From Abditibacterium sp. (lineage in GTDB: Bacteria; Armatimonadota; Abditibacteriia; Abditibacteriales; Abditibacteriaceae), in contig CBDASK010000003.1 in NCBI GenBank assembly GCA_965199495.1, positions 2,976,001-3,040,000 on the forward strand: a stretch of DNA of 64,000 nt, in the 5' to 3' direction. The notes under the pieces are model-generated. The model was not told the origin of the DNA. It searched no databases and worked only from the letters and a program-made list of their open reading frames with translations. The position numbers were made by a program, and so were the translations under genes. Every line of letters starts with the position of its first letter. Position 1 is the stretch's first letter. Positions 1 to 64,000 of the stretch are shown here, in pieces.

Positions 1-961
1 GCGAATAGGGCGTGCTTTTCCAGTCTTCGCTTTGACCATAGAGCGCACGCAAATAGGTGTCGGAAGTCGAAACCGGCACGTCAATTGAAAGATCGTTGAT
101 GTTGGCGTAAGCGAACGCTTCGCTGCCCGAAACCGTGCCGTTGCGGTCGTAATCGGCGCCGCTAATGGTGCGGCCATCGCGCGAAACTCCTGATAGCGCG
201 GCAAAGAAATGCGTGGTGAAATCCTGATAATCGCGCTCGTTGACTTCGGACGTACAACCCGCCGCCATGCGCTGGCCCGTCGAAGAGAAAAAACCCGCGA
301 TGTCGCGATTTAAGAGTGGTTTCGTCGGGTCGCCGTCCTGAAAAATTAGGTTGGCGAAACCGCCCGAATGGCACTGCACCGCCACCACAAAAAGCGGATT
401 ATTCGCGGGCCAATTCGCGATAGCGCTGCCGACTTCGCGCTCGGAAATGTCGTCGTCGCCCCACAGCGCGTAAGTCGTGTTGTTGTAGTCGGGCCGATAT
501 TGGCTGCCGCCCGGCGAGCCGTGACCGGTGAAATAGAGCAAACCGGTTTCGTTCGCTGCGGGCTGGGCGAACGCCTTTAAAACGTTGATAACCGCCGGTT
601 TCGTCGAAGCGCCGTCAATGCGTTTGAGCGCCGAGGCTTGCGCGGTCACGCGGTCGCCGGGCAAATCTTCGTCTAAAACGACGGCCAACGCGCGCGCGGT
701 TTGCGTGGCGGGCGTGCTGACGATTGCCGAAATCGTGCGCGAATTCGGTTTGCCATCGGCGAAATAGATGCGCCGCCAACTCGATTTTTCGGTCAGCTTT
801 TCCAGATAGCGCGCGTTGCTTTCGATGGCGTACTGGTTATATTCCATGTCCGGGCCGCCGCTGATAATCAGCGTGCGTAACAGCGCTTTGGGCGTCGCGG
901 TTTGCGCGTGCGCGGCGCCGCAAATCAGCAAACCGAGCGCGAAAATTGAAAGCGATTTCAT
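1..961 (-). CDS. Secreted clan CD (caspase/legumain C13-like) cysteine peptidase; 3' end runs off the window
   Basis: Absent from the ORF track because no stop lies in the window. Hand translation from ATG at 961 gives MKSLSIFALGLLICGAAHAQ (signal peptide), LLYFTGHGS, VAVQCHSGGF (His-Gly/Cys dyad spacing typical of clan CD) and DYDRNGTVSGSE (EF-hand-like). Confidence 0.75.
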   Translation of the reverse strand, partial: MKSLSIFALGLLICGAAHAQTATPKALLRTLIISGGPDMEYNQYAIESNARYLEKLTEKSSWRRIYFADGKPNSRTISAIVSTPATQTARALAVVLDEDLPGDRVTAQASALKRIDGASTKPAVINVLKAFAQPAANETGLLYFTGHGSPGGSQYRPDYNNTTYALWGDDDISEREVGSAIANWPANNPLFVVAVQCHSGGFANLIFQDGDPTKPLLNRDIAGFFSSTGQRMAAGCTSEVNERDYQDFTTHFFAALSGVSRDGRTISGADYDRNGTVSGSEAFAYANINDLSIDVPVSTSDTYLRALYGQSEDWKSTPYS

Positions 962-980
962 AGTTTTTAAATGGACGTTT

Positions 981-1138
981 TTAGCCACAGAGTTCACGGA
1001 GAACGCACAGAGGGGCGCAGAGAAGAAAAAAGAACTTAAAATAGCGAAGAACTGATTTTTTGTAATTTTGCGTTTACAAACTATTTTCTTTTCCTCCCCT
1101 GCGCCCCTCTGTGCGTTCTCCGTGAACTCTGTGGCTAA
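981..1138. repeat. Palindromic element, 40-bp perfect inverted repeat (CACAGAG-type)
   Basis: TTAGCCACAGAGTTCACGGAGAACGCACAGAGGGGCGCAG at 981-1020 and its exact reverse complement at 1099-1138 around an AT-rich spacer; the right arm contains the P450 stop codon. Confidence 0.9.
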
Positions 1139-2487
1139 TTTTGCAAAACTCGCCGCGTCATCCACAAGCCACCGCGCGGGCGCAGGGCCAGCGACGGGTG
1201 CATTTCTAACTTTTCTGCGGGCGCGAGTTCCAGCCGAAAGCGCGACGCGATGACCGAAAGCGCGATTTGGCCTTCCATCAACGCGAAACTCTGGCCGATG
1301 CACAATCGTGGCCCGCCGCCAAACGGATAATAAGCAAACTTTGGACGCTTTTGAACGGCGTCGGGTGCGAATCTTTGCGGCTCAAATTTTTCTGGTTCGG
1401 GCCAAAATTCCGGGTGCCGTTGCGTCAAAAACGGCAACACCACCACATCGCCGCCCGATTTGATCGGGTAGCCGCCCACGCAATCGTCCTCTCTGGCGGT
1501 GCGCGCCAACGCCCAGATCGGCGGATACAAGCGTAGCGATTCCTCGAAAACCATGCGCGCATAGGGCAATCGCGCCAAATCGTCGAACGTCGGCAAACGC
1601 CCGTTCAGCGTCGCGGCTTCAAGTTCCAGTTGCGCGCGCGCGTCGGGATTGCGCGCCAAAAGCGAAAATCCCCACGCCAACGCGTCGGCGCTGGTTTCGT
1701 GGCCAGCGACCAAAAGCGTTATCACTTCGTCGGCCAATTGTCGGTCGCTCATCGGTTCGCCGGTTTCCTCGTCGCGCGCGTCAATGAGGAGTTGCAGCAA
1801 GTCGTCGCCCTCGCCGTGGCTGCTGTTGCGCCGCGTGCGGGCGATGCCGATAATCCAATCGTCTAATCGGGCTTTGACCGCTAAAAATCGGCGGTTGCGC
1901 CGCGTCGGAACGTTTTCCGGCAGCGACAACGGATTGAATCGGTGTTCGACGTGCAGCATCGCCGCGTTCATCAAATGATGAAACTCGACGGCGCGCGCGC
2001 CGTGCAAGTCGGCGCCAAACAGCGCGCGCCCAGCGATTTGCAGCGCCAACTGCATCATTTCAGCAGCCACGTCGAACGGCTCGTCGGTCGGATGACGCGC
2101 CCAACGCTCGCACATTTCGTTTACGGTCTGGCTCATGAGCGGCGCCAAATCGGCGATGCGTGCGCGATGAAACGCCGGTTGCGCCAATCGCCGTTGTTTC
2201 AGCCACAAATCGCCCTCAGCGGTGAACAAACCTTGGCCGGTGAAAACCGACAAACGTTTGTAGAAAAATCCTTTGGGATAGTTCGTCCAATTGCCTTGCA
2301 AAACGCGCTCGGCGGCATCGGGCGCTACGCACAGCGTCAGATAATGTTCGCCGTGCCAGTGAACTCGCACGATGTCGCCGTGCTGGCGCCAGAACCGTTG
2401 ATAAAACCCCAACGGATCGCGCGCGGCGGCGCGCAGGTGACGCAGCAGAAAATAGCGCGGCGGCCCGGGCGCGTGCAGATCGGTCAT
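1135..2487 (-). CDS. Cytochrome P450
   Basis: AGHETS I-helix, EESLR (ExxR) and PFGGGPRLCIG heme-binding motifs. Confidence 0.97.
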   Translation of the reverse strand: MTDLHAPGPPRYFLLRHLRAAARDPLGFYQRFWRQHGDIVRVHWHGEHYLTLCVAPDAAERVLQGNWTNYPKGFFYKRLSVFTGQGLFTAEGDLWLKQRRLAQPAFHRARIADLAPLMSQTVNEMCERWARHPTDEPFDVAAEMMQLALQIAGRALFGADLHGARAVEFHHLMNAAMLHVEHRFNPLSLPENVPTRRNRRFLAVKARLDDWIIGIARTRRNSSHGEGDDLLQLLIDARDEETGEPMSDRQLADEVITLLVAGHETSADALAWGFSLLARNPDARAQLELEAATLNGRLPTFDDLARLPYARMVFEESLRLYPPIWALARTAREDDCVGGYPIKSGGDVVVLPFLTQRHPEFWPEPEKFEPQRFAPDAVQKRPKFAYYPFGGGPRLCIGQSFALMEGQIALSVIASRFRLELAPAEKLEMHPSLALRPRGGLWMTRRVLQN

Positions 2488-2502
2488 AGAGAAAGGATAA
2501 TG

Positions 2503-2692
2503 CGGATTTCGGATTTGGCGCGATTGTCATTTCGAGAGGCACGAACCGAGAAATCTTGCGACCCCGCGCCAGCGGAAATCATGCGCGATGCCTGAACGTA
2601 ATAAGCGCTTGAACTTGCGCTGCCGCGCGGGCGACAGATTTCTCGGTTCGTGCCTCACTCGAAATGACACACCGCGCCAAATCCGAAATCTG
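2503..2692. repeat. Palindromic element, TGTCATTTCGAG...GAGAAATCT family, copy 1, with CGGATTT heptamer outer arms
   Basis: Imperfect long inverted repeat whose core and spacer are homologous, in inverted orientation, to 57119-57314. Confidence 0.85.
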
Positions 2693-2747
2693 TAATCCGA
2701 AACATTTGGCAAAGGCAGTGTTAAAGTATGGGCAAATCTGATTTTCC

Positions 2748-3509
2748 ATGACTTCCGCTTCCCAATTAATTCGCCTGCTCGAAGACAACTCTCTGCCGAT
2801 TTTGACCGAGGCGATGGCCGATGTGCGTGCGCACGGCGCGCCCTCGCTGGCGCAGGTCTCCGACGGCGATTTGCAAATCGCGCTTTATACGGTTTTGCTG
2901 AAAATCGTGGATACGCTGCGCGAAAAGGCGAGTCTGCCCGTTGAGGATAAGGCCGACTCGCGCTCAGTTTTCGTCAACGCGGTGCGCGATATGATGGATA
3001 TCGTGGACGGGCAAAGCACCTATACTGCCGGTCATACGCGCGCGGTCGTGCGCCATGTGGTGCAAATGGGCGCGCTCGCCGGGCTGGAAGATGACGAAAT
3101 TAACGAGCTGGAAACGGCGGCCACGGTTCACAACATCGGCATGATTAATCAAAATCCCAAATTGGTTCTGCTGCCGCGTTCGCTGACCGAAAACGAGTTG
3201 AAACTGGCGCGCAATCACACCGTTGTGGGCGCCGAAATGCTGCGCCCCATTGAATTTATGGCTCATCTGGTGCCCGTTGTGCGCTATCATCACAATCGCT
3301 TCGACGGGCAGGGCAGCGCCAACTTCAAAGGCGAAGACTTGCCGCTTGGCGCGCGCCTAATTCATCTGGCCGACGCCTATCAGGCGATGCTGGAGCCACG
3401 CGCCTATCGTCCGGCCCTGACGCGCAAACAGGCGCTCATCGAAATAGACAAAGACTCTGGCGGCGAGTTCGATCCGCAATTGGTGCCGCTGGTGCGCGAA
3501 CTGGGTTGA
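2748..3509 (+). CDS. HD-GYP domain protein with degenerate motifs
   Basis: YTAGHT, HTVVGAEML, YHH.RFDG and RAYRPAL match the HD-GYP fold, but HD reads HN (VHNIG) and GYP reads GSA. Confidence 0.85.
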   Translation: MTSASQLIRLLEDNSLPILTEAMADVRAHGAPSLAQVSDGDLQIALYTVLLKIVDTLREKASLPVEDKADSRSVFVNAVRDMMDIVDGQSTYTAGHTRAVVRHVVQMGALAGLEDDEINELETAATVHNIGMINQNPKLVLLPRSLTENELKLARNHTVVGAEMLRPIEFMAHLVPVVRYHHNRFDGQGSANFKGEDLPLGARLIHLADAYQAMLEPRAYRPALTRKQALIEIDKDSGGEFDPQLVPLVRELG

Positions 3510-3597
3510 AAGCGGCGCGGAAATGCCAAGCGGTTTAAACTGGCAACGCCGCTCAACGAACCGACGCGCGATTGGAACTGCGCCCGGCGCCCTGAAT

Positions 3598-4140
3598 ATG
3601 AATAAATCTTCCACCTCTGCGCAGCCTGCGGACGAAAACGCCGGAGACGCCGCGCTCGATATGCTGAGCGATTCCGCGCCTGCAACAGAGCCACCCGCCA
3701 AACCCGCCGAAACCAAACCCGTCGCCGTGGCTGCTCCCGCCGCCGATGCGCCGCCAGTCGTCACCCAATTGGAAGTGGCCTGTCAAGGTTTGCAGATGCC
3801 CTCGGAAACCGACGCGCCGTTTCGCACGGTTTACTGGCCCTTAGAAAAATCCGACATCAAACCGTCCGAAGTCGCGTTGTATCTCACCGAAAACGCCGAT
3901 GCGACCGTCAAAACGCAGAGCATCAGCGAGTTTTTCAAAAACGCCGTTACGGTCGAAGATTGGATGAGCGACGACGAAAAAGCCGACGCCAAAAAGATGA
4001 GCGAGTTAGTCGAAGCTTTGAGCGCCGATTTGGAAAACCCGCGCGTTTATCTCATCGGCGAACGCGAAATCACCGCCGCGATTATCGGCAAAGTCCAAGG
4101 CGGTTTCGCGGGCGTGGTCACAACGATTGTTGAGACTTAG
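3598..4140 (+). CDS. nuiA: Nuclease A inhibitor (NuiA) family protein
   Basis: LEVACQGLQMPSETDAPF and the C-terminal VYLIGEREI...GVVTTIVET resemble NuiA; convergent with a NucA-type nuclease. Start could also be 3661. Confidence 0.8.
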   Translation: MNKSSTSAQPADENAGDAALDMLSDSAPATEPPAKPAETKPVAVAAPAADAPPVVTQLEVACQGLQMPSETDAPFRTVYWPLEKSDIKPSEVALYLTENADATVKTQSISEFFKNAVTVEDWMSDDEKADAKKMSELVEALSADLENPRVYLIGEREITAAIIGKVQGGFAGVVTTIVET

Positions 4141-4151
4141 AAAATTCCAAA

Positions 4152-4190
4152 AACGAAAAAGGCGCACCGCGAAGGTGCGCCTTTTTCGTT
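4152..4190. terminator. Bidirectional intrinsic terminator
   Basis: AAAAAGGCGCACC-GCGAA-GGTGCGCCTTTTT hairpin between convergent genes. Confidence 0.8.
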
Positions 4191-4201
4191 TTCAAATATT
4201 C

Positions 4202-5095
4202 CTAATTCCCCTCGTCTTTTTTCGCCGCAAGCGCCTGTCGCACATCGCCCGGCAAAGCCGCGAAGAAATTCATTTTCATCGCGCCGCTTTTCGCGAGGGC
4301 GTCGCTTAATTTTTGCGTGGTGACGAGGTATTGTTTCCAATCGCTATCGGCCAACTTTTTCTCGGCGACGTTTGGCATCGCGACCGTAATCACGCGCGTT
4401 TGCGCATTGATACGCTTCAAATCGCTTTTGCCTTCAGGCAAAATCAGCGCGACTTTCCAGCATATCTTCGGGACGACGACTTTGCCGTTCGCGATGGTGC
4501 CCGCCTGACCCGAACCGCCCGCGACGACATAAATCTCGTTGCCCTGGCGCACAATTGTGCGCAACGCGTTCTCGAAATCGGCCCACACTTCGCGGTTCAA
4601 TTCGGCGGTTTGCGGCAGCATATTCGACATATAAAACGTGGCGTCATTGTCTTCGCGCGAATTGGTGCGGTCGCCCGATGGGCAGACGTGTCCACGATCA
4701 TAGCCCGAACCGCGGTAATCATTGGGCGTGATCTGCCAGTCTTTGGGCAAATCGGGGTCGGGACGGAAATTGCCACGATCCGTGCCACCCAAATCCTGTG
4801 CGTCAATGTGCCACGCCACCCAGTTAGAGCCACCGCGCGAACGGTTGAAACTCATGGTGTATTGCGGGCGCGCCAACAAAAAATTATCCGCGTCTTTGCC
4901 CGCCCCCGTCGGATTGCCCAACAACAAATTGCCGTCGTTGGAATCTTTCCCATTCGACGGATTGGACTGATTCGATTGTTTTGTCGGCTGAGTTGGCCTC
5001 TTCGTCGAAGGCGAGGGCACGGTGCCCTGCTTGCAACCGGCGAGGGCGCCGAAACACGCGATGACTGGAACAAGAAAAAGTGTGCGATAGCGCAT
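4202..5095 (-). CDS. nucA: DNA/RNA non-specific endonuclease (NucA/Serratia type), lipoprotein
   Basis: Lipobox LAGC, DRGH active-site motif, TFYMSNMLPQ..LN..W. Confidence 0.93.
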   Translation of the reverse strand: MRYRTLFLVPVIACFGALAGCKQGTVPSPSTKRPTQPTKQSNQSNPSNGKDSNDGNLLLGNPTGAGKDADNFLLARPQYTMSFNRSRGGSNWVAWHIDAQDLGGTDRGNFRPDPDLPKDWQITPNDYRGSGYDRGHVCPSGDRTNSREDNDATFYMSNMLPQTAELNREVWADFENALRTIVRQGNEIYVVAGGSGQAGTIANGKVVVPKICWKVALILPEGKSDLKRINAQTRVITVAMPNVAEKKLADSDWKQYLVTTQKLSDALAKSGAMKMNFFAALPGDVRQALAAKKDEGN

Positions 5096-5117
5096 AATGT
5101 AAAAAGGGCTTGTTACC

Positions 5118-5212
5118 GTAGAGACGCCGATTTATCGCGTCTAAAACGTGAAAATTGCCTCGGCGTTGAACTATGCCCGACGTTTTTAGACGCGATAAAT
5201 CGGCGTCTCTAC
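5118..5212. repeat. GTAG-type REP doublet (REPIN), copy 1
   Basis: GTAGAGACGCCGATTTATCGCGTCTAAAA and its inverted copy ending in CTAC. Confidence 0.9.
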
Positions 5213-5233
5213 AGAGGGTTGGAAAACCAAAAA

Positions 5234-6727
5234 TCAGTTCGCCAACTTAATCGAAATCGCCGTGACCGAGGCGGGCGGGAACGCCAAAGTCAAACTGTCG
5301 CCTTCGGCTTTAACCTCAATGGTTTCGGGCTGTAATGTGTCGGGGTCTTCAAAAGTATTGCACGCGCTCAGCGCCGGGGCGCTCATCTGGCGCGCGGTCA
5401 CGCTTTCGATTGTCAGGGACGGCAAAGCAATCGTCGCCTCGACCGGACTGCGCGCGCCGGTATTGACGACCGTGAGCGTCACTACGCCATTATGAATCGA
5501 GGCGCTGCCGCTCAGGCGCGGCAAACCGCCCGCCTCGCCGCTTTCCCACTGCGACTGCAACAAACGCCCGCCGCGATGGCCGCGATACAAATCGAAAACG
5601 TGATACGTCGGCGTTTTGATGGTTTGGTCGCCGCGCGTTTGCAGCAGACTTTGCAACACGTTGACGGTTTGCGCCAGCGTGGCTGCGGCCAATTTCTCCG
5701 ATTTTTCGTGGAACAGATCGAGCGTCATCGCCGCCGAAATCGCGTCGCGCAGCGTGTTCGATTGGTAAAGCAACGGCACGTCGTCGGATTCGGGCGCGTG
5801 CCAGATGCCCCATTCGCCCAGAATGAGTTGCGCGTCGCGACCGATGGGCGAGGCGTCCAAAATCGCGCGTTGCTCGTCAATTAAGTCGCCGATTTTCAGA
5901 CTTTCCTGCAACAATCCGTAATACTCGTCGAGCGTGAACTCGGTCGCAGAACCGAAATTGTTGCCCGTATTCCAGGTATAAAAATGCGCGTCCCAGCCGT
6001 CCAGACGCGGGCGGCGCGCGCTTTCGAGTTCCGCCAAAAACTCGCGCGTCCAACGCGCGGCTGCGGGCTGTTTGTTGCCGTCGGGGCCGCAACCGATGAG
6101 AAGCGGTTGCTGATTTTGGTAGCGCGGAAAATTGCTCTCGAAACGGCGATATTCGCGCGCGTAATCGGCGGCGGAGAACTTGCCGCCGCAATCCCAATTC
6201 TCGTTACCGATGCCCCAGAACTTCACGTCGAACGGCTTGGCGTCACCGTTTTTGGCACGCGCGTCGGACAAAGTGGTGCCGCCGGGAAAATTGCAATACT
6301 CGACCCAGTGCGCCATCTCGCGCGGTGAACCTGAACCGACGTTGGCGGCCAGCCACGGCTCGGCGCCGATTTCGCGGCACAAATCCATGAACTCGTGCGT
6401 GCCAAAGGCGTTGGTCTCGATTTCGTCGGCGCCCCAGCGCGAAGTCACGCGCGTCGGACGAGCTTCGCGCGGGCCGACGCCATCGCGCCAGTTGTAGGCA
6501 TCGGCGAAGCAGCCACCGGGCCAGCGCAGAACCGGCGGCGCCAATTCGCGTAGCGCGTCTAAGACGCCCGCGCGCAGACCGCGCTCGTTGGCAATTTCGG
6601 ATTCGGGGCCGACCCACAGGCCATCATAAACTAAGCTGCCCAGGTGTTCGATAAAGTGACCGTGCAAAAAAGGCGAAATCGAAGGGCCGGGTTCGCGCGC
6701 CATAACCGTGATCGTTGCGGAAAGCAT
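5234..6727 (-). CDS. Alpha-L-arabinofuranosidase, GH51
   Basis: GHFIEHLG, LRWPGGCFAD, WGIGNENW, EWGIW and AQTVNVLQ motifs. Confidence 0.93.
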   Translation of the reverse strand: MLSATITVMAREPGPSISPFLHGHFIEHLGSLVYDGLWVGPESEIANERGLRAGVLDALRELAPPVLRWPGGCFADAYNWRDGVGPREARPTRVTSRWGADEIETNAFGTHEFMDLCREIGAEPWLAANVGSGSPREMAHWVEYCNFPGGTTLSDARAKNGDAKPFDVKFWGIGNENWDCGGKFSAADYAREYRRFESNFPRYQNQQPLLIGCGPDGNKQPAAARWTREFLAELESARRPRLDGWDAHFYTWNTGNNFGSATEFTLDEYYGLLQESLKIGDLIDEQRAILDASPIGRDAQLILGEWGIWHAPESDDVPLLYQSNTLRDAISAAMTLDLFHEKSEKLAAATLAQTVNVLQSLLQTRGDQTIKTPTYHVFDLYRGHRGGRLLQSQWESGEAGGLPRLSGSASIHNGVVTLTVVNTGARSPVEATIALPSLTIESVTARQMSAPALSACNTFEDPDTLQPETIEVKAEGDSLTLAFPPASVTAISIKLAN

Positions 6728-6817
6728 CGCGCCCCAGTATGGATGATTTTGGCGCATTATGTCGCGATGAAGCGGGCGAGCGTATTCTACAAATGTATGT
6801 TTTGATTATAAAAAACA

Positions 6818-6967
6818 GGACTTACACATTCGGCAGGAACGCTGTGAACCGCGCGCGTCAGCAAGCGGGCCATAACGCCTTCGACAACGTGAAACTGTAG
6901 CTCCTCTTGCAACGGCCCGCTTGCTGACGCGCGCGGTTCACAGCGTTCCTGCCGAATGTGTAAGTCC
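6818..6967. repeat. Palindromic element, 54-bp perfect inverted repeat
   Basis: 6818-6871 (GGACTTACACATTCGGCAGGAACGCTGTGAACCGCGCGCGTCAGCAAGCGGGCC) is the exact reverse complement of 6914-6967. Confidence 0.9.
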
Positions 6968-7002
6968 AAAAAACTTGCGCGGCGCGTTTCAACTCAAATT
7001 CC

Positions 7003-7842
7003 ATGACCAACCAACAATGGCAACTCGCCGCGCGCGCCCGCTTGCAAAACGCCGATCACGAAGAAGCCCACTCGACCGCGCGCCTGTTGCTCGATTGGGC
7101 GACGCAGAAAAAACACGCCGCCCTCACATCACCCGACGAAATTTTGGACGCCGAAACTCTGGCGAAATTGGAAAGCGCGCTACAAAAATTAGAAGCGCGC
7201 GTGCCGCTTCCGCATATCACCGGGCGCGCCAATTTTTACGGTTTGGAATTTGAAGTTTCGCCCGCGACCTTAATTCCGCGCCCCGAAACCGAGTTTTTGG
7301 TCGAAGCCGTGTTGTCTCGCTTGCCGCTCGATGCGCGAGTCGCCGATTTGGGCACGGGGAGCGGTGCTATCGCTATTACAATCGCGAAAATGCGGCCCGA
7401 TTGCCAGTTGTGGGCGACCGATATTTCGTCCGATGCGCTCGAAGTCGCGCGTCGCAACGCGACGTGGCTGCATGCGCCGGTGACGTTCTTGGCGGGCACG
7501 CCCGATTGGTTGATGCCGCTACAAACCTTGGCGCCGCTCGATGCGATTGTTTCCAATCCGCCTTATATTGCCGCCGCCGACCTTGAGAATTTACAAAGCG
7601 AAGTGCGCCTTTACGAACCGCGCGGCGCTCTCGACGGCGGAGTTGACGGCCTCGATTCCTACCGAATTTTCGCTGCCAACGCGCGCGATTTGTTGGCGAA
7701 AAACGGATTTTGCGCGCTGGAATTGGGCGACAATCAGTGGCAAAGCGTGCATCAATTATTCGTGGCAAATGGTTGGTCTGTCGAATCGGCGGTTTATGAT
7801 TTGCAAAACATCCCGCGCGTTTTGGTGGTGCGCCGCGCGTGA
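7003..7842 (+). CDS. prmC: Release factor glutamine N5-methyltransferase
   Basis: TLIPRPETE, DLGTGSG, SNPPY and EPRGALDGG motifs. Confidence 0.95.
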   Translation: MTNQQWQLAARARLQNADHEEAHSTARLLLDWATQKKHAALTSPDEILDAETLAKLESALQKLEARVPLPHITGRANFYGLEFEVSPATLIPRPETEFLVEAVLSRLPLDARVADLGTGSGAIAITIAKMRPDCQLWATDISSDALEVARRNATWLHAPVTFLAGTPDWLMPLQTLAPLDAIVSNPPYIAAADLENLQSEVRLYEPRGALDGGVDGLDSYRIFAANARDLLAKNGFCALELGDNQWQSVHQLFVANGWSVESAVYDLQNIPRVLVVRRA

Positions 7843-7881
7843 GATCGCGCGTCTGCGCCCCAATGAACCCCAAAAAATATC

Positions 7882-8385
7882 ATGAAAAAATACGATTCCG
7901 CTCCGCCGATGACCATTGATCCGGCCAAGACTTACACCGCGACTATCGAGACCAATCAGGGCACCATGACCGCCGAACTCTTCCCCGAAGACGCGCCGAT
8001 GACTGTGAATAACTTCGTTTTTCTGGCCAACGACGGCTTTTACGACGGCACGATTTTTCATCGCGTCATTCCCGGCTTTATGATTCAGGGCGGCGATCCA
8101 ACCGGCACCGGAAGCGGCGGCCCCGGCTATAAATTCAACAACGAGCCGGTCAAACGCCCTTACAATCGCGGCACTCTGGCGATGGCTAACGCTGGACGTA
8201 ACACCAACGGCTCGCAGTTCTTCATTATGCACGCCGATTATCCCCTACCTCCCGATTACACGATTTTCGGCAAGCTCACGTCGGGCGAAGACGTGTTGGA
8301 TAAAATCGCGAGCACCAAAACCGGCGCGCAAGACCGTCCGCGCGAAGAGCAGAAGATGATTAAAGTTACGGTCAAAGAATCGTAG
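7882..8385 (+). CDS. Cyclophilin-type peptidyl-prolyl isomerase
   Basis: FHRVIPGFMIQGGDP and MANAGRNTNGSQFFI motifs. Confidence 0.97.
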   Translation: MKKYDSAPPMTIDPAKTYTATIETNQGTMTAELFPEDAPMTVNNFVFLANDGFYDGTIFHRVIPGFMIQGGDPTGTGSGGPGYKFNNEPVKRPYNRGTLAMANAGRNTNGSQFFIMHADYPLPPDYTIFGKLTSGEDVLDKIASTKTGAQDRPREEQKMIKVTVKES

Positions 8386-8395
8386 CATGGCTTTT

Positions 8396-8447
8396 GTAGC
8401 GACGCCGATTTACCACGTTTTAAGACGCGATAAATCGGCGTCTCTAC
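8396..8447. repeat. GTAG-type REP doublet, copy 2 (spacer collapsed)
   Basis: Degenerate left arm plus intact AGACGCGATAAATCGGCGTCTCTAC. Confidence 0.8.
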
Positions 8448-8455
8448 GTTTCAAA

Positions 8456-9064
8456 ATGAATCCCGAACTCGAACGTTGGACACGCAATTTCGCCGAAAGC
8501 GAATACTTTTATGGTCACGATCCCGGCCCCGTGTCTCGTCGCGCGGTGCGTTATCATCGTCCGTTAGTGAGAAAAAACCAAACCGCCAATGCGCTGGATG
8601 TCGGTTGCGGCGAAGGCCAAGATTTGCTTTTTCTGGCGCAACAGGATTACGACGCGACAGGTTTAGATTTTACGCAAACCGGTATCGCCAAAGCGCGCGC
8701 GATTGTGGAAGACAACGGGCAGCGCGCGAATTTGGTTCAGGCTGATATTCTCGATTGGACGAGCGACGCGCAATTTGATTTGGTTTTGGCCGTCAACTGC
8801 TTGCAATTTCTTGGAAGTGACGCTCCGCGTGCGCTCAACCGCGTTAAAGAATTGGTAAAACCCGGCGGCGTCATTGGCCTTTCGATGTTCGCGCGCGACG
8901 ATGCAGCCACGCCGCCCGTTGACGAGACAATTTATCGTTGGACTTTGGACGAACTTCAACTGAACTTTAGCGGCTGGCAACCGTTAGAAGCCGCGCGTTT
9001 GTGGCAGTGGAACGGCGAAAGTCCACAACCCTTCGTTACCTTAATCGCGCGAGCGCCTTTTTAA
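8456..9064 (+). CDS. Class I SAM-dependent methyltransferase
   Basis: LDVGCGEG motif I; the upstream ATG at 8387 is rejected because that extension translates the REP. Confidence 0.88.
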   Translation: MNPELERWTRNFAESEYFYGHDPGPVSRRAVRYHRPLVRKNQTANALDVGCGEGQDLLFLAQQDYDATGLDFTQTGIAKARAIVEDNGQRANLVQADILDWTSDAQFDLVLAVNCLQFLGSDAPRALNRVKELVKPGGVIGLSMFARDDAATPPVDETIYRWTLDELQLNFSGWQPLEAARLWQWNGESPQPFVTLIARAPF

Positions 9065-9158
9065 AGGGGCAAGGGACAAGTGGCAGGGAACAAGGTGAAA
9101 ATGTCAAATTTGCATGATAGCGAAATTCTTGTCCCTTGTTTCCTGCCACTTGCCCCTT
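9064..9158. repeat. Inverted heptamer-array element (AGGGGCA/AGGGACA/AGTGGCA units)
   Basis: Tandem degenerate 7-mers at 9064-9095 mirrored at 9128-9158. Confidence 0.7.
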
Positions 9159-9166
9159 AGAAACCC

Positions 9167-10075
9167 ATGTCCTACATTTTATGCGTTGACGATGAGCCTT
9201 CGATTTCGGCTCTAATCCAGCAAATCTTAAAGATGGCTGGACACGAAGTCGCCATCGCAAATGATGGCTTCGTGGCGCTAAAAATGGTGGCCGAGCGCGA
9301 ACCCGATCTCATCGTTTTAGATCGCTCGATGCCCGGCATGGACGGCATCGCGGTCTGCCGTGAAATCAAGGCCAACCCGTTTTTGTCGCGCGTGCCGATT
9401 TTGATTTTGACGGCTCTGGCGACGGTGGAATTTAAAGTCGAAGGTTTCGAGGCGGGCGCCGACGATTATTTGGTCAAACCGTTCGACCCGCGCGAACTGA
9501 CAGCGCGCGTCGGTTCGCTCTTGCGTTTGGTCGCGCGCGAGGGCGACCGCAATCCGTCGTCGGGCTTGCCGGGCGGACGTGCCATTGCCGCCGAAATCGA
9601 AGGCCGCGTCGCGCGCGGCGAAAGTGGCGCCGTGGTTTATATTGATATAGATAGTTTCAAGCCGTTCGCCGATACCTTTGGTTTCGCGGCGGCGGACGAA
9701 GTGATTACCGCGACCGGCAAATTGCTGGGCGAAATCGTCGCCCCCTGCGGCGACTTCGCCGGACACATCGGCGGCGACGATTTTCTGTTGGTCTGCGCCA
9801 CCGAACGCGCTCGTTCTTTAGCTCAGGAAGCCGCGCAAAGTTTCACACCCATCGTCGCGCACGCCGTCGGCCCAGAAAACGCCGAGCGCGGCACTTTTAG
9901 CGGATTGGGCCGCGACGGCCACATGCGCCAGTTCAAATTAGCGAGTTTGACTTCGGTTATCGTGCCGATTGATCCGAAGCATTGGGTTTCTGTCGCCCAT
10001 CTGGGCGAAGCGGCGGCGACATGGAAGTTAGCCGCCAAATCGAACGGCGGCGGTCGAATTGTCGAGGCGCGTTGA
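9167..10075 (+). CDS. Response regulator with GGDEF-like (GGDDF) domain
   Basis: REC domain (VDDE, LDRSMP, KPF) followed by DIDSFK and HIGGDDF. Confidence 0.9.
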   Translation: MSYILCVDDEPSISALIQQILKMAGHEVAIANDGFVALKMVAEREPDLIVLDRSMPGMDGIAVCREIKANPFLSRVPILILTALATVEFKVEGFEAGADDYLVKPFDPRELTARVGSLLRLVAREGDRNPSSGLPGGRAIAAEIEGRVARGESGAVVYIDIDSFKPFADTFGFAAADEVITATGKLLGEIVAPCGDFAGHIGGDDFLLVCATERARSLAQEAAQSFTPIVAHAVGPENAERGTFSGLGRDGHMRQFKLASLTSVIVPIDPKHWVSVAHLGEAAATWKLAAKSNGGGRIVEAR

Positions 10076-10077
10076 AC

Positions 10078-10818
10078 ATGAATGCGCCCGTTCAAAAAAT
10101 TATGTCGATTCAAAAAATCCGCTTTTCCAAATTGGTGATGTTTTCTACCGCTGTCGTTCTGCTCATTGGTCTTGCTACCGCAGGCAAAACTCAAGATGAA
10201 ACAGCCAGCGCGCAAGAAAGCGAGGTTGCTCCCCAGATTATTCTCGCGGTGCCAAATTTCAAAGGTGCCTCAGACAGAGAAGTCGCACGTTTGATAGATA
10301 GCGTGGAAGAGCAGCAAAATTTCATTCGCCGCACTCTTTTAGAGCAGTTACGGGATAAAAATCTCTCGCCTTTTGCTCGGACACAAGCTATTTTTCTCCT
10401 CAGCAATTTTTCACCAGACGATGAAACGATACTTGTCTTGGTTCACAATATGAACATGATTGGTGTTCGTGCCTCTGGTGATACAAGCTTTGCTGCAAGT
10501 CCATTCGTTGGTTTTTTCGCGCGTGGCGTATTGGCTCGCATGGGAATTCCGGTAGAAAGAAAAATATTGGAAATTATCAACACGCAGCGTCCTACTGAAA
10601 CGGAATTGAAAGAGAATCCCTACCTCAGTTCATATAGTTTCGATCCATCCGAAACGGAAGGATTCGCCGATGTGCTAACCCAAATCGAGGGCAAAGAGAG
10701 CGCACTTTTAAAACTACAAGATGGGCAGACCAAAGCCAAAATTCCGACGATTAAAGCTCAGTTCCAAGCGGTTATTGAAGTTGTAAAAAAAGGTGCAGCG
10801 CGACCGTTCAATTACTGA
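10078..10818 (+). CDS. Hypothetical exported protein, lower GC
   Basis: Long ORF with a hydrophobic N-terminal segment; AT-richer than its neighbours; start uncertain. Confidence 0.65.
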   Translation: MNAPVQKIMSIQKIRFSKLVMFSTAVVLLIGLATAGKTQDETASAQESEVAPQIILAVPNFKGASDREVARLIDSVEEQQNFIRRTLLEQLRDKNLSPFARTQAIFLLSNFSPDDETILVLVHNMNMIGVRASGDTSFAASPFVGFFARGVLARMGIPVERKILEIINTQRPTETELKENPYLSSYSFDPSETEGFADVLTQIEGKESALLKLQDGQTKAKIPTIKAQFQAVIEVVKKGAARPFNY

Positions 10819-10874
10819 GCTTTTTCGATTTGAGCCGTTGTTGAAGTCGCGCGCTTTTCTAAACTTCTCGACCG

Positions 10875-11528
10875 ATGCCCGTTTTCGATTGGCAGCCGCT
10901 GCAACTTTCGTTAAAGGTCGCGTTGGGCGCCCTAATTCTCTGCTTTCCCCTCGGCGTGGCTGCGGCGCGCGCCATGAGCGGGCGGCACTTCCCGTTCAAA
11001 GATTGGCTCGAAGCAATTCTGTTGTTACCGCTGGTTTTGCCGCCGGTCGTGACCGGATTTGCATTATTAATAATTCTCGGCAAACGCGGGCCGCTTTTCG
11101 ATTTGCGCTTGCTGTTCACGCCGTGGGCGGCGGTCTTGGCGAGCGCGGTTGTGGCGTTTCCGCTCGTTTATCAAAGTGCGCGCGCGGCGTTTGCTTCGCG
11201 CTCGGACGAACTCGAAATGGTGGCGCGCTGTCTGGGCGCCTCGAAAGTGCGCGCATTTTGGACGATTGCTTTGCCGCTCGCGTGGCCCGGTTTGGCGGCG
11301 GGCGCGGTGTTGGCGTTCGCGCGCGCGTTGGGCGAGTTTGGCGCGACGGTGATGGTCGCGGGCAACGTCGCAGGTCGCACCTTGACGGCGCCAGTCGCGA
11401 TTTATTTCGCCGCCAATGACGGCGATACAGCCACGGCGGGCATCTACGCGGCAATTTTGGCGCTTTTCAATTTGTTATTCTTAATCGGCCTGAACGTCTA
11501 CCGGCGCCGCGCTTCTAACCTTCGATGA
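10875..11528 (+). CDS. modB: Molybdate ABC transporter permease
   Basis: LPLVLPPVVTG and FARALGEFGAT motifs. Confidence 0.95.
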   Translation: MPVFDWQPLQLSLKVALGALILCFPLGVAAARAMSGRHFPFKDWLEAILLLPLVLPPVVTGFALLIILGKRGPLFDLRLLFTPWAAVLASAVVAFPLVYQSARAAFASRSDELEMVARCLGASKVRAFWTIALPLAWPGLAAGAVLAFARALGEFGATVMVAGNVAGRTLTAPVAIYFAANDGDTATAGIYAAILALFNLLFLIGLNVYRRRASNLR

Positions 11529-12268
11529 TTCGTCCTCTATCTCAAAACGCGCTTTTAATTGGCGCATTATTGGTTTTCACTTCGTTCGCGCACGCCGGAG
11601 ACATCACTGTTTCGGGCGCGGCCAGTTTGAAAGATGCTCTCAAAGAAATTGGCGGTTTATATCAAAAGTCGCATCCGCAAGCGAAAGTTAATTTCAACTT
11701 CGGCTCGTCGGGCACGCTGCAAAAGCAGATCGAAAACGGCGCGCCAGTTGACGTTTTCGTCGCGGCTTCGCAACTCAATCTCGACGCGTTATTGAAGCAA
11801 AACTTGGCCGACAAACACGCGAACTTCGGTTTCGCGCGCGGCGAGCTGGTTCTCATCGCGCCGCGCGATTCGAGTTTGCGCGATTTGGCGGGCGTCCAAA
11901 ACGTGCGCAATTTCGCCATCGGTGGGCCGGGCGTTCCGGCGGGCAACTACGCGCGCGCGGCGTTGCGTTGGTATCATTTGGACGCAATCGTCGCGCCCAA
12001 ATTGGTTTATGGCAAAGACGTGCGCGGCGTATTGCAACTGGTCGCGAGCGGCAACGCCGACGCCGGTTTGGTCTATCGCACCGACGCGCTGATTTCGCGC
12101 GATGTCAAAATCGTCAGCGTGCTTTCGCCGCGCTCGCACGCGCCGATTCGCTATCCGATGGCGCTGCTAAACAACGCGCCCAACGCGCGCGAAGGCCGCG
12201 ATTTCGTGCGGTTTTGCAAGAGCGCGGCAGTCAAAGCGATTTTGCGGAAATATGGTTTTGGCGCGTGA
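11525..12268 (+). CDS. modA: Molybdate ABC transporter substrate-binding protein
   Basis: GAASLKDA, FGSSGTLQKQIENGAPVDVF, VPAGNYA and GLVYRTDA motifs. Confidence 0.95.
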   Translation: MIRPLSQNALLIGALLVFTSFAHAGDITVSGAASLKDALKEIGGLYQKSHPQAKVNFNFGSSGTLQKQIENGAPVDVFVAASQLNLDALLKQNLADKHANFGFARGELVLIAPRDSSLRDLAGVQNVRNFAIGGPGVPAGNYARAALRWYHLDAIVAPKLVYGKDVRGVLQLVASGNADAGLVYRTDALISRDVKIVSVLSPRSHAPIRYPMALLNNAPNAREGRDFVRFCKSAAVKAILRKYGFGA

Positions 12269-12293
12269 GTTTGGTTGGGCGCTGAGGGGCATA

Positions 12294-12448
12294 ATTTCGC
12301 ACGAATGAATTCGGCGCTGTTCGGCTAAAGCCAAATGTCCACCTGCGTGGACAAATAAGAAGGTTCTTCTACGGAGAAATCGCGATTCTGTCCACGCAGG
12401 TGGACATTTGGTTTTAGCCGAACAGCGCCGAATTCATTCGTGCGAAAT
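12294..12448. repeat. Palindromic element, 60-bp inverted repeat with one mismatch (GTCCACGCAGGTGGAC family)
   Basis: 12294-12353 versus 12389-12448; each arm holds small internal hairpins. Confidence 0.9.
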
Positions 12449-12537
12449 ACCATGAAGGCGGATGAGAAAAAACCAATCGCGTCCCCTTTGCGTTTTCTTC
12501 GTGCCCGCCGTGGCTCATTGAAACTAAACTTTGGGCG

Positions 12538-12906
12538 ATGCCTTTATTTGAATACGTCTGTCGCGATTGCGACAAGCGATTTACCCACATGAGCGGCGTT
12601 GTGGCGCACGAAAAAGCGCCGCAGTGTCCGCGTTGCCATTCGGTTGAACTGCGCAAACTGATTTCGCGCGTCACGCGCGGGCGCAGCGACGATGCGCGCA
12701 TGGATTCCATCGCCGACAAATTGGAATCGCAGGATTTCGACGACCCGCGCCAGTTGCGCCGTTTCGCGCGCGAAATGGGACGCGAAATGGGCGCCGAAAC
12801 CGGCGAGGATTTGAGCGACGAAATGGAAGCGATGATCGAAGCCGAAGCCAATGGCGACGCGGGCACAAGTAATGGAGGCAGTTCTGACGATGGCACGATT
12901 TATTAA
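12538..12906 (+). CDS. FmdB-family zinc ribbon protein
   Basis: MPLFEYVCRDC...CPRCHS followed by an acidic tail. Confidence 0.9.
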   Translation: MPLFEYVCRDCDKRFTHMSGVVAHEKAPQCPRCHSVELRKLISRVTRGRSDDARMDSIADKLESQDFDDPRQLRRFAREMGREMGAETGEDLSDEMEAMIEAEANGDAGTSNGGSSDDGTIY

Positions 12907-14434
12907 ATTTTTATTCGGCGCGATTACAGCCGCGACCTTATGTTTGGCGATTCCCGCGACGGCGCAACCGCAAGTAGACGCCAACACTTCGCTCAACGAG
13001 ATGTTGCAGGCGCCCGACCAGCCGTTGCAACGCTTCTTCGCTTCGACCGATCCCAAAGGCAATAACGAAGATTACGTCACGATTGCGCCCGGCAAAACCG
13101 TGGCGCTCGACTTGACGCCGGGCACGCTGGAACGATTGTGGTCAACGGCGGGCGACATTCAAACCAACGATTTTCCGCAAGCGTTCGATCTGGCGCTGAT
13201 GACCGAGCCACGCCGCACCGTGCCGCTACTTTCCAACGGCGTGGCTGCGGTTGGTTTGCTTGAATCGAAGGCGTTTACTCTGACGCCCGAACTGAAATAT
13301 CCTTCGCTCAACACCATCAAAAATGGCGGCAAACTCATCGCGACTAATCGGGGCAAAAATCCGATTAAATGGTATTATCAAGTCACGATTCGTCCACCTT
13401 TGCTCAAGCTGTTGCCGGTTTTGCCAAAGGTCAGCGAAGTCGCCAAAAACCAGTTCACGCTGAAATTGGCGGCGGGACAAACCGGACTTATCAACGAGTG
13501 GAAAGACCCCGGCATGATTTACGAATTGCAGGTGGCTGTTGATACTGGCAGCGCCAAAGGCATCTTCGAGAAGTTGCGATTGCGCTGCGAATGGGAAGGC
13601 CAAGTCGGCGTTGACGTGCCGCTGATGAGCCTGACCGGTCAGGTCGCGGGCGACGAATTTATCTCCAACGCGGTCTGCGATTACGACGGCGCGCGTCTGC
13701 TGTTGAAATGGCCGATGCCGTTCAAAAGCGCGAAATTAAGTCTGGTCAACGAAACCGGCAAAGATTTGGATTTGGACGTGATGACGCGCGTGCAAACCTA
13801 CGACACCGAGCCGTCGGAGTTTCGTTTTTGCGCCGTCGAAAAATCGGCGACGCCGGTCAAAGGCGAGCCGGTTCCGATCTTGAAATTGAACGGGCAGGGC
13901 GCGTTCGTCGGGTTAGCTTTGGACATCAAAGCCGGGCCAGATTCGCGGCGCCGGACGTTTGGGTTTCTCGAAGGTAACGAAATCATCACCGCCGACGGCG
14001 AACGATTGGAAGGCACGGGAACCGAAGATTATTTCAGTTCGGCGTGGTATTATCCCGACAAACCATTCTTCCATCCGTTCGAGGGGCTGACGCGCAAAAC
14101 GACAACACCGCTCGAAGTTGCGGCCTACCGTTTTATGATTCCTGATGCGGTGCCGTTTCGCCGCGAACTCAAGTTCGATTTCGAGCATGGCAATGGTAAC
14201 AACGCGCCGGATATGCAGTGGAATTGGGTCGCGTTCTGGTATCAAAAGCCGCCGCTCAGCGCCACGCTGGAAAGTTCGGGTGACGGCAACGCGGTCGCGG
14301 CGCAACCCGGTTCGAGCGCGGATACGCCAATTATCGGCAACGACAAATGGAAATTGTGGCTTTCGGTTGGCGCGGGTGTGTTGTTAGGTTTGGGCGCGGC
14401 GCTGTTTCGTCGTATGCGGCGACGCAAGAGTTGA
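12890..14434 (+). CDS. DUF2961 (GH172-like) protein with signal peptide and C-terminal membrane anchor
   Basis: FLEGNE, GTGTEDYF and AYRFMIPDAVPF...FEHG motifs; C-terminal hydrophobic helix followed by RRMRRRKS. Confidence 0.85.
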   Translation: MARFIKFLFGAITAATLCLAIPATAQPQVDANTSLNEMLQAPDQPLQRFFASTDPKGNNEDYVTIAPGKTVALDLTPGTLERLWSTAGDIQTNDFPQAFDLALMTEPRRTVPLLSNGVAAVGLLESKAFTLTPELKYPSLNTIKNGGKLIATNRGKNPIKWYYQVTIRPPLLKLLPVLPKVSEVAKNQFTLKLAAGQTGLINEWKDPGMIYELQVAVDTGSAKGIFEKLRLRCEWEGQVGVDVPLMSLTGQVAGDEFISNAVCDYDGARLLLKWPMPFKSAKLSLVNETGKDLDLDVMTRVQTYDTEPSEFRFCAVEKSATPVKGEPVPILKLNGQGAFVGLALDIKAGPDSRRRTFGFLEGNEIITADGERLEGTGTEDYFSSAWYYPDKPFFHPFEGLTRKTTTPLEVAAYRFMIPDAVPFRRELKFDFEHGNGNNAPDMQWNWVAFWYQKPPLSATLESSGDGNAVAAQPGSSADTPIIGNDKWKLWLSVGAGVLLGLGAALFRRMRRRKS

Positions 14435-14529
14435 AAGCAATTTCGACTCACCCTCACACCCCCTCTGTCTTTCGGAGGGGGAGATGTCCGAAGGACAGAG
14501 GGGGGGTGAGGGTGAGTCGAAATTGCTTT
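14434..14529. repeat. CACCCCCTCTGTCCTTCGG-family palindromic element, copy 1 (internally deleted)
   Basis: Same core as 18776 and 20454, with its own outer inverted repeat AAAGCAATTTCGACTCACCC; lies between convergent genes. Confidence 0.85.
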
Positions 14530-14535
14530 GAAACT

Positions 14536-15504
14536 CTAAAAATGCGTCCACGCTTGACCAAACTCGCGCGCCTGTCCATTCTCCAAAACCCGCACTTCGC
14601 CCGCACCAACCACGGCGTGGCCAACCGGCGTGAGTTCGCCCGCGAATTCGGGCGCCACGCACAGGCAGAGTTCGTAATCTTCGCCACCCGATAACGCCCA
14701 ATCTATCGCCGAAACGCCTGCCGCGTTTGCGGCGATGCGACACGCCGGAGAAATCGGCACCTGTTCCACGTCAATTTCGATGTCTACGCCCGACGCGCGC
14801 GCGATGTGCGCGGCGTCGCCCGCCAGACCGTCGCTCAAATCTAAACCCGCGTGAATCATCGCGCGATTAAAGCGCATCAAACGCTCGATTTCGCCTAAAC
14901 GCGGCGCCGGTTGATGATGGCGCCCCAACAAGTGCGCGCGCGTGGCTGCATCTACAGCTAAGTCGGGTTGGTTCAGCAACGCCAGACCCGCCGCGCTGTC
15001 GCCCAAATCGCCGGTGACGCAAACGATGTCGCCGACGCGCGCGCCGCTTCGCGTAAGCGGTTGACCCAACGCTTCGGGCATTAAATCACCGATTAAAGTA
15101 ACGGAGATAAAAATCAAAGGCGCGCTCGTCATGTCGCCGCCCGCGATGGTAAATTCGTATTGCGCGGCCAAACTTTCCATGCCCGCGTAAAGTTGTTCGA
15201 TCCATTCGCTCGAACAATCGCGCGGTAGCGCGAGGGCGATAAATGCCGCGACGGGACGGGCGCCCATCGCGGCCAAATCGGATAAATTGACCGCCAACGA
15301 TTTGACGCCAAGCGCGAACGGCGAACTCCAATCGCGCCGAAAATGCACGTTTTCGACCAGAGCATCGGTCGTGACAATCGGATGGACCAGCGCCGCGAGA
15401 AGCGCGCCATCGTCGCCGATGCCGATTTGAGTTCCGGCACGCGTGGCCAAACCTTGGTGAAGATGGGCAATCAGGCCAAACTCGCCGCGTTGTGAAACGT
15501 TCAT
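14536..15504 (-). CDS. thiL: Thiamine-monophosphate kinase
   Basis: GEFGLI, GIGDDG, VNLSDLAAMGA, DLSDGL and GGEDYEL motifs; start placed at MNVSQRGEF. Confidence 0.95.
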   Translation of the reverse strand: MNVSQRGEFGLIAHLHQGLATRAGTQIGIGDDGALLAALVHPIVTTDALVENVHFRRDWSSPFALGVKSLAVNLSDLAAMGARPVAAFIALALPRDCSSEWIEQLYAGMESLAAQYEFTIAGGDMTSAPLIFISVTLIGDLMPEALGQPLTRSGARVGDIVCVTGDLGDSAAGLALLNQPDLAVDAATRAHLLGRHHQPAPRLGEIERLMRFNRAMIHAGLDLSDGLAGDAAHIARASGVDIEIDVEQVPISPACRIAANAAGVSAIDWALSGGEDYELCLCVAPEFAGELTPVGHAVVGAGEVRVLENGQAREFGQAWTHF

Positions 15505-15519
15505 AACTTTCAAAGAAAA

Positions 15520-16045
15520 ATGCAATCGAATCCTGAAACGACCAATTACGACGCTTTGCAGGTGCCCGGCGAACCGGGCGTATTGGTTTTGCGCGCGCCA
15601 TCCCAACACGCAAACGTGTTTGCGATGCGGGCGTTGCGAAAAACCGATTTGTCCCAAGTGCACCAATATGGGGCCGGTCGGCGCGCGTTGCCGCGATTGT
15701 CTGTCCAATCGCGGCTCGCACATCTATCAAGTCGGCGCGCCGCAGTTGCTCATGTCGTTTGGCGCGGGCGCCGTCATGGGCGCGATAGGCGCGGTTTTGG
15801 TGGACGTTTTGGGCACGCTGGCGCTGTTCGCATTGTTTTATGCGCCCACGCTTGGCCCGATTTTGGGCAAGTTCGTGACGCGCATGACCAAAGGCAAACG
15901 AGGGCCGCTCCTGGCAGCAGCCACGAGCGCGGGCATCGCGTTCGGCGCACTGGGTTTGGGCGCGTTTACCGGCACGATTTTTAATCCATTTCTGTGGATT
16001 ATGATCGTCATCGCCATTGTCGGCGTGTGGCTGTTTTTGCGCTAA
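15520..16045 (+). CDS. B-box-like zinc finger membrane protein with an apparent frameshift near 15581-15590
   Basis: CARHPNTQTCLRCGRCEKPICPKC...RCRDC plus transmembrane helices lie in frame 2, whereas the only ATG (15520) is in frame 1. Confidence 0.7.
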
Positions 16046-16064
16046 TACTCCCACTTAACTCCCG

Positions 16065-16781
16065 ATGATTCCGCTCAAAATTCTGCCCGGCTCCAAAGTC
16101 ACGCCTTACTTGACGTGGATTGTGGTGGCGCTCAACGTGGCGGCGTTCGCGGTGCAGATGTGGTTGCGCTATTTCGCCAATTTCGATTTGGCGGCGGGCC
16201 TGGGCGAGGTGCCGCGTTGTTTGTTCGCGCCCGATGCGTGCGGCATTGCGGGTGAGTTGGCGACGCGTGCCAACTGGTTTTCGCCGCTTTATTCGCTGTT
16301 TCTGCACGCCGATATTCTGCATCTGGGCTTCAATATGCTGTTTTTGCTGGTCTTTGGAGGCGCGCTCGAAGCCGAATTGGGCCGCGTGCGTTGGATGCTC
16401 TGCTACTTTTACGGCGGCTTAGTCGCGATGTTGTGTCACGCGGTTTTCTCGCCGACATCGCTGGTGCCGGTCATCGGCGCATCGGGCGCCATCGCGGCTT
16501 TGCTGGGCGCGGCTTTGGTGCGCATGGCCAAAACGTGGGTTTTGACTTACGTGCCGCCGATCTGGTTTTTGCCGTTGCCCGCGCCGCTATTTTTGGTGAT
16601 TTGGCTGGCGGCGCAGATGTCGGGTTTGTGGGGCCAGCTCACCGTCGCCAGCGCCTCGCAGGGCGGCGGCATCGCGTGGATGGCGCATCTGGGCGGCTTC
16701 GCATTTGGTGCGCTTTATGGATGGCGCACGCGCAAAAATGGGGCGAAAAAATTGGAAAAACCGGCGCCGATTGCGATTTAA
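16065..16781 (+). CDS. Rhomboid family intramembrane serine protease
   Basis: FLHADILHLGFNM, GASGA and AHLGGF motifs. Confidence 0.93.
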   Translation: MIPLKILPGSKVTPYLTWIVVALNVAAFAVQMWLRYFANFDLAAGLGEVPRCLFAPDACGIAGELATRANWFSPLYSLFLHADILHLGFNMLFLLVFGGALEAELGRVRWMLCYFYGGLVAMLCHAVFSPTSLVPVIGASGAIAALLGAALVRMAKTWVLTYVPPIWFLPLPAPLFLVIWLAAQMSGLWGQLTVASASQGGGIAWMAHLGGFAFGALYGWRTRKNGAKKLEKPAPIAI

Positions 16782-16792
16782 TTATCGCGCGT

Positions 16793-17134
16793 TCAGGCGT
16801 TGTTTTCGGTGCGCTCCATCCAGACAAATAGCGCAGCCAGCGCGCCGAGGAATAAAAGCGGCGTCGCGCTCCACGCCAATTCGCCGCTTTCGTTCGATTG
16901 CGAGTGCGCGCGTCCCGCCAAGACGCGACAACCGAGCAGCACGAGAGGATAAGCTGTGGTGGCACCGACGAAAATTCCCATCAGCAAGCGTCGGCCCGGC
17001 GAGCCGGATGGGCGTTGCGATTTGTCGAGCAACGCGGCGGCTTGCATGACGTTGGCGATCAAAACGGCGGGGTAGGCCAGCAGCGGCAACAATCCCAAAA
17101 TTTGCAGGGCTTGCGAAACGAAATGTGGTTTCAT
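16793..17134 (-). CDS. Small hypothetical membrane protein
   Basis: Three hydrophobic segments; fills the gap between confident genes. Confidence 0.6.
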   Translation of the reverse strand: MKPHFVSQALQILGLLPLLAYPAVLIANVMQAAALLDKSQRPSGSPGRRLLMGIFVGATTAYPLVLLGCRVLAGRAHSQSNESGELAWSATPLLFLGALAALFVWMERTENNA

Positions 17135-17283
17135 CGCGAAATTTCCATCAAATCACACGCCTCATTTGCAAAGATTGGAGCGTTTGCCGGATGTTTTCTG
17201 CGCGCGCGCGCCGGATTTGCGAAAATATAAAGGTCTGTTTAAAGCGCGCCACACCGTTGCGCGCCCGGTCTCCAACTTCTTCC

Positions 17284-18750
17284 ATGAATCGCCGTTTTCT
17301 CGCCGCGCTTGCCCTGAGTTGCGCGCTGGCCGCTCCCTTTGCCGCGCGCGCCTCCGCTCAAAACTCCACTTCCGCTTGGACGCCCGCCCCGCTTTTCGCG
17401 TCCGATGCCACCACCGAAACCACGCTGGCCAACGGCGTGCGCGTCGTCGTCAAGCCGACGCAAAATACGCCGGTGACTTCGATTCAGGTCTGGGTGCGCG
17501 GTGGTTCGCGCGCCGAAAGACGCGGCGAGGAAGGTTTGGCCCATCTCATCGAAGTCGCGGCGGTCGGCGGCTCGAAAAACCAGCCGTTCGCCGAATCGGG
17601 CGATGAAGGCGGTTTGGCGGGCGCGGTTCGCGTGGTCGGCGGCGAAAGCGGTTCGCTGACTTCGCGCGATTCGACGTTCTACTCGGCGACCGTCGCCACC
17701 GCCGATTGGGGCCGCGCGCTCAACGCGCTCGCCGACACGGTTTTGCGCCCCGATTTAAGTCAAGGCTCCGTAACGCGCTCCAAACTCGTGGTCGCCAACG
17801 AACTAATCACGCAGGTTTTTAATCCGATTTCGCAGGCCAGCGATTTGGCCTACGCGACGGCTTTTCCGACGCATCCCTACGGCCACGCCGAAATCGGTTC
17901 GCAGGACACATTGGGCGGACTCACGGTCGCCAAAGCGCGCGCGTTTTACGACCGCCAATACGTCGGCCAAAATATCAGCGTCGTCGTTGTGGGCGCGGTG
18001 CCGCCCGCCGAATTCGTGAGCGCCACCAAACGCCTCTTCGCCGTGGCTGCTGCGATGGCGGCGCCCAAACTTGCGCTCAAAGACGCGCCTTTGCCGACAA
18101 ATCGCGAAGTCAGCGAAAAAGCGCCGGTCTCAACCGATGCGCTGTCATTGGCGTGGCGTTCGCCGGGCATTGAGAATCCGCGCGATGTGGTGGCGACCGA
18201 CGCGCTGTTGGCGTTGTGGCGCGAAGGTTTGGACGCCAACCTGCGGCGTCTGTTGTTGCGCGACGGGCCGGACGGCGAAAACAAACCGTTGGTGGATTCT
18301 TACGATGTGGATTATCTGACGCAACGCGATCCGGGCTTGATTTTGGTGACGCTGGTCGGCGTGCAAGATCGCGCGGCGACGATTGCGGCCATCGAAGGCG
18401 AAATCAAGCGTTTGGCCGATAGCGGCCCGACCGACGCCGAAATGCAGCGCGCGTTGGATTTGCTGCGCCGCCAATATATCGAGCAGAGCGAAGGCCCGGC
18501 GGGTCAGGCGGGCGCGCTGGGTTTTTACGAAATGATCGCGAATTACAAGTTCGCCCTCGAATACGAAAAGCTGACGCAAACCGTCAATAAAGCCGATATT
18601 CAACGCATCGCGCGCGAATATCTATCGCCCGACAAAGAGATTCGAGCGACGGTCGAGCCGTTGCCGCGCCCACGCCCCGGTAATCCGGGCAACCCCGATA
18701 ACGCTCTGGGCGGCGACGGCGTCGTTCCGATTCGCTGGACGCGCGGTTGA
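17284..18750 (+). CDS. Exported M16B peptidase-like protein with degenerate zinc motif
   Basis: Signal peptide, TLANGVRV, WVRGGSR.E, GLAHLIEV (HxxEH incomplete) and HPYG. Confidence 0.85.
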   Translation: MNRRFLAALALSCALAAPFAARASAQNSTSAWTPAPLFASDATTETTLANGVRVVVKPTQNTPVTSIQVWVRGGSRAERRGEEGLAHLIEVAAVGGSKNQPFAESGDEGGLAGAVRVVGGESGSLTSRDSTFYSATVATADWGRALNALADTVLRPDLSQGSVTRSKLVVANELITQVFNPISQASDLAYATAFPTHPYGHAEIGSQDTLGGLTVAKARAFYDRQYVGQNISVVVVGAVPPAEFVSATKRLFAVAAAMAAPKLALKDAPLPTNREVSEKAPVSTDALSLAWRSPGIENPRDVVATDALLALWREGLDANLRRLLLRDGPDGENKPLVDSYDVDYLTQRDPGLILVTLVGVQDRAATIAAIEGEIKRLADSGPTDAEMQRALDLLRRQYIEQSEGPAGQAGALGFYEMIANYKFALEYEKLTQTVNKADIQRIAREYLSPDKEIRATVEPLPRPRPGNPGNPDNALGGDGVVPIRWTRG

Positions 18751-18775
18751 CACACGTAGATTAACGCGTGATTGC

Positions 18776-18957
18776 GATGCGAGCATAAGTCACACCCCCT
18801 CTGTCCTTCGGACATCTCCCCCTCCGAGAGGGGAAGAGGCGCTCAAACCCTCGACATCGCCAGAATGAACGCGAGTAACGAACAGTAAAAGCGCCTCTTC
18901 CCCTCTCGGAGGGGGAGATGTCCGAAGGACAGAGGGGGTGTGACTTATGCTCGCATC
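18776..18957. repeat. CACCCCCTCTGTCCTTCGG-family palindromic element, copy 2, 68-bp perfect inverted repeat
   Basis: 18776-18843 is the exact reverse complement of 18890-18957. Confidence 0.92.
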
Positions 18958-18997
18958 AACTTAAGTGAACTTACAAAAGCCCAAATTTTCCCCAAAA

Positions 18998-20407
18998 ATG
19001 AAATCCATCCACAAACTTTCCGCTTTGCTACTCGCTGGCGGTCTATTAATTCCCACCACGCTAACACATGCCGCTCAGGGCGATGCGACCGCGTTCATCT
19101 CACAAATACAGGTGCCGAACGGTCTCACTGCGGTATTTGCGAACAGCAAAATTGTAAAATTGTCCAACGGTATCGTCGTTGTGCCGACGATTGACCGCAC
19201 TGCGCCGCGCGTAGCGATTTCACTGCTGGTTGGCGAAGGCTCGGCCAACGAATCCACGGACAACGCCGGTTGGCGCCGTTTGCTGGTCGGCGCGATGTCG
19301 CGCCAAGCGCCCGAAGGTTATGCGTTGGGCGATACGCCGACCGCGCAACAGGAAAGTTTGGTGCGCGCCGCCGCAGATTTGGGCGGCGTCATCACGGTTT
19401 CGGTGGGCGATGATGTCATCGAAATTTCGGTCGTGGGCGAAAGCACGCGTGGCAACGATTTGCTGAAATTGGCGCTGGCGTTGCTGCAAAATCCGCGCTT
19501 GACCGACGAGAATATCGCCAAAGTGCGCGAGGCGCAACTCAATCGTATCGGGGCGGAAGATTTGGATCCGACGACTCAAATTGACGCCGCGATTCGCACG
19601 CAGGTTTTTCGCGACAAAAACGGCAAATTGGCCGCCTACGGTTTGCCCGATAACGGCACCGCGCAATCCATTGAGTCGCTCGATAACGCCAAATTGCGCG
19701 AATTGCAAAAGTCATTGGCCAATGCGCCGCTCACGGTTTCGGCGGCGGGCGACGTAAACTTGAAGGCGCTGTACGAAACTTTGTCGCAGTTGCCCGCGCG
19801 CTCGAACGTGACGACGATGCGACCCGCATTCGTGCCGCCTAAAATCGGCGCGCCCGCGCTCAAAGTGCGCGAACTGCCCGGCGATGGCGCTTACGTTTTG
19901 GTTTCTTATCCGCTCGACACTTTCGATGCTGCCGACGGCCCCGCGATGCGCGTTTTGGTGGCGGCTCTGAGCGACGCCAAAGGCGCGCGTTTGCCGACGC
20001 GTTTAACGGATGCGCCCGGCAAAAAAGGGCCGCAAGCCGAAACGGTTTTGGCGCAGTGGCTCAGTCGCCGCTATGCCAGCGAACTGTTGCTGACCGCGCA
20101 GACCGACCCAGAAAACGTCGCAGGCGTGCAGAAAGTTTTGCTCGAAGAAGTCGGCAAACTGCGCCAGACCAACATCAGCGCCGCCGAACTCGACCGCGCC
20201 AAAGCGTTTTCGCGCGGCGATTGGGCGCTCGACCGCCAAACATTGCGCGACCGCGCGTTTTTGAGCGGCCTGCCAACAGCCACCGGCAAGCCCGCCGATG
20301 CGACATGGGAGGCGCGTTTGAACAAAGTCACGGCGGACGACGTGAAACGCGTCGCCAACAAATATCTCCAGTCGTCCGCCGTGGCTGTTGTGTTGCCCAA
20401 GGAGTAA
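18998..20407 (+). CDS. Exported M16B peptidase-like protein, non-catalytic subunit type
   Basis: Signal peptide, KLSNGIVV and VTADDVKRVANKYL; no HxxEH motif. Confidence 0.85.
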   Translation: MKSIHKLSALLLAGGLLIPTTLTHAAQGDATAFISQIQVPNGLTAVFANSKIVKLSNGIVVVPTIDRTAPRVAISLLVGEGSANESTDNAGWRRLLVGAMSRQAPEGYALGDTPTAQQESLVRAAADLGGVITVSVGDDVIEISVVGESTRGNDLLKLALALLQNPRLTDENIAKVREAQLNRIGAEDLDPTTQIDAAIRTQVFRDKNGKLAAYGLPDNGTAQSIESLDNAKLRELQKSLANAPLTVSAAGDVNLKALYETLSQLPARSNVTTMRPAFVPPKIGAPALKVRELPGDGAYVLVSYPLDTFDAADGPAMRVLVAALSDAKGARLPTRLTDAPGKKGPQAETVLAQWLSRRYASELLLTAQTDPENVAGVQKVLLEEVGKLRQTNISAAELDRAKAFSRGDWALDRQTLRDRAFLSGLPTATGKPADATWEARLNKVTADDVKRVANKYLQSSAVAVVLPKE

Positions 20408-20453
20408 CTATTTATGTTCAACTTTTCGTCGTGTAGAAATATTTTGTGTAAAT

Positions 20454-20635
20454 GTAGATAGAACCTATCACACCCCCTCTGTCCTTCGGACATCTCCCCC
20501 TCCGAAAGGGGGAGAGGCGCTCGAACCCTCGACATCCCCAGAACAAAAGTGCGAAGTGAACGGCCACAGCGCCTCTCCCCCTTTCGGAGGGGGAGATGTC
20601 CGAAGGACAGAGGGGGTGTGATAGGTTCTATCTAC
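20454..20635. repeat. CACCCCCTCTGTCCTTCGG-family palindromic element, copy 3, 68-bp perfect inverted repeat
   Basis: 20454-20521 is the exact reverse complement of 20568-20635. Confidence 0.92.
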
Positions 20636-20682
20636 CCATAACTATCCAAATTATCCTATGCGACGAAATTTGTAAAAGTTCA

Positions 20683-21570
20683 ATGCCCAGCCATTCCCAT
20701 CCCACCGTTTCGTTCACCGTCACTGGCGAAACGCGCGAGACGCCGCTCGAATCGCTCCGCGAAATCTGGCGATTTCGCGCGCTCGTCGTCGAATTGGTGC
20801 AGCGCGATTTGCGCATCCGCTACAAGAAACGCGTCGGCGGCATTTTGTGGAGTTTGCTGCCCGCGCTGATGCAAGTCGCGATTATTTCGCTGATGGTTAA
20901 GCTGTTCTTGAAAGACATCGAAGGCGGCGTTTCGGGTTACTTGTTGCCGGTCGTTTTTCTGTGGGAGTTTTTCAAAAACACGATTTTAGATTCGGCCCAG
21001 AGCATGGTTTTGAACGCGCAGTTAGCGCGGAAAATCTATTTTCCGCGCGCGATTTTGCCGATTGTCACTTTACTGACCAATCTGCTGCATTTCGTGATTT
21101 CGTTCGCGTTTATGCTGGTTTATTTTTTGGTCAAACCGGTCGGCAATCCGATTTATCCGCAGCATCTACAACCCAAATTTTTGCTGGTTTTCCCGATTGT
21201 TTTGTGCGTGGGATTTCTGGCGTTGGGTTTTGGCTATCTGCTGGCCTATCTCAGCACGATTTACGACGATGTGCGATTTTTGCTGAATAATCTGTTGCAG
21301 CTCGTCTATTACACCATCCCCGTTTTTTATACGCTCGAACAGGTCGCGACGCGGCCCGGCATTTATCATATTTACATGCTCAATCCCATCGCGGCGCTCA
21401 TCGCGGGGTTCCAGCGCGCCCTGTTGCCGCCGCCCGGCGTTATCGGCACCACGCCGCTCGCTTATCCCACGACCTATGTCGCCCTCGCTTGTGCGGTTAG
21501 CATCGTAGTTTTGCTTCTGGGATTCGTCACTTTCGAGCGTTCCAAATGGACGATGATGGAGCGTTTGTAG
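20683..21570 (+). CDS. Polysaccharide/teichoic acid ABC-2 exporter permease (Wzm-like)
   Basis: RDLRIRYK...GILWSLL, KIYFPR and LNPIAALI motifs. Confidence 0.92.
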   Translation: MPSHSHPTVSFTVTGETRETPLESLREIWRFRALVVELVQRDLRIRYKKRVGGILWSLLPALMQVAIISLMVKLFLKDIEGGVSGYLLPVVFLWEFFKNTILDSAQSMVLNAQLARKIYFPRAILPIVTLLTNLLHFVISFAFMLVYFLVKPVGNPIYPQHLQPKFLLVFPIVLCVGFLALGFGYLLAYLSTIYDDVRFLLNNLLQLVYYTIPVFYTLEQVATRPGIYHIYMLNPIAALIAGFQRALLPPPGVIGTTPLAYPTTYVALACAVSIVVLLLGFVTFERSKWTMMERL

Positions 21571-21574
21571 AGCA

Positions 21575-22333
21575 ATGGAAAATATCGAAAACGCCATCGA
21601 GTTCGATCATGTGACCAAGCAATTCACGCTGATTCATCGCGAGCGCAGCGTCAAATCGGCGATTATGAAACTGCTGATCTGGCAGCCCGCGCGCAAAGAG
21701 CTTTTCACCGCGCTGCAAGACGTTTCGTTTGCCATCCCGCCCGGCCAAACCGTCGGTGTCGTCGGCAAAAATGGACAGGGCAAATCCACGTTACTGTCCA
21801 TGCTGGCGCGCATCTATCGCCCAACGCGCGGGCGCATCACGGTGCGCGGTCGGGTCGCGTCGCTGTTGGAATTGTCGGCGGGTTTTCAGCCCGAATTCAC
21901 CGGCTACGAAAACATTTTTCTCAACGGCGTCATTTACGGCCTGACGCACGAGCAGATCAACGCCAGAATAGACGACATCGCCGCGTTCGCGGGCATCCAC
22001 GACCAATTGACGCAACAGGTCAAACACTATTCGTCGGGCATGATGGCGCGATTGGGGTTTGCCATCGCCGCGCACGTCGAGCCGGACGTTTTGCTGGTTG
22101 ACGAAGTTTTAGCCGTGGGTGACGCCGAGTTTCAGGAGCGTTGCTTCCAAAAAATCGAGGAATTCAAACGTCACGGCGTCACGATTTTCGTGGTGTCACA
22201 CGATTTGCGTGCGTTGCGCCGCGTGTGCGACCGCGTATTGTGGATCGAAAATCACAAATTGAAAATGGATGGGCCGATGTCGCAGGTTTTGAATTTGTAT
22301 GAACAAACGCCGGAATCGGTCGAAGGTGGATAA
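21575..22333 (+). CDS. Polysaccharide ABC exporter ATPase (Wzt-like)
   Basis: GKNGQGKST, YSSGM.ARLGF and DEVLAVGD motifs. Confidence 0.95.
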   Translation: MENIENAIEFDHVTKQFTLIHRERSVKSAIMKLLIWQPARKELFTALQDVSFAIPPGQTVGVVGKNGQGKSTLLSMLARIYRPTRGRITVRGRVASLLELSAGFQPEFTGYENIFLNGVIYGLTHEQINARIDDIAAFAGIHDQLTQQVKHYSSGMMARLGFAIAAHVEPDVLLVDEVLAVGDAEFQERCFQKIEEFKRHGVTIFVVSHDLRALRRVCDRVLWIENHKLKMDGPMSQVLNLYEQTPESVEGG

Positions 22334-22384
22334 ACGAAATGGCGCAACCCCAAAAGGTTGCGCCGTTTTTGTTGATAATCTCGC

Positions 22385-24643
22385 TTAGCCGTTCGCCGTG
22401 GCTGCTGTTTGGGACGAGATCGCGCGCCGCGCCATTTGCACGCGCTCGAACAAATCTGTTTCGTCCTTGGTGGGCGTTCCAAACGGTGCCGCCAAAACCT
22501 CGGAGGCTTCAGCGCGACGTTCCATACGCTCCAACAGTCCAGCCAACAATAGGCGCGCTTTCCACTGATTATCGCGGCTGATGGCGGGCCGCGTCAACAG
22601 GCCGCGCGCTAAAACGCCCGTTGCGTTGGCGGCGCTTCGGTTCGCTGGCGGTTCGCGTCCGTCCTCGAACGCGCGCGCGAACATCGAATGGATGGCGCGC
22701 ATAATTTCGCTTTCCGTCATTTTGTCGTGCGGGCGCGCCAACAATTGCCGCGCGATGCGCATTCGCGCGGCGTTGGGCGCTACATCCAAACGCTCGGCCC
22801 AACCGAAATTCCACTTCTGCGTGCGCTCTTGCGCCAGATTGCGACGCAAAACTTCGGCCTCTTGCGCGGTGATGCTGGGCTGCAACGCCTTGCCGCCGCT
22901 CGGACTGCCGCGCGTCGAACTGAGCCATTGCGCGTGCTGCATCAAACGTTCGTAAACGATGTTGAGGCGGTCGAGATCGTTCGCGCCCAACTCGTTTTTG
23001 AGCGGTTTCCACAACTCGAACGCCGCCGCGTGCTGCCCGCCCGCCGAGAGCGCCGAGGCCGCCGCGAAGCGCCAATCGAGCGACGCGTTTTGGATGGTTT
23101 CGCTCTGGCGCGCGATGTGACGCGCCAAGTCGTTGGTGATGCCGACCTTATTCCATTTCAACGCCCACAACGGTTTATCGGCGCGTTCCGCCCCCTTGAG
23201 CGGCCAATTCTGGCTTTGCGAATAGGCGTTCCATGCGGCGGTTGTGGCCTCGTTGTCGCCCGATGTCGCGAACAATTTGTATTGGCCGAAGCCGAGGGGA
23301 GTCGTGTTGACGAAATCAGCAAGCGCCGCGCGCACGATGGTTTGCGTGCGGGCTTTAGGCGCGCGGTCGGCGCCATCGAAGAGCGCGCGATAGGCGGCAA
23401 AACCCTGTTCTGGCGGCACGTTTTCGGTGCGCAAACCGGCGAATCCGCGCAAGGACATCAACAAAAACCAGCGCCGTGAACCCGGTTTGGACGCGTTTGC
23501 CGCCTTCACGAGCAGTTTCCAACCGGCATCCGTGGGCAAAGCGTGCGTGCGGTGCGCGCCGAAATACAAACCGCGCAATAAAGCCGCGCAGCGCGGCTTT
23601 TCGATGTCGCGCAGCAAACGCGCCACGGTCGTTCGATCCCAATTCACCGGCGCGGGCGGCCCGATTTTTTCCAATTGCAGCCGCCGTGGCTGCAAGACGC
23701 GCGGCGAGTTTTCGCCGTTCAAACCGCCTTCGGCCCCATAAGCATTGGTGTCGGCGAGTTCGGTGAGCAACGCATCCACGACAAAACGCGGGTCGAAACG
23801 CGGCGTCAAATCCGCCGTGTAAACGCCGTTTTTGCCGCGCGTAAAACGCGGTTGCCAACGCGTAAAATGCGCGACATCCGCCGGAGCGAGCGTTCCGAAC
23901 AACGCGCTGTGCCCGGAGTCCGGCAACACGAAATTGGCATAAATATAATCGCCGTCGGGCGCTCCGTCACCGTCGAGATCGGGGCCGTAATCGCGCCGCC
24001 ACAAACGGCCCGCGATACCGGATGTCCCAAATTTCATCTTGTGTCCAACAATCGGCACCTGTTTTCCGGCGCGCTCAAAACTCATGCGATAAGTCACGTC
24101 TTGCGCTTCGCCCAGCGTCCGAATGCGCGGCTCCGTCCAACTTTCGCTGCTGTCCAATTCGTTCCAAGCGCCCTCAATTTCCCTCTCTTCTTCGGGCAAA
24201 GTCGCGCCCGCATAAGCCAGTTGCACCACGTCCAAACGCATTCCCGAAACGACTTTACCCAATGCGACGCCATTTTCGTCGGTGAGCGGTTGCGTCATAA
24301 CGATGCGCGGCGCGCCCGGCGCGTCATCGCCAGCCACGCCAAACACACCGGCGCCGCCTTCGACTATTTTTGGGACGGGCACGCGAAACCCGACCATCTT
24401 TTCGCCGAAAGTCCCGTCGCCCGCGCGCATTCCGCCCGTCGTCGCGGTGATTTTGAAACGCGCTTCATGCACTGCATCGCCTTCGATGCCGCCGATGGCG
24501 AACGATTTGTCGAGCAACTCGAACTTAATTTGCGGCACAAACGGCGAACGGCCCGACGACGGCGCATCTGCGGTTTGCGCGCGCGCCGACGGGGGCGCGA
24601 ACAGCAAGAAAACAGCGATGCCGGGGCAGAGAAAACGAATCAT
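22385..24643 (-). CDS. Large exported hypothetical protein
   Basis: About 750-aa ORF with a signal peptide, a DLDGDGAPDGD motif, a beta-rich N-terminal half and a helical C-terminal half. Confidence 0.7.
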   Translation of the reverse strand: MIRFLCPGIAVFLLFAPPSARAQTADAPSSGRSPFVPQIKFELLDKSFAIGGIEGDAVHEARFKITATTGGMRAGDGTFGEKMVGFRVPVPKIVEGGAGVFGVAGDDAPGAPRIVMTQPLTDENGVALGKVVSGMRLDVVQLAYAGATLPEEEREIEGAWNELDSSESWTEPRIRTLGEAQDVTYRMSFERAGKQVPIVGHKMKFGTSGIAGRLWRRDYGPDLDGDGAPDGDYIYANFVLPDSGHSALFGTLAPADVAHFTRWQPRFTRGKNGVYTADLTPRFDPRFVVDALLTELADTNAYGAEGGLNGENSPRVLQPRRLQLEKIGPPAPVNWDRTTVARLLRDIEKPRCAALLRGLYFGAHRTHALPTDAGWKLLVKAANASKPGSRRWFLLMSLRGFAGLRTENVPPEQGFAAYRALFDGADRAPKARTQTIVRAALADFVNTTPLGFGQYKLFATSGDNEATTAAWNAYSQSQNWPLKGAERADKPLWALKWNKVGITNDLARHIARQSETIQNASLDWRFAAASALSAGGQHAAAFELWKPLKNELGANDLDRLNIVYERLMQHAQWLSSTRGSPSGGKALQPSITAQEAEVLRRNLAQERTQKWNFGWAERLDVAPNAARMRIARQLLARPHDKMTESEIMRAIHSMFARAFEDGREPPANRSAANATGVLARGLLTRPAISRDNQWKARLLLAGLLERMERRAEASEVLAAPFGTPTKDETDLFERVQMARRAISSQTAATANG

Positions 24644-24681
24644 TGACATTAAATTTATCAACAATGCCAATCAACTGCGTT

Positions 24682-26034
24682 TTAATTCGACGCCTTCGCG
24701 GCTTGATCCAATGCGCGTTGCGCGTGTTCGCGCAAATAGGAATCGGGATGATTGCGCGCTGTTTCTCGTGTAATTTCCAACGCTGCTGGCGAGCCGATGG
24801 AGACTAACAAATCAACCGCGCTCGATGCACTAAAATCGGAGTGGTGCCGCAAAAACGCGGCGATTAAACCCAATTCGTCCGTGACCGGCGGGCGCGTGGC
24901 TGTATCGAGGCGCGAGTAAATCTGTTCGAGCGAACTGACGGTTGCCCTTTCCAAATCGTTGGGCAAGTCGGGCCGTTTCAAAACGGCGAACAGTGGTGCG
25001 ACGGCGCGCGTATCGGCGCTTTCGCCCAAAGTGCGCGCGGCGTCTAATTGCACCTGCGCGCTCGGATCGTCCAACATTTCGATGATGCGCGGCACGACTT
25101 CGGACGCTTTACCTTCGCGCAACCAGCCGATGAAACGCGAGGGCGCCAGAGCGCGCACACGTTCGTCGGCATCGTCCAAACGTGCGACGAGCGCAGCTTT
25201 GGCGGCGGGCGTGCGGTCGTTGCTATTGCCCACATCAATCATGGCGCGAATTCTAATTTCCGGGTTGGGATGTCGAGTCAAATCAACTAAAATCGCGTCG
25301 GTTGCGGGCGTCTCATAGGTCGCCAGGGCCAGACTGGCGTCATCAATTAATGTCTCGTGATCGCCGCGCGCGATAGCTACAATCAACGGCAACGCGAGTT
25401 GCGAACGCTGAAATCGCAAGCCGCGCAACGCGGTCTGTTTCACATCCGCATCGGGATTTCTGAGTAATTCGGTCAACTCCTTTTCAAACGACGCCGAGTT
25501 GTCGCGGTCGAACGGCAAATTTGAGATAACGCGTCGCGCCTCGCTTTTGAGAATCGGATTCTCGCTGGTCGCCAACCCAAACATCGCGCGTGCGAGGGAT
25601 TCTTTAGCGGCAATGGGCGGCAACTTCAGCAACGTTTCGATGGCCTCGAAAGTTTGCATTTTGGTCTGCGGCGTATAGGTCAGCGATGCCCAACCGTCGT
25701 CCATAATTGTCAGAGGCGCCGCGCGCTTCAAGAACAAAACGACGGTTTCGCCCTCGCGAAAAATCCGCGAAGCCATGCTGGTAACTTCGACGGGAGCGAC
25801 TTCGACAACCGATGCAGCCACGTCGCCTTTGAAGTTGCGTTCGATGGCGAATTGCGCGCGTCCTTGAGCGATGTTTTGTATCGTGCCCGCCAAGATCAAA
25901 TCGCTGGTTTGCGCGCGCTCCAAAAACGAGACATTGGGCGACATAAACGCGTGCGCCGGACGCGCCATCAATATCAAACAAAACGCCACCGAGAAAACGA
26001 CGGTTTGGGAGATGAGCGAAAAGTTGAGTTTCAT
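24682..26034 (-). CDS. Exported HEAT-repeat protein
   Basis: Signal peptide ending AHA; repeated LxDxxxxVR...A helical units. Confidence 0.85.
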   Translation of the reverse strand: MKLNFSLISQTVVFSVAFCLILMARPAHAFMSPNVSFLERAQTSDLILAGTIQNIAQGRAQFAIERNFKGDVAASVVEVAPVEVTSMASRIFREGETVVLFLKRAAPLTIMDDGWASLTYTPQTKMQTFEAIETLLKLPPIAAKESLARAMFGLATSENPILKSEARRVISNLPFDRDNSASFEKELTELLRNPDADVKQTALRGLRFQRSQLALPLIVAIARGDHETLIDDASLALATYETPATDAILVDLTRHPNPEIRIRAMIDVGNSNDRTPAAKAALVARLDDADERVRALAPSRFIGWLREGKASEVVPRIIEMLDDPSAQVQLDAARTLGESADTRAVAPLFAVLKRPDLPNDLERATVSSLEQIYSRLDTATRPPVTDELGLIAAFLRHHSDFSASSAVDLLVSIGSPAALEITRETARNHPDSYLREHAQRALDQAAKASN

Positions 26035-26039
26035 ATCAT

Positions 26040-27215
26040 TTAATTTTCCGATTGACGCCGCGAAACCCACGCATGAATTAACAAACCTTGAAAGAACTCG
26101 ACAGGCATTTCAAATCCGCCCGCTTCAATTATCACCTCGACTTCGTGCGGCGGCAAAACCACATTGTTGGTCACATAGCCCGCCGTGAATTTCTCTATTT
26201 CGTCGTCGGGAACGCCAGAAAATCTCATCATTCCAATCCAGCTTTCCAACAATTTTTTGTAATTATAAGTTGAAACATCCGACGCCAAATCGGAACTGAC
26301 GAGCAACGCGCCCGGCTTCAGACGCGCCGCGATTTCGCTAAAAAAACTGGCCCGCGCCTCGCGTTGCGAAAAACTATGCGAGACCATCAGCGCCGTGGCT
26401 GCATCGTAAGCCACGCCGCCCGGCAACGTATCGAGCGCGCCTTCATGAAACGTGCAACGACTGGAAAAACCCAACTCTTCGACGCGCGCGCGACAAATAT
26501 CGAGCATCGCTTTCGCTGGCTCAACCGCCGTGAATTTCCAGTTCGGATAAACCTTCGCCAATTCGATGAGTTCGGTTCCGGTTCCCAATCCAACGCATAA
26601 AACGTGCGCATCGGCGGGCAAATCGGCCAGCACGAAACGCATGGAAAAACGCAGCGCATCGAACAAAGGCGCCGACGGATTCATACGCTCATCGTAAGTT
26701 TGGGCGCGTTTACGGTCGAAGACAATTGTGGATTTACTGGCGACAATTTCGTCCAAGCTAACCGCGTTCTGGCAACGCACCAACGCCTGATAACGATTGG
26801 CGCCCGCTTCCAATCCGCCCGCCGTCCGCCACAGTTTGTCGCCATCGTAGTTGGTAGTTTCAATCGCGCGTTGATGATTATATTCGCCAAATAACGTAGT
26901 GAAATCGGGCACGAACTCATAATCGCCGATAACTTCGACGACCAATTCGCGGCCCTTGTCGCCCGACAAAATTATCAGGTCGCCAATTTGAACGTCGTGG
27001 CAAAAGCTCCACAAGCTCTCCGAACCCGACTTGAAATTGGGGCGGATCGGCGGCGGATAATGAGTTGGAAGAGTGGCTTTAATATCAGCTTTGGTTTGAT
27101 ATTGCGTCACATCTCCGACTTTGCCCCAACCGATGGTGATGCGCCGGTTTTTGCGTATCCAAGCCATCGCCGTGGCTCTGTCGGTGTGATGAACGATCAT
27201 TCTCCATATAGTCAT
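26040..27215 (-). CDS. Fusion of a restriction-system-type N-terminal domain and a class I SAM methyltransferase
   Basis: Residues 1-155 carry ITIGW, VQIGDLII and GDYEF, resembling Mrr/McrB N-terminal domains; the C-terminal part has LCVGLGTG, AVEPAKAML and LKPGA. Confidence 0.7.
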   Translation of the reverse strand: MTIWRMIVHHTDRATAMAWIRKNRRITIGWGKVGDVTQYQTKADIKATLPTHYPPPIRPNFKSGSESLWSFCHDVQIGDLIILSGDKGRELVVEVIGDYEFVPDFTTLFGEYNHQRAIETTNYDGDKLWRTAGGLEAGANRYQALVRCQNAVSLDEIVASKSTIVFDRKRAQTYDERMNPSAPLFDALRFSMRFVLADLPADAHVLCVGLGTGTELIELAKVYPNWKFTAVEPAKAMLDICRARVEELGFSSRCTFHEGALDTLPGGVAYDAATALMVSHSFSQREARASFFSEIAARLKPGALLVSSDLASDVSTYNYKKLLESWIGMMRFSGVPDDEIEKFTAGYVTNNVVLPPHEVEVIIEAGGFEMPVEFFQGLLIHAWVSRRQSEN

Positions 27216-27302
27216 GGGTGCGGAGTTTAACGATTAGCTTAAAATGGGTCTGCTCCGACATCAATGTTGAAGCGTCATACTACTTCGATAATCATCAAAA
27301 CT

Positions 27303-28037
27303 ATGTCCGATTCTCTTGATATTTATGGAGGCAAAGACCCACGCGAAATACCCGCTTATGCGGTGTCGACGGCGGCTTATTTGTTAAATTTGCCGACGAC
27401 GACACTGCAAAAATGGGTTTCGGGACGACCTTCACGCGCGTCATCAGGAAGTGCGCCCAATGTCGAGCCGCTTATCGCTCGTCCCGTTGGTTCGAGTGCG
27501 CTCTCGTTTTTCAATCTGCTTGAATGTCATACGCTTTCTGCATTTCGGCGCCAGAATATTTCGCCTCTCAACAGACGTAAAGCCATCGAAACTTTGCGCG
27601 AGATGTTTCCAGATTCGACTCATCCGCTGTTGGGCCTGGAATTTCAGACCGACGGCACCAGTTTGTTCGTGCAAAAATGGGGCGCTCTGGTTAATCTTTC
27701 CAGAGGAGGGCAATTAGCGATGCGCGAACTTATTGAAGTGCATCTGAAACGAATCAAATTAGACGAAAGCGGATTGCCAGTCAAGTTATTTCCCTTTATC
27801 AGTAATCCTGACGCGCCCATCGAGCAACTACGCCATGAACCGCGCCCCGTGCAAATTGACGCGGGCATTTCGTTTGGCAGACCGGTTTTGAGCGGGACGG
27901 GCATTACAACTCTCTCCATCGCCGAACGCTTCAAAGCGGGCGAAGCGCCCGAAGAAATCGCCGACGATTATGGGCGCGAGCTTTCGGAGATTATGCAAGC
28001 CGTGCGCTATGAATTGCGCTTGCGCGAGGCAGCATAG
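27303..28037 (+). CDS. DUF433-domain antitoxin (VapB45-like)
   Basis: N-terminal HTH (AAYLLNLPTTTLQKW), LSFFNLLE and C-terminal ISFGRPVLSGTGI...ERFKAGE..EIADDY. Confidence 0.9.
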   Translation: MSDSLDIYGGKDPREIPAYAVSTAAYLLNLPTTTLQKWVSGRPSRASSGSAPNVEPLIARPVGSSALSFFNLLECHTLSAFRRQNISPLNRRKAIETLREMFPDSTHPLLGLEFQTDGTSLFVQKWGALVNLSRGGQLAMRELIEVHLKRIKLDESGLPVKLFPFISNPDAPIEQLRHEPRPVQIDAGISFGRPVLSGTGITTLSIAERFKAGEAPEEIADDYGRELSEIMQAVRYELRLREAA

Positions 28038-28039
28038 AA

Positions 28040-28483
28040 ATGAGCCAAAGCATTTCGGGCGACGAAACGGAAGCTACAATCGTTCTGTTTCTGGATGAAA
28101 ACCTGAGCGGAAAAATCGTCTCTAATGCGCTGTCCGAAGCTGACATCGCGCACGAAACTCACGGCGCTCATTTCAAAGCGGGCGCTCTTGACATAGAATG
28201 GTTACCCGAAGTCGGACAGCGTGGCTGGATTGCAATTACCAAAGACGCGAGAATAAGATATAACCCACTCGAAATAGAATCGCTGCGCAATGCTGGGGTG
28301 GGCGCATTTGTTCTATCGTCAGATAATCTGACCGCGCCCCAAATCGCTGCGGCGTTAGTCGCGGCTTTCCCGAAAATGGAAGAGTTCGTTTTGGTTCATT
28401 CCAAGCCGTTCATCGCCAAATTTTACCGCGACGGGCGCGTTGTCGGATGGAAAAATTTTGAGGAAGAGGAAGACGTTCAATAA
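28040..28483 (+). CDS. PIN-like toxin (VapC45-like)
   Basis: FLDENL, DIEWL and ITKDARIR motifs; starts 2 nt downstream of the DUF433 gene. Confidence 0.88.
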   Translation: MSQSISGDETEATIVLFLDENLSGKIVSNALSEADIAHETHGAHFKAGALDIEWLPEVGQRGWIAITKDARIRYNPLEIESLRNAGVGAFVLSSDNLTAPQIAAALVAAFPKMEEFVLVHSKPFIAKFYRDGRVVGWKNFEEEEDVQ

Positions 28484-28492
28484 AACGAAACT

Positions 28493-28721
28493 TCACTCCA
28501 TATACTCTTTGAAATCATCCAACGGTTCATCGAAATCGGGCGCCATTTGGATTAATCCGCGCGTTACCGAATGTGCGTTTGCGTTTGGCATGAGGTTTCG
28601 GCACGAGTTACATCGATAATCCGTCGCGCGTGATAAAGACGTTCTACCCGACATTGCGGCTTCGATCAGATCGGGGTAAATCCGTTCTGGCTTCATCGAG
28701 AGTTGGTATTTGCGTAATCAT
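28493..28721 (-). pseudogene. Decayed Phd/YefM-type antitoxin with DUF2281-like tail
   Basis: Joining frames gives MITQIPTLDEARTDLP/DLIEAAMSG/NVFITRDGLSM*LVPKPHAKRKRTFGNA/RGLIQMAPDFDEPLDDFKEYME, with three frameshifts and one stop. Confidence 0.75.
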
Positions 28722-29257
28722 TTTCCGCCTAATTTGAAATCCGCAACATCTGCATCTGAAAGCTCGAACCATTCACCTTTCACTCTTTTTTCTTCAAACC
28801 TTTGGTGCCAAAAACGCTCAATCTCATTTCGTTCACTTGTCCAGATTATATGAATACGTTCAAGAGTATCAGGTAAACCCAATTCGATACTTTTGATTCT
28901 TTCATAGCAATTGCTCGACTGACCAATCTTGTAGCGATTGCCAGACTTCACTAAGTAGACACCCGAATGAATCAAATCAACAGAATCAGGAGGAAGCAAA
29001 TCGTCTATTGTGTTTATGACAGCTGAGTAAAACTCTTGGGTTCGCAAACTTGGATTATCTGCAGACCAACCCACTAATTTATAGGCTCGATTTCTTAAAC
29101 CGAAATACCTGTGTAGGCGATTGTATTCACGGTCATACGTCTGTAATTCGGCCTCGTCCAAGATTGGCGATAGACGAGGTTCGATTTGCATAGCCTGTTG
29201 AAGTAACGCATTACCTTTCATTCTCTCAACAGCGTTCTTTTTAGTCCATTTACGCAT
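28718..29257 (-). CDS. GIY-YIG family (T5orf172/MUG113-like) protein, low GC
   Basis: VYLVKSGNRYKIGQS, ERFWHQRF and VKGEWFEL motifs. Confidence 0.85.
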   Translation of the reverse strand: MRKWTKKNAVERMKGNALLQQAMQIEPRLSPILDEAELQTYDREYNRLHRYFGLRNRAYKLVGWSADNPSLRTQEFYSAVINTIDDLLPPDSVDLIHSGVYLVKSGNRYKIGQSSNCYERIKSIELGLPDTLERIHIIWTSERNEIERFWHQRFEEKRVKGEWFELSDADVADFKLGGK

Positions 29258-29340
29258 AGTAAACCTTTGTCCCTACATCAAAAAGTAAAATAGGAAGCGG
29301 CGCCGCTCTTTCGAGCCACGCCGCTTTTGTTCGGCTCAAC

Positions 29341-30756
29341 TTACTTTTTCACTTTCGGCGCGGGCGCCTTGATATGCGTGGCTTGCCCGAACGTCACTTC
29401 CGCCGCTTCCATCACGGTTTCGCTGAGCGTTGGGTGCGCATGAATCGTCAGTTTGATGTCGTCGGCCAAGGCGCCCATTTCGATGGCGAGCGTGCCTTCG
29501 GCGATGAGTTCGCCCGCGCCGCTTCCGGCGATGCCGACGCCCAAAACGCGATTGGTTTCGGGATCCAGAATCATTTTGGTCAAGCCATCGGTGCGGCCCA
29601 ACGTCACGGCGCGTCCGCTCGCGGGCCAGGGGAACTTGGCGACTTTAATTGGGCGCTCCATTTTGGCGGCTTCGGTTTCGGTGAGTCCGGCCCACGCCAA
29701 TTCTGGATCGGTGAAAATTACGGCGGGAATCGCGTTCGGCTCGAAGACGACATCGTGTCCGGCGATGTGCTCGACGGCGATGCGGCCTTCGTGCGAGGCT
29801 TTGTGCGCCAGCATCGGGTCGCCCGCGATGTCGCCGATGGCGTAAATCGTTGGTTCAACCGTCTGGCGCGCGCCGTTGACCGGCACGAAACCGCGTTTAT
29901 CGAGTTCGATTTTCGTATTTTCCAAACCCAAATCGCGCGTGTTGGGCGTGCGTCCGACCGAAATCAAGACTTTATCGAAAACCGATTCGCCCGGATGTTT
30001 GCCCTCGAACTTGACTTTGATTTTGCCTTTCTCTTCCTTCAATTCGGCGACTTTGGTATCGAGCGCGATGTCTTTGAAGTTCGATTCCAAACGCTTTTGC
30101 AGAATCGCCACCAAATCGCGGTCGGCGCCCGGCAACAAGCCCGACGTGGCTTCGACAACTGTCACTTCGCTGCCCAACGCCGAATAGACGCTGCCCAGTT
30201 CCAAACCGATGTAGCCGCCGCCGATGACGAGCAATTTTTTCGGGATGGTTTTAATCAACAACGCTTCGGTTGAGTCCATTACCAGTTCGGGATTGATGTT
30301 AAACGCCGGAATCACGGCGGGGCGCGAACCGGTGCAGAGAATCGCTTTGTCGAAGGTTAATTTTTCCTCGCCCTTTTCGGTCTGAATCGTCAGCGATTTG
30401 TTGTCGTTGAACTTCGCGCGGCCCTGAATGTAATTGATTTTGCGGGCTTTGGCCAATTGGCCGGTGCCGCCCGTCAATTTCTGGACGACGCCCAACTCAA
30501 AGCCGCGCAGTTTGTCGAGATCAATTTTCGGCTCGCCGAAACTCAATCCGTAATCGGCGGCTTCGCGCGCTTCGTGAATAACTTTGGCGGCGTGCAGCAA
30601 AGTTTTCGACGGAATGCAGCCGCGATACAAACAAACGCCGCCGGGATTGGCTTCGAGGTCAACGAGCGTGGTTTCGATGCCTAAGTCGGCGGCCAAAAAC
30701 GCGGCGGCATAACCGCCGGGGCCAGCGCCGATAACAACTAATTTGGTGTGGGACAT
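29341..30756 (-). CDS. lpdA: Dihydrolipoyl dehydrogenase (E3)
   Basis: GAGPGG, GGVCLYRGCIPSK and HAHPTLSE motifs. Confidence 0.97.
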   Translation of the reverse strand: MSHTKLVVIGAGPGGYAAAFLAADLGIETTLVDLEANPGGVCLYRGCIPSKTLLHAAKVIHEAREAADYGLSFGEPKIDLDKLRGFELGVVQKLTGGTGQLAKARKINYIQGRAKFNDNKSLTIQTEKGEEKLTFDKAILCTGSRPAVIPAFNINPELVMDSTEALLIKTIPKKLLVIGGGYIGLELGSVYSALGSEVTVVEATSGLLPGADRDLVAILQKRLESNFKDIALDTKVAELKEEKGKIKVKFEGKHPGESVFDKVLISVGRTPNTRDLGLENTKIELDKRGFVPVNGARQTVEPTIYAIGDIAGDPMLAHKASHEGRIAVEHIAGHDVVFEPNAIPAVIFTDPELAWAGLTETEAAKMERPIKVAKFPWPASGRAVTLGRTDGLTKMILDPETNRVLGVGIAGSGAGELIAEGTLAIEMGALADDIKLTIHAHPTLSETVMEAAEVTFGQATHIKAPAPKVKK

Positions 30757-30771
30757 AGTTTTGGTAGAACT

Positions 30772-30870
30772 CCGTAGAGACACCGACTTGTCGTGTCTAA
30801 AATTTAACGCTCACCTCAATGTCGAAGTAACTCAGGCGTTTTTAGACACGACAAGTCGGTGTCTCTACGG
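30772..30870. repeat. GTAG-type REP doublet, copy 3 (variant sequence)
   Basis: CCGTAGAGACACCGACTTGTCGTGTCTAAAA and its perfect inverted copy. Confidence 0.9.
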
Positions 30871-30880
30871 GGGTGTGAGG

Positions 30881-32242
30881 CTAACCTTCCAGCACAATTA
30901 AGTTCGGGTCTTCGATCAGGCTCGCCAGAAAACGCGTGAAGCGCGCACCGTTGGCGCCATCAATCACGCGATGATCGTAGCTCAAGCAGAGCGGCATCAT
31001 CATGCGCGGCTCGAAAGTGCCGGATTCTTTGTTCCAAATCGGCTCCATCGAACCGCGCGCGATGCCCAAAATCGCGACTTCGGGCGTGTTGACAATCGGC
31101 GTGAATGCCGTGCCGCCGATGCCGCCCAAATTGGAAAGCGTAAACGTGCCGCCCGACATCTGTTCGGGTTTGAGCTTGCCATCGCGCGCTGTCGCCGCGA
31201 TTTCGTTCAATTCGACGGCCAGTTCGATGATGCCTTTGCTCTCGCAATTTTTAATCACCGGCACGACCAAACCGCGCGGCGTATCAACAGCCACGCCGAC
31301 GTTGTAGAACTTTTTGCGCACGACTTCGTTGGTCGCAAAATCAATCGAAGCATTGAAATCGGGGAATTTTTTCAACGCCGCGACGGTGATTTTGAGCAAA
31401 ATCGCGGTCGGCGTTAATTTCGTTCCGGCTTTCTCGGCCAGAGCGCCGTATTGTTTGCGGAACGCATCGAAAGCGGTCGAATCGGCTTTATCGAATTGGG
31501 TGACGTGCGGAATCGTCCACGCGCGCGACATCTGCGTCGAAGTCGCCTTGCGAATGCCCGACATCGGCACGCGCTCGGTTTCGCCCAGTTTGGAGAAATC
31601 GGGCAACGCGGGCATTTCGATGCCGCCGGTTTGCGCCGCAACTTTGGGCGCTTCGGGCGTCGCGGTTTTGCCGAAGTTTTTCACGTCGTCTTCGGTGATG
31701 CGTCCACCCAAACCGGTGCCTTTGACTTCGTGAATATCTACGCCCATTTCGCGCGCCATGCGGCGCGTCGAAGGCGCGGCGGGCGCCGGGTCTTTCACGA
31801 CTTCTGGCGTATTGACGACGGGCGCGGGCGCTTGCGTACCGACGGGCGCGGCGGTGTCCACCATGCCATCGTTTTTGACGGGCGTTGCGGCGGGAATTTG
31901 TCCAGTCGCCGGAGCGCCGACTTTGCTTTGGCTGGCGGCGGTCTGCTCGGCGTCTTTCGATGCAGCCGCAGTCGCCGTGGCTGCTGTTGCGGGCGCGCTG
32001 GTGTCCGCGCCATCTTCAAAAGTGAAAATCGGCTGGTCAACTTTTACCGTGTCGCCCGCTTTAATCAAAATTTCTTTGATGGTGCCTTTGACGGTGGAAG
32101 GCACTTCTAAAACCGCTTTGTCGGTTTCGAGTTCTAAAATCGATTGGTCTTGTTCGACGCTGTCGCCAACGGCAACGAGAAGTTTGGCAACAACGCCAGA
32201 ATCGGCGCTTTCGCCCAGGGTCGGCAATTTATATTCGGCCAT
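30881..32242 (-). CDS. 2-oxoacid dehydrogenase E2 (dihydrolipoamide acyltransferase)
   Basis: Lipoyl motif LETDKA, E3-binding domain and DHRVIDG. Confidence 0.95.
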   Translation of the reverse strand: MAEYKLPTLGESADSGVVAKLLVAVGDSVEQDQSILELETDKAVLEVPSTVKGTIKEILIKAGDTVKVDQPIFTFEDGADTSAPATAATATAAASKDAEQTAASQSKVGAPATGQIPAATPVKNDGMVDTAAPVGTQAPAPVVNTPEVVKDPAPAAPSTRRMAREMGVDIHEVKGTGLGGRITEDDVKNFGKTATPEAPKVAAQTGGIEMPALPDFSKLGETERVPMSGIRKATSTQMSRAWTIPHVTQFDKADSTAFDAFRKQYGALAEKAGTKLTPTAILLKITVAALKKFPDFNASIDFATNEVVRKKFYNVGVAVDTPRGLVVPVIKNCESKGIIELAVELNEIAATARDGKLKPEQMSGGTFTLSNLGGIGGTAFTPIVNTPEVAILGIARGSMEPIWNKESGTFEPRMMMPLCLSYDHRVIDGANGARFTRFLASLIEDPNLIVLEG

Positions 32243-32335
32243 AAAAAGGGAGTTCTCCAAAAATTGCGCGTGATGCGCGCTTCGGCTTGCTCGCTAAACA
32301 GGATAGCAAATTAAGCGCGCACTCATCTTTTTACT

Positions 32336-32913
32336 TCAATCCGATAATTCAATATCTTCGTAAATCTCGTCCAGCGACAACTGACAATTGATCGCCGTTA
32401 GTCGCACAATGTTGTTGGCATCGGCCAACGTTTCGCTGCGCCAGATTTCGCCGTCGAGAAAATGATGTTCGACTTCAAATGGCGTTTGCGCAATCAGCAA
32501 ATAATGGCGCAACGACGGCAACTGTTTGTAGACGGTAAATTTGGCGTTGCAGTCGTTAAAGCGAGCAGAGCGCGACAAAACTTCCACGATAACGACGGCA
32601 TCGAGCAGAGTGTCGGATTGATTCGCGTCGTATTTTAAAGGCGGACAGACGACCATGACATCGGGGAAAGTCTGAATTTCGGCGGACGCGATTTTGAGGC
32701 GTTGATCGCCCACGAAAGGCTCGCAAGGGCGCCCGCGCAACTGAACTTGGAGTGAAGACCCAATGCTTAAAGAGATGCGATTATGATCGGTGCTGGCCCC
32801 GCCATCGCGTAGATTTGCCCACACCAAAACTCGTGTTTCAGGTTCGAGTCGTTGTCCATTTGCCAGTATTCTGCTTCGGTGTAATTGTATTCGGGTTGAC
32901 GTTGCGCGCTCAT
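32336..32913 (-). pseudogene. Uma2 family endonuclease, frameshifted
   Basis: MSAQRQPEYNYTEAEY...KHEFWCGQIYAMAG from 32913 joins ASTDHNRI...FPDVMVVC...IVEVLS only if one base is added in the run at 32797-32800. Confidence 0.8.
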
Positions 32914-32940
32914 GCTCTAAGTATCGCCAATTGTCCGATG

Positions 32941-33035
32941 GTGAGACGCCGATTTATCGCGTCTAAAACCTATCGCTTGCCGCAAACGTGACAACAATTT
33001 CAACGTTTTAAAACGCGATAAATCGGCGTCTCTAC
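32941..33035. repeat. GTAG-type REP doublet, copy 4
   Basis: GAGACGCCGATTTATCGCGTCTAAAA...ACGCGATAAATCGGCGTCTCTAC; supplies the stop codon of the NtrC-type gene. Confidence 0.85.
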
Positions 33036-34378
33036 GCCGCAAACGTCCGCACCGTTTCGACATCGCAATTCAACAGTTTTGCCGCCGCTTTCTGGTCGCC
33101 CTTGGACTTATCCAACGCCATTTTTACCAATTCCGGCAACGTCGGAATCGTGTTCACGTTGCCGGTGGCTGCATTGGGCATATAGGAATTGCCACCGTTG
33201 AGATTGCCGCCCAACAATAGATGCCGCGTCTCGATTTGGTCGCCTTCGGCCAAAATCATCGCGCGCTCGATGCAGTTTTCCAATTCGCGAATGTTGCCCT
33301 TCCAATTGTGATTACGCATTGAAGCCATCGCTTCGTCGGCGACTTTCATGTCTAATCTGCCGGTTTCTTCGCCGTATTTCTGTAAGAAATGATTGACGAA
33401 ATACGGCATATCGCCCGGTCGCTCGCGTAATGCTGGAAGTTCAATCGGAACGACATTCAAACGGTAAAACAAATCTTCGCGGAAAGTGCCGTCGGCAATG
33501 GCGCGGCTCAAATCGCGATTGGTCGCGGCGACAATTCTCACATCCACTTTGATGGTTTTGCTGCTCCCGATGCGCTCGAATTCGCGCTCTTGCAACACGC
33601 GCAATAATTTGACTTGAACGCTGGGCGCGACTTCGCCGATTTCGTCCAAGAATAACGTGCCGCCGTGCGCCCATTCAAACCTGCCGATACGCTGTTGCGA
33701 AGCGTCGGTAAAGGCGCCTTTTTCGTGGCCGAACAGTTCGTCTTCCAACAAATGTTCCGGCAGCGCCGCGCAATTGACTTTAACGAACGGTTTGTCGGCG
33801 CGCTTACTTTGATAATGAATCGCGCGCGCCAGAACTTCTTTGCCGGTTCCGCTTTCGCCGGTAATTAGCACGGTCGCGTTGCTTTTGGCGACTTTGGCGG
33901 CGGTGACGTAGGCGGCCTGCATTTTTTCCGATTCGCCGATGACTGTCTCGAATTTATAGCGCGACATCAATTCGTTTTGCAGATATTTATTTTCGTCAAT
34001 CAAGCGCGTGCGCTCCAACGCGCGCTTGGCGACATGAGCGATTTCGGCGATGTTGAACGGTTTGGTCAGGTAATCGTAGGCGCCCAGACGCATCGCTTCG
34101 ACGGCGCCGTCTTTGGTGGCGAAACCGGTCACGACGACGACCGGCAAATTGGGACGGCGCTTTTTGACTTCGCGCAACACGTCGTTGCCAGTGATGTCGG
34201 GCAGTTTCATGTCAGTGAAAACCATGCCGATCTCGTCGCCTAATTCGTCCAATTTGGTGATGCCATCTTCGCCTTTATATGCGACATGGACTTTATGGCC
34301 TTCGTTTTCCAAAACGTCGACAAACAATTGGGCGAGCTTTTTCTCGTCGTCAATAACTAATACGCTGGTTTCGTGCAT
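33032..34378 (-). CDS. Sigma-54-dependent response regulator (NtrC/AtoC family)
   Basis: REC domain, GESGTGKE, GAFTDA, FLDEIGE and WKGNIREL motifs. Confidence 0.95.
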   Translation of the reverse strand: MHETSVLVIDDEKKLAQLFVDVLENEGHKVHVAYKGEDGITKLDELGDEIGMVFTDMKLPDITGNDVLREVKKRRPNLPVVVVTGFATKDGAVEAMRLGAYDYLTKPFNIAEIAHVAKRALERTRLIDENKYLQNELMSRYKFETVIGESEKMQAAYVTAAKVAKSNATVLITGESGTGKEVLARAIHYQSKRADKPFVKVNCAALPEHLLEDELFGHEKGAFTDASQQRIGRFEWAHGGTLFLDEIGEVAPSVQVKLLRVLQEREFERIGSSKTIKVDVRIVAATNRDLSRAIADGTFREDLFYRLNVVPIELPALRERPGDMPYFVNHFLQKYGEETGRLDMKVADEAMASMRNHNWKGNIRELENCIERAMILAEGDQIETRHLLLGGNLNGGNSYMPNAATGNVNTIPTLPELVKMALDKSKGDQKAAAKLLNCDVETVRTFAA

Positions 34379-34674
34379 GATGAATTATAAATCAAAAATT
34401 CGGCAAATACGCCTGTTTGTTCTACCGAAAGGTTTTAGCCTTATTCTTCTGTTTGAATGCGTTACCTGTCAAGTCCCAACGCAAGTTTGATTTATTCGCG
34501 CAACCTTTGGGGAAATAATTTGATTTGTCCTCGCTACGACAGAGGACGCAACAGAACTGGGGGAGCCACGGCGGCGGCGCTTCGTTTAAAGACGGACTCG
34601 CCATTTCCTTGTATCATAGGAAGAACGCGCGCATTTTTTAACGCGCAGTTCTCTCGTTGAGTCCTTTAGATTAT

Positions 34675-36969
34675 ATGCCGGAAACCCTTACTTCCACCGA
34701 CGATACGCAGGTCAAACCGTTGCCCGACGCCGTGCGCGACATTCTGGGCACCGTCGGCGTCAACGGCGATGCCGTGTTGCAGTTGCAGACCGACATCGGT
34801 TCCAACGGCCACTTCGCCGAACGTTATCTGGTGGCCACGCCGCAAAAGTTAGTCATCGTCGCCAACAACGGCTCCGCCAAAATAGAGCGCGAAGTGCCCT
34901 TGTCGGAAATCGGCCACATCGAATCGCGTGGACTGGCGGGCACGGCCAGTTTAGAAGCGCGCCTCAAAACGCGCGACGGCGAAAAAGTCGTCGAGCTTTT
35001 GCGCGGCTCTAACGCGCGCGCGCGCGAAATGTCGCAGGCCGCCGAAAAGATCAACCAACTGCGCGAAACCGGCGAAATCCCGGCGCCGCGCACCAAAGAA
35101 AAAACCAAGTTTTGCCCCAAGTGTGGGCGGCCTTTGCCGGTTGATTCCAACGTCTGCGCGTTCTGCAATGACCGCGTCGCCACGCTCAAACGGCTTTACA
35201 GCTATATGATTCCCTACAAGCGGATGGCGATTGTTTCGGCGCTGCTCAACTTGTTCACGGTCGGTTTGGGATTCGTGCCCGCGCTGTTGACGCGCCAACT
35301 GATTAACGGCGTTTTCACACCTGCGGTTGATAAAGGCGCGGCGGCGGCGGTGGCCAATCAAAAATCGGGCGAGGCGATGCAGACGCTTTATTGGATGGTC
35401 GGCGCGATTCTGCTGACGGCGGCTCTCAACGCCGTGGCTGGTGTTGTGCGCGGGCGCATCGCTTCGTATCTGGGCGCCGCCGTGTTGCACGACATCCGCG
35501 CGCAACTCTATTCGCATTTGCAGCGTTTGTCGGTTTCGTATTACGACAAACGTGAAGTCGGCGCCGTGATGAGCCGCGTGCAAAACGATGTCGGCGCGAT
35601 TCAGAACTTTTTGCTCGACACCGCCGAATCCACCATTATTTCGCTGCTCACGATTGCGGGTGTGGTCACGGTGATGCTTTATCATTCGCCGTCGCTGGCG
35701 TTTTTCGTGCTGCTGCCGATTCCGTTTGTGATTCGCGCGACCTTCAAATACTGGACGGGCCTGATGCAGTTGTGGCGCCGCGTGTGGCACCAGAACTCGG
35801 TTTTGGGCGCGCGGTTGGCCGACGCATTGGGCGGCGTGCGCGTGGTGCGCGCCTTTGGCGCCGAAGAGCGCGAAGTCGGCAACTTCGTGTCGCGTTCGGG
35901 TTCGCTGCGCGACGCCACCATGAACGTCGAAACCAAGGCGGCCAACTTCTACCCGATCATCAGTTTCGTGATGGGTTTGAGCTTGCCCATCGTCTACGTT
36001 TACGGCGGCTCGTTGGTTTTGAAAGGCACGCTCGACTTTGGCACGCTCATTCTGTTCACCATGCTTTTGGGCATGATCGCCGGGCCGGTCACGCAGTTGA
36101 CGCGTCAGGTTTCGGCCATCACGCGCGCGACGACTGCCGCCGAGCGCGTCTTTGAAGTGATGGATTCCGAACCCGAAATTCAGGAAGCCGAAAAACCCGT
36201 CGCGATGCCGAAGATGGAAGGCGATGTTGAATTTCGCAACGTTTCGTTTGGCTACGAGCGCGAGCGCCCGGTTTTGAAGAACGTCAACCTCGACATCAAA
36301 GCGGGCGAAATGATCGGTTTGGTCGGCCATTCGGGCGCGGGCAAGTCAACGCTGATTAACCTGTTGTTGCGCTTCTACGATGTGACCGAAGGCGCGCTTT
36401 TGATTGACGGCGTGGATATTCGCGACATCAATCGCGACGATTTGCGCCGTCAGGTCGGCGTGGTTTTGCAGGAATCGTATCTGTTCCACGGCACGATTTA
36501 CGACAACATCGCCTACGGCAACCCCGACGCGACGCCCGCGCAGGTCATGGCGGCGGCGCGCGCGGCGCACGCCCATCACTATATCGTCGGTTTCCCTGAT
36601 GGTTACGATACGCTCGTCGGCGAGCGCGGCACACGTTTGAGCGGCGGCGAACGCCAGCGCATCGCGATTGCGCGCGCGATTTTGCACAACCCGAAAATCT
36701 TGATCTTGGACGAAGCCACGGCGAGCGTGGACACCCAGACCGAAGCCGCGATTCAAGGCGCGTTGCAGAATTTGACCAAGGGCCGCACGACGTTCGCGAT
36801 TGCTCACCGTTTGTCAACGCTGAAAAACGCGGATCGTCTGGTCGTCATCGAAGGCGGCCAGGTTGTCGAAGTCGGCACGCACGACGAACTCATGCAAAAG
36901 CGCGGCGCGTTTTACCGTCTGGTGCAAGCTCAACAGAGCATGAACCAAATCGTCACCGTTGGCGGTTAA
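34675..36969 (+). CDS. ABC exporter (fused permease and ATPase) with N-terminal extension and zinc ribbon
   Basis: CPKC...CAFC, transmembrane domain, GHSGAGKST, LSGGERQR and LDEAT. Confidence 0.93.
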   Translation: MPETLTSTDDTQVKPLPDAVRDILGTVGVNGDAVLQLQTDIGSNGHFAERYLVATPQKLVIVANNGSAKIEREVPLSEIGHIESRGLAGTASLEARLKTRDGEKVVELLRGSNARAREMSQAAEKINQLRETGEIPAPRTKEKTKFCPKCGRPLPVDSNVCAFCNDRVATLKRLYSYMIPYKRMAIVSALLNLFTVGLGFVPALLTRQLINGVFTPAVDKGAAAAVANQKSGEAMQTLYWMVGAILLTAALNAVAGVVRGRIASYLGAAVLHDIRAQLYSHLQRLSVSYYDKREVGAVMSRVQNDVGAIQNFLLDTAESTIISLLTIAGVVTVMLYHSPSLAFFVLLPIPFVIRATFKYWTGLMQLWRRVWHQNSVLGARLADALGGVRVVRAFGAEEREVGNFVSRSGSLRDATMNVETKAANFYPIISFVMGLSLPIVYVYGGSLVLKGTLDFGTLILFTMLLGMIAGPVTQLTRQVSAITRATTAAERVFEVMDSEPEIQEAEKPVAMPKMEGDVEFRNVSFGYERERPVLKNVNLDIKAGEMIGLVGHSGAGKSTLINLLLRFYDVTEGALLIDGVDIRDINRDDLRRQVGVVLQESYLFHGTIYDNIAYGNPDATPAQVMAAARAAHAHHYIVGFPDGYDTLVGERGTRLSGGERQRIAIARAILHNPKILILDEATASVDTQTEAAIQGALQNLTKGRTTFAIAHRLSTLKNADRLVVIEGGQVVEVGTHDELMQKRGAFYRLVQAQQSMNQIVTVGG

Positions 36970-36982
36970 AGTTGGAAATTGC

Positions 36983-37016
36983 AAAAAAGGGACGCCGTGT
37001 CTGCGGCGTCCCTTTT
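36983..37016 (+). terminator. Intrinsic terminator
   Basis: AAAAGGGACGCCG-TGTCTG-CGGCGTCCCTTTT hairpin after the ABC gene. Confidence 0.75.
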
Positions 37017-37100
37017 CGTTAGCCAAGCGCGGGATTTGGAAAAACGGATGATTTTTAGAAAAAACTTAAATTTTTCCTGCGCAGGAGATTTCCCTTGTCA

Positions 37101-37116
37101 AGGCACCTCACTTGCT
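37101..37116 (+). promoter_or_regulatory. Candidate sigma-54 (-24/-12) promoter
   Basis: AGGCACCTCACTTGCT, with exact GG-N10-GC spacing, upstream of the YsnF/AvaK gene. Confidence 0.55.
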
Positions 37117-37210
37117 TGTTATTTATTTCAATTGCCCGCATCAGAAATAACGGACAATAGAAATTTAGCGGCGTGTCAAGTGAGAGACGCCGATTCACAG
37201 GAAAACAAAA

Positions 37211-37984
37211 ATGCAATATCCAAACGATTTAGCTCCCCTTCACGACCTCAAAAACTGGAAAATCGCCGATGGCGAAACCGACCCGCGTGGCCTGACTTTG
37301 ATCGGTCGCGGCAATCAGGAACTCGGCACCATCGAGACGTTGCTGGCCAGCCCGACGACCCGCAAAGCCCATTTCGCGATTGTCAACCCGACGGGGAGCG
37401 GCAACAAGTTTTCCGTGCCCTTGGACAATGTGCGCTTCGACATGAAAAATCGCCGCGCCTATGCGCCCATCGCGATGGAAAATTTCGCCGATGCGCCCGG
37501 CTACACGGCGGGCAATACCGATTACTCAGCGTCGCACGATTACTGGACGCAAGCCGTCGCCGCCCAGCCGGTGGCTGATACCGACCGCTACGATCAGCAC
37601 CATCACGCCGACGATGTGATTCAGTTGAGCGAAGAAGAATTGCACGTCAGCAAAGACCGCGTGCAGGCGGGCGAAGTCGCCGTCGGCAAGCACGTCGTGT
37701 CCGAGCAAAAGAGCGTGACCGTTCCGGTCGAACACGAAGAAGTCGTGGTCACGCGCCACGCCGTAGACCGCGAGATTGATCCGTCGCAAATTGGCGCCGA
37801 AACCGAAACCGTTAGAGTTCCAGTCATGGCCGAACAGGTTTCGACCAACGTGACGGCGCGCGTCGTCGAAGAAGTCGAAGTTGGCACGCGCACTGTGCAG
37901 GAAGAGAAAACAGTGACTGACACGATTCGCAAAGAGAAACTGGACGTGAATAGCGATGGCAGCGTTGACGTTAAAAACGCGTAG
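37211..37984 (+). CDS. PRC-barrel plus YsnF/AvaK (DUF2382) domain protein
   Basis: DPRG...LGTIETLL (PRC barrel); LSEEELHVSK, VPVEHEEVVVTR and VTDTIRKE (YsnF). Confidence 0.88.
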   Translation: MQYPNDLAPLHDLKNWKIADGETDPRGLTLIGRGNQELGTIETLLASPTTRKAHFAIVNPTGSGNKFSVPLDNVRFDMKNRRAYAPIAMENFADAPGYTAGNTDYSASHDYWTQAVAAQPVADTDRYDQHHHADDVIQLSEEELHVSKDRVQAGEVAVGKHVVSEQKSVTVPVEHEEVVVTRHAVDREIDPSQIGAETETVRVPVMAEQVSTNVTARVVEEVEVGTRTVQEEKTVTDTIRKEKLDVNSDGSVDVKNA

Positions 37985-38100
37985 TCGCAAAAGCAAGAAA
38001 GCCGGAGTTTGCCAACGCAAATTTCGGCTTTTTCTTGTCTGTGATTGCGGTCAAACGTTTTTTCCAAATGGCAACAATGCGTCATACTTCTTCCATCTCT

Positions 38101-38586
38101 ATGACCGACTTCATTAATTTATCTCAACTGCATCTCGAAATCGCGCCCGACGATACGTTGCGCGCTGTTATCGAAGGCGATAGATGTGGCCGCGACCTTC
38201 AGGTTTTGCGCGCCTTCCCGTTGTCTTCGCCCGACGAACACATCGTTTTGCGCGACGGCGCAGGCAAAGAGTTGGGCGTTATAGAAAAATTAAGCGATCT
38301 CGACCACGACCGGCGCGAGTTAGTGAAAATCGCCTTAGACCGCCAGTATTTTCTGCCGCGCATCTTGAAGATTAACTCGCTCTACGAACGTTTCGGTTCG
38401 GCGCAATGGGACGTGGAAACGGATCGCGGGCCGGTAATAATTAGCTCGAAATCCATTATTGATTCGCTCGCCGAAATCGGCAAGGGGCGTTATTTGTTGC
38501 GCGACACCGAAGATAATCGTTATGAAATCCGCGAAGTCGAAAAGATGGATGAAGTTTCGCGCCAATTCTTCGCGGGCAAACAGTAG
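38101..38586 (+). CDS. DUF1854 domain protein
   Basis: RAFPLSSPDE, YFLPRILKI, WDVETDRG and DTEDNRYEI motifs. Confidence 0.85.
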   Translation: MTDFINLSQLHLEIAPDDTLRAVIEGDRCGRDLQVLRAFPLSSPDEHIVLRDGAGKELGVIEKLSDLDHDRRELVKIALDRQYFLPRILKINSLYERFGSAQWDVETDRGPVIISSKSIIDSLAEIGKGRYLLRDTEDNRYEIREVEKMDEVSRQFFAGKQ

Positions 38587-38710
38587 TTTTCGTTTGAGGA
38601 TTCATTGAGTAACAGGTTAGCTATGCGAGCGAATTTATTCGCTGAATTGAGTAAAATTGCACTCCTCTTCTTTCTCCTGACGAAATTAGAACGGTTGGGA
38701 GAGGTGGGTT

Positions 38711-40420
38711 TTAAAAATCCACGATACCAAACTCGCGCCGCACTTTGCGCGCGATAACGAGCCACATCAACGCGCCGAAAAGGAGCGCAACCCACAAAAA
38801 TGGCAAACCCAGTTGGGTGAATAAATCGAGGTTACGCCAATCGCTGGTCGCGGCCCACGCGACGAACGGGTTGAGCGCCGCCGCCCATTTCTCGGCGCTC
38901 TGGGAACCAAACGTAAACAAAACGCTCGGCACGCCAATCAGCCACGCCGTGATTGTGCCCAGTGTCGCGCCAGTCGCCGAACTGCTTTTGCGCGTGCGAA
39001 GTCCCATCCACAAACCCCACATCGTGGTCGCGATAACGCAGCCTACCCAGATGAATCCAACCGCGAAAAACTGGGTGACAGAAATCGCATCGCTGTATCC
39101 AATTCTTGTGAGGCTCCAGCCTACGCAGGGCAGCAGCAACGGCCAAACCGGCAGCGAAAATAGCGCGCACGCCAGCGCGATGCCCCAAAATTTGCCCGCT
39201 ACAATCGCACCGGGCCGCAGCAGCGAAAGTCGCACGCCTTCCCATGTCCCGCTCTCGAACTCGCGCGCAAATCCGTTGGCGCCCATCACCGCGCACGAAA
39301 TCAGCGTGACGACAAAGCCAGTTACCGTAACGCCCGCGAAAATGATCTCGCGCGAGCCGGTGTCGGTCAGCGCCGTCCAAATCGTCCAAACGTAAAAATA
39401 GGCGACGGCCAGCGCCAGCCCTATTTCGACGATAATGACGACCAACGGCGGTTGGCGCAGACGAAATTTCGAGCGCACTTCGCGCCCCAAAACCGGATTG
39501 GAAAAACGGAGGGCGCCCACTAACGGCATCTCAAAATGGCTGGAATCCACCGGCTTTTTCGCGGCCCGTTCCCCCGTTTTTGTCGCGTTCTTAGCGCCGA
39601 TAAATGGCGCCTGCGTTAGTGGTCTGCGCACACCCTGCATCGCCGCCCACAAACAAAAAATCAGGATTATCCACAGTGACAGCGCTGAGCCGAACCAGCG
39701 ATCTTCCAATCCGCCCGGCACGATCAAATCGTAGGCGCCCAGAAACGGGTTAGTGCGCCCGATGAAATCCACATAAAACGGCGGCGCGTTGCCACCGGGC
39801 CAACCGCCCAAAATGGTGCCGCCCGACAAAAACGCCGCGACGCCCGATCCCAAAATCCACAAAATGACCAAACCGTAAGCCGAGCGCAACGCCAAATGCG
39901 CGCGATGCGACCAAGCCGAACAGGCCAGCCCAATCGCCGCCCCCGTTGCCAATAATAAAACCTGAAACGCCAGCGTAACGCCCAGCGCTTGAATGCCCAA
40001 TCCGCCCAGAAAGTTGATGATGAGCAAAAACGGCAAAAGCACCAGCCAGATCAAAAGCAACGGCGCCATGCCGCCGACCCATTTTTCCAGCACGATGCGC
40101 GCGGGCGTAATCGGCGCCAGCATCAGATTTTCCAGCAATCCGCGTTCGCGTTCGCGCGCGATATTGCCCGCCGTTTGCGCGGGCGCGACCAGTAAAGCTA
40201 ACACCGTCTGCAAAAAGCCGATTTGCCACCACAACGTTTGGCCGACTTCGCGCAATCGCTCGGTCATATCGCTTGTGGGTGAGGTGGAAACCGATTCGTC
40301 GGCGTAGCGCCACAGCAGAAATAGCGCGACGGCGCCCGCCAAACCCAGCAACAGCAAAAAACTGCGCCGGTCGCGCCAATGCGTTCGCAACGCGCGCTGG
40401 AGAATCGGGAGGGAAGTCAT
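38711..40420 (-). CDS. ABC-2 type transporter permease with internal duplication
   Basis: Two IARERERG/FAREFESG...IV..K repeats, NPVLGREVR and many transmembrane helices. Confidence 0.85.
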   Translation of the reverse strand: MTSLPILQRALRTHWRDRRSFLLLLGLAGAVALFLLWRYADESVSTSPTSDMTERLREVGQTLWWQIGFLQTVLALLVAPAQTAGNIARERERGLLENLMLAPITPARIVLEKWVGGMAPLLLIWLVLLPFLLIINFLGGLGIQALGVTLAFQVLLLATGAAIGLACSAWSHRAHLALRSAYGLVILWILGSGVAAFLSGGTILGGWPGGNAPPFYVDFIGRTNPFLGAYDLIVPGGLEDRWFGSALSLWIILIFCLWAAMQGVRRPLTQAPFIGAKNATKTGERAAKKPVDSSHFEMPLVGALRFSNPVLGREVRSKFRLRQPPLVVIIVEIGLALAVAYFYVWTIWTALTDTGSREIIFAGVTVTGFVVTLISCAVMGANGFAREFESGTWEGVRLSLLRPGAIVAGKFWGIALACALFSLPVWPLLLPCVGWSLTRIGYSDAISVTQFFAVGFIWVGCVIATTMWGLWMGLRTRKSSSATGATLGTITAWLIGVPSVLFTFGSQSAEKWAAALNPFVAWAATSDWRNLDLFTQLGLPFLWVALLFGALMWLVIARKVRREFGIVDF

Positions 40421-40455
40421 GATGACGGGCGAGTAGAACGCTTAATTCGCAATTT

Positions 40456-40484
40456 GTAGAGACACGACAAGTCGGTGTCTCTAC
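40456..40484. repeat. GTAG-type REP, copy 5 (collapsed to one hairpin, variant sequence)
   Basis: GTAGAGACACGACAAGTCGGTGTCTCTAC. Confidence 0.8.
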
Positions 40485-40499
40485 GGATTCGCTGACGAA

Positions 40500-41315
40500 T
40501 TAAAGTTCGCCCGCTTCCCAACTCAAAATCGTCGCGGCGACGAGGGCCGCCGTTTCCGTTCGCAAAATTCTCGAACCCAAACTCACGCTTTGTGCGCCGT
40601 AACGCTCAGCTTCTTCTCGTTCGCGCTCCGTCCAACCGCCTTCTGGCCCAACCACGATCATTGCCCGTGGCTGCACTTCGGCGTCGTATTCAATCGGCGA
40701 TTGTTTCAACGTTTCGCGTAGTGCCAATGCGTCCTCGCTTTCGTCCAGAAAAAAACAATGGCCGTCGGATGTGCCCAGCGAAAGCACCGTCGCCAAATCG
40801 GCGATGGCGTGAACGATGGGCACGTCGGCGCGCCCGCACTGCGAAGCGGCGCCTTCGACGATGCGGCGCCAACGTTGCGCGCGCGCCGTGGCTCGCTCGG
40901 CTTCTTCGTCGGGCGATAAGCGCGAAATCGTGCGATCCGAATCGAACGGCCAGAAATCGGTCGCGCCCAATTCGGTGCCTTTTTGCAGCACGAACTCCAT
41001 TTTATCGCCCTTGGGAATGGACTGCGCGATGCTGATTTTCACGCGCCGCACGATGCGCGTGTCGAGCTTTTCTAAAATGGCCGCGCGCGCGCGCGCTTTG
41101 CCGTCGCTCGAAACTTCGGTCAACGCGCATTCCCATTCGCCGCCGCGCCCATCGAAGGCGACAAACGTTTCGCCGGGCGTCATGCGCAGAACTTTGACCA
41201 GTTTCTTGGCGTTGTCGGCGTCTAAATCGAACTCTTGTTCGTCGGTTTCCAGCGCGCCTTCCAAAAGCGAAGGCGAAAGATGAAGTCGGGGCACGCTTTG
41301 GAGTTTATAATTCAC
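40500..41315 (-). CDS. rsmE: 16S rRNA m3U1498 methyltransferase
   Basis: VKVLRM, QKGTELG, VGPEGG and LGSRILRTETA motifs. Confidence 0.95.
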   Translation of the reverse strand: MNYKLQSVPRLHLSPSLLEGALETDEQEFDLDADNAKKLVKVLRMTPGETFVAFDGRGGEWECALTEVSSDGKARARAAILEKLDTRIVRRVKISIAQSIPKGDKMEFVLQKGTELGATDFWPFDSDRTISRLSPDEEAERATARAQRWRRIVEGAASQCGRADVPIVHAIADLATVLSLGTSDGHCFFLDESEDALALRETLKQSPIEYDAEVQPRAMIVVGPEGGWTEREREEAERYGAQSVSLGSRILRTETAALVAATILSWEAGEL

Positions 41316-41322
41316 AACGCTC

Positions 41323-41613
41323 TCAATCCATATCCGTCCAGAACGCGGAGTTCATCGTATAACTTTCGCCAGAACTACTGGTAAATATTGGCGCTGTCGA
41401 AAGCGCTTCAACGGATTCGATTTCGGACTGCTCCAAACGCAACGCGAATTGAGTCAGCAGACCGTCTTCGTTTTCGATCATGCCATCCAATCGAAGTAAT
41501 TTGAAAAGTTCGAGGTCTTGAGCCGCGAAGCCGGATAATTGCGGCCCGTTTTTGAGTTGAATGGATGCGAAGCCGCCGCTTTTGAGTTGTTGAAATTGTG
41601 CCGGAGTAATCAT
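41323..41613 (-). CDS. Small hypothetical protein
   Basis: ORF between a terminator and rsmE; TACAAT lies 6 nt before the ATG. Confidence 0.55.
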   Translation of the reverse strand: MITPAQFQQLKSGGFASIQLKNGPQLSGFAAQDLELFKLLRLDGMIENEDGLLTQFALRLEQSEIESVEALSTAPIFTSSSGESYTMNSAFWTDMD

Positions 41614-41631
41614 AGCGAGATTGTAAATGAC

Positions 41632-41663
41632 AAAAAAGACGCGAACAGAGTTCGCGTCTTTTT
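41632..41663 (-). terminator. Intrinsic terminator
   Basis: AAAAAGACGCGAAC-AGA-GTTCGCGTCTTTTT. Confidence 0.8.
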
Positions 41664-41693
41664 GAATTGTCAACTGAAACTTACTTTCCAACT

Positions 41694-42014
41694 TTAGCCC
41701 ACGGGGGAGTGTTTGCGGTAGTTTTTGCCGTAACGATTGCGGTAGTATTTACGACGCTTTTTGTTGTTTTCTTTCTTTTTGTCGCTACGATACTTCAGGT
41801 AAGAACCGGCAGTGGCGATGGCGCCCAAAGTTTGCGCTTTGCCGTTATGCTTGAGCAGACCGTATCCCGTCACGGCAGCGGAGCCAATCGCGACTTTTTT
41901 CCATGTTTTGGAATCGGCGTGCGCCGCCGGAGCGGTCAGCGCGCCGCCAAAAGCGGTGGCTCCGAAAATGGTGAGCGTGGCCAGTGCGAGTGAACGTTGT
42001 TTGGTGATTTTCAT
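41694..42014 (-). CDS. Small exported basic protein
   Basis: Signal peptide ending AHA, two short hydrophobic repeats and a Lys/Arg/Tyr-rich tail; GAGG ribosome-binding site. Confidence 0.7.
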   Translation of the reverse strand: MKITKQRSLALATLTIFGATAFGGALTAPAAHADSKTWKKVAIGSAAVTGYGLLKHNGKAQTLGAIATAGSYLKYRSDKKKENNKKRRKYYRNRYGKNYRKHSPVG

Positions 42015-42107
42015 TGTGAAACCTCGTTGGGGTAAACCGCTATCATGCGAATTTACTGCCCAACAGACGGGATACAGTAAAGTTGTGTTCAAAAAAATAT
42101 TGGACAA

Positions 42108-43043
42108 TCAAAAATGAAATTTCTGCACGCGATTGTTATTTGTATCGGCGACGTAAACCGTGCCATTGGACGCAACGCTCAATCCCCACGGATTTTGCAG
42201 TTGGCCCGGCTTGCGCCCGACGCTGCCCCAAGTCGCAACCCATTTGTGTTCGGGCGTCCACTTTTGCACGCGATGATTGGAGTATTCGACGGTGTAAATA
42301 AAGCCTTGCCCATCAACAGCCACGCCGTAGGGATAGGTGAGTTCGCCATTTGCGCGTCCGCGCGGGCCGAACTGGCCTTTGTAAGCGCCGGTTTTTCGAT
42401 CCAAAATCTGAATGCGATGATTGCCGATGTCGGCAACCAATAAATCGCCATTTTTGTCAATCGCCAAACCGCACGGGCGCCGAAACTGGCGTGGCCCTTC
42501 GCCGTGTCCGCTCCAACTGGCGATCTGCTTTCCGTCGCGCGTATATTTGGAAACGCGGTCGAATTCGCCGCCGTAATCGGCCAGATAAATGTAACCATCT
42601 TTGTCGGTTGTGATGCCGGTGACGAGCAAAAATTGTCCTTTGCCGGTGCCGTAACTGCCGAACTGAGATTTGAGCTGGCCGTCGGGACTGTAAATTAAAA
42701 CGCGCGAGGCGTGCGTGTTGGTGACGGCGATGTCGCCATTCGCCAAGTCGGTGATGCCTTCCGGCCCCTCGAAACGCCCGTTGTTCGATACTGGCGATAA
42801 CCATTGCTTGACGAATTTGCCGTCTTTGCTCCACTTGGAAATATGCGAGGCGCGGTCGGCGACATAGACATAGCCGTCGCGCGCCGCGACGATGGCGCGC
42901 GGCCCACGAAATTCGCCCGCATCGGTTCCTTCGCTGCCCCAGACCTGCGCCTGCGGCACCGGCGTGGCTGCTATTTTCGGCGCGCGCGTGCATCCGGCGA
43001 GAGAGCCGAGCAGAGCGAGGGCGAAAAGCGCGCGGGGAATCAT
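42108..43043 (-). CDS. NHL-repeat beta-propeller lipoprotein
   Basis: Lipobox LAGC; repeated F..P.GIA.D..G.IYVAD..N.RVQ units. Confidence 0.9.
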   Translation of the reverse strand: MIPRALFALALLGSLAGCTRAPKIAATPVPQAQVWGSEGTDAGEFRGPRAIVAARDGYVYVADRASHISKWSKDGKFVKQWLSPVSNNGRFEGPEGITDLANGDIAVTNTHASRVLIYSPDGQLKSQFGSYGTGKGQFLLVTGITTDKDGYIYLADYGGEFDRVSKYTRDGKQIASWSGHGEGPRQFRRPCGLAIDKNGDLLVADIGNHRIQILDRKTGAYKGQFGPRGRANGELTYPYGVAVDGQGFIYTVEYSNHRVQKWTPEHKWVATWGSVGRKPGQLQNPWGLSVASNGTVYVADTNNNRVQKFHF

Positions 43044-43083
43044 TTGACGTTGTTACTACGGTGGAAGAAATCTGAGCGTTCGC

Positions 43084-43149
43084 GGGGCTAACGCCCTCTT
43101 CCAATCTTGGTGCGAAGAAAACTCCCGATTGGAAGAGGGCGTCAGCCCC
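43084..43149. repeat. Short REP-like palindromic element, 23-bp inverted repeat with one mismatch
   Basis: GGGGCTAACGCCCTCTTCCAATC...GATTGGAAGAGGGCGTCAGCCCC. Confidence 0.75.
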
Positions 43150-43159
43150 GCCAGCGACA

Positions 43160-43810
43160 TCAGTCGCTCTGCGCTACATCCGCTAATTTCCGGCTGCGCA
43201 ACACGCGATAACCTTTGTCGAGCGCGATGGTGTCGCAGTTGCCCCAGCTTTGTTCCAGACGTTTGGCCCAGCTTTTGGCGCCCTGCGCGGTGCGGATGAC
43301 GATCCACAATTCGCCGCGCAGTTTTAGGGCGCGCTGGGCGTCTTCAAATAAACGGGCGATGGCGGCGTTGCCCGCACGAATCGGCGGGTTGCACAAGATG
43401 TCATCGAAGAACTCGGCGCGCGCGGATTTGAGGCCGTTGCCGCTCCAACTGGCGGCATTGGTCAATTCGTTTCTATCAAAATTGTGGGCGCTTAATTGAG
43501 CCGCACGCGGGTTGAGGTCAACGGCCCAGACGTGGCTTTGGGGAAAGCGCGCCGCCACAAAAGCGGCGATGGCGCCCCAACCGCAACCCAAGTCGACGAC
43601 ATAGCCGTTAAACTCTGGGGGCGCTTGAAGTAGCCAATGATGCAGCAACAAACGAGAGCCTTCATCCAGACCTTCGCGCGAAAAGACGCCGCGTGAAGTC
43701 AAAAATTGTAAAGTCAAGCCGTTTACGGTTTGGGGGTGAGACTGGAAACTTTCGAGCTGTTGAACGTCCAAAAGAGTGGTTTGCGGAGAGAAGTAGTGAG
43801 AGGGCGCCAC
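43160..43810 (-). CDS. Small class I methyltransferase (RsmC/YbxB-like)
   Basis: HYFS, GVFS...DEGS.LL, DLGCGWG and NPPIRAG motifs. Confidence 0.88.
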   Translation of the reverse strand: MAPSHYFSPQTTLLDVQQLESFQSHPQTVNGLTLQFLTSRGVFSREGLDEGSRLLLHHWLLQAPPEFNGYVVDLGCGWGAIAAFVAARFPQSHVWAVDLNPRAAQLSAHNFDRNELTNAASWSGNGLKSARAEFFDDILCNPPIRAGNAAIARLFEDAQRALKLRGELWIVIRTAQGAKSWAKRLEQSWGNCDTIALDKGYRVLRSRKLADVAQSD

Positions 43811-43890
43811 GAGAAAATTCAGTGTAGGTCGCTGACACCGAGTTTTGGCAAGGTCGCTCGATTATTCTTCGCATTATAGTGAGCATAAAG

Positions 43891-43906
43891 AGGCACCACC
43901 CTTGCA
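43891..43906 (+). promoter_or_regulatory. Candidate sigma-54 (-24/-12) promoter
   Basis: AGGCACCACCCTTGCA, with exact GG-N10-GC spacing, about 50 nt before the next gene. Confidence 0.55.
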
Positions 43907-43957
43907 CAGGGCGCGTCTCGAAAAGCGGAAAGAAAATTACACGAATTCTTAAAAAGG

Positions 43958-44725
43958 ATGGCAATGAGCAAAGATTTAACTGTTTTGCTGCAAGATTGGG
44001 ATTATAATCCCAATGAAGTCACGGCCCGCAGAATACAGGGCATAGATGGGCGCGAAAAAATTCAGATGCGTCTCGATCTGGGCGTATTGCAGATGGAAAT
44101 CACTGGTCGTCCCGATGGAAAAAGACCTTTTGGTTACGAATCTCTGTTGGAATTTCATCAGGAACGCCTCGAAGAAGCGCAAATTGAAGCCGACGATAGC
44201 GGTCGCTGGCTCGAATGGAGCCTCGACTCCGATGCTTGCACCCATCTGAAACAGGAGGCGATGCAATATTATTATCGTTACCTCTCGATGTTTCACCTGA
44301 GCGATTACGAGGGCGTTATCCGCGATACCAACCGCAATATCCGCGTTTTCGACTTGATTCACGAATACGCCGAAGACGAAAACGACCGTATGTCGTTGGA
44401 ACAGTTTCGCCCCTACGTCTTGATGATGCGCGCGCGCGCTTTGGCTTGTATCGCGCTCGAAGAGAAACAATATAATCAGGCGATGGAACTCATCGAAATT
44501 GGCGTCGAAGAAATTAAAGATTTCTTTTACCAAATCGGGCGCGAAGATTTGATGGGCGAATGTCGCGAGCTGCAATTTCTCGAAGAGTGGGCCGAGCGCA
44601 TCGAAACCAACAAACCGCTTTCGACCGCCGACAAACTGCGCCGCGAACTCAGCCACGCCGTCGAGCAGGAAGATTATGAGCGCGCGGCGAAACTGCGCGA
44701 TCAGTTGCGCGGAATCGCGATTTAG
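43958..44725 (+). CDS. UvrB/UvrC (UVR) motif-containing protein
   Basis: QMRLDLGVLQMEITGRPDG conserved block; C-terminal AVEQEDYERAAKLRDQL; AAGGA ribosome-binding site. Confidence 0.88.
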   Translation: MAMSKDLTVLLQDWDYNPNEVTARRIQGIDGREKIQMRLDLGVLQMEITGRPDGKRPFGYESLLEFHQERLEEAQIEADDSGRWLEWSLDSDACTHLKQEAMQYYYRYLSMFHLSDYEGVIRDTNRNIRVFDLIHEYAEDENDRMSLEQFRPYVLMMRARALACIALEEKQYNQAMELIEIGVEEIKDFFYQIGREDLMGECRELQFLEEWAERIETNKPLSTADKLRRELSHAVEQEDYERAAKLRDQLRGIAI

Positions 44726-44740
44726 AATTGGAGATTATAG

Positions 44741-44772
44741 AAAAAGCCCGTCGCGAAAGCGGCGGGCTTTTT
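44741..44772. terminator. Bidirectional intrinsic terminator
   Basis: AAAAAGCCCGTCGC-GAAA-GCGGCGGGCTTTTT between convergent genes. Confidence 0.85.
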
Positions 44773-44800
44773 TGTGTTTTGGATTGAGGTAACAATTACC

Positions 44801-45775
44801 TCAATCCAAAACACCGCGATACCATTCCACCGTCTCATTCAACCCGCGCTCCAACTCGAACTCGGCGCGCCAGCCCAATTCTTCGCGCGCTTTGGTCGCG
44901 TCCAAACTTTGATTGACAATTTCGTCCTGCGCCTGATTTAACACAACCGGCGCTAAATCGGCCCGACCGCACGCGGCCAAGATTTGTTCGACCAAAGTCA
45001 ACACCGAGACTGGCGCATTCGAGCCGAAATTGAACGCCGCGCCACGCAGTTCGTGCCGGTGGCTCAATGACTGCGCCAGAGTCAAATAGGCGCTCACGCC
45101 ATCGGCGGCATAAATATAATCGCGTTGATGTTTTCCATCGCTACGAATAATTGGCGCCTCGCCCTGCAACGCCGAGCGAATGGTGCCGGGCACGATGCGA
45201 TTCCAGTTCAAATCGCCCGGCCCGTAAAAGTTGCCACAACGCGTGATGGCGACCGGTAAATCGTAGGTTTGCGCGTAAGTCTGCGCGATCAAATCGGCGC
45301 AACTTTTCGAGACCGCATACGGCTGACGACCTTCGAGGCGCGTGCTTTCGGTGTAAGGCAAAACCTCGCTTTCGCCATAGGCCTTATCGGACGAAGCCAA
45401 AATGATGTCGGGCGATTTAGACAATTGGCGCGCGGCTTCCAATAATCGGTAAGTTCCAGCGATATTGACTTCTAATGTTGTCAGTGGGTCGGCATGAGCC
45501 ACGCCGACCAGAGTCTGCGCGGCCAGATGAAAAACCGTCTGGATTTCATATTCGGCGAGCGTGCGCTTGAGCAAATCGAAATTGGTGCAATCGCCATGAA
45601 CAACGCTCACGCGCTCGGACAAACCCTCGCGTGCGAACAGCGAATGCGGCACCCAATCGCGCGTCAAAGCCACGACATCGGCGCCCAGATCGAGCAATTT
45701 TGCGGTCAAATGCCCGCCGATTAAGCCGGTCGCGCCGGTGATAAATACGCGCCTATCGCGCCAGAAATTTGACAT
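44801..45775 (-). CDS. NDP-sugar 4,6-dehydratase/epimerase (CDP-glucose 4,6-dehydratase-like)
   Basis: FWRDRRVFITGATG, SSDKAYG and YAVSK motifs. Confidence 0.9.
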   Translation of the reverse strand: MSNFWRDRRVFITGATGLIGGHLTAKLLDLGADVVALTRDWVPHSLFAREGLSERVSVVHGDCTNFDLLKRTLAEYEIQTVFHLAAQTLVGVAHADPLTTLEVNIAGTYRLLEAARQLSKSPDIILASSDKAYGESEVLPYTESTRLEGRQPYAVSKSCADLIAQTYAQTYDLPVAITRCGNFYGPGDLNWNRIVPGTIRSALQGEAPIIRSDGKHQRDYIYAADGVSAYLTLAQSLSHRHELRGAAFNFGSNAPVSVLTLVEQILAACGRADLAPVVLNQAQDEIVNQSLDATKAREELGWRAEFELERGLNETVEWYRGVLD

Positions 45776-45809
45776 AGATTGATTTTACCGTAAGCGATTT
45801 TTGAAAAAT

Positions 45810-46514
45810 TTAAGGCATCCGAAAACGCAGCGTTTGGCTTAATGCCAGCGCAGCGATTTTCCAGATTTTACTGCTCGCCAGTGAACCGGTGCCGGTTTTG
45901 CGGTTTTCGTGGATAACAGGCAAGTTCAACACGCGGCGACGACGTTTGCCTAAAACGCCCGAAATTAGAATGTTGGGCGCGAAGGTATCATCGGGAATCG
46001 CGGCGACAATTGGTTTGAGCGTGCGGGCGCGTAGCAAACGATAGGGCACATTGACATCGCGCACGCCGCGACTATACAAAAATTTGATCGTCGCGCGCGA
46101 ACCGGCGCTGAGAAATTTGCGGGCGCTGTCCTGTTCGCGCGCCACGCGCACGCCGAAAATCGCGTCGTATTTTTCGCGTCGCTTCCAGAAATTGGGAAAA
46201 GCGTCCGGCTTCATTTCGTCGTCGGAATCAATTTGAAACACCCACTGGGCGCGCGTGGCTGCATCGCGGTAGCCCTGCAAAATGGTGGGACCGTGACCGG
46301 AATTGGCTTTGTTGACGACGGTCACGCGCGGATCGTTTTCGTAGGCCGACAGAACTTGCGCGGTGTCGTCCTTCGAGCCGTCGTTGAGCGCCAAAATCTC
46401 GAAATCAATGTCCAACGCGGATAACGCCACGCTCCAATCGTTGATGACGGCGCCGATACATTCGGCTTCGTTGTAGACCGGCATGACGACGATCAGTTCG
46501 CGGGGATTATTCAT
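45810..46514 (-). CDS. Glycosyltransferase family 2
   Basis: MPVYNE, NDGSKD and DSD motifs. Confidence 0.92.
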   Translation of the reverse strand: MNNPRELIVVMPVYNEAECIGAVINDWSVALSALDIDFEILALNDGSKDDTAQVLSAYENDPRVTVVNKANSGHGPTILQGYRDAATRAQWVFQIDSDDEMKPDAFPNFWKRREKYDAIFGVRVAREQDSARKFLSAGSRATIKFLYSRGVRDVNVPYRLLRARTLKPIVAAIPDDTFAPNILISGVLGKRRRRVLNLPVIHENRKTGTGSLASSKIWKIAALALSQTLRFRMP

Positions 46515-46679
46515 AGGCAGAGACGTTGGAGATGCAACCAATTGGCGAAATATCGGACGTGGGCGCGCTAAATTGATAAAATTTCAACGGGAATCCTAAA
46601 TTATAAACCGTTTCTCAATTAACAGCGAATTTATTTGCTGAACATTCCCCATTCGCCGTTTTCATCGCAGAATTCATCC

Positions 46680-49526
46680 ATGTCCCATTCCGACTTTCCG
46701 CCTGACGAGTTCGATATTGCCTTCGAGGTGCCGCCGCGCCGCGACGCGCGGCCCTCATCGAACTCGCAACCCAATCGTCGCAAAAGCGCGCCGCCGCGCG
46801 CCAAAGCGGGCGCTCGGTCGGGGCGTGGCTCGTCGGCGCTCGACACATTGGACGACGATTTCGATTTCGTGCCCGCCCCACCGCGCCGCAAAACCAACGC
46901 GAAAACCAATTCCAATGCGCGCCCGAAAACCACCAAAGCGCCCGCTTCGTCGCGCAAACTGCGCGCGGTTCACTACGAAATCGCGGGCGTTTTGTTGGTG
47001 GCGTTCGGCGGCTTGTTGGGCTACTACTCGTTGCACCGCCCGATTGATGGCGCCCTGCCGCGCGCGATTCTGGGCGGTTTGCAATTGGCGCTGGGCATCG
47101 GCGCCGTCATCGTGCCGTTTTTGCTGGCGTATTTGGGAGTTTTACTTTTGGTCAAACGTGGACACGCTAATTTGCGTTCGTTCTGGCGCGGCGCGGGCGT
47201 GGCACTTTTGGTTGTGATTACCGCCAAAGCGTTGACGTTGCCGCGCGGCGAAGAGTTTCTCGGTCTCGACGTGATTCGAGCGCACGGCGGCTACATCGGC
47301 AACGGCACCGCCTGGGCGTTGCGGCGCGCGCTGGGCGACTTGGGCGCGATTGTGACGCTCGTCGCGTTTGGCGTCGTGGCGATGATGTTATGGACGGAAC
47401 ACACCGTCGCCGAAATGGGCGAAGAAGTGCGCGGGAAAATGAGCGATTGGTGGCGCGCCGCGCGCGATAAATGGAAGGGCGAGGCGAATGATTGGAAACA
47501 ACAACGCGCTGGAAAAGCGCGCGAAAAAGCCGCGCGTCAGCAGGACAGAGACGTTTTTGACGAGGAAGAATACGATGAAGACGAGGAACTCGGCGCCGTC
47601 GAACTGGAGCCACGGCGCGCTTTGCCCTCTCGCGTTGTGCGCGAGGCGCGCGAAAGCGCGCCGCAAAACGCGTTGCCGATGCGCGAGCCGAAGCGTCAAT
47701 CGCCGTTTTTGCCGATTGAAGATTTGCTCGAAATCGCGCCGATTGATGGCCGCTTGATGCCCGTTAAAGCGACGCCCGAATCGCAGGCGCCGCCCTCGCG
47801 CCCGACGTTTGCGGTTGATCCAGATTCTTTGATTGACGCGCCCAAATTTGAGCGTCCGCGCGTCGAATATCTCGATAGCGCGCCGCCAGTTTCGGTCGTG
47901 GATAATCCGCAAATTGACCTGCGCGCCGTCGTCGCGGGCGAAAACGCCGACCGCGATTTGACGCCGAGTGAAGCTTTGGAAGCCCAAGCGCTTTTATCAG
48001 CCACGGCGGGCGAGAACATCGAAGCGCTCAAACCCGCACGCATCGAAAAGCCGCGCCGTCGCTTTGGCGACGGGCCGCTGATGCCCGAATATTTCGATGA
48101 CGGCGTGCGCGCGCTCGATCCGCCAGTTCCGCCCGATAACGAAGGCGCCGAAGAAGAAATCGCGGCGGGCGTCGAAGGCGTGCAGGAAACGTTGGCCTCG
48201 TTCAAAATTGATGCGCGCGTCACCGATGTGAAGCGCGGCCCGGTCATCACGCGCTACGAAGTGCAACCCGGTTCGGGCGTGCGCGTGAATGCCATCGCCA
48301 ATTTGGACAAAGATTTGGCGCGCGCTTTGAGCGCGCTCGCGGTGCGAATCGAAGCGCCGGTGCCCGGCAAAAACGTCGTCGGCATCGAAATTCCCAACAA
48401 GAAAGTTCATTTGGTGCGCATGCGCGACGTGTTGGAACAGCCCGAATTTCTGGCGCATCCGTCGAAGTTAGCGTTCGTTTTGGGCAAGGACATCGCGGGC
48501 CAACCGAAATGGGGCGACCTCACCAAGATGCCGCACATGCTGATCGCGGGCGCGACGAATTCGGGCAAGTCGGTCTGTCTTAACTCGATTATCGCCTCGA
48601 TTTTGGTGCGCGCGCGGCCCGATGAAGTGCGTCTCTCGCTGATTGACCCCAAACGCGTCGAACTGACGCTTTATAATGGCATTCGCCACCTGATGCACGA
48701 TGTCGTCGTCGAGCCGAAACAAGCCGTTATCGCCTTGCGGCGCTCTATCGAAGAGATGGACAGGCGCTACAAACTGTTCGCCGCGCGCGGCGTGCGCAAC
48801 ATCGTTTCGTATAACGCGAAATTGAAAGAGGGCGAGAAACCGTTGCCTTATATCGTCATCGTCATTGACGAATTGGCCGACCTGATGATGACCGCCGCCG
48901 CCGAATTCGAGAAGCTGATTTGTCGTCTGGCGCAATTGGCGCGCGCGACCGGCATTCACTTGATCGTGGCGACGCAACGACCGAGCGTCAACGTGATTAC
49001 CGGCGTGATTAAAGCCAACATTCCCGCGCGCATCGCGTTCGCCGTGGCTTCGCAGGTGGACTCGCGCACGATTTTGGATTCGGTCGGCGCCGAACGGTTA
49101 ATCGGGTCGGGCGATATGCTTTACGATTCCAACAACGGCGGCAAATCCGTTCGTATTCAGGGCGCGTATTTGAGCGAAGAAGAAGTCAATCGCGTGGTCG
49201 AAGTCGTAAAAGCGGCTTACCAATACGACGATGACGACGAGTTCGATGATTTGCCCGAATTCGATTTGTTCGTGTCCGACGATGACGATGGCGAGAACGA
49301 TTATCAAGAGATGGGCGACGAGAAGAAAGACGCGCTTTACGATGAAATCGTCGAGTTCGTCAAGCGCCATCAGGAGATGAGCGCCAGCAACATTCAGCGC
49401 AAATTCGGCATCGGTTATCCGCGTGCCGGGCGCATCGTTGACCAGTTGGAACGCCACGGCATCGTCGGCCCGGCGGACGGGCCAAAAGCCCGCAAAGTGT
49501 TGGCGCAACGCGATGAAGACGAATAA
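46680..49526 (+). CDS. ftsK: DNA translocase FtsK/SpoIIIE
   Basis: N-terminal transmembrane domain, GATNSGKS, IDELADLM, ATQRPS and gamma domain IQRKFGIGYPRAGRI. Confidence 0.96.
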   Translation: MSHSDFPPDEFDIAFEVPPRRDARPSSNSQPNRRKSAPPRAKAGARSGRGSSALDTLDDDFDFVPAPPRRKTNAKTNSNARPKTTKAPASSRKLRAVHYEIAGVLLVAFGGLLGYYSLHRPIDGALPRAILGGLQLALGIGAVIVPFLLAYLGVLLLVKRGHANLRSFWRGAGVALLVVITAKALTLPRGEEFLGLDVIRAHGGYIGNGTAWALRRALGDLGAIVTLVAFGVVAMMLWTEHTVAEMGEEVRGKMSDWWRAARDKWKGEANDWKQQRAGKAREKAARQQDRDVFDEEEYDEDEELGAVELEPRRALPSRVVREARESAPQNALPMREPKRQSPFLPIEDLLEIAPIDGRLMPVKATPESQAPPSRPTFAVDPDSLIDAPKFERPRVEYLDSAPPVSVVDNPQIDLRAVVAGENADRDLTPSEALEAQALLSATAGENIEALKPARIEKPRRRFGDGPLMPEYFDDGVRALDPPVPPDNEGAEEEIAAGVEGVQETLASFKIDARVTDVKRGPVITRYEVQPGSGVRVNAIANLDKDLARALSALAVRIEAPVPGKNVVGIEIPNKKVHLVRMRDVLEQPEFLAHPSKLAFVLGKDIAGQPKWGDLTKMPHMLIAGATNSGKSVCLNSIIASILVRARPDEVRLSLIDPKRVELTLYNGIRHLMHDVVVEPKQAVIALRRSIEEMDRRYKLFAARGVRNIVSYNAKLKEGEKPLPYIVIVIDELADLMMTAAAEFEKLICRLAQLARATGIHLIVATQRPSVNVITGVIKANIPARIAFAVASQVDSRTILDSVGAERLIGSGDMLYDSNNGGKSVRIQGAYLSEEEVNRVVEVVKAAYQYDDDDEFDDLPEFDLFVSDDDDGENDYQEMGDEKKDALYDEIVEFVKRHQEMSASNIQRKFGIGYPRAGRIVDQLERHGIVGPADGPKARKVLAQRDEDE

Positions 49527-49533
49527 TCGCGCG

Positions 49534-50130
49534 CTACTTTTGTTTCAATAGTTTAGCGACGACCTGTTCCAATTCCCGCGCGTTTTCGTCCGAATAACCA
49601 GTTTGCTGCAAACGCACGACGCCTTTCTTATCCAAAACCAAAATCGTTGGATAGAACATCAGCTCGTTCTTGTCGAAAAACGCGTGGTTTTTGTCGAAGG
49701 CGATGGGATAAGCCAAACCCCAGTTTTTGATTTGGAGTTTGACTTTGTGCCAATCGTTTTCGGCGTTCGCCGCATTTTTGGTATCGCCGGGCGATTGAAA
49801 ACCGACCATTTTTAAGCCGCTTCGACGATATTTGCGATAGAGCGCGCGCCGCGAAGGCGCCTCGTCCTGGCAATGCGAACAGTTAATGCGGAAAAATTCG
49901 ATGACGGTGACTTGGCCTTGCAAGCCGCCGAGCCAAATCGGTTCGCGCGTGTTCATCCAATATTTTTGCGGAATCACCCAGCCGCCGAATTTCTGGCCTT
50001 CCAAATCCTGTTTATGATCGTTCTCGACAATAATGGTTTCGCTTTTTACTTTGGGCTGCTGAGCCAAATTTTGAGGCGCGATGAGAGAACCTGAAAGTAG
50101 AGCGAGGGCGATGAAAGAAAAAAGCTTCAT
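49534..50130 (-). CDS. Exported thioredoxin-like (TlpA/redoxin) protein
   Basis: Signal peptide, CSHC and YPTILVLDKKG. Confidence 0.85.
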   Translation of the reverse strand: MKLFSFIALALLSGSLIAPQNLAQQPKVKSETIIVENDHKQDLEGQKFGGWVIPQKYWMNTREPIWLGGLQGQVTVIEFFRINCSHCQDEAPSRRALYRKYRRSGLKMVGFQSPGDTKNAANAENDWHKVKLQIKNWGLAYPIAFDKNHAFFDKNELMFYPTILVLDKKGVVRLQQTGYSDENARELEQVVAKLLKQK

Positions 50131-50183
50131 AGATTTTTCCGTGAGGTTAGCAAATTATCTCACACTTACGCTCTTCCGACACT

Positions 50184-51302
50184 ATGCGCTCAGTTCACTT
50201 TCTCAGCCAAAATCGGCCCGGCCCACAGATGGGCATGGGCCATTACGAACGGATGCTCATCGCCGCGTTGGGCCGCGAAGCCAATGCCGAAATTTGGCAA
50301 TTCGACATCACGTTCGAGGGCCGCAAACCCGCGCAACCGCTCGACGTGGCTGCATTCGACGCGATGTTAAATCATGCCGACTTTCTCGGTTATTCGACGG
50401 CACGATTGTCGAAATTGCCGTTGAGCGCAGTCCAAACTTTGTTGAATTTGCGCTTCAAAAACAAGCCCGCCGTCACTCATTCGCTGGCTTTATCGTTTCC
50501 TTTGCCGACGAATGCGCCGGGCGTTTTCACGATTCACGATTTGCCGCCCGCGCGCTTTCCCGACGAAGGCCAGCTCGCGCCGTGGGCCAAACGCGCCGCG
50601 CAAAGTGCGCGCTTTGTGATGACGCCTTCGCAGTTCGCCAAACGAGAGTTGGTCGAACTTTTGAATTTGCCCAACGAACGCGTCGTCGTGATTCCCTACG
50701 GCTGCGAACACGAACGTTATCATCCGGGTGTGGCGCCCGCCGATAAAAACCAGTTGAAAAGTTGGGGCATCGAGGGCGAATTTTTGCTTTACGCGGGCGG
50801 TTTCACGCGGCGCAAAAACGTGGCGGCGTTGCTCGAAGCGTGGAAACAAATCGCGGCGGATACTCCCGAATTAACGTTAGTTTTGGCCGGGCCGCAAGCC
50901 AAACTCTCCGCGCTGGCCGATGCAGCCACGGCGCCGCGCGTGTGTCCGATGGGTTACGTCGCGCACACGCAAATGCCCGCTTTGATGAAGGCGGCGCGCG
51001 CCTTAGTTTTCCCGTCGATTTACGAAGGCTTCGGATTGCCGCCGCTCGAAGCGATGGCGCTGGGCGTGCCGGTGATAATCAGCGCGCAAGGCGGCGCGAC
51101 GCCCGAAATCGTCGGCGACGCGGGCGTTATCGCGCGCGACGGTTCGGCTGATGCGCTCGCTGACGCAATGCGCGAATTGTTGGACGACGAAGTGTTGCAA
51201 TCGCGGCTGAAATTAGCGGGGCCAGCGCGCGCAAAAACGTTCGATTGGTCGGATCACGCGCGTGCGGTGTTGGACGTTTATCGGCGGGCGATGGAAAAGT
51301 AA
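50184..51302 (+). CDS. Glycosyltransferase family 4
   Basis: TIHDL, RKN and PSIYEGFGLPPLEAM motifs. Confidence 0.93.
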   Translation: MRSVHFLSQNRPGPQMGMGHYERMLIAALGREANAEIWQFDITFEGRKPAQPLDVAAFDAMLNHADFLGYSTARLSKLPLSAVQTLLNLRFKNKPAVTHSLALSFPLPTNAPGVFTIHDLPPARFPDEGQLAPWAKRAAQSARFVMTPSQFAKRELVELLNLPNERVVVIPYGCEHERYHPGVAPADKNQLKSWGIEGEFLLYAGGFTRRKNVAALLEAWKQIAADTPELTLVLAGPQAKLSALADAATAPRVCPMGYVAHTQMPALMKAARALVFPSIYEGFGLPPLEAMALGVPVIISAQGGATPEIVGDAGVIARDGSADALADAMRELLDDEVLQSRLKLAGPARAKTFDWSDHARAVLDVYRRAMEK

Positions 51303-51320
51303 AACTCGCTGTAGAAAATA

Positions 51321-51357
51321 GAAAAAGGGCCGCCGATTCAATCGGCGGCCCTTTTTC
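51321..51357. terminator. Bidirectional intrinsic terminator
   Basis: GAAAAAGGGCCGCCGAT-TCA-ATCGGCGGCCCTTTTTC. Confidence 0.85.
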
Positions 51358-51360
51358 CGT

Positions 51361-52089
51361 CTATCTTTCTGCGCCCCATGTTTCTTTGACGAAACCGGCT
51401 AAATCGCCGGTATCGGGTTTTTCGCCTTTGACTTCGTGCGCGGGCAATGCGGCCATTAACGGTTCGAGGGCTTGCGACGAAACCGACAGCACGCCAGTGC
51501 GCGCCAGAGATTCGCCGCTTTTGTAGTTGCCGCCGCCAAAGCCGGTGCCGCCAACACGACGGCTACGCACCTGCCAGAAAATTAAATCGTCCTTGCCGAC
51601 ATCAGCCACGGCGAGGCGCATCGAAGCCCACATCAATTTGGTCGTCTTGATGAACGTCTCTTTTTTATAGGGGCGCAACTCTTTGACCTCGCCATAAACG
51701 ACCCAATCGGCGCCCAGCGCCTTTCCGATGCGAAGCGCGTCGGACTTGCGGAGCGGCAAGCCCGGCTCGACATCAGCGTCTTTTTTGAGCGCCTCAATGC
51801 TGTCTTTGAGTGGAATCATCTGGAAACCTTCGTGCTGAAAAAGCAGCCAGTTGGCGCCGGTTCCAATGCGGACGTGGCTGGCATCGGACGCCGTGTCGGC
51901 AAACGGCAAGACGGCGACTTTAGTTTGAGCAGGCGCGGGCAGAGGTTTGAGCGCCGCGACTTCGGCGGCGGTCGTGCCGTCGGTGCTTTCGATCATTTTG
52001 TCTTTGGCAAAACCGGTTTGGGAAAGCGCGAGCGTGCACAACAAAAGTCCGCCGAAAAGCGGCGCATGGGAACGAGAAGAAAATTTCAT
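51361..52089 (-). CDS. Exported hypothetical protein, TolB-N/CsgG-like fold
   Basis: Signal peptide; KVAVLPF and IGKALGADWVVYGEV pattern. Confidence 0.7.
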   Translation of the reverse strand: MKFSSRSHAPLFGGLLLCTLALSQTGFAKDKMIESTDGTTAAEVAALKPLPAPAQTKVAVLPFADTASDASHVRIGTGANWLLFQHEGFQMIPLKDSIEALKKDADVEPGLPLRKSDALRIGKALGADWVVYGEVKELRPYKKETFIKTTKLMWASMRLAVADVGKDDLIFWQVRSRRVGGTGFGGGNYKSGESLARTGVLSVSSQALEPLMAALPAHEVKGEKPDTGDLAGFVKETWGAER

Positions 52090-52179
52090 CGCGCACAATT
52101 TAACAGATTGCACGGAATACAACAACGAAAAAGTTTTCTTCGCCCGGAATACTCAAACTTCGCCGTAAACTAAAGATTA

Positions 52180-55140
52180 ATGTCTTTCCAAGATTACCCC
52201 GATTTTCAACTGACGCGCGAAGTCGAACTTCCGCAAATCCGTGCCCGCGCGCTCGAATTTAAACATTTGCCGACCGGCTTGCGCTTGATGCACCTGGCGA
52301 CCGACGATCCCGAAAACTGTTTTGCGCTCGCGTTTGCCACACCGCCCGCCGATTCGAGTGGCGTGCCGCATATTCTGGAACACGCGGTTTTGGCGGGCAG
52401 CGAAAAGTTTCCCGTGCGCGAGCCGTTCTTTGAACTGATCAAAACTTCGCCCGCCGGTTTCATCAATGCGATGACATCGGACGTTTGGACGATTTATCCG
52501 ATTGCGACGACTTTGGCGCCCGACTTTTGGAATTTGGCCGAGGTTTACGCCGATGCCGTTTTTCATCCGCAACTGACGCGCGAGACGTTTGAGCGCGAAG
52601 GGCATCATTTGGAATTGGCCGAGCCGGGCGACGTGGCTGCTCCGCTCGTGCGTTCGGGCATCGTTTATAACGAGATGAAGGGCGCCTATTCCAATACCGA
52701 AATGGTCATCGGTTGGCGCTTGAAAAACAAGCTGTTTCCCGGTGGCGCTTTGGGCGTGGATTCGGGCGGCGATCCGCAGCATATTCCGAGTCTGGATTGG
52801 GAAGATTTGCGCGGATTTTACCAGCAGTTTTACGCGGCGGGCAACTGCTTTTTGATGGTTTACGGCGATATTTCAACCGAAGAACATCTGGCGTTTTGGA
52901 GCGAAAAACTCAAAGGCGCGCCACAAATGCCATCGCTGGCGGCGCGTCCAACATTCGATGCGTGGGAGCAGCCACGGCGCATCGAAGAAACTTTCGGTAT
53001 CGAGCCGGGCGCCGACGCGAGCGAGCAAACATTTCTTTCGATGCGCTGGCGTTGCGGTGACGGTTTGGATAAATACGAAGAAACCAAATGGGATGTGCTT
53101 TCTCGGCTTCTCAGTGGACACGATGGCGCACCGCTCAAAAAAGCGTTGGTTAGTTCCAAGTTGGGCGCCGATGTCATGGCGGCGGGCGTCGAGGGCGTCG
53201 AATCGGAATTGACGTTTCACGTCGCGGTCAAAGGCTCGGAACCGGAGCGCGCCGATGAATTTGAATCGTTCGTGTTGCGCACGCTCGAATCTATCGCCGA
53301 CGCCGGTTTTGGCGCCGAAGAAATCGGCACGGCGTTGCGTCAGGCGGCTTACGAAACTCTGGAAGTTCCGTCGCTGTTTCCGCTCCATTTGGCGATGGAC
53401 GCCGCGCGTTATGCGACGTGCGGCGCCGATCCGCTCGACGTGACGCGTTCGCGCGAAATGCTCGACAAAGTGCGCGCGCAAAGCGAAAGCGACGACCTGT
53501 TTTTTTCGTGCATGATTCGCGACGGATTGTTGAATAATCCGCATCGTTTGCTGACGGTTTTTCGGCCCGACGAAACGCAGGCCGCGCGCGAAGAAGCTCG
53601 CGAACGCGACGAATTGGCGGCGCTCAAAGCGACTTTGGACGAAGCGCAGTTGCGCGCGATTGACGAGCGCGCCCGCGAATTGGAAGCCTCGCAAAACGAG
53701 CCGAATTCGCCCGAAGCGTTGGCGACGTTGCCGCGTTTGGCCAAGGGCGATTTGCCCGACGCGCCGCGCGAAATTCCGACGCAAATCATCGAAACCGAAG
53801 GTTTTACCGTGTTGCGCAACGACGTATTTTCCAACGGCGTGGTTTATCTGCGCGCGGCGGTTGACGTGCGCGACTTGCCGCCGCATTTGTGGAAATGGGT
53901 GCCGCTGTGGGCCGAGGCGTTCGAGAAAATGGGCGCCGATGGCGAAAACTGGGCGACAACGGCGGCGCGGCGCGCCAAATATACCGGTAGTCTGGGCGTC
54001 GGGCCACGCGCGGTTACAAAGGCGCGGAGCGGCGTGCCGGTTGTTGACATCGAATTGTCGCTCAAAACGTTGGATGGCGATATCCACGGCGCTTTGGATT
54101 TGGTCGGCGATTTGTTGTGGAAACTCGACGCGACCGACCGCGAGCGTTTGCTCGAAATCGCCACGCAACGCGCGGCGGGTCTGCGCGACGATTTGGTCAA
54201 CGGCGCGATGACGACGGTGCAATTGGCGTCGGCGCAGAGCGTTTCGCCGGTCGGTTGGTTGCCCTATCTGTGGCATTCGCCGCTCGCGTTGAAATGGACG
54301 AAAGAATTGACCGGATCGTTTGCGGCCCAAGCCGACGAGATTATCGAAGGCATCAATGGCGTGCGCGACTTTTTGCTTCAGCGCGCGCGTTGGACGTGGA
54401 GTTTTACGGGCGGCGACGCACCGTTTGGCGCCTTTGAGAAACGTTTAAACGAGTGGGGCGGACAAATGAGCGGCGATGTTTTGCCCGGCGCCATCGAGCC
54501 GACGGCAGGACAGAGCGAAAGGGATGGTGGGCAAACGTTGCCGCAAATGCTCGGATTGGCAGCGCCTTTGGATGTTCAGTTTTGCGCGCAAAGTTTTAAG
54601 GCGCCCGCCGAATCCGATCAGCCGCTCGTTGATTTGGGATTGGCGTTGATGCGTTTCGATTATTTTCTGCCCGAAATTCGCTTGAAAGGCAACGCTTACG
54701 GCGGCGGCGGCAACTTGCGAGGCGAAGCAGGCGTGACGACGTTTTTCTCCTATCGCGACCCGCGTTTGAGCGAAACTTTGAATGTGTTCGCGGGCGCGCT
54801 CCCTTGGGCCAAAAAGCAAAAGTGGACGGACGACGATCTGGAACGCGCGTTGTTGGGCAATGTGGGCGACGCGGTTCCAGCGATTCGCCCGGCGGCTTCG
54901 ACGGCGAGCGCGATTCATCGTTATCGGCGCGGCGAAACCGCCGAAATGCGCGCCGAAAATTACGCGAAGAAGTTGGGCGCCAAAGCGTCGGATGTTCAAA
55001 GCACCCTCGTTGAATATTTAGAGGCCGAGTTGCCAAGCAGCCACGTCGCCGTGGCTGCATCGCGCGTGGCCTTGGAAAAAGCCAATGCCACGCGCGGAGA
55101 GCAGGGCAAAACGGTGTTGGAAATTCGCGATATGGTTTGA
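52180..55140 (+). CDS. M16C (presequence protease-like) metallopeptidase
   Basis: GVPHILEH, GIVYNEMKG, IRLKGNAYG and SYRDP motifs. Confidence 0.93.
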   Translation: MSFQDYPDFQLTREVELPQIRARALEFKHLPTGLRLMHLATDDPENCFALAFATPPADSSGVPHILEHAVLAGSEKFPVREPFFELIKTSPAGFINAMTSDVWTIYPIATTLAPDFWNLAEVYADAVFHPQLTRETFEREGHHLELAEPGDVAAPLVRSGIVYNEMKGAYSNTEMVIGWRLKNKLFPGGALGVDSGGDPQHIPSLDWEDLRGFYQQFYAAGNCFLMVYGDISTEEHLAFWSEKLKGAPQMPSLAARPTFDAWEQPRRIEETFGIEPGADASEQTFLSMRWRCGDGLDKYEETKWDVLSRLLSGHDGAPLKKALVSSKLGADVMAAGVEGVESELTFHVAVKGSEPERADEFESFVLRTLESIADAGFGAEEIGTALRQAAYETLEVPSLFPLHLAMDAARYATCGADPLDVTRSREMLDKVRAQSESDDLFFSCMIRDGLLNNPHRLLTVFRPDETQAAREEARERDELAALKATLDEAQLRAIDERARELEASQNEPNSPEALATLPRLAKGDLPDAPREIPTQIIETEGFTVLRNDVFSNGVVYLRAAVDVRDLPPHLWKWVPLWAEAFEKMGADGENWATTAARRAKYTGSLGVGPRAVTKARSGVPVVDIELSLKTLDGDIHGALDLVGDLLWKLDATDRERLLEIATQRAAGLRDDLVNGAMTTVQLASAQSVSPVGWLPYLWHSPLALKWTKELTGSFAAQADEIIEGINGVRDFLLQRARWTWSFTGGDAPFGAFEKRLNEWGGQMSGDVLPGAIEPTAGQSERDGGQTLPQMLGLAAPLDVQFCAQSFKAPAESDQPLVDLGLALMRFDYFLPEIRLKGNAYGGGGNLRGEAGVTTFFSYRDPRLSETLNVFAGALPWAKKQKWTDDDLERALLGNVGDAVPAIRPAASTASAIHRYRRGETAEMRAENYAKKLGAKASDVQSTLVEYLEAELPSSHVAVAASRVALEKANATRGEQGKTVLEIRDMV

Positions 55141-55142
55141 GT

Positions 55143-55245
55143 TTTCCGTAGAGAGCCGATTTATCGCGTCTAAAATGCCGATTTGCTTCTTACGTGGAGG
55201 TAAGTTGAACGTGTTAGACGCGATAAATCGGCGTCTCTACGGAAA
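55143..55245. repeat. GTAG-type REP doublet, copy 6
   Basis: TTTCCGTAGAGAGCCGATTTATCGCGTCTAA...TTAGACGCGATAAATCGGCGTCTCTACGGAAA. Confidence 0.88.
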
Positions 55246-55335
55246 TCCGGTGCTAACCTAAATTCGTCCGTCGCAACCGCAGCCCAATTTAATCGTCACC
55301 TTTGGCAACTCCGTCGCTTTATCGCGACGCAAATT

Positions 55336-57114
55336 ATGTTGACTTCTCGCAACGAACGCACGCAATCCGGCCAGAAACTTTCGGTGGGCGTGGCTTACCC
55401 CAAACGCTATGTTTTGCGGCGTTTGGTGCGCGGCCTCACCATCAAAGGCGCGATTTTGGGCGCGATCTTGGGCTTTGGTTATGCTGTCTTCGCTGGCGGC
55501 GCGCAGGGCACGGGACTACAAATGGCGTTGCAGACTGTAACTGGTGCGGCCATTGGCACCGTCGCCGGTCTGGTCGGTTCGCTGGCTTACGCGTTTGTCG
55601 GCGGTGCGCCGGGCGCGGCGCTGGGACTTTTGGGTGCCGGTTTAATCGGCAGCAGCAGTTTTTTGGCGTTTCCCACTTTGGCCGCCGCGCCGCGCGCGTT
55701 GACACCGCAAGAAAGCGGCGTGACCGACGTTTCGCCGCTTTCGACTGCGGCGGATGTTTCCGAGGTTTCGGATGGCGCCGATGCGCTTTCGACTTCGACC
55801 GATTTGGGTTTCGTCGAGCCGGGCAAAACCGGCAACGCCTACACGCCGGTTTTATCGGACGATACGATTAAAGAAGCCGCACCGCCTGCCGCGCCGCTTT
55901 ATAAAGGCCCGTTCAACGATAAGGTGGTTTATCTGGGCATGAACCGTGATTCGACGCTCAAAGCCACGCGCCTGATGAGTCGTCACGCATCCGTCACCAC
56001 AATCAGCGACGACGGCCAGCAAGATCATGTGCGCAACGGCGACAAAATCTACGATTTGCGCAATCCCAACGGCATCAACGCGTTCGCCGCCAGTCTGGGT
56101 TTGGATAAAACGCAGCAAACGGGCGTCGTGCGCGCGCTCACGATGTGCGAGAAAAACGCGAAAGATGAATTGGGCGAACTCGCCAAAGTTTGGGCGGCGG
56201 GCGAAAAGGGCTCCAAAATTCCGTCGCGATTGGTTTTGGCCGGGCACTCCAACGGCGACGGCGTGTGGGGCGATAATAACGGTTCGCTGCGTTTGGGGCC
56301 GTTATTGGAACTTTCGCGCGCTTTGCCCGATGCGACATCGCAAATCGAAGACGCGTTTGTGACCGGCTGTTATTCGGGCGGCGAAGTGACGATGGATCAA
56401 TATCTGTTGATTTTTCCGCGCGCCAAAACGATCTGGGCCTACGACGCGCAGGCGCCCGGCGTGGACAACGGCGCGACTTTAGATCAGGCGGGCTGGGAAG
56501 AGGCCACGCGCGGTCGCCAGCACAAAACGCTCAATCAGACGAGCGCCTCGGCGGGCAAGCACATGGCGGTGTGGAACTACGATTCCGGTTATCACGCGGC
56601 TTCGGGCCAGCTCAACTTGAACGATTTGCGCGGCAAAGTGCAGTGGATGGAAGAACATTTTTATCGCCCGGCGCTTAAGGGCGAAGACTTCGCTTCCGAC
56701 GGCGAACAGCGCATCCCAATTCGCATCACCGATCCGCACACCGGTTTGATTCGGCAGTATTACTCGTGGCTGGTGCGCCTGACGCAGCACAAAAACTTGC
56801 CCGAAGACGAGCGCGCGTATTGGAACGAAAAGAAAAATCAGACGATTCGGTTGCTCTATTTCTCGGATACCGTCGCGCCCGCTTTCGCTAAAAGTCATGC
56901 CAAAGAGATCGAGCAGGGCTATGCAAAAATGGGTTTGAAGGCGCCCGATTACGGCAAATTATCGCGTGCGGCGGCACTCCACGAGATCGCCAGTTTCAAC
57001 GCGAAATTGCAGCAGAATCCTAATGCCCCCGGCGATTCGCAACAACTGGGCATTCTGCTCGAACGAGGTTTGGGCGATTTGGACACGAGCATCATCCCCG
57101 ATGGCTGGGTGTAG
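55336..57114 (+). CDS. Hypothetical protein with Gly-rich membrane segments and a possible clan CD peptidase domain
   Basis: Glycine-zipper-like hydrophobic N-terminus; LVLAGHS and FVTGCYS motifs about 40 aa apart. Confidence 0.7.
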   Translation: MLTSRNERTQSGQKLSVGVAYPKRYVLRRLVRGLTIKGAILGAILGFGYAVFAGGAQGTGLQMALQTVTGAAIGTVAGLVGSLAYAFVGGAPGAALGLLGAGLIGSSSFLAFPTLAAAPRALTPQESGVTDVSPLSTAADVSEVSDGADALSTSTDLGFVEPGKTGNAYTPVLSDDTIKEAAPPAAPLYKGPFNDKVVYLGMNRDSTLKATRLMSRHASVTTISDDGQQDHVRNGDKIYDLRNPNGINAFAASLGLDKTQQTGVVRALTMCEKNAKDELGELAKVWAAGEKGSKIPSRLVLAGHSNGDGVWGDNNGSLRLGPLLELSRALPDATSQIEDAFVTGCYSGGEVTMDQYLLIFPRAKTIWAYDAQAPGVDNGATLDQAGWEEATRGRQHKTLNQTSASAGKHMAVWNYDSGYHAASGQLNLNDLRGKVQWMEEHFYRPALKGEDFASDGEQRIPIRITDPHTGLIRQYYSWLVRLTQHKNLPEDERAYWNEKKNQTIRLLYFSDTVAPAFAKSHAKEIEQGYAKMGLKAPDYGKLSRAAALHEIASFNAKLQQNPNAPGDSQQLGILLERGLGDLDTSIIPDGWV

Positions 57115-57118
57115 GGGC

Positions 57119-57314
57119 AAGGATTAGAAGTGAAGCAGTTGTTCCGCGTTTGTCATTTCGAGCTTGCCGAGAAATCTTTCGCCCGCGCGGCAGCGCAAGT
57201 CCACATGGCTTTAACGTTCAAAGTTGCCTGCTATTTCCGCTGGCGCGGGGCCGCAAGATTTCTCGGCAAGCTCGAAATGACAAACGCGGAACAACTGCTT
57301 CACTTCTAATCCTT
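57119..57314. repeat. TGTCATTTCGAG-family palindromic element, copy 2, 60-bp perfect inverted repeat
   Basis: 57119-57178 is the exact reverse complement of 57255-57314. Confidence 0.92.
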
Positions 57315-57328
57315 TCCTAAATTTTCCC

Positions 57329-57357
57329 TTGCGCTCTTTGCGAAGTCGCGGTATAAT
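57329..57357 (+). promoter_or_regulatory. Sigma-70 promoter of the tRNA gene
   Basis: TTGCGC-17 nt-TATAAT about 31 nt upstream of the tRNA. Confidence 0.75.
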
Positions 57358-57388
57358 TTCTTGTTGCCCATTGGCAGGTTTGCCAAAT

Positions 57389-57460
57389 GGCGCCATCGTC
57401 TATCGGTTAGGACGCCGGCCTTTCACGCCGGTAAGGCGGGTTCGATTCCCGCTGGCGCTA
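57389..57460 (+). tRNA. tRNA-Glu (TTC)
   Basis: Acceptor stem GGCGCCA/TGGCGCT, anticodon arm CCGGC-CTTTCAC-GCCGG and T arm GCGGG-TTCGATT-CCCGC; no CCA directly after the discriminator base. Confidence 0.95.
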
Positions 57461-57468
57461 AACCAAAT

Positions 57469-57502
57469 AAAACGCTCGATTCTTTGGAATCGGGCGTTTT
57501 TT
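57469..57502 (+). terminator. Terminator after the tRNA
   Basis: AAAACGCTCGATTC...GAATCGGGCGTTTTTT. Confidence 0.7.
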
Positions 57503-57593
57503 GTTTTGGCTGCAATGCTTTTTCTCGGTTTCATCCGCTCTAATTTGATAAATTAGAAGTGTTCGATTTTTCGGATATCAAGGAGAAGAGCTT

Positions 57594-58715
57594 TTGGAAC
57601 CCGTTCGTTTTGGAGTAATTGGAGTCGGTGGCATGGGCGGCAATCACGCGCGTTCTTTCGCCAAAGTTGAGGAAGTGACCCTGGTCGCCGTGGCTGATGT
57701 CAACGCTGAGACCACCGCCAAAGTCGCGCAGGAAACCGGCGCGAAAGGCTTTGCCAGTGCCGAAGAACTCATCGAGAAAGGCGATGTCGAAGCGATTTTG
57801 ATCGCGACGCCGCACTTTTTTCATCCGCCGGTCGCGATGCACGCCGCCAAACATGGCGTTCACGTTTTGAGCGAAAAACCAATCGCTGTCACCGTTGCGG
57901 CGGCGGACGCGATGGTCGAGGCCGCCGACCAAGCGGGCACTTTGCTGGGCGTCGTTTTTCAGCAGCGTTTGGAAGATAAACGCGTCAAAATGAAGCAGAT
58001 GATTGATGACGGTCTGCTGGGCGAACTGCACCGCATTTCCGTTGTCGCGCCGTGGTATCGCCCGCAGGCTTATTACAATTCGGGCGCGTGGCGCGGCACC
58101 TGGAAGGGCGAGGGCGGCGGCATTTTGATGAATCAGGCGCCGCACTCGATGGATCAGTTCATCTGGCTGATGGGCGAAACTCCACGCAACGTGCAGGCGA
58201 TGGCGCAGACGCGTTTGCACGACATCGAAGTCGAAAACACCGCGATGGCGCTGGTGGATTTCGGGCCGGGCAAAAGCGGCTATTTTTATGCCTCGACCGC
58301 CGATATTCCCGGCGGCGAACGCGTCGAACTGGCAGGCGACAAAGGTTTGCTCACGCTCGATCAAAACGGTTTGCGTTTCTACGAACTCGAAATGCCCTTG
58401 TCGCAGCATCTCGCGACGGCAACAGGCAATTTCGATTCTCCCAAAGGTTCGTGGCGCGATGTCGAAATTGATGTGCCCAACGGCAGTCATACCAATGTGG
58501 TGCGCGCGTTTTGTCGCGCGGTGCGCGCCAACGATGATTCGCTCATGGTAGCCACCGGGCGCGATGGCGTCAAAGCTCTCGAACTCGCCAACGCGATTTT
58601 GATGGCGGGCTACACTCGTCGCGAAGTTCAATTTCCCATTGACCGCAACGCCGTTGACGCGATGCTCAAAAGTTTGCAAGAGGGCGTCACGCCCGAACAA
58701 TTAAAAATTGGATAA
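57594..58715 (+). CDS. Gfo/Idh/MocA family oxidoreductase
   Basis: GVGGMG, ATPHFFH, HVLSEKP and GGGILMNQAPH motifs; AAGGAG ribosome-binding site before TTG. Confidence 0.93.
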   Translation: MEPVRFGVIGVGGMGGNHARSFAKVEEVTLVAVADVNAETTAKVAQETGAKGFASAEELIEKGDVEAILIATPHFFHPPVAMHAAKHGVHVLSEKPIAVTVAAADAMVEAADQAGTLLGVVFQQRLEDKRVKMKQMIDDGLLGELHRISVVAPWYRPQAYYNSGAWRGTWKGEGGGILMNQAPHSMDQFIWLMGETPRNVQAMAQTRLHDIEVENTAMALVDFGPGKSGYFYASTADIPGGERVELAGDKGLLTLDQNGLRFYELEMPLSQHLATATGNFDSPKGSWRDVEIDVPNGSHTNVVRAFCRAVRANDDSLMVATGRDGVKALELANAILMAGYTRREVQFPIDRNAVDAMLKSLQEGVTPEQLKIG

Positions 58716-58716
58716 T

Positions 58717-58809
58717 CGGATTTCAGATGACAGATTTCGGATAGGTTTGAAGAAAGCGTTTACGTTTAATCCTTTTCAAACCTATCCGAAATCTGAAATC
58801 TGAAATCCG
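58717..58809. repeat. Inverted heptamer-array element (CGGATTT/CAGATTT units)
   Basis: 21-bp perfect core (58731-58751 versus 58775-58795) flanked by further heptamers. Confidence 0.8.
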
Positions 58810-58826
58810 GTATCCTTATTCCCTCA

Positions 58827-59759
58827 ATGCGCATTGTAATTACTGGTGGAGCCGGGTTTCTCGGTTCCCATTTAACCGACCGTTGTCTGGCCGAGGGGCA
58901 TGAAGTCGTTGTTGTTGATAACTTGGTTACGGGCAACCTCGACAATCTGGCTCATATCCATAATCCGAAATTGTCGGTTCTCGATCAGAATATTTCGGAT
59001 GAAATTAAAGTGGACGGCGACGTTGATTTCATTCTTCACTTTGCTTCTCCCGCCTCGCCGGTAGATTATCTCGAACTGCCGATTCAAACGCTCAAAGTCG
59101 GTGCTTTGGGCACGCACAACGCGCTGGGATTGGCGCGCGCCAAGGGCGCCGGTTTGCTGCTGGCTTCGACGTCCGAGGTTTATGGCGATCCCCTCGTTCA
59201 TCCGCAAAAAGAGGATTACTGGGGCAACGTCAACCCGATTGGCCCCCGTGGCTGCTATGACGAAGCGAAGCGTTTTGCCGAGGCCATCACGATGGCTTAC
59301 CACAAAATGCACGCGATTAATACCAAAATCGTGCGCATCTTCAACACTTATGGGCCACGCATGCGCCTGCGCGATGGACGTATCGTGCCCAACTTTATGC
59401 GTCAGGCATTAACCGGCGAGCCACTGACGGTTTATGGGGATGGCAGCCAGACGCGCTCGTTTTGCTACGCGACCGATTTGATTGACGGCATCTATCGTTT
59501 GATGCTTTCGGACGAACATCTGCCGACCAACATCGGCAACCCGACCGAATTCACCGTTTTAGAATTCGCCCACGAAGTGTTGAAATTATCGGGTTCCAAA
59601 TCGGAGATCATTTTCGAGCCTTTGCCGCAGGACGACCCAAAACAACGCAAACCCGATATTTCCAAGGCGCGCGAAATTTTGGGTTGGGAACCGACAATCG
59701 AACTGCAAGAGGGACTGGCAAAAACCTTGGAATATTTCCAAACGCGGTTGGATTTATAA
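58827..59759 (+). CDS. UDP-glucuronic acid decarboxylase family SDR
   Basis: [26 protein letters not shown] and YDEAKR motifs. Confidence 0.93.
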
Positions 59760-60244
59760 GTGTCTCGAAACGCGCGAAAGACGTATCAGTGTCAAGTATT
59801 CAAGATTTGAACGAAAGTTTTGCAGAAATGTAGCGCAGGGGAATATTGACCTGAGGGCAAAAATTCGCTAAAATAAATCTGCTTTTCTAAAACTTCCTCT
59901 TCAACACCGCGTGGAAAACGTAATTTCGAGTCCGCCCTTGGTCTTGCTTGTGAGCGACAAATTGGCGGCTTCGGCAAGTTATGTTGGAAACGTTTTAGAG
60001 TGAGGCGCAACTCTCTTTTGAGTGCAACGTCTAACAAAGCCGTTTCCGGGACGGACAGATTGTCCATTGTAGCGCTCGCTCTGCGGCGCACGTAAAAGGG
60101 CTTGATATGCGGCAAAAACGCCGAAATCGGCCCAGTGTTTTGTAGTTTTACCTTCTCTCGATGGCACATTCCTCTTTGCGGATGCAAACCGATGCTTCTT
60201 TTGGTTTGCCTCCTGCCACTGGCTCTCATGCCAGCCCTCCAACT

Positions 60245-63200
60245 ATGTTCAGAACTCAACTCAGCAGCGCACTTTCGCGCCTGTTGTGCTTTGTGGCGTT
60301 TGCCCTCTGTTTTGGCGGCGTCGCCCACGCGCAGACAATCACTATTACCCCGCCCACTCTCAACGAAAGAGTCGAAGGTAACGTCCAAACTTTCGTGCTG
60401 ACGACTGACCGTATTGTCACACAGCGCCTCACGGTGAGAGTTGATAGTTTCGAGGGTACGGCTTTCGAGGCCGCCCGCCCGGACGGTAGGCCCGCCGATT
60501 ACACGGGATTTCACCAAGATGTGACCTTTGAAATTGGGCGGCAGAGTGTATCCGTTCCAATTCAAACCATCGCCGATACTCGTTACGAGTTTGACGAAAC
60601 ATTTGGTATTCAAGTAACGAACCCTCGTTTTAACGGTGTTGCCACCAGCGCTGTTACATTTTCGGGAAGCAACTTTTCTACGACGACGATTCCAAACGAT
60701 GATGGCCCTCCAACGCTGACTTTGCGCCGGCCCGATGCCGTCATCGAAGGCGCCGCAACCGATCCCAAAAAACTTGTACGCGTTATTGTTGACATTGATG
60801 TGCCCGCCGAACGTCCCTTGCAGGTCGCGTTCGATACTTCCGATAACACTACCCAACCCGGCTCGATGGATGGCACGGCCACTGCTGGTCAGGATTATCA
60901 GGAAGTCAAAAATAACATCGTGACAATTCCTGCGAATGCGCAGCAATATACCTATCCGCCGCCAGCGGCGCCAACAGATCCGCCAGGTTCTTTTTCATCC
61001 GATCCCAATGCGCAGGGCGTTTTCATCTTGGGCGATAACGTTTATGAAGGCGATGAAGCGTTCACCTTGACCGCGAGATATTCACCCGCTCTCGTCAATA
61101 CTACCCCCACCAGTACCATCATTACTATTACGGATGATGACCTGCCCTCTTTCACCCTCACCGGTGGCCGCACGTTTGAAGGCGGCAACATTCCTTTTGT
61201 CATCACCCTGAACGACATCACAACTGGTCAGCCCATCGCTGCCAAAGCGCCGATTACGTTCACCTACGCTCTTGACAATGGCCCGAATAACCAAGCGGAA
61301 TTTGGAACAGACTTCACCAACACGCCTGGGCCCGACGCCAACAAGAATACAGGGACTTTTGTTATTCCCATAGGTAACACGAATGCGACGATCAATATTC
61401 CCACTCTGACAGACACCATTGCCGAACCCACTGAGCAATTTAGCTTTCGCATAGTCAGTGTGACTGGCGCTCGTCTCTCTCCAAATAGTAGCGCCACGGG
61501 AACAATTGACAATGTGAATGGCAACCCGGTTATCAGCATTTCCAATGCTTCGGTTGTCGAAGGCACGGGCGGCGTCACCAATTTGGTGTTCACCGTGAAT
61601 TTGTCCAATTCTTCGACGCAGCAGATCACCGCTCAATACGAAACTGTGGATGATAACAGCGTGCCCGCCGCACAGCGAGCCACGTCGGGTGTGGACTACG
61701 CCGCGCAACGTGGCACCGTTACCTTCCCCGCTGTGACTGGAGCTGCGGGTGCTGCCAACACCACTCAGTCAATCTCGATTCCGATTACCACGGACAACAT
61801 CAACGAACAGAACGAAAATTTCCGCATCCGTTTGTTTAACCCGGCGGGCGGCTTCGCTTCGTTCTCCAACAACGTGCCCGAAGTCTTCGCAACCGGCACC
61901 ATCATTGATGATGATTCTGCTGGCACTGTCAGCGTCGCCAAAACCGAAGTTTCGGTGCTTGAGAACGTTCAGGGCGGCATGGTTAACGTCTTGGTCAACT
62001 TCGTGCCCAATGGCACGCCCGCTCGTCCGGTAACCGTGGATTTCACCACGTTGCCGGGGACGGCAGTTCAAGCTGGTCAGCGGGATTACTTTGGTAAAAC
62101 TGGTCGCGTGACTTTCCAGCCCCAGGCTGGTAACTCGTCGGTTGCGATTCCTATCGAGATTATAAACGATGATATTCGCGAAGGCGATGAAACCTTCACC
62201 GTGCGTTTGACGGCAGTGGATGGAGCGACTCTCGATCCCGATAACAGTGACACCGTTGTCACAATTGTAGATGACGATCCGTTGCCTGTTGTCAGCGTTT
62301 TTCCCGCCAGCCCAATTCGTGAAGACGGCGGCATCAAAAACTTTGTCGTTGCGATCAAAGGCAAATCGCAGGCTCCCGTGACCGTTAATTACGCTTTTGG
62401 CGACATCAAAGACACTGCCACGCCAAATCTTGATTATGAAGCGGTGGATGCGCTTAATCCTTTGTCTGGTTCGAAAACGTTCACCCTGGGTGGCCCCGTT
62501 TCGTATTTCGTGCCCGTCAGAATTTTGCAGGACAATATCGCTGAGGGCAATGAAACCTTGACCTTGACCCTGTCCAAAGATCAGAACGACCTCAGCTTTT
62601 CGTTAGACCCGAAAGCCACCCAATCGGTTGTGACCATCGTGGACGACGACCCAACGCCCGAACTTACGATCAGTGACGCGCAGGTTTTGGAAGGTAGTAC
62701 TGGCGACATTAACAGCGGAAACGTGCTGACTTTCAACGTTTCGTTGAGCCGTCCCAGTTCGCGTCCCTCCAGCTTCACTTACTCGACGCTCAACTTGCGG
62801 CAGGCCAACTGCAAACCTTCCAACGGGTGCGATGTCGCTTCCGATGACGATTACGCCAGCGTGCGCAACGTCGTAGTGACGATTCCCGCTGGCCAGACTA
62901 CCGCGACCATCACAGTCAGAGTGGCTCCCGATACGGGCAACGAATACAATGAGCAGTTCGCGGTTGTCGCTCGCTCGCTCAACAACACGGTGCCTTCGGT
63001 GACTGCGGCCACCAGCAGTTCGGAACAGCGTTTTGGCACGGTCGCCTTCGGCACCATCGTCAACGATGATCCCGGTGGCGCCATCACCCTCTCTGGCCCG
63101 TTCACCGATAGCACGGGAACAACGTTATCGGGCGATCTTATCGAAGGCTATCAGCGTAACGCGACTACCGCGAGAATTGGTAGCGTAGGTAATTTCCGAG

Positions 63201-64000
63201 TGACTTTGCCCACGCCTGCTCGTCGCACGGTGACGGTGAACTACAAGATCACCGGTTCGGTGTCCGATAGCGATATCAACGATCTCACGACCGGCCCCGG
63301 CAGAACCGGCGACCGCACAGGTGCAGTCACCTTCTTTGCTGGCGACACGACGCGCAACATCGTGTTGCGCGCTGCGGCTGACAATGTGAGAGAAGATTTG
63401 GAAAGCCTGAGAGTGACGATTTCGATCAACGATGTCAATGGTGCCAACAGCTATACCGTTGATCCCAAGGCATCGTTCGCGACGACAAATATCGTGGATC
63501 GCACGCCTTCCATTGACTCCTTCGCCCCAGCCACTGGCTTCCCAGCTTATGGGAGCGTCGCGGCCTCGAAGGTGACGATCAATGGTCGTCTGTTGCGCAC
63601 TGATGGCAACCCGCGCGTGGCTGCCGTTATCTTCGGCGGAGGCGGCGAAGTTGGACTGGGCGGCATTCAATATACCTCGGATAACTCACTCGTTGTGAGC
63701 GTGCCCGACAATGCCAAGAGTGGGCCGATTACGCTGCGGTTGACGGACGGCACGACCACTCTCGCTTTCCCAAGCGTGGCCGGAAGTGCAACGGCTCCCA
63801 ACTTCATCGTGCAACCAGTGATTCAGAGCTTTACGCCCACTTCGGGCACGCGTGGCGCAGTGACGATTACCATTACGGGCCGCAACTTCAAGGATGGTTT
63901 GAATCCCGTCACTGGAGTCCAGTTCAGCAATGGTGTTGTCGTTTCCAACGTGACTCCGGTTAGCGACACACAAATTCAAGTGACGGCTCCCGCCGCCGCT
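60245..64000 (+). CDS. Giant exported Calx-beta repeat and IPT/TIG domain surface protein; runs off the window
   Basis: Absent from the ORF track because no stop lies in the window. MFRTQLSSALSRLLCFVAFALCFGGVAHAQ signal peptide, about 8 repeats of DY...TF...I..D...E.(D/N)E.F...TI.DDD, then SIDSFAPATG and VIQSFTPTSG...TITGRNF. Alternative in-frame ATG at 60182. Confidence 0.88.
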   Translation, partial: MFRTQLSSALSRLLCFVAFALCFGGVAHAQTITITPPTLNERVEGNVQTFVLTTDRIVTQRLTVRVDSFEGTAFEAARPDGRPADYTGFHQDVTFEIGRQSVSVPIQTIADTRYEFDETFGIQVTNPRFNGVATSAVTFSGSNFSTTTIPNDDGPPTLTLRRPDAVIEGAATDPKKLVRVIVDIDVPAERPLQVAFDTSDNTTQPGSMDGTATAGQDYQEVKNNIVTIPANAQQYTYPPPAAPTDPPGSFSSDPNAQGVFILGDNVYEGDEAFTLTARYSPALVNTTPTSTIITITDDDLPSFTLTGGRTFEGGNIPFVITLNDITTGQPIAAKAPITFTYALDNGPNNQAEFGTDFTNTPGPDANKNTGTFVIPIGNTNATINIPTLTDTIAEPTEQFSFRIVSVTGARLSPNSSATGTIDNVNGNPVISISNASVVEGTGGVTNLVFTVNLSNSSTQQITAQYETVDDNSVPAAQRATSGVDYAAQRGTVTFPAVTGAAGAANTTQSISIPITTDNINEQNENFRIRLFNPAGGFASFSNNVPEVFATGTIIDDDSAGTVSVAKTEVSVLENVQGGMVNVLVNFVPNGTPARPVTVDFTTLPGTAVQAGQRDYFGKTGRVTFQPQAGNSSVAIPIEIINDDIREGDETFTVRLTAVDGATLDPDNSDTVVTIVDDDPLPVVSVFPASPIREDGGIKNFVVAIKGKSQAPVTVNYAFGDIKDTATPNLDYEAVDALNPLSGSKTFTLGGPVSYFVPVRILQDNIAEGNETLTLTLSKDQNDLSFSLDPKATQSVVTIVDDDPTPELTISDAQVLEGSTGDINSGNVLTFNVSLSRPSSRPSSFTYSTLNLRQANCKPSNGCDVASDDDYASVRNVVVTIPAGQTTATITVRVAPDTGNEYNEQFAVVARSLNNTVPSVTAATSSSEQRFGTVAFGTIVNDDPGGAITLSGPFTDSTGTTLSGDLIEGYQRNATTARIGSVGNFRVTLPTPARRTVTVNYKITGSVSDSDINDLTTGPGRTGDRTGAVTFFAGDTTRNIVLRAAADNVREDLESLRVTISINDVNGANSYTVDPKASFATTNIVDRTPSIDSFAPATGFPAYGSVAASKVTINGRLLRTDGNPRVAAVIFGGGGEVGLGGIQYTSDNSLVVSVPDNAKSGPITLRLTDGTTTLAFPSVAGSATAPNFIVQPVIQSFTPTSGTRGAVTITITGRNFKDGLNPVTGVQFSNGVVVSNVTPVSDTQIQVTAPAAA

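Follow-up and report, generated by a model that had tools for sequence, protein, structure and literature searches.

The closest described counterparts of the repeated DNA word analysed here are the uptake sequences of naturally transformable Proteobacteria, and the sections of the literature drawn on describe two families of them. The DUS of the Neisseriaceae is 10-12 nt long, is read by the minor pilin ComP and occurs in eight dialects (Frye et al., 2013, PMC3630211; Treangen et al., 2008, PMC2397512), all but one of which carry TGA in one frame (PMC3630211). The USS of the Pasteurellaceae occurs as Hin-type and Apl-type dialects, and its receptor, long unknown, is only predicted, as the minor pilin PpdA/ComN (PMC12616744, PMC1852404, PMC2346458). 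Close inverted pairs are reported for both DUS and USS (PMC1852404). The NTS/SRM elements are, according to the portion of the source used, hairpin repeats of ~30 nt that are cut by Ssn single-strand nucleases and clustered at particular genes (PMC11893778).

We analysed a 64-kb stretch of chromosome (the window) from an Abditibacterium, a soil-type bacterium of the little-known phylum Abditibacteriota. An earlier note on this DNA had listed 27 sites of the 9-mer CGTGGCTGC in the window (20 on the + strand and 7 on the - strand), and every listed coordinate proved exact. Its rough prediction of about 1 copy in 64 kb agrees with 100 dinucleotide-preserving shuffles of the window (mean 0.84, maximum 4), and its estimate of about 16 further 8-mer sites was also accurate, since exactly 16 CGTGGCTG sites lie beyond the 27 (43 in all) and divide 7 + and 9 -, with the little skew that had been described. 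The enrichment of the 9-mer is therefore real but its register is not that of the motif: the actual word is longer, CG-N-CGTGGCT-(G)(C)(W), and CGTGGCTGC is a slice of it in an offset register. Counted by its 10-mer core, the word has 43 sites in the window, 22 on the + strand and 21 on the - strand. These core sites, and the 9-mer sites that stand apart from them, are given below, with intergenic status according to rough gene calls.

1812..1821, + strand, core CGCCGTGGCT, also 9-mer at 1815
2065..2074, - strand, core CGACGTGGCT, also 9-mer at 2063; within P450 ORF 1135-2487(-)
3723..3732, + strand, core CGCCGTGGCT, also 9-mer at 3726
5678..5686, + strand, 9-mer CGTGGCTGC without the CG-N prefix, CAG upstream
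7460..7469, + strand, core CGACGTGGCT, also 9-mer at 7463
8905..8914, - strand, core CGGCGTGGCT, also 9-mer at 8903
10952..10961, + strand, core CGGCGTGGCT, also 9-mer at 10955
11429..11438, - strand, core CGCCGTGGCT; GT follows, hence no 9-mer site
12506..12515, + strand, core CGCCGTGGCT, intergenic
13206..13215, - strand, core CGGCGTGGCT, inverted partner of 13237-13246
13237..13246, + strand, core CGGCGTGGCT, also 9-mer at 13240; inverted relative to 13206-13215, 21 nt apart
14941..14949, + strand, 9-mer CGTGGCTGC without the CG-N prefix
15917..15925, - strand, 9-mer CGTGGCTGC without the CG-N prefix
18039..18048, + strand, core CGCCGTGGCT, also 9-mer at 18042
20377..20386, + strand, core CGCCGTGGCT
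22394..22403, + strand, core CGCCGTGGCT, also 9-mer at 22397
23682..23691, + strand, core CGCCGTGGCT, also 9-mer at 23685
25816..25825, - strand, core CGACGTGGCT, also 9-mer at 25814
26391..26400, + strand, core CGCCGTGGCT, also 9-mer at 26394; convergent inverted pair with 26409-26418
26409..26418, - strand, core CGGCGTGGCT, intragenic; inverted partner of 26391-26400
27168..27177, + strand, core CGCCGTGGCT
29314..29323, - strand, core CGGCGTGGCT, intergenic
30142..30151, + strand, core CGACGTGGCT
31289..31298, - strand, core CGGCGTGGCT
31973..31982, + strand, core CGCCGTGGCT, also 9-mer at 31976
34564..34573, - strand, core CGCCGTGGCT, intergenic
35430..35439, + strand, core CGCCGTGGCT
36714..36723, - strand, core CGCCGTGGCT
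38940..38949, - strand, core CGGCGTGGCT
40666..40674, + strand, 9-mer CGTGGCTGC without the CG-N prefix
40884..40893, + strand, core CGCCGTGGCT
42318..42327, - strand, core CGGCGTGGCT
42960..42969, + strand, core CGGCGTGGCT, also 9-mer at 42963
44651..44660, - strand, core CGGCGTGGCT
45497..45506, - strand, core CGGCGTGGCT; relatives L019 and L002 keep the 7-mer core at the matching position
46254..46262, + strand, 9-mer CGTGGCTGC without the CG-N prefix
47608..47617, - strand, core CGCCGTGGCT, within ftsK; L001 and L002 keep the 7-mer core
47999..48008, - strand, core CGCCGTGGCT, within ftsK; kept in L001, lacking in L002
49040..49049, + strand, core CGCCGTGGCT, within ftsK; relatives differ by 1-2 point substitutions, no indel
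50342..50351, + strand, core CGACGTGGCT, also 9-mer at 50345
50924..50933, - strand, core CGCCGTGGCT, also 9-mer at 50922
51604..51613, - strand, core CGCCGTGGCT
52629..52638, + strand, core CGACGTGGCT, also 9-mer at 52632
52970..52979, - strand, core CGCCGTGGCT, also 9-mer at 52968
55039..55048, - strand, core CGACGTGGCT, also 9-mer at 55037; left half of an overlapping divergent dyad
55047..55056, + strand, core CGCCGTGGCT, also 9-mer at 55050; right half of the dyad, its first CG common with 55039-55048
57686..57695, + strand, core CGCCGTGGCT
59247..59255, + strand, 9-mer CGTGGCTGC without the CG-N prefix
61678..61687, - strand, core CGACGTGGCT
63616..63624, + strand, 9-mer CGTGGCTGC without the CG-N prefix

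Over the whole 4.72-Mb chromosome the 10-mer core occurs 2,913 times (1,444 + and 1,469 -), a density of 0.617 per kb, and the 9-mer 1,780 times (863 + and 917 -), with one copy on contig C1 and two on C2. The commonest 12-mer of the chromosome is CGCCGTGGCTGC, with 690 copies where an order-3 Markov model predicts 3.9 and base composition about 1.3. Four of the five most over-represented 9-mers are overlapping slices of the motif, with CGTGGCTGC in first place. The word is asymmetric, differing from its own reverse complement, and flanks past ~13 nt hold almost no information. A short word at a copy number so far above expectation is what characterises uptake sequences (about 9-13 nt, at least about 1,000 copies).

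Neither protein sequence nor codon usage accounts for the excess, which is a property of the DNA itself. Specifically, genes contain 2,728 core sites against 136 +/- 7 in 10 synonymous-codon shuffles, and non-coding DNA contains 178 against 5.9 expected, a 30-fold enrichment. For the 9-mer, shuffling within each gene with amino acids and codons kept (n=20) gave 52 +/- 8 sense and 44 +/- 7 antisense copies, as compared with 855 and 809 observed; this excess persists genome-wide and is not confined to the window. GCT accounts for 10.4% of Ala codons; nevertheless, V-A dipeptides are written GTG-GCT 2,127 times versus 443 expected, and 34% of compatible peptide contexts bear the word in each main frame, sense and antisense. 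Core sites in genes are sense in 1,506 cases and antisense in 1,221, with the frame nnC GNC GTG GCT used by 1,274 of the sense sites and nnA GCC ACG NCG by 883 of the antisense sites. These two preferred frames both encode Ala-rich peptides, which could point to an artefact: codon usage, a shared amino-acid motif, a family of repeated genes or a mobile repeat. We give such an origin practically no chance: the synonymous and whole-codon shuffles remove the excess and, together with the non-coding enrichment, rule it out, and beyond this the flanks are nearly empty of information, sites occur in 1,866 of 3,778 called genes, and the word is missing from relatives that encode the same proteins. 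This also bears out the view in the earlier note that no peptide motif explains the signal, which shuffles and family genomes show to be DNA-level, chromosome-wide and lineage-specific; all 27 of its sites do lie within ORFs, in several frames and encoding VAA, AAT, WL, QPR, SH or RGC, including the one at 2063-2071, which is outside the rough gene calls yet within the Pfam-supported P450 ORF. Sites that touch non-coding DNA amount to 6%, versus a 12.5% non-coding share of the genome. Maintenance of the word thus acts on the DNA sequence, irrespective of orientation, in genic and intergenic DNA alike. A REP/MITE or NTS/SRM hairpin repeat, which would be an extragenic unit of 20-40 nt between conserved flanks, was rejected on the basis of the uninformative flanks, the 94% genic location and an origin of sites by substitution, not insertion.

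Chi and KOPS are short asymmetric words embedded in genes that are strongly replichore-polarised and modestly over-represented. The word described here is likewise short, asymmetric and embedded in genes, but it is unpolarised and 20- to 500-fold over-represented. In the earlier note the 20:7 strand skew of the 9-mer in the window was taken to favour a Chi site (RecBCD/AddAB) or a KOPS-type sequence that orients FtsK. That count is correct, but as a polarity signal the skew fails, being local (binomial p = 0.019) and dependent on register, given the 22:21 division of the 10-mer core. Chromosome-wide, 1,448 of 2,913 core sites are on the leading strand (49.7%, p = 0.77), as are 49.6% of the 12-mer and 53.4% of the 9-mer copies, and there is neither a replichore orientation bias nor a switch at ori/ter, the very absence that the note had named as excluding its lean. 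By a cumulative-range polarity statistic that is independent of any ori/ter partition, the 8-mers of the motif rank 9,039 to 9,415 of 9,440. The KOPS role is held instead by GGGCAGGG, which marks ori and ter; it has 204 of its 225 copies on the leading strand (90.7%) and shows a KOPS-type switch of polarity at ~1.95 and 4.34 Mb, near the GC-skew minimum (1.92 Mb) and dnaA (2.03 Mb). On the side of Chi or KOPS, the window itself codes for a gamma-domain FtsK (46635-49526), and a PDDEXK_1 nuclease domain occurs in a 1,433-aa frame that may come from an AddAB/AdnAB-like enzyme. A search of the genome for RecC gave no match. Overall we rejected both Chi and KOPS, which we regard as very improbable.

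Of 27 genomes of the family, three show CGTGGCTG enriched ~8-11-fold over the reversed control, namely the host (G000; 3,091 copies), G011 (2,676) and G004 (3,503). These three are mutually closest relatives by PilD, and a comparison of the G000 FtsK with its named relatives divides them in the same way (81-91% versus 52-65%). Six further genomes of the genus showed no dispersed word in samples of 40-100 kb. The form in G004 is GGA-CGTGGCT-GGTGT, with CGTGGCTG as the common core; for example, GGACGTGGCTGG occurs 1,520 times in G004, 14 times in G000 and 4 times in G011, while CGCCGTGGCTGC occurs 690, 510 and 154 times in G000, G011 and G004, respectively. The word has diverged into a sister-species dialect around the fixed core CGTGGCTG, and this restriction to a clade, with core-sharing dialects that follow phylogeny, is as expected of an uptake sequence. 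Relative to a genome at 86% identity, 31 of 43 G000 sites (72%) are kept versus 32% for any 10-mer, and sites that are new with respect to relatives differ by substitutions only. The word arises by point substitution, not insertion. In 79 kb of G000 aligned with G011-like DNA, 0 of 238 windows of 300 bp were near-identical (at least 98%), therefore no direct trace of recent exchange was seen in these alignments.

The word is rare in acquired DNA, as uptake sequences are, in plasmid, phage, prophage and integrated elements alike. Plasmid C1 carries 1 core site in 24.7 kb and phage C2 carries 2 in 64.6 kb, which makes the word ~17x rarer on these replicons than on the chromosome. Among 10-kb chromosomal bins, the most atypical 10% have a density of 0.326 per kb and the typical half one of 0.670; bins without any site number 8, versus 1.0 expected. 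Five motif-free stretches were annotated, and their contents include large serine recombinases, ParB/DUF932, E1-E2-JAB, prophage capsid and portal genes and IS605 OrfB. This depletion is clear only for obvious mobile elements because the parts of G011 and G004 without an alignment to G000 have a density near that of shared DNA (0.40 versus 0.56 per kb and 0.39 versus 0.40 per kb, respectively).

The distribution over replicons also bears on a sequence-specific mutational or repair drive that has no functional reader, such as a methyltransferase-linked repair of the very-short-patch type or a templated conversion of near-matches to perfect matches. At core positions 3-9, variants with one mismatch do not exceed background, and T to C at position 5 in three 12-mer versions was observed 0, 1 and 2 times versus 9.2, 10.9 and 5.5 expected. 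This scarcity of one-off variants fits conversion of near-matches, but the depleted variants extend beyond the C-to-T/G-to-A deamination products that methylation-linked patch repair predicts, and, if the drive were purely internal, the resident plasmid and integrated elements of long standing should be subject to it too. In addition, the E. coli cases give enrichment below about 2-fold as compared with 20- to 30-fold here, and we consider a drive of this kind improbable.

Close inverted copies are in excess, some of them terminator-like, as in uptake sequences. Among pairs within 40 nt, 76 of 78 are inverted, and of these 76 inverted pairs 57 are within genes and 16 are intergenic. Twelve intergenic pairs are convergent, and several of these are terminator-like hairpins just beyond gene ends. 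Gaps of at most 200 nt between sites number 229 versus 338 expected at random, so short spacings are under-represented.

The genome encodes ComEC, DprA and ComEA, gives 8 secretin matches and 8 T2SSE ATPase matches, and contains a pilB-pilT-pilC-pilD operon followed by four pilin-like genes; the presence of competence genes was among the checks that the earlier note had proposed. The candidate uptake signal that it had raised matches every hallmark computable from sequence, and we lean towards reading the word as a putative DNA uptake sequence with dialects. It would then be a species tag on double-stranded DNA, read by a surface or periplasmic part of a type IV pilus/ComEA competence apparatus, so that cells would favour uptake of DNA of their own kind; the organism would be naturally competent, the reader would be a pilin-like or ComEA-like protein, and biased uptake followed by homologous recombination may have raised the frequency of the word to one copy in about 1.6 kb. 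If true, this would be the first DNA uptake sequence outside Proteobacteria. Among the four pilin-like genes after pilD none was singled out as a cognate receptor, and no ComP homologue was identified. The four pilin-like proteins are 50-85% identical between G000 and G011, versus 92-97% for the machinery; the lowest value belongs to a 618-aa protein, though the dialect is common to both genomes, and its predicted structure (pLDDT 88) had no PDB fold match.

All of these hallmarks bar the competence genes would fit an intracellular reader as well. The main rival, which we regard as rather unlikely, is accordingly a self word read inside the cell by a chromosome-encoded DNA-binding system unrelated to uptake, with a role in, for example, nucleoid organisation, segregation or self/foreign discrimination in defence. 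Strand symmetry, maintenance at the DNA level, rarity in mobile DNA and sister-species dialects fit it equally, and the deficit of short spacings is as for spaced binding sites. Furthermore, the non-carriers G006 and G012 also have ComEC, DprA, ComEA and secretin, and the pilus operon is present in the non-carriers G006, G012 and G009, therefore gene content does not separate carriers from the non-carriers that were checked. However, we know of no bacterial intracellular reader that drives a 10-13-nt non-palindromic word to ~3,000 copies with a near-invariant core, and no candidate reader protein of this kind was found. The only bacterial cases with the full set of traits in the portion of the review consulted are uptake sequences (PMC12616744). 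We also think it unlikely that the word is a genome-wide self mark whose reader in the cell is an undescribed sequence-specific system; marked chromosomal DNA would then be handled differently from unmarked plasmid, phage and island DNA, with a specificity that drifts between sister species.

The word can be set against other iterated words as well as against DUS and USS. HIP1 of cyanobacteria is a highly iterated octamer palindrome, linked to a cognate methyltransferase and of unsettled function, and it resembles the present word as a hyper-abundant short word found in genes in all frames and spread by substitution. The word here is asymmetric and a HIP-type iterated palindrome was rejected, as it is not its own reverse complement. 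NTS/SRM repeats, by the available account, also reach hundreds of copies per genome and are linked to natural transformation in Neisseria (PMC11893778), but ours is a 10-13-nt non-hairpin word distributed evenly through genes. With USS, as far as the cited sections describe it, the word shares two dialects with a common inner core that follow subclades, a favoured orientation and frame in genes, and inverted pairs in terminators; it differs in its phylum, in being known from sequence alone, and in carrying no information past 13 nt where USS flanks are extended and AT-rich. It is unrelated in sequence to DUS, belongs to Abditibacteriota and not Betaproteobacteria, is likewise a computational find in a host where ComP has no identified homologue, lies 94% in genes (coding fraction 87.5%) with mostly non-intergenic inverted pairs (16 of 76 are intergenic), and is stop-free in all six frames. 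With DUS, as portrayed in those same sources, it nevertheless has in common a short non-palindromic form with a copy every 1-2 kb or so, dialects that are specific to clades and track phylogeny around an invariant core, few one-off variants, close inverted pairs and dyads of which some are in terminators, and a host that has the type IV pilus and ComEA/ComEC/DprA gene set.

All 27 copies of the 9-mer CGTGGCTGC that the earlier note had located in the window, and had proposed to be a Chi, KOPS or DNA-uptake signal, were confirmed there, 20 on the forward and 7 on the reverse strand, as compared to a mean of 0.84 and a maximum of 4 in 100 dinucleotide-preserving shuffles of the window. These sites lie within open reading frames, in various frames and on both gene strands. 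The 8-mer CGTGGCTG occurs 43 times in the window, so that the estimate of about 16 additional sites was also accurate (27 plus 16), and these 16 are indeed little skewed (7 forward, 9 reverse). An alignment of all 1,780 occurrences of the 9-mer in the source genome showed that C and G are conserved at positions -3 and -2, with no constraint at -1 and a slight preference for T/A at +9. When single positions of a 15-mer consensus were varied with all others fixed, invariance was 98-100% across C-G-x-C-G-T-G-G-C-T, followed by G at 86%, C at 54% and T at 76%, which gives CG-N-CGTGGCT-(G)(C)(W) as the word. The earlier note was correct regarding over-representation, but its register was not, as CGTGGCTGC is a slice of the true word that is shifted three bases rightwards. 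The N position of the 10-mer core is occupied by C 1,374 times, G 863 times, A 562 times and T 114 times, and single-mismatch variants of the core do not exceed background.

The assembly consists of three contigs, with the window at C3:2976001-3040000, and derives from an organism that named relatives of its FtsK place in Abditibacterium, phylum Abditibacteriota. The chromosome (contig C3, 4.72 Mb) contains 863 forward and 917 reverse copies of the 9-mer, and 2,913 core sites (1,444 forward, 1,469 reverse, 0.617 per kb), 43 of which are in the window (22 forward, 21 reverse; shuffle mean 1.01). Contig C1 (24.7 kb), a plasmid as judged by Pfam matches to RepA_C, a TraG/TraD-type coupling protein and ArdC, has one copy of the 9-mer and one core site, and contig C2 (64.6 kb), a phage as judged by a Mu-type portal, an S49 protease and a tape measure, has two of each, which corresponds to 0.03-0.04 core sites per kb. 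The C2 phage genome is assembled as a separate replicon and its tape-measure protein is 2,400 aa long.

Genome-wide, four of the five 9-mers that are most over-represented against an order-5 Markov model are overlapping 9-mers of this motif, with CGTGGCTGC ranking first (1,780 observed versus 499 expected). Its expectation rises to 1,256 at order 6 and to 1,679 at order 7 because the higher orders absorb the word itself. We also undertook a synonymous shuffle in which codons for the same amino acid were exchanged within each gene, using genes from our own rough caller (3,861 calls, 87.5% coding, with some miscalls such as the P450 gene at 1135-2487 of the window).

Copies of the word in called genes, observed and after the synonymous shuffle
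9-mer, sense: observed 855; shuffled 52 +/- 8
9-mer, antisense: observed 809; shuffled 44 +/- 7
12-mer CGCCGTGGCTGC, sense: observed 300; shuffled 4.7
12-mer, antisense: observed 342; shuffled 4.7
10-mer core, in genes: observed 2,728; shuffled 136 +/- 7

Non-coding DNA contains 178 core sites relative to 5.9 expected. GCT constitutes only 10.4% of Ala codons, but GTG-GCT is used for V-A dipeptides 2,127 times versus 443 expected. In its main sense frame the word takes up 34% of x-[GADV]-V-A contexts, and in its main antisense frame likewise 34% of x-A-T-[APST] contexts. The shuffle and codon-context results thus indicate that the excess is imposed on the DNA, alike in both orientations, and the word sits where the protein cost is least. 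The claim that this is a signal independent of codon choice withstands the codon-preserving shuffle, which rules out a codon or peptide artefact.

The chromosome exhibits very weak GC skew and no gene strand bias. A clean two-arm polarity is nevertheless observed for a different 8-mer, GGGCAGGG, whose 225 copies switch strand near 1.95 and 4.34 Mb; when the chromosome is partitioned at these points, 204 of them (90.7%) are on the leading strand. GC skew reaches its minimum at 1.92 Mb, and dnaA is located at 2.03 Mb. This 8-mer fits what we take to be the KOPS consensus, and the window itself contains a gene (46635-49526) for an FtsK with a gamma domain. GGGCAGGG is likely the FtsK-orienting word of this genome and defines ori and ter despite the weak GC skew and unbiased genes. 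Under the same partition, the leading-strand share is 49.7% for the 10-mer core (p = 0.77), 49.6% for the 12-mer and 53.4% for the 9-mer, and in a partition-free measure of polarity the motif 8-mers rank 9,039 to 9,415 of 9,440. Some seemingly polar 8-mers in this ranking are an artefact of a CRISPR-like array. The 20:7 skew of the 9-mer, from which the earlier note had leaned towards Chi or KOPS, has a binomial p of 0.019 and is equalled by none of 73 tiled 64-kb windows; it reflects the chosen register plus chance, because the core in the window splits 22:21. That leaning does not hold, given that the core shows no polarity at ori or ter, and on this lack of replichore polarity Chi and KOPS are, like an artefact, effectively excluded. 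RecC was not found in the source genome, where a PDDEXK_1 nuclease domain is present in one long frame.

The word is depleted from obvious mobile DNA, being scarce on C1 and C2, in compositionally atypical bins and in motif-free stretches that bear mobile elements. With composition measured in 10-kb bins after masking of the word, its density drops to 0.326 per kb for the most atypical 10% of bins versus 0.670 in the typical half, and eight bins lack any site versus 1.0 expected. Five motif-free stretches were annotated, with Pfam applied to the larger open reading frames: large serine recombinases are present in three of the five, other domains include ParB-N/DUF932 as well as E1-E2-JAB and GTPase conflict-system domains, and a prophage capsid and portal and an IS605 OrfB were also found. 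The word already serves as a sharp marker of native versus mobile DNA in these genomes. Two of the motif-free islands, at 429-449 kb and 506-526 kb of C3, encode ubiquitin-like E1-E2-JAB sets, multiubiquitin and GAP1/DO-GTPase conflict-system domains that adjoin a large serine recombinase and ParB/DUF932, and probably represent integrated elements rich in defence genes. One motif-free gap is accounted for by the CRISPR-like array (131 repeats, 66-nt period), which lies outside the window at C3:2766481-2775004.

Two further repeats occur in this genome. One, CCCCTCTGT, forms four inverted pairs in the window (1007-1112, 14460-14503, 18796-18937 and 20474-20615; 8 copies versus 0.08 expected), three of which are in or overlap intergenic gaps, with the 1007/1104 pair residing within a called gene. 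It resembles a small family of hairpin or MITE-like repeats with no relation to the main word. The other, CGTAGAGACACCG, is a dispersed element with about 120 copies on the chromosome (61 forward, 59 reverse), often as two copies 83-109 nt apart (for example 83228/83311 and 161576/161660), and is probably a MITE or REP-type repeat.

Enrichment of the word is shared with two relatives, G011 and G004, as listed below, with reversed 8-mer controls numbering about 300-320 in each of the three enriched genomes.

Copies of the word and of its G004 form in related genomes
CGCCGTGGCTGC, 41 phylum genomes: source genome 690, G011 510, G004 154; other 38, 0 to 16, close to the reversed control
CGTGGCTG, 27 family genomes: source genome 3,091, G011 2,676, G004 3,503; other 24 at control level
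GGACGTGGCTGG, 5 genomes: source genome 14, G011 4, G004 1,520 (805 forward, 715 reverse); G006 and G012, 1 each

The three enriched genomes are mutual nearest relatives by PilD (95% and 85% identity versus 60-65% in three others compared), and named relatives of the source FtsK split alike (81-91% versus 52-65%). The G004 logo, built from 123 kb, is (cgt)a-GGA-CGTGGCT-GGTGTC with strands at 53 to 49. The core is common and the flanks differ, which makes the G004 word a dialect as that term is applied to Neisseriaceae (PMC3630211). The G004-type prefix is present in the source genome as a minor variant (GGACGTGGCTGC, 38 versus 0.5 expected). No dispersed over-represented word was found in 40-100 kb samples of G002, G003, G006, G007, G009 and G012; a candidate in G006 was rejected as a 15-nt tandem repeat at one place (unit about GTTCCCGTTCCGGCT, at least 9 copies, stretches L034-L038). 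The G004 dialect ...CGTGGCTGGTGTC (stretches L024-L028 and L002) includes GCTGGTG, a match to 7 of the 8 bases in E. coli Chi as quoted in the earlier note, and its counts are near strand-symmetric (805:715).

In DNA like that of G011 (five G011 stretches plus L001 and L019; 59 kb, 86% identity), 31 of 43 source core sites are kept (72%) versus 32% for arbitrary 10-mers, and in G004 (74 kb aligned at 80%) 8 of 57 are kept (14%) versus 20% for controls. The shared 7-mer is found at 13 sites common to the source genome and G004, at 68 only in the former and at 21 only in the latter. At sites found only in the source genome the relatives show point substitutions, often synonymous, and never insertions. 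These comparisons indicate that copies of the word arose where they stand, persisted among close relatives and underwent turnover where the dialect changed. Origin from a mobile repeat or insertion is ruled out by flanks without information and by orthologous alignments that show substitutions only. A repair drive that makes the word in the absence of any reader is an account that we regard as improbable. Word density in DNA that does not align to the source genome versus DNA that does is 0.40 versus 0.56 per kb in G011 and 0.39 versus 0.40 per kb in G004, and none of 238 windows of 300 bp reaches 98% identity between the source genome and G011-like DNA, so that no recent exchange is marked by near-identical tracts. 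Neither result is of help to an uptake reading.

Regarding placement, core sites occur in 1,866 of 3,778 called chromosomal genes, slightly more often in sense (1,506) than in antisense (1,221) orientation. Gaps of 200 nt or less between sites are fewer than random (229 versus 338 expected), and 76 of the 78 close pairs (40 nt or less) are inverted: 57 within genes, 16 intergenic and 3 at the edges of genes. Of the intergenic pairs, twelve are convergent, and several make hairpins just 3' of gene ends, one of them followed by a T run, and in the window an overlapping dyad of core sites is present at 55039-55056. Direct core repeats within 40 nt number just 2 versus the 76 inverted, with all close pairs together being near the random value of about 71.

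The source genome encodes ComEC, DprA, a ComEA-type HHH_3 protein, eight secretin matches and eight T2SSE ATPase matches, as well as a pilB-(orf)-pilT-pilC-pilD operon, after which come four pilin-like genes (C3:867.6-872.6 kb) whose products have 308, 618, 316 and 403 aa. ComEC, DprA, ComEA and secretin are present too in the non-carriers G006 and G012, as is the pilus operon in G006, G012 and G009, and the operon with its four pilin-like genes is syntenic across carriers and non-carriers, giving no presence/absence signal. These genes permit uptake but do not single it out. The main rival is a reader of the word inside the cell, which fits every trait save the presence of competence genes, and these genes fail to discriminate between the two; we consider such an intracellular reader less likely than uptake. 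The 618-aa pilin-like protein encoded after pilD (C3:868592-870448; L062:12592-14448) is 50% identical between the source genome and G011, as compared to 92-97% for PilB, PilT, PilC and PilD, and from these identities the pilin-like proteins appear to evolve fast. The AlphaFold model of the 618-aa protein is confident and beta-rich (pLDDT 88.2, pTM 0.88) and has no usable PDB match, with Foldseek TM-scores against the PDB of at most 0.12 relative to the query. No reader of the word could be named from comparison of the pilus-operon and pilin-like genes.

Overall, we lean towards reading the word as a candidate uptake sequence in a clade of Abditibacterium, because its traits taken together agree with what has been published on the DNA uptake sequences (DUS) of Neisseriaceae and the uptake signal sequences (USS) of Pasteurellaceae; the steps from a DNA-level word with dialects to uptake are ones that we infer. 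To our knowledge, nothing else in bacteria fits this trait set. Neither the word nor its complement was found in the paper texts searched; no Abditibacterium work on genome motifs was found by title or abstract in the portion examined, and nothing linked Abditibacteriota to uptake sequences or competence, with papers naming both being unrelated by title. If uptake is correct, then the word would add a third and independent instance, from a phylum with hardly any cultured members, would show that sequence-specific uptake of self DNA evolves repeatedly, would imply natural transformation in Abditibacteriota and would provide a fresh system for the debate of molecular drive versus selection for recombination in the spread of such words. 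Sister species with a fixed core and different flanks are a natural experiment for finding the reader, and the word could ease DNA delivery into these organisms. If uptake is wrong, then a genome-wide DNA code in a bacterium stands unexplained, which would be still more interesting.

PMC3630211, PMC2397512, PMC1852404 and PMC2346458 provide the DUS and USS traits used for comparison, and the two proteobacterial families are the only ones known for such uptake according to a 2025 paper (PMC12616744), which also used protein-DNA modelling. For H. influenzae, DNA taken up by cells has been sequenced and mapped (PMC7811141). Repeats of the Ssn/NTS type, as described in PMC11893778, were considered and dismissed as elements of another kind. 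Like DUS and USS, the Abditibacterium word has about 3,000 near-invariant copies that follow no orientation rule, is kept at the DNA level in preferred frames, forms inverted pairs of which some are in terminators, is scarce in mobile DNA and has dialects that track phylogeny. It may represent the same phenomenon as DUS and USS in a further phylum, with a sequence unrelated to theirs and with mostly intragenic placement.
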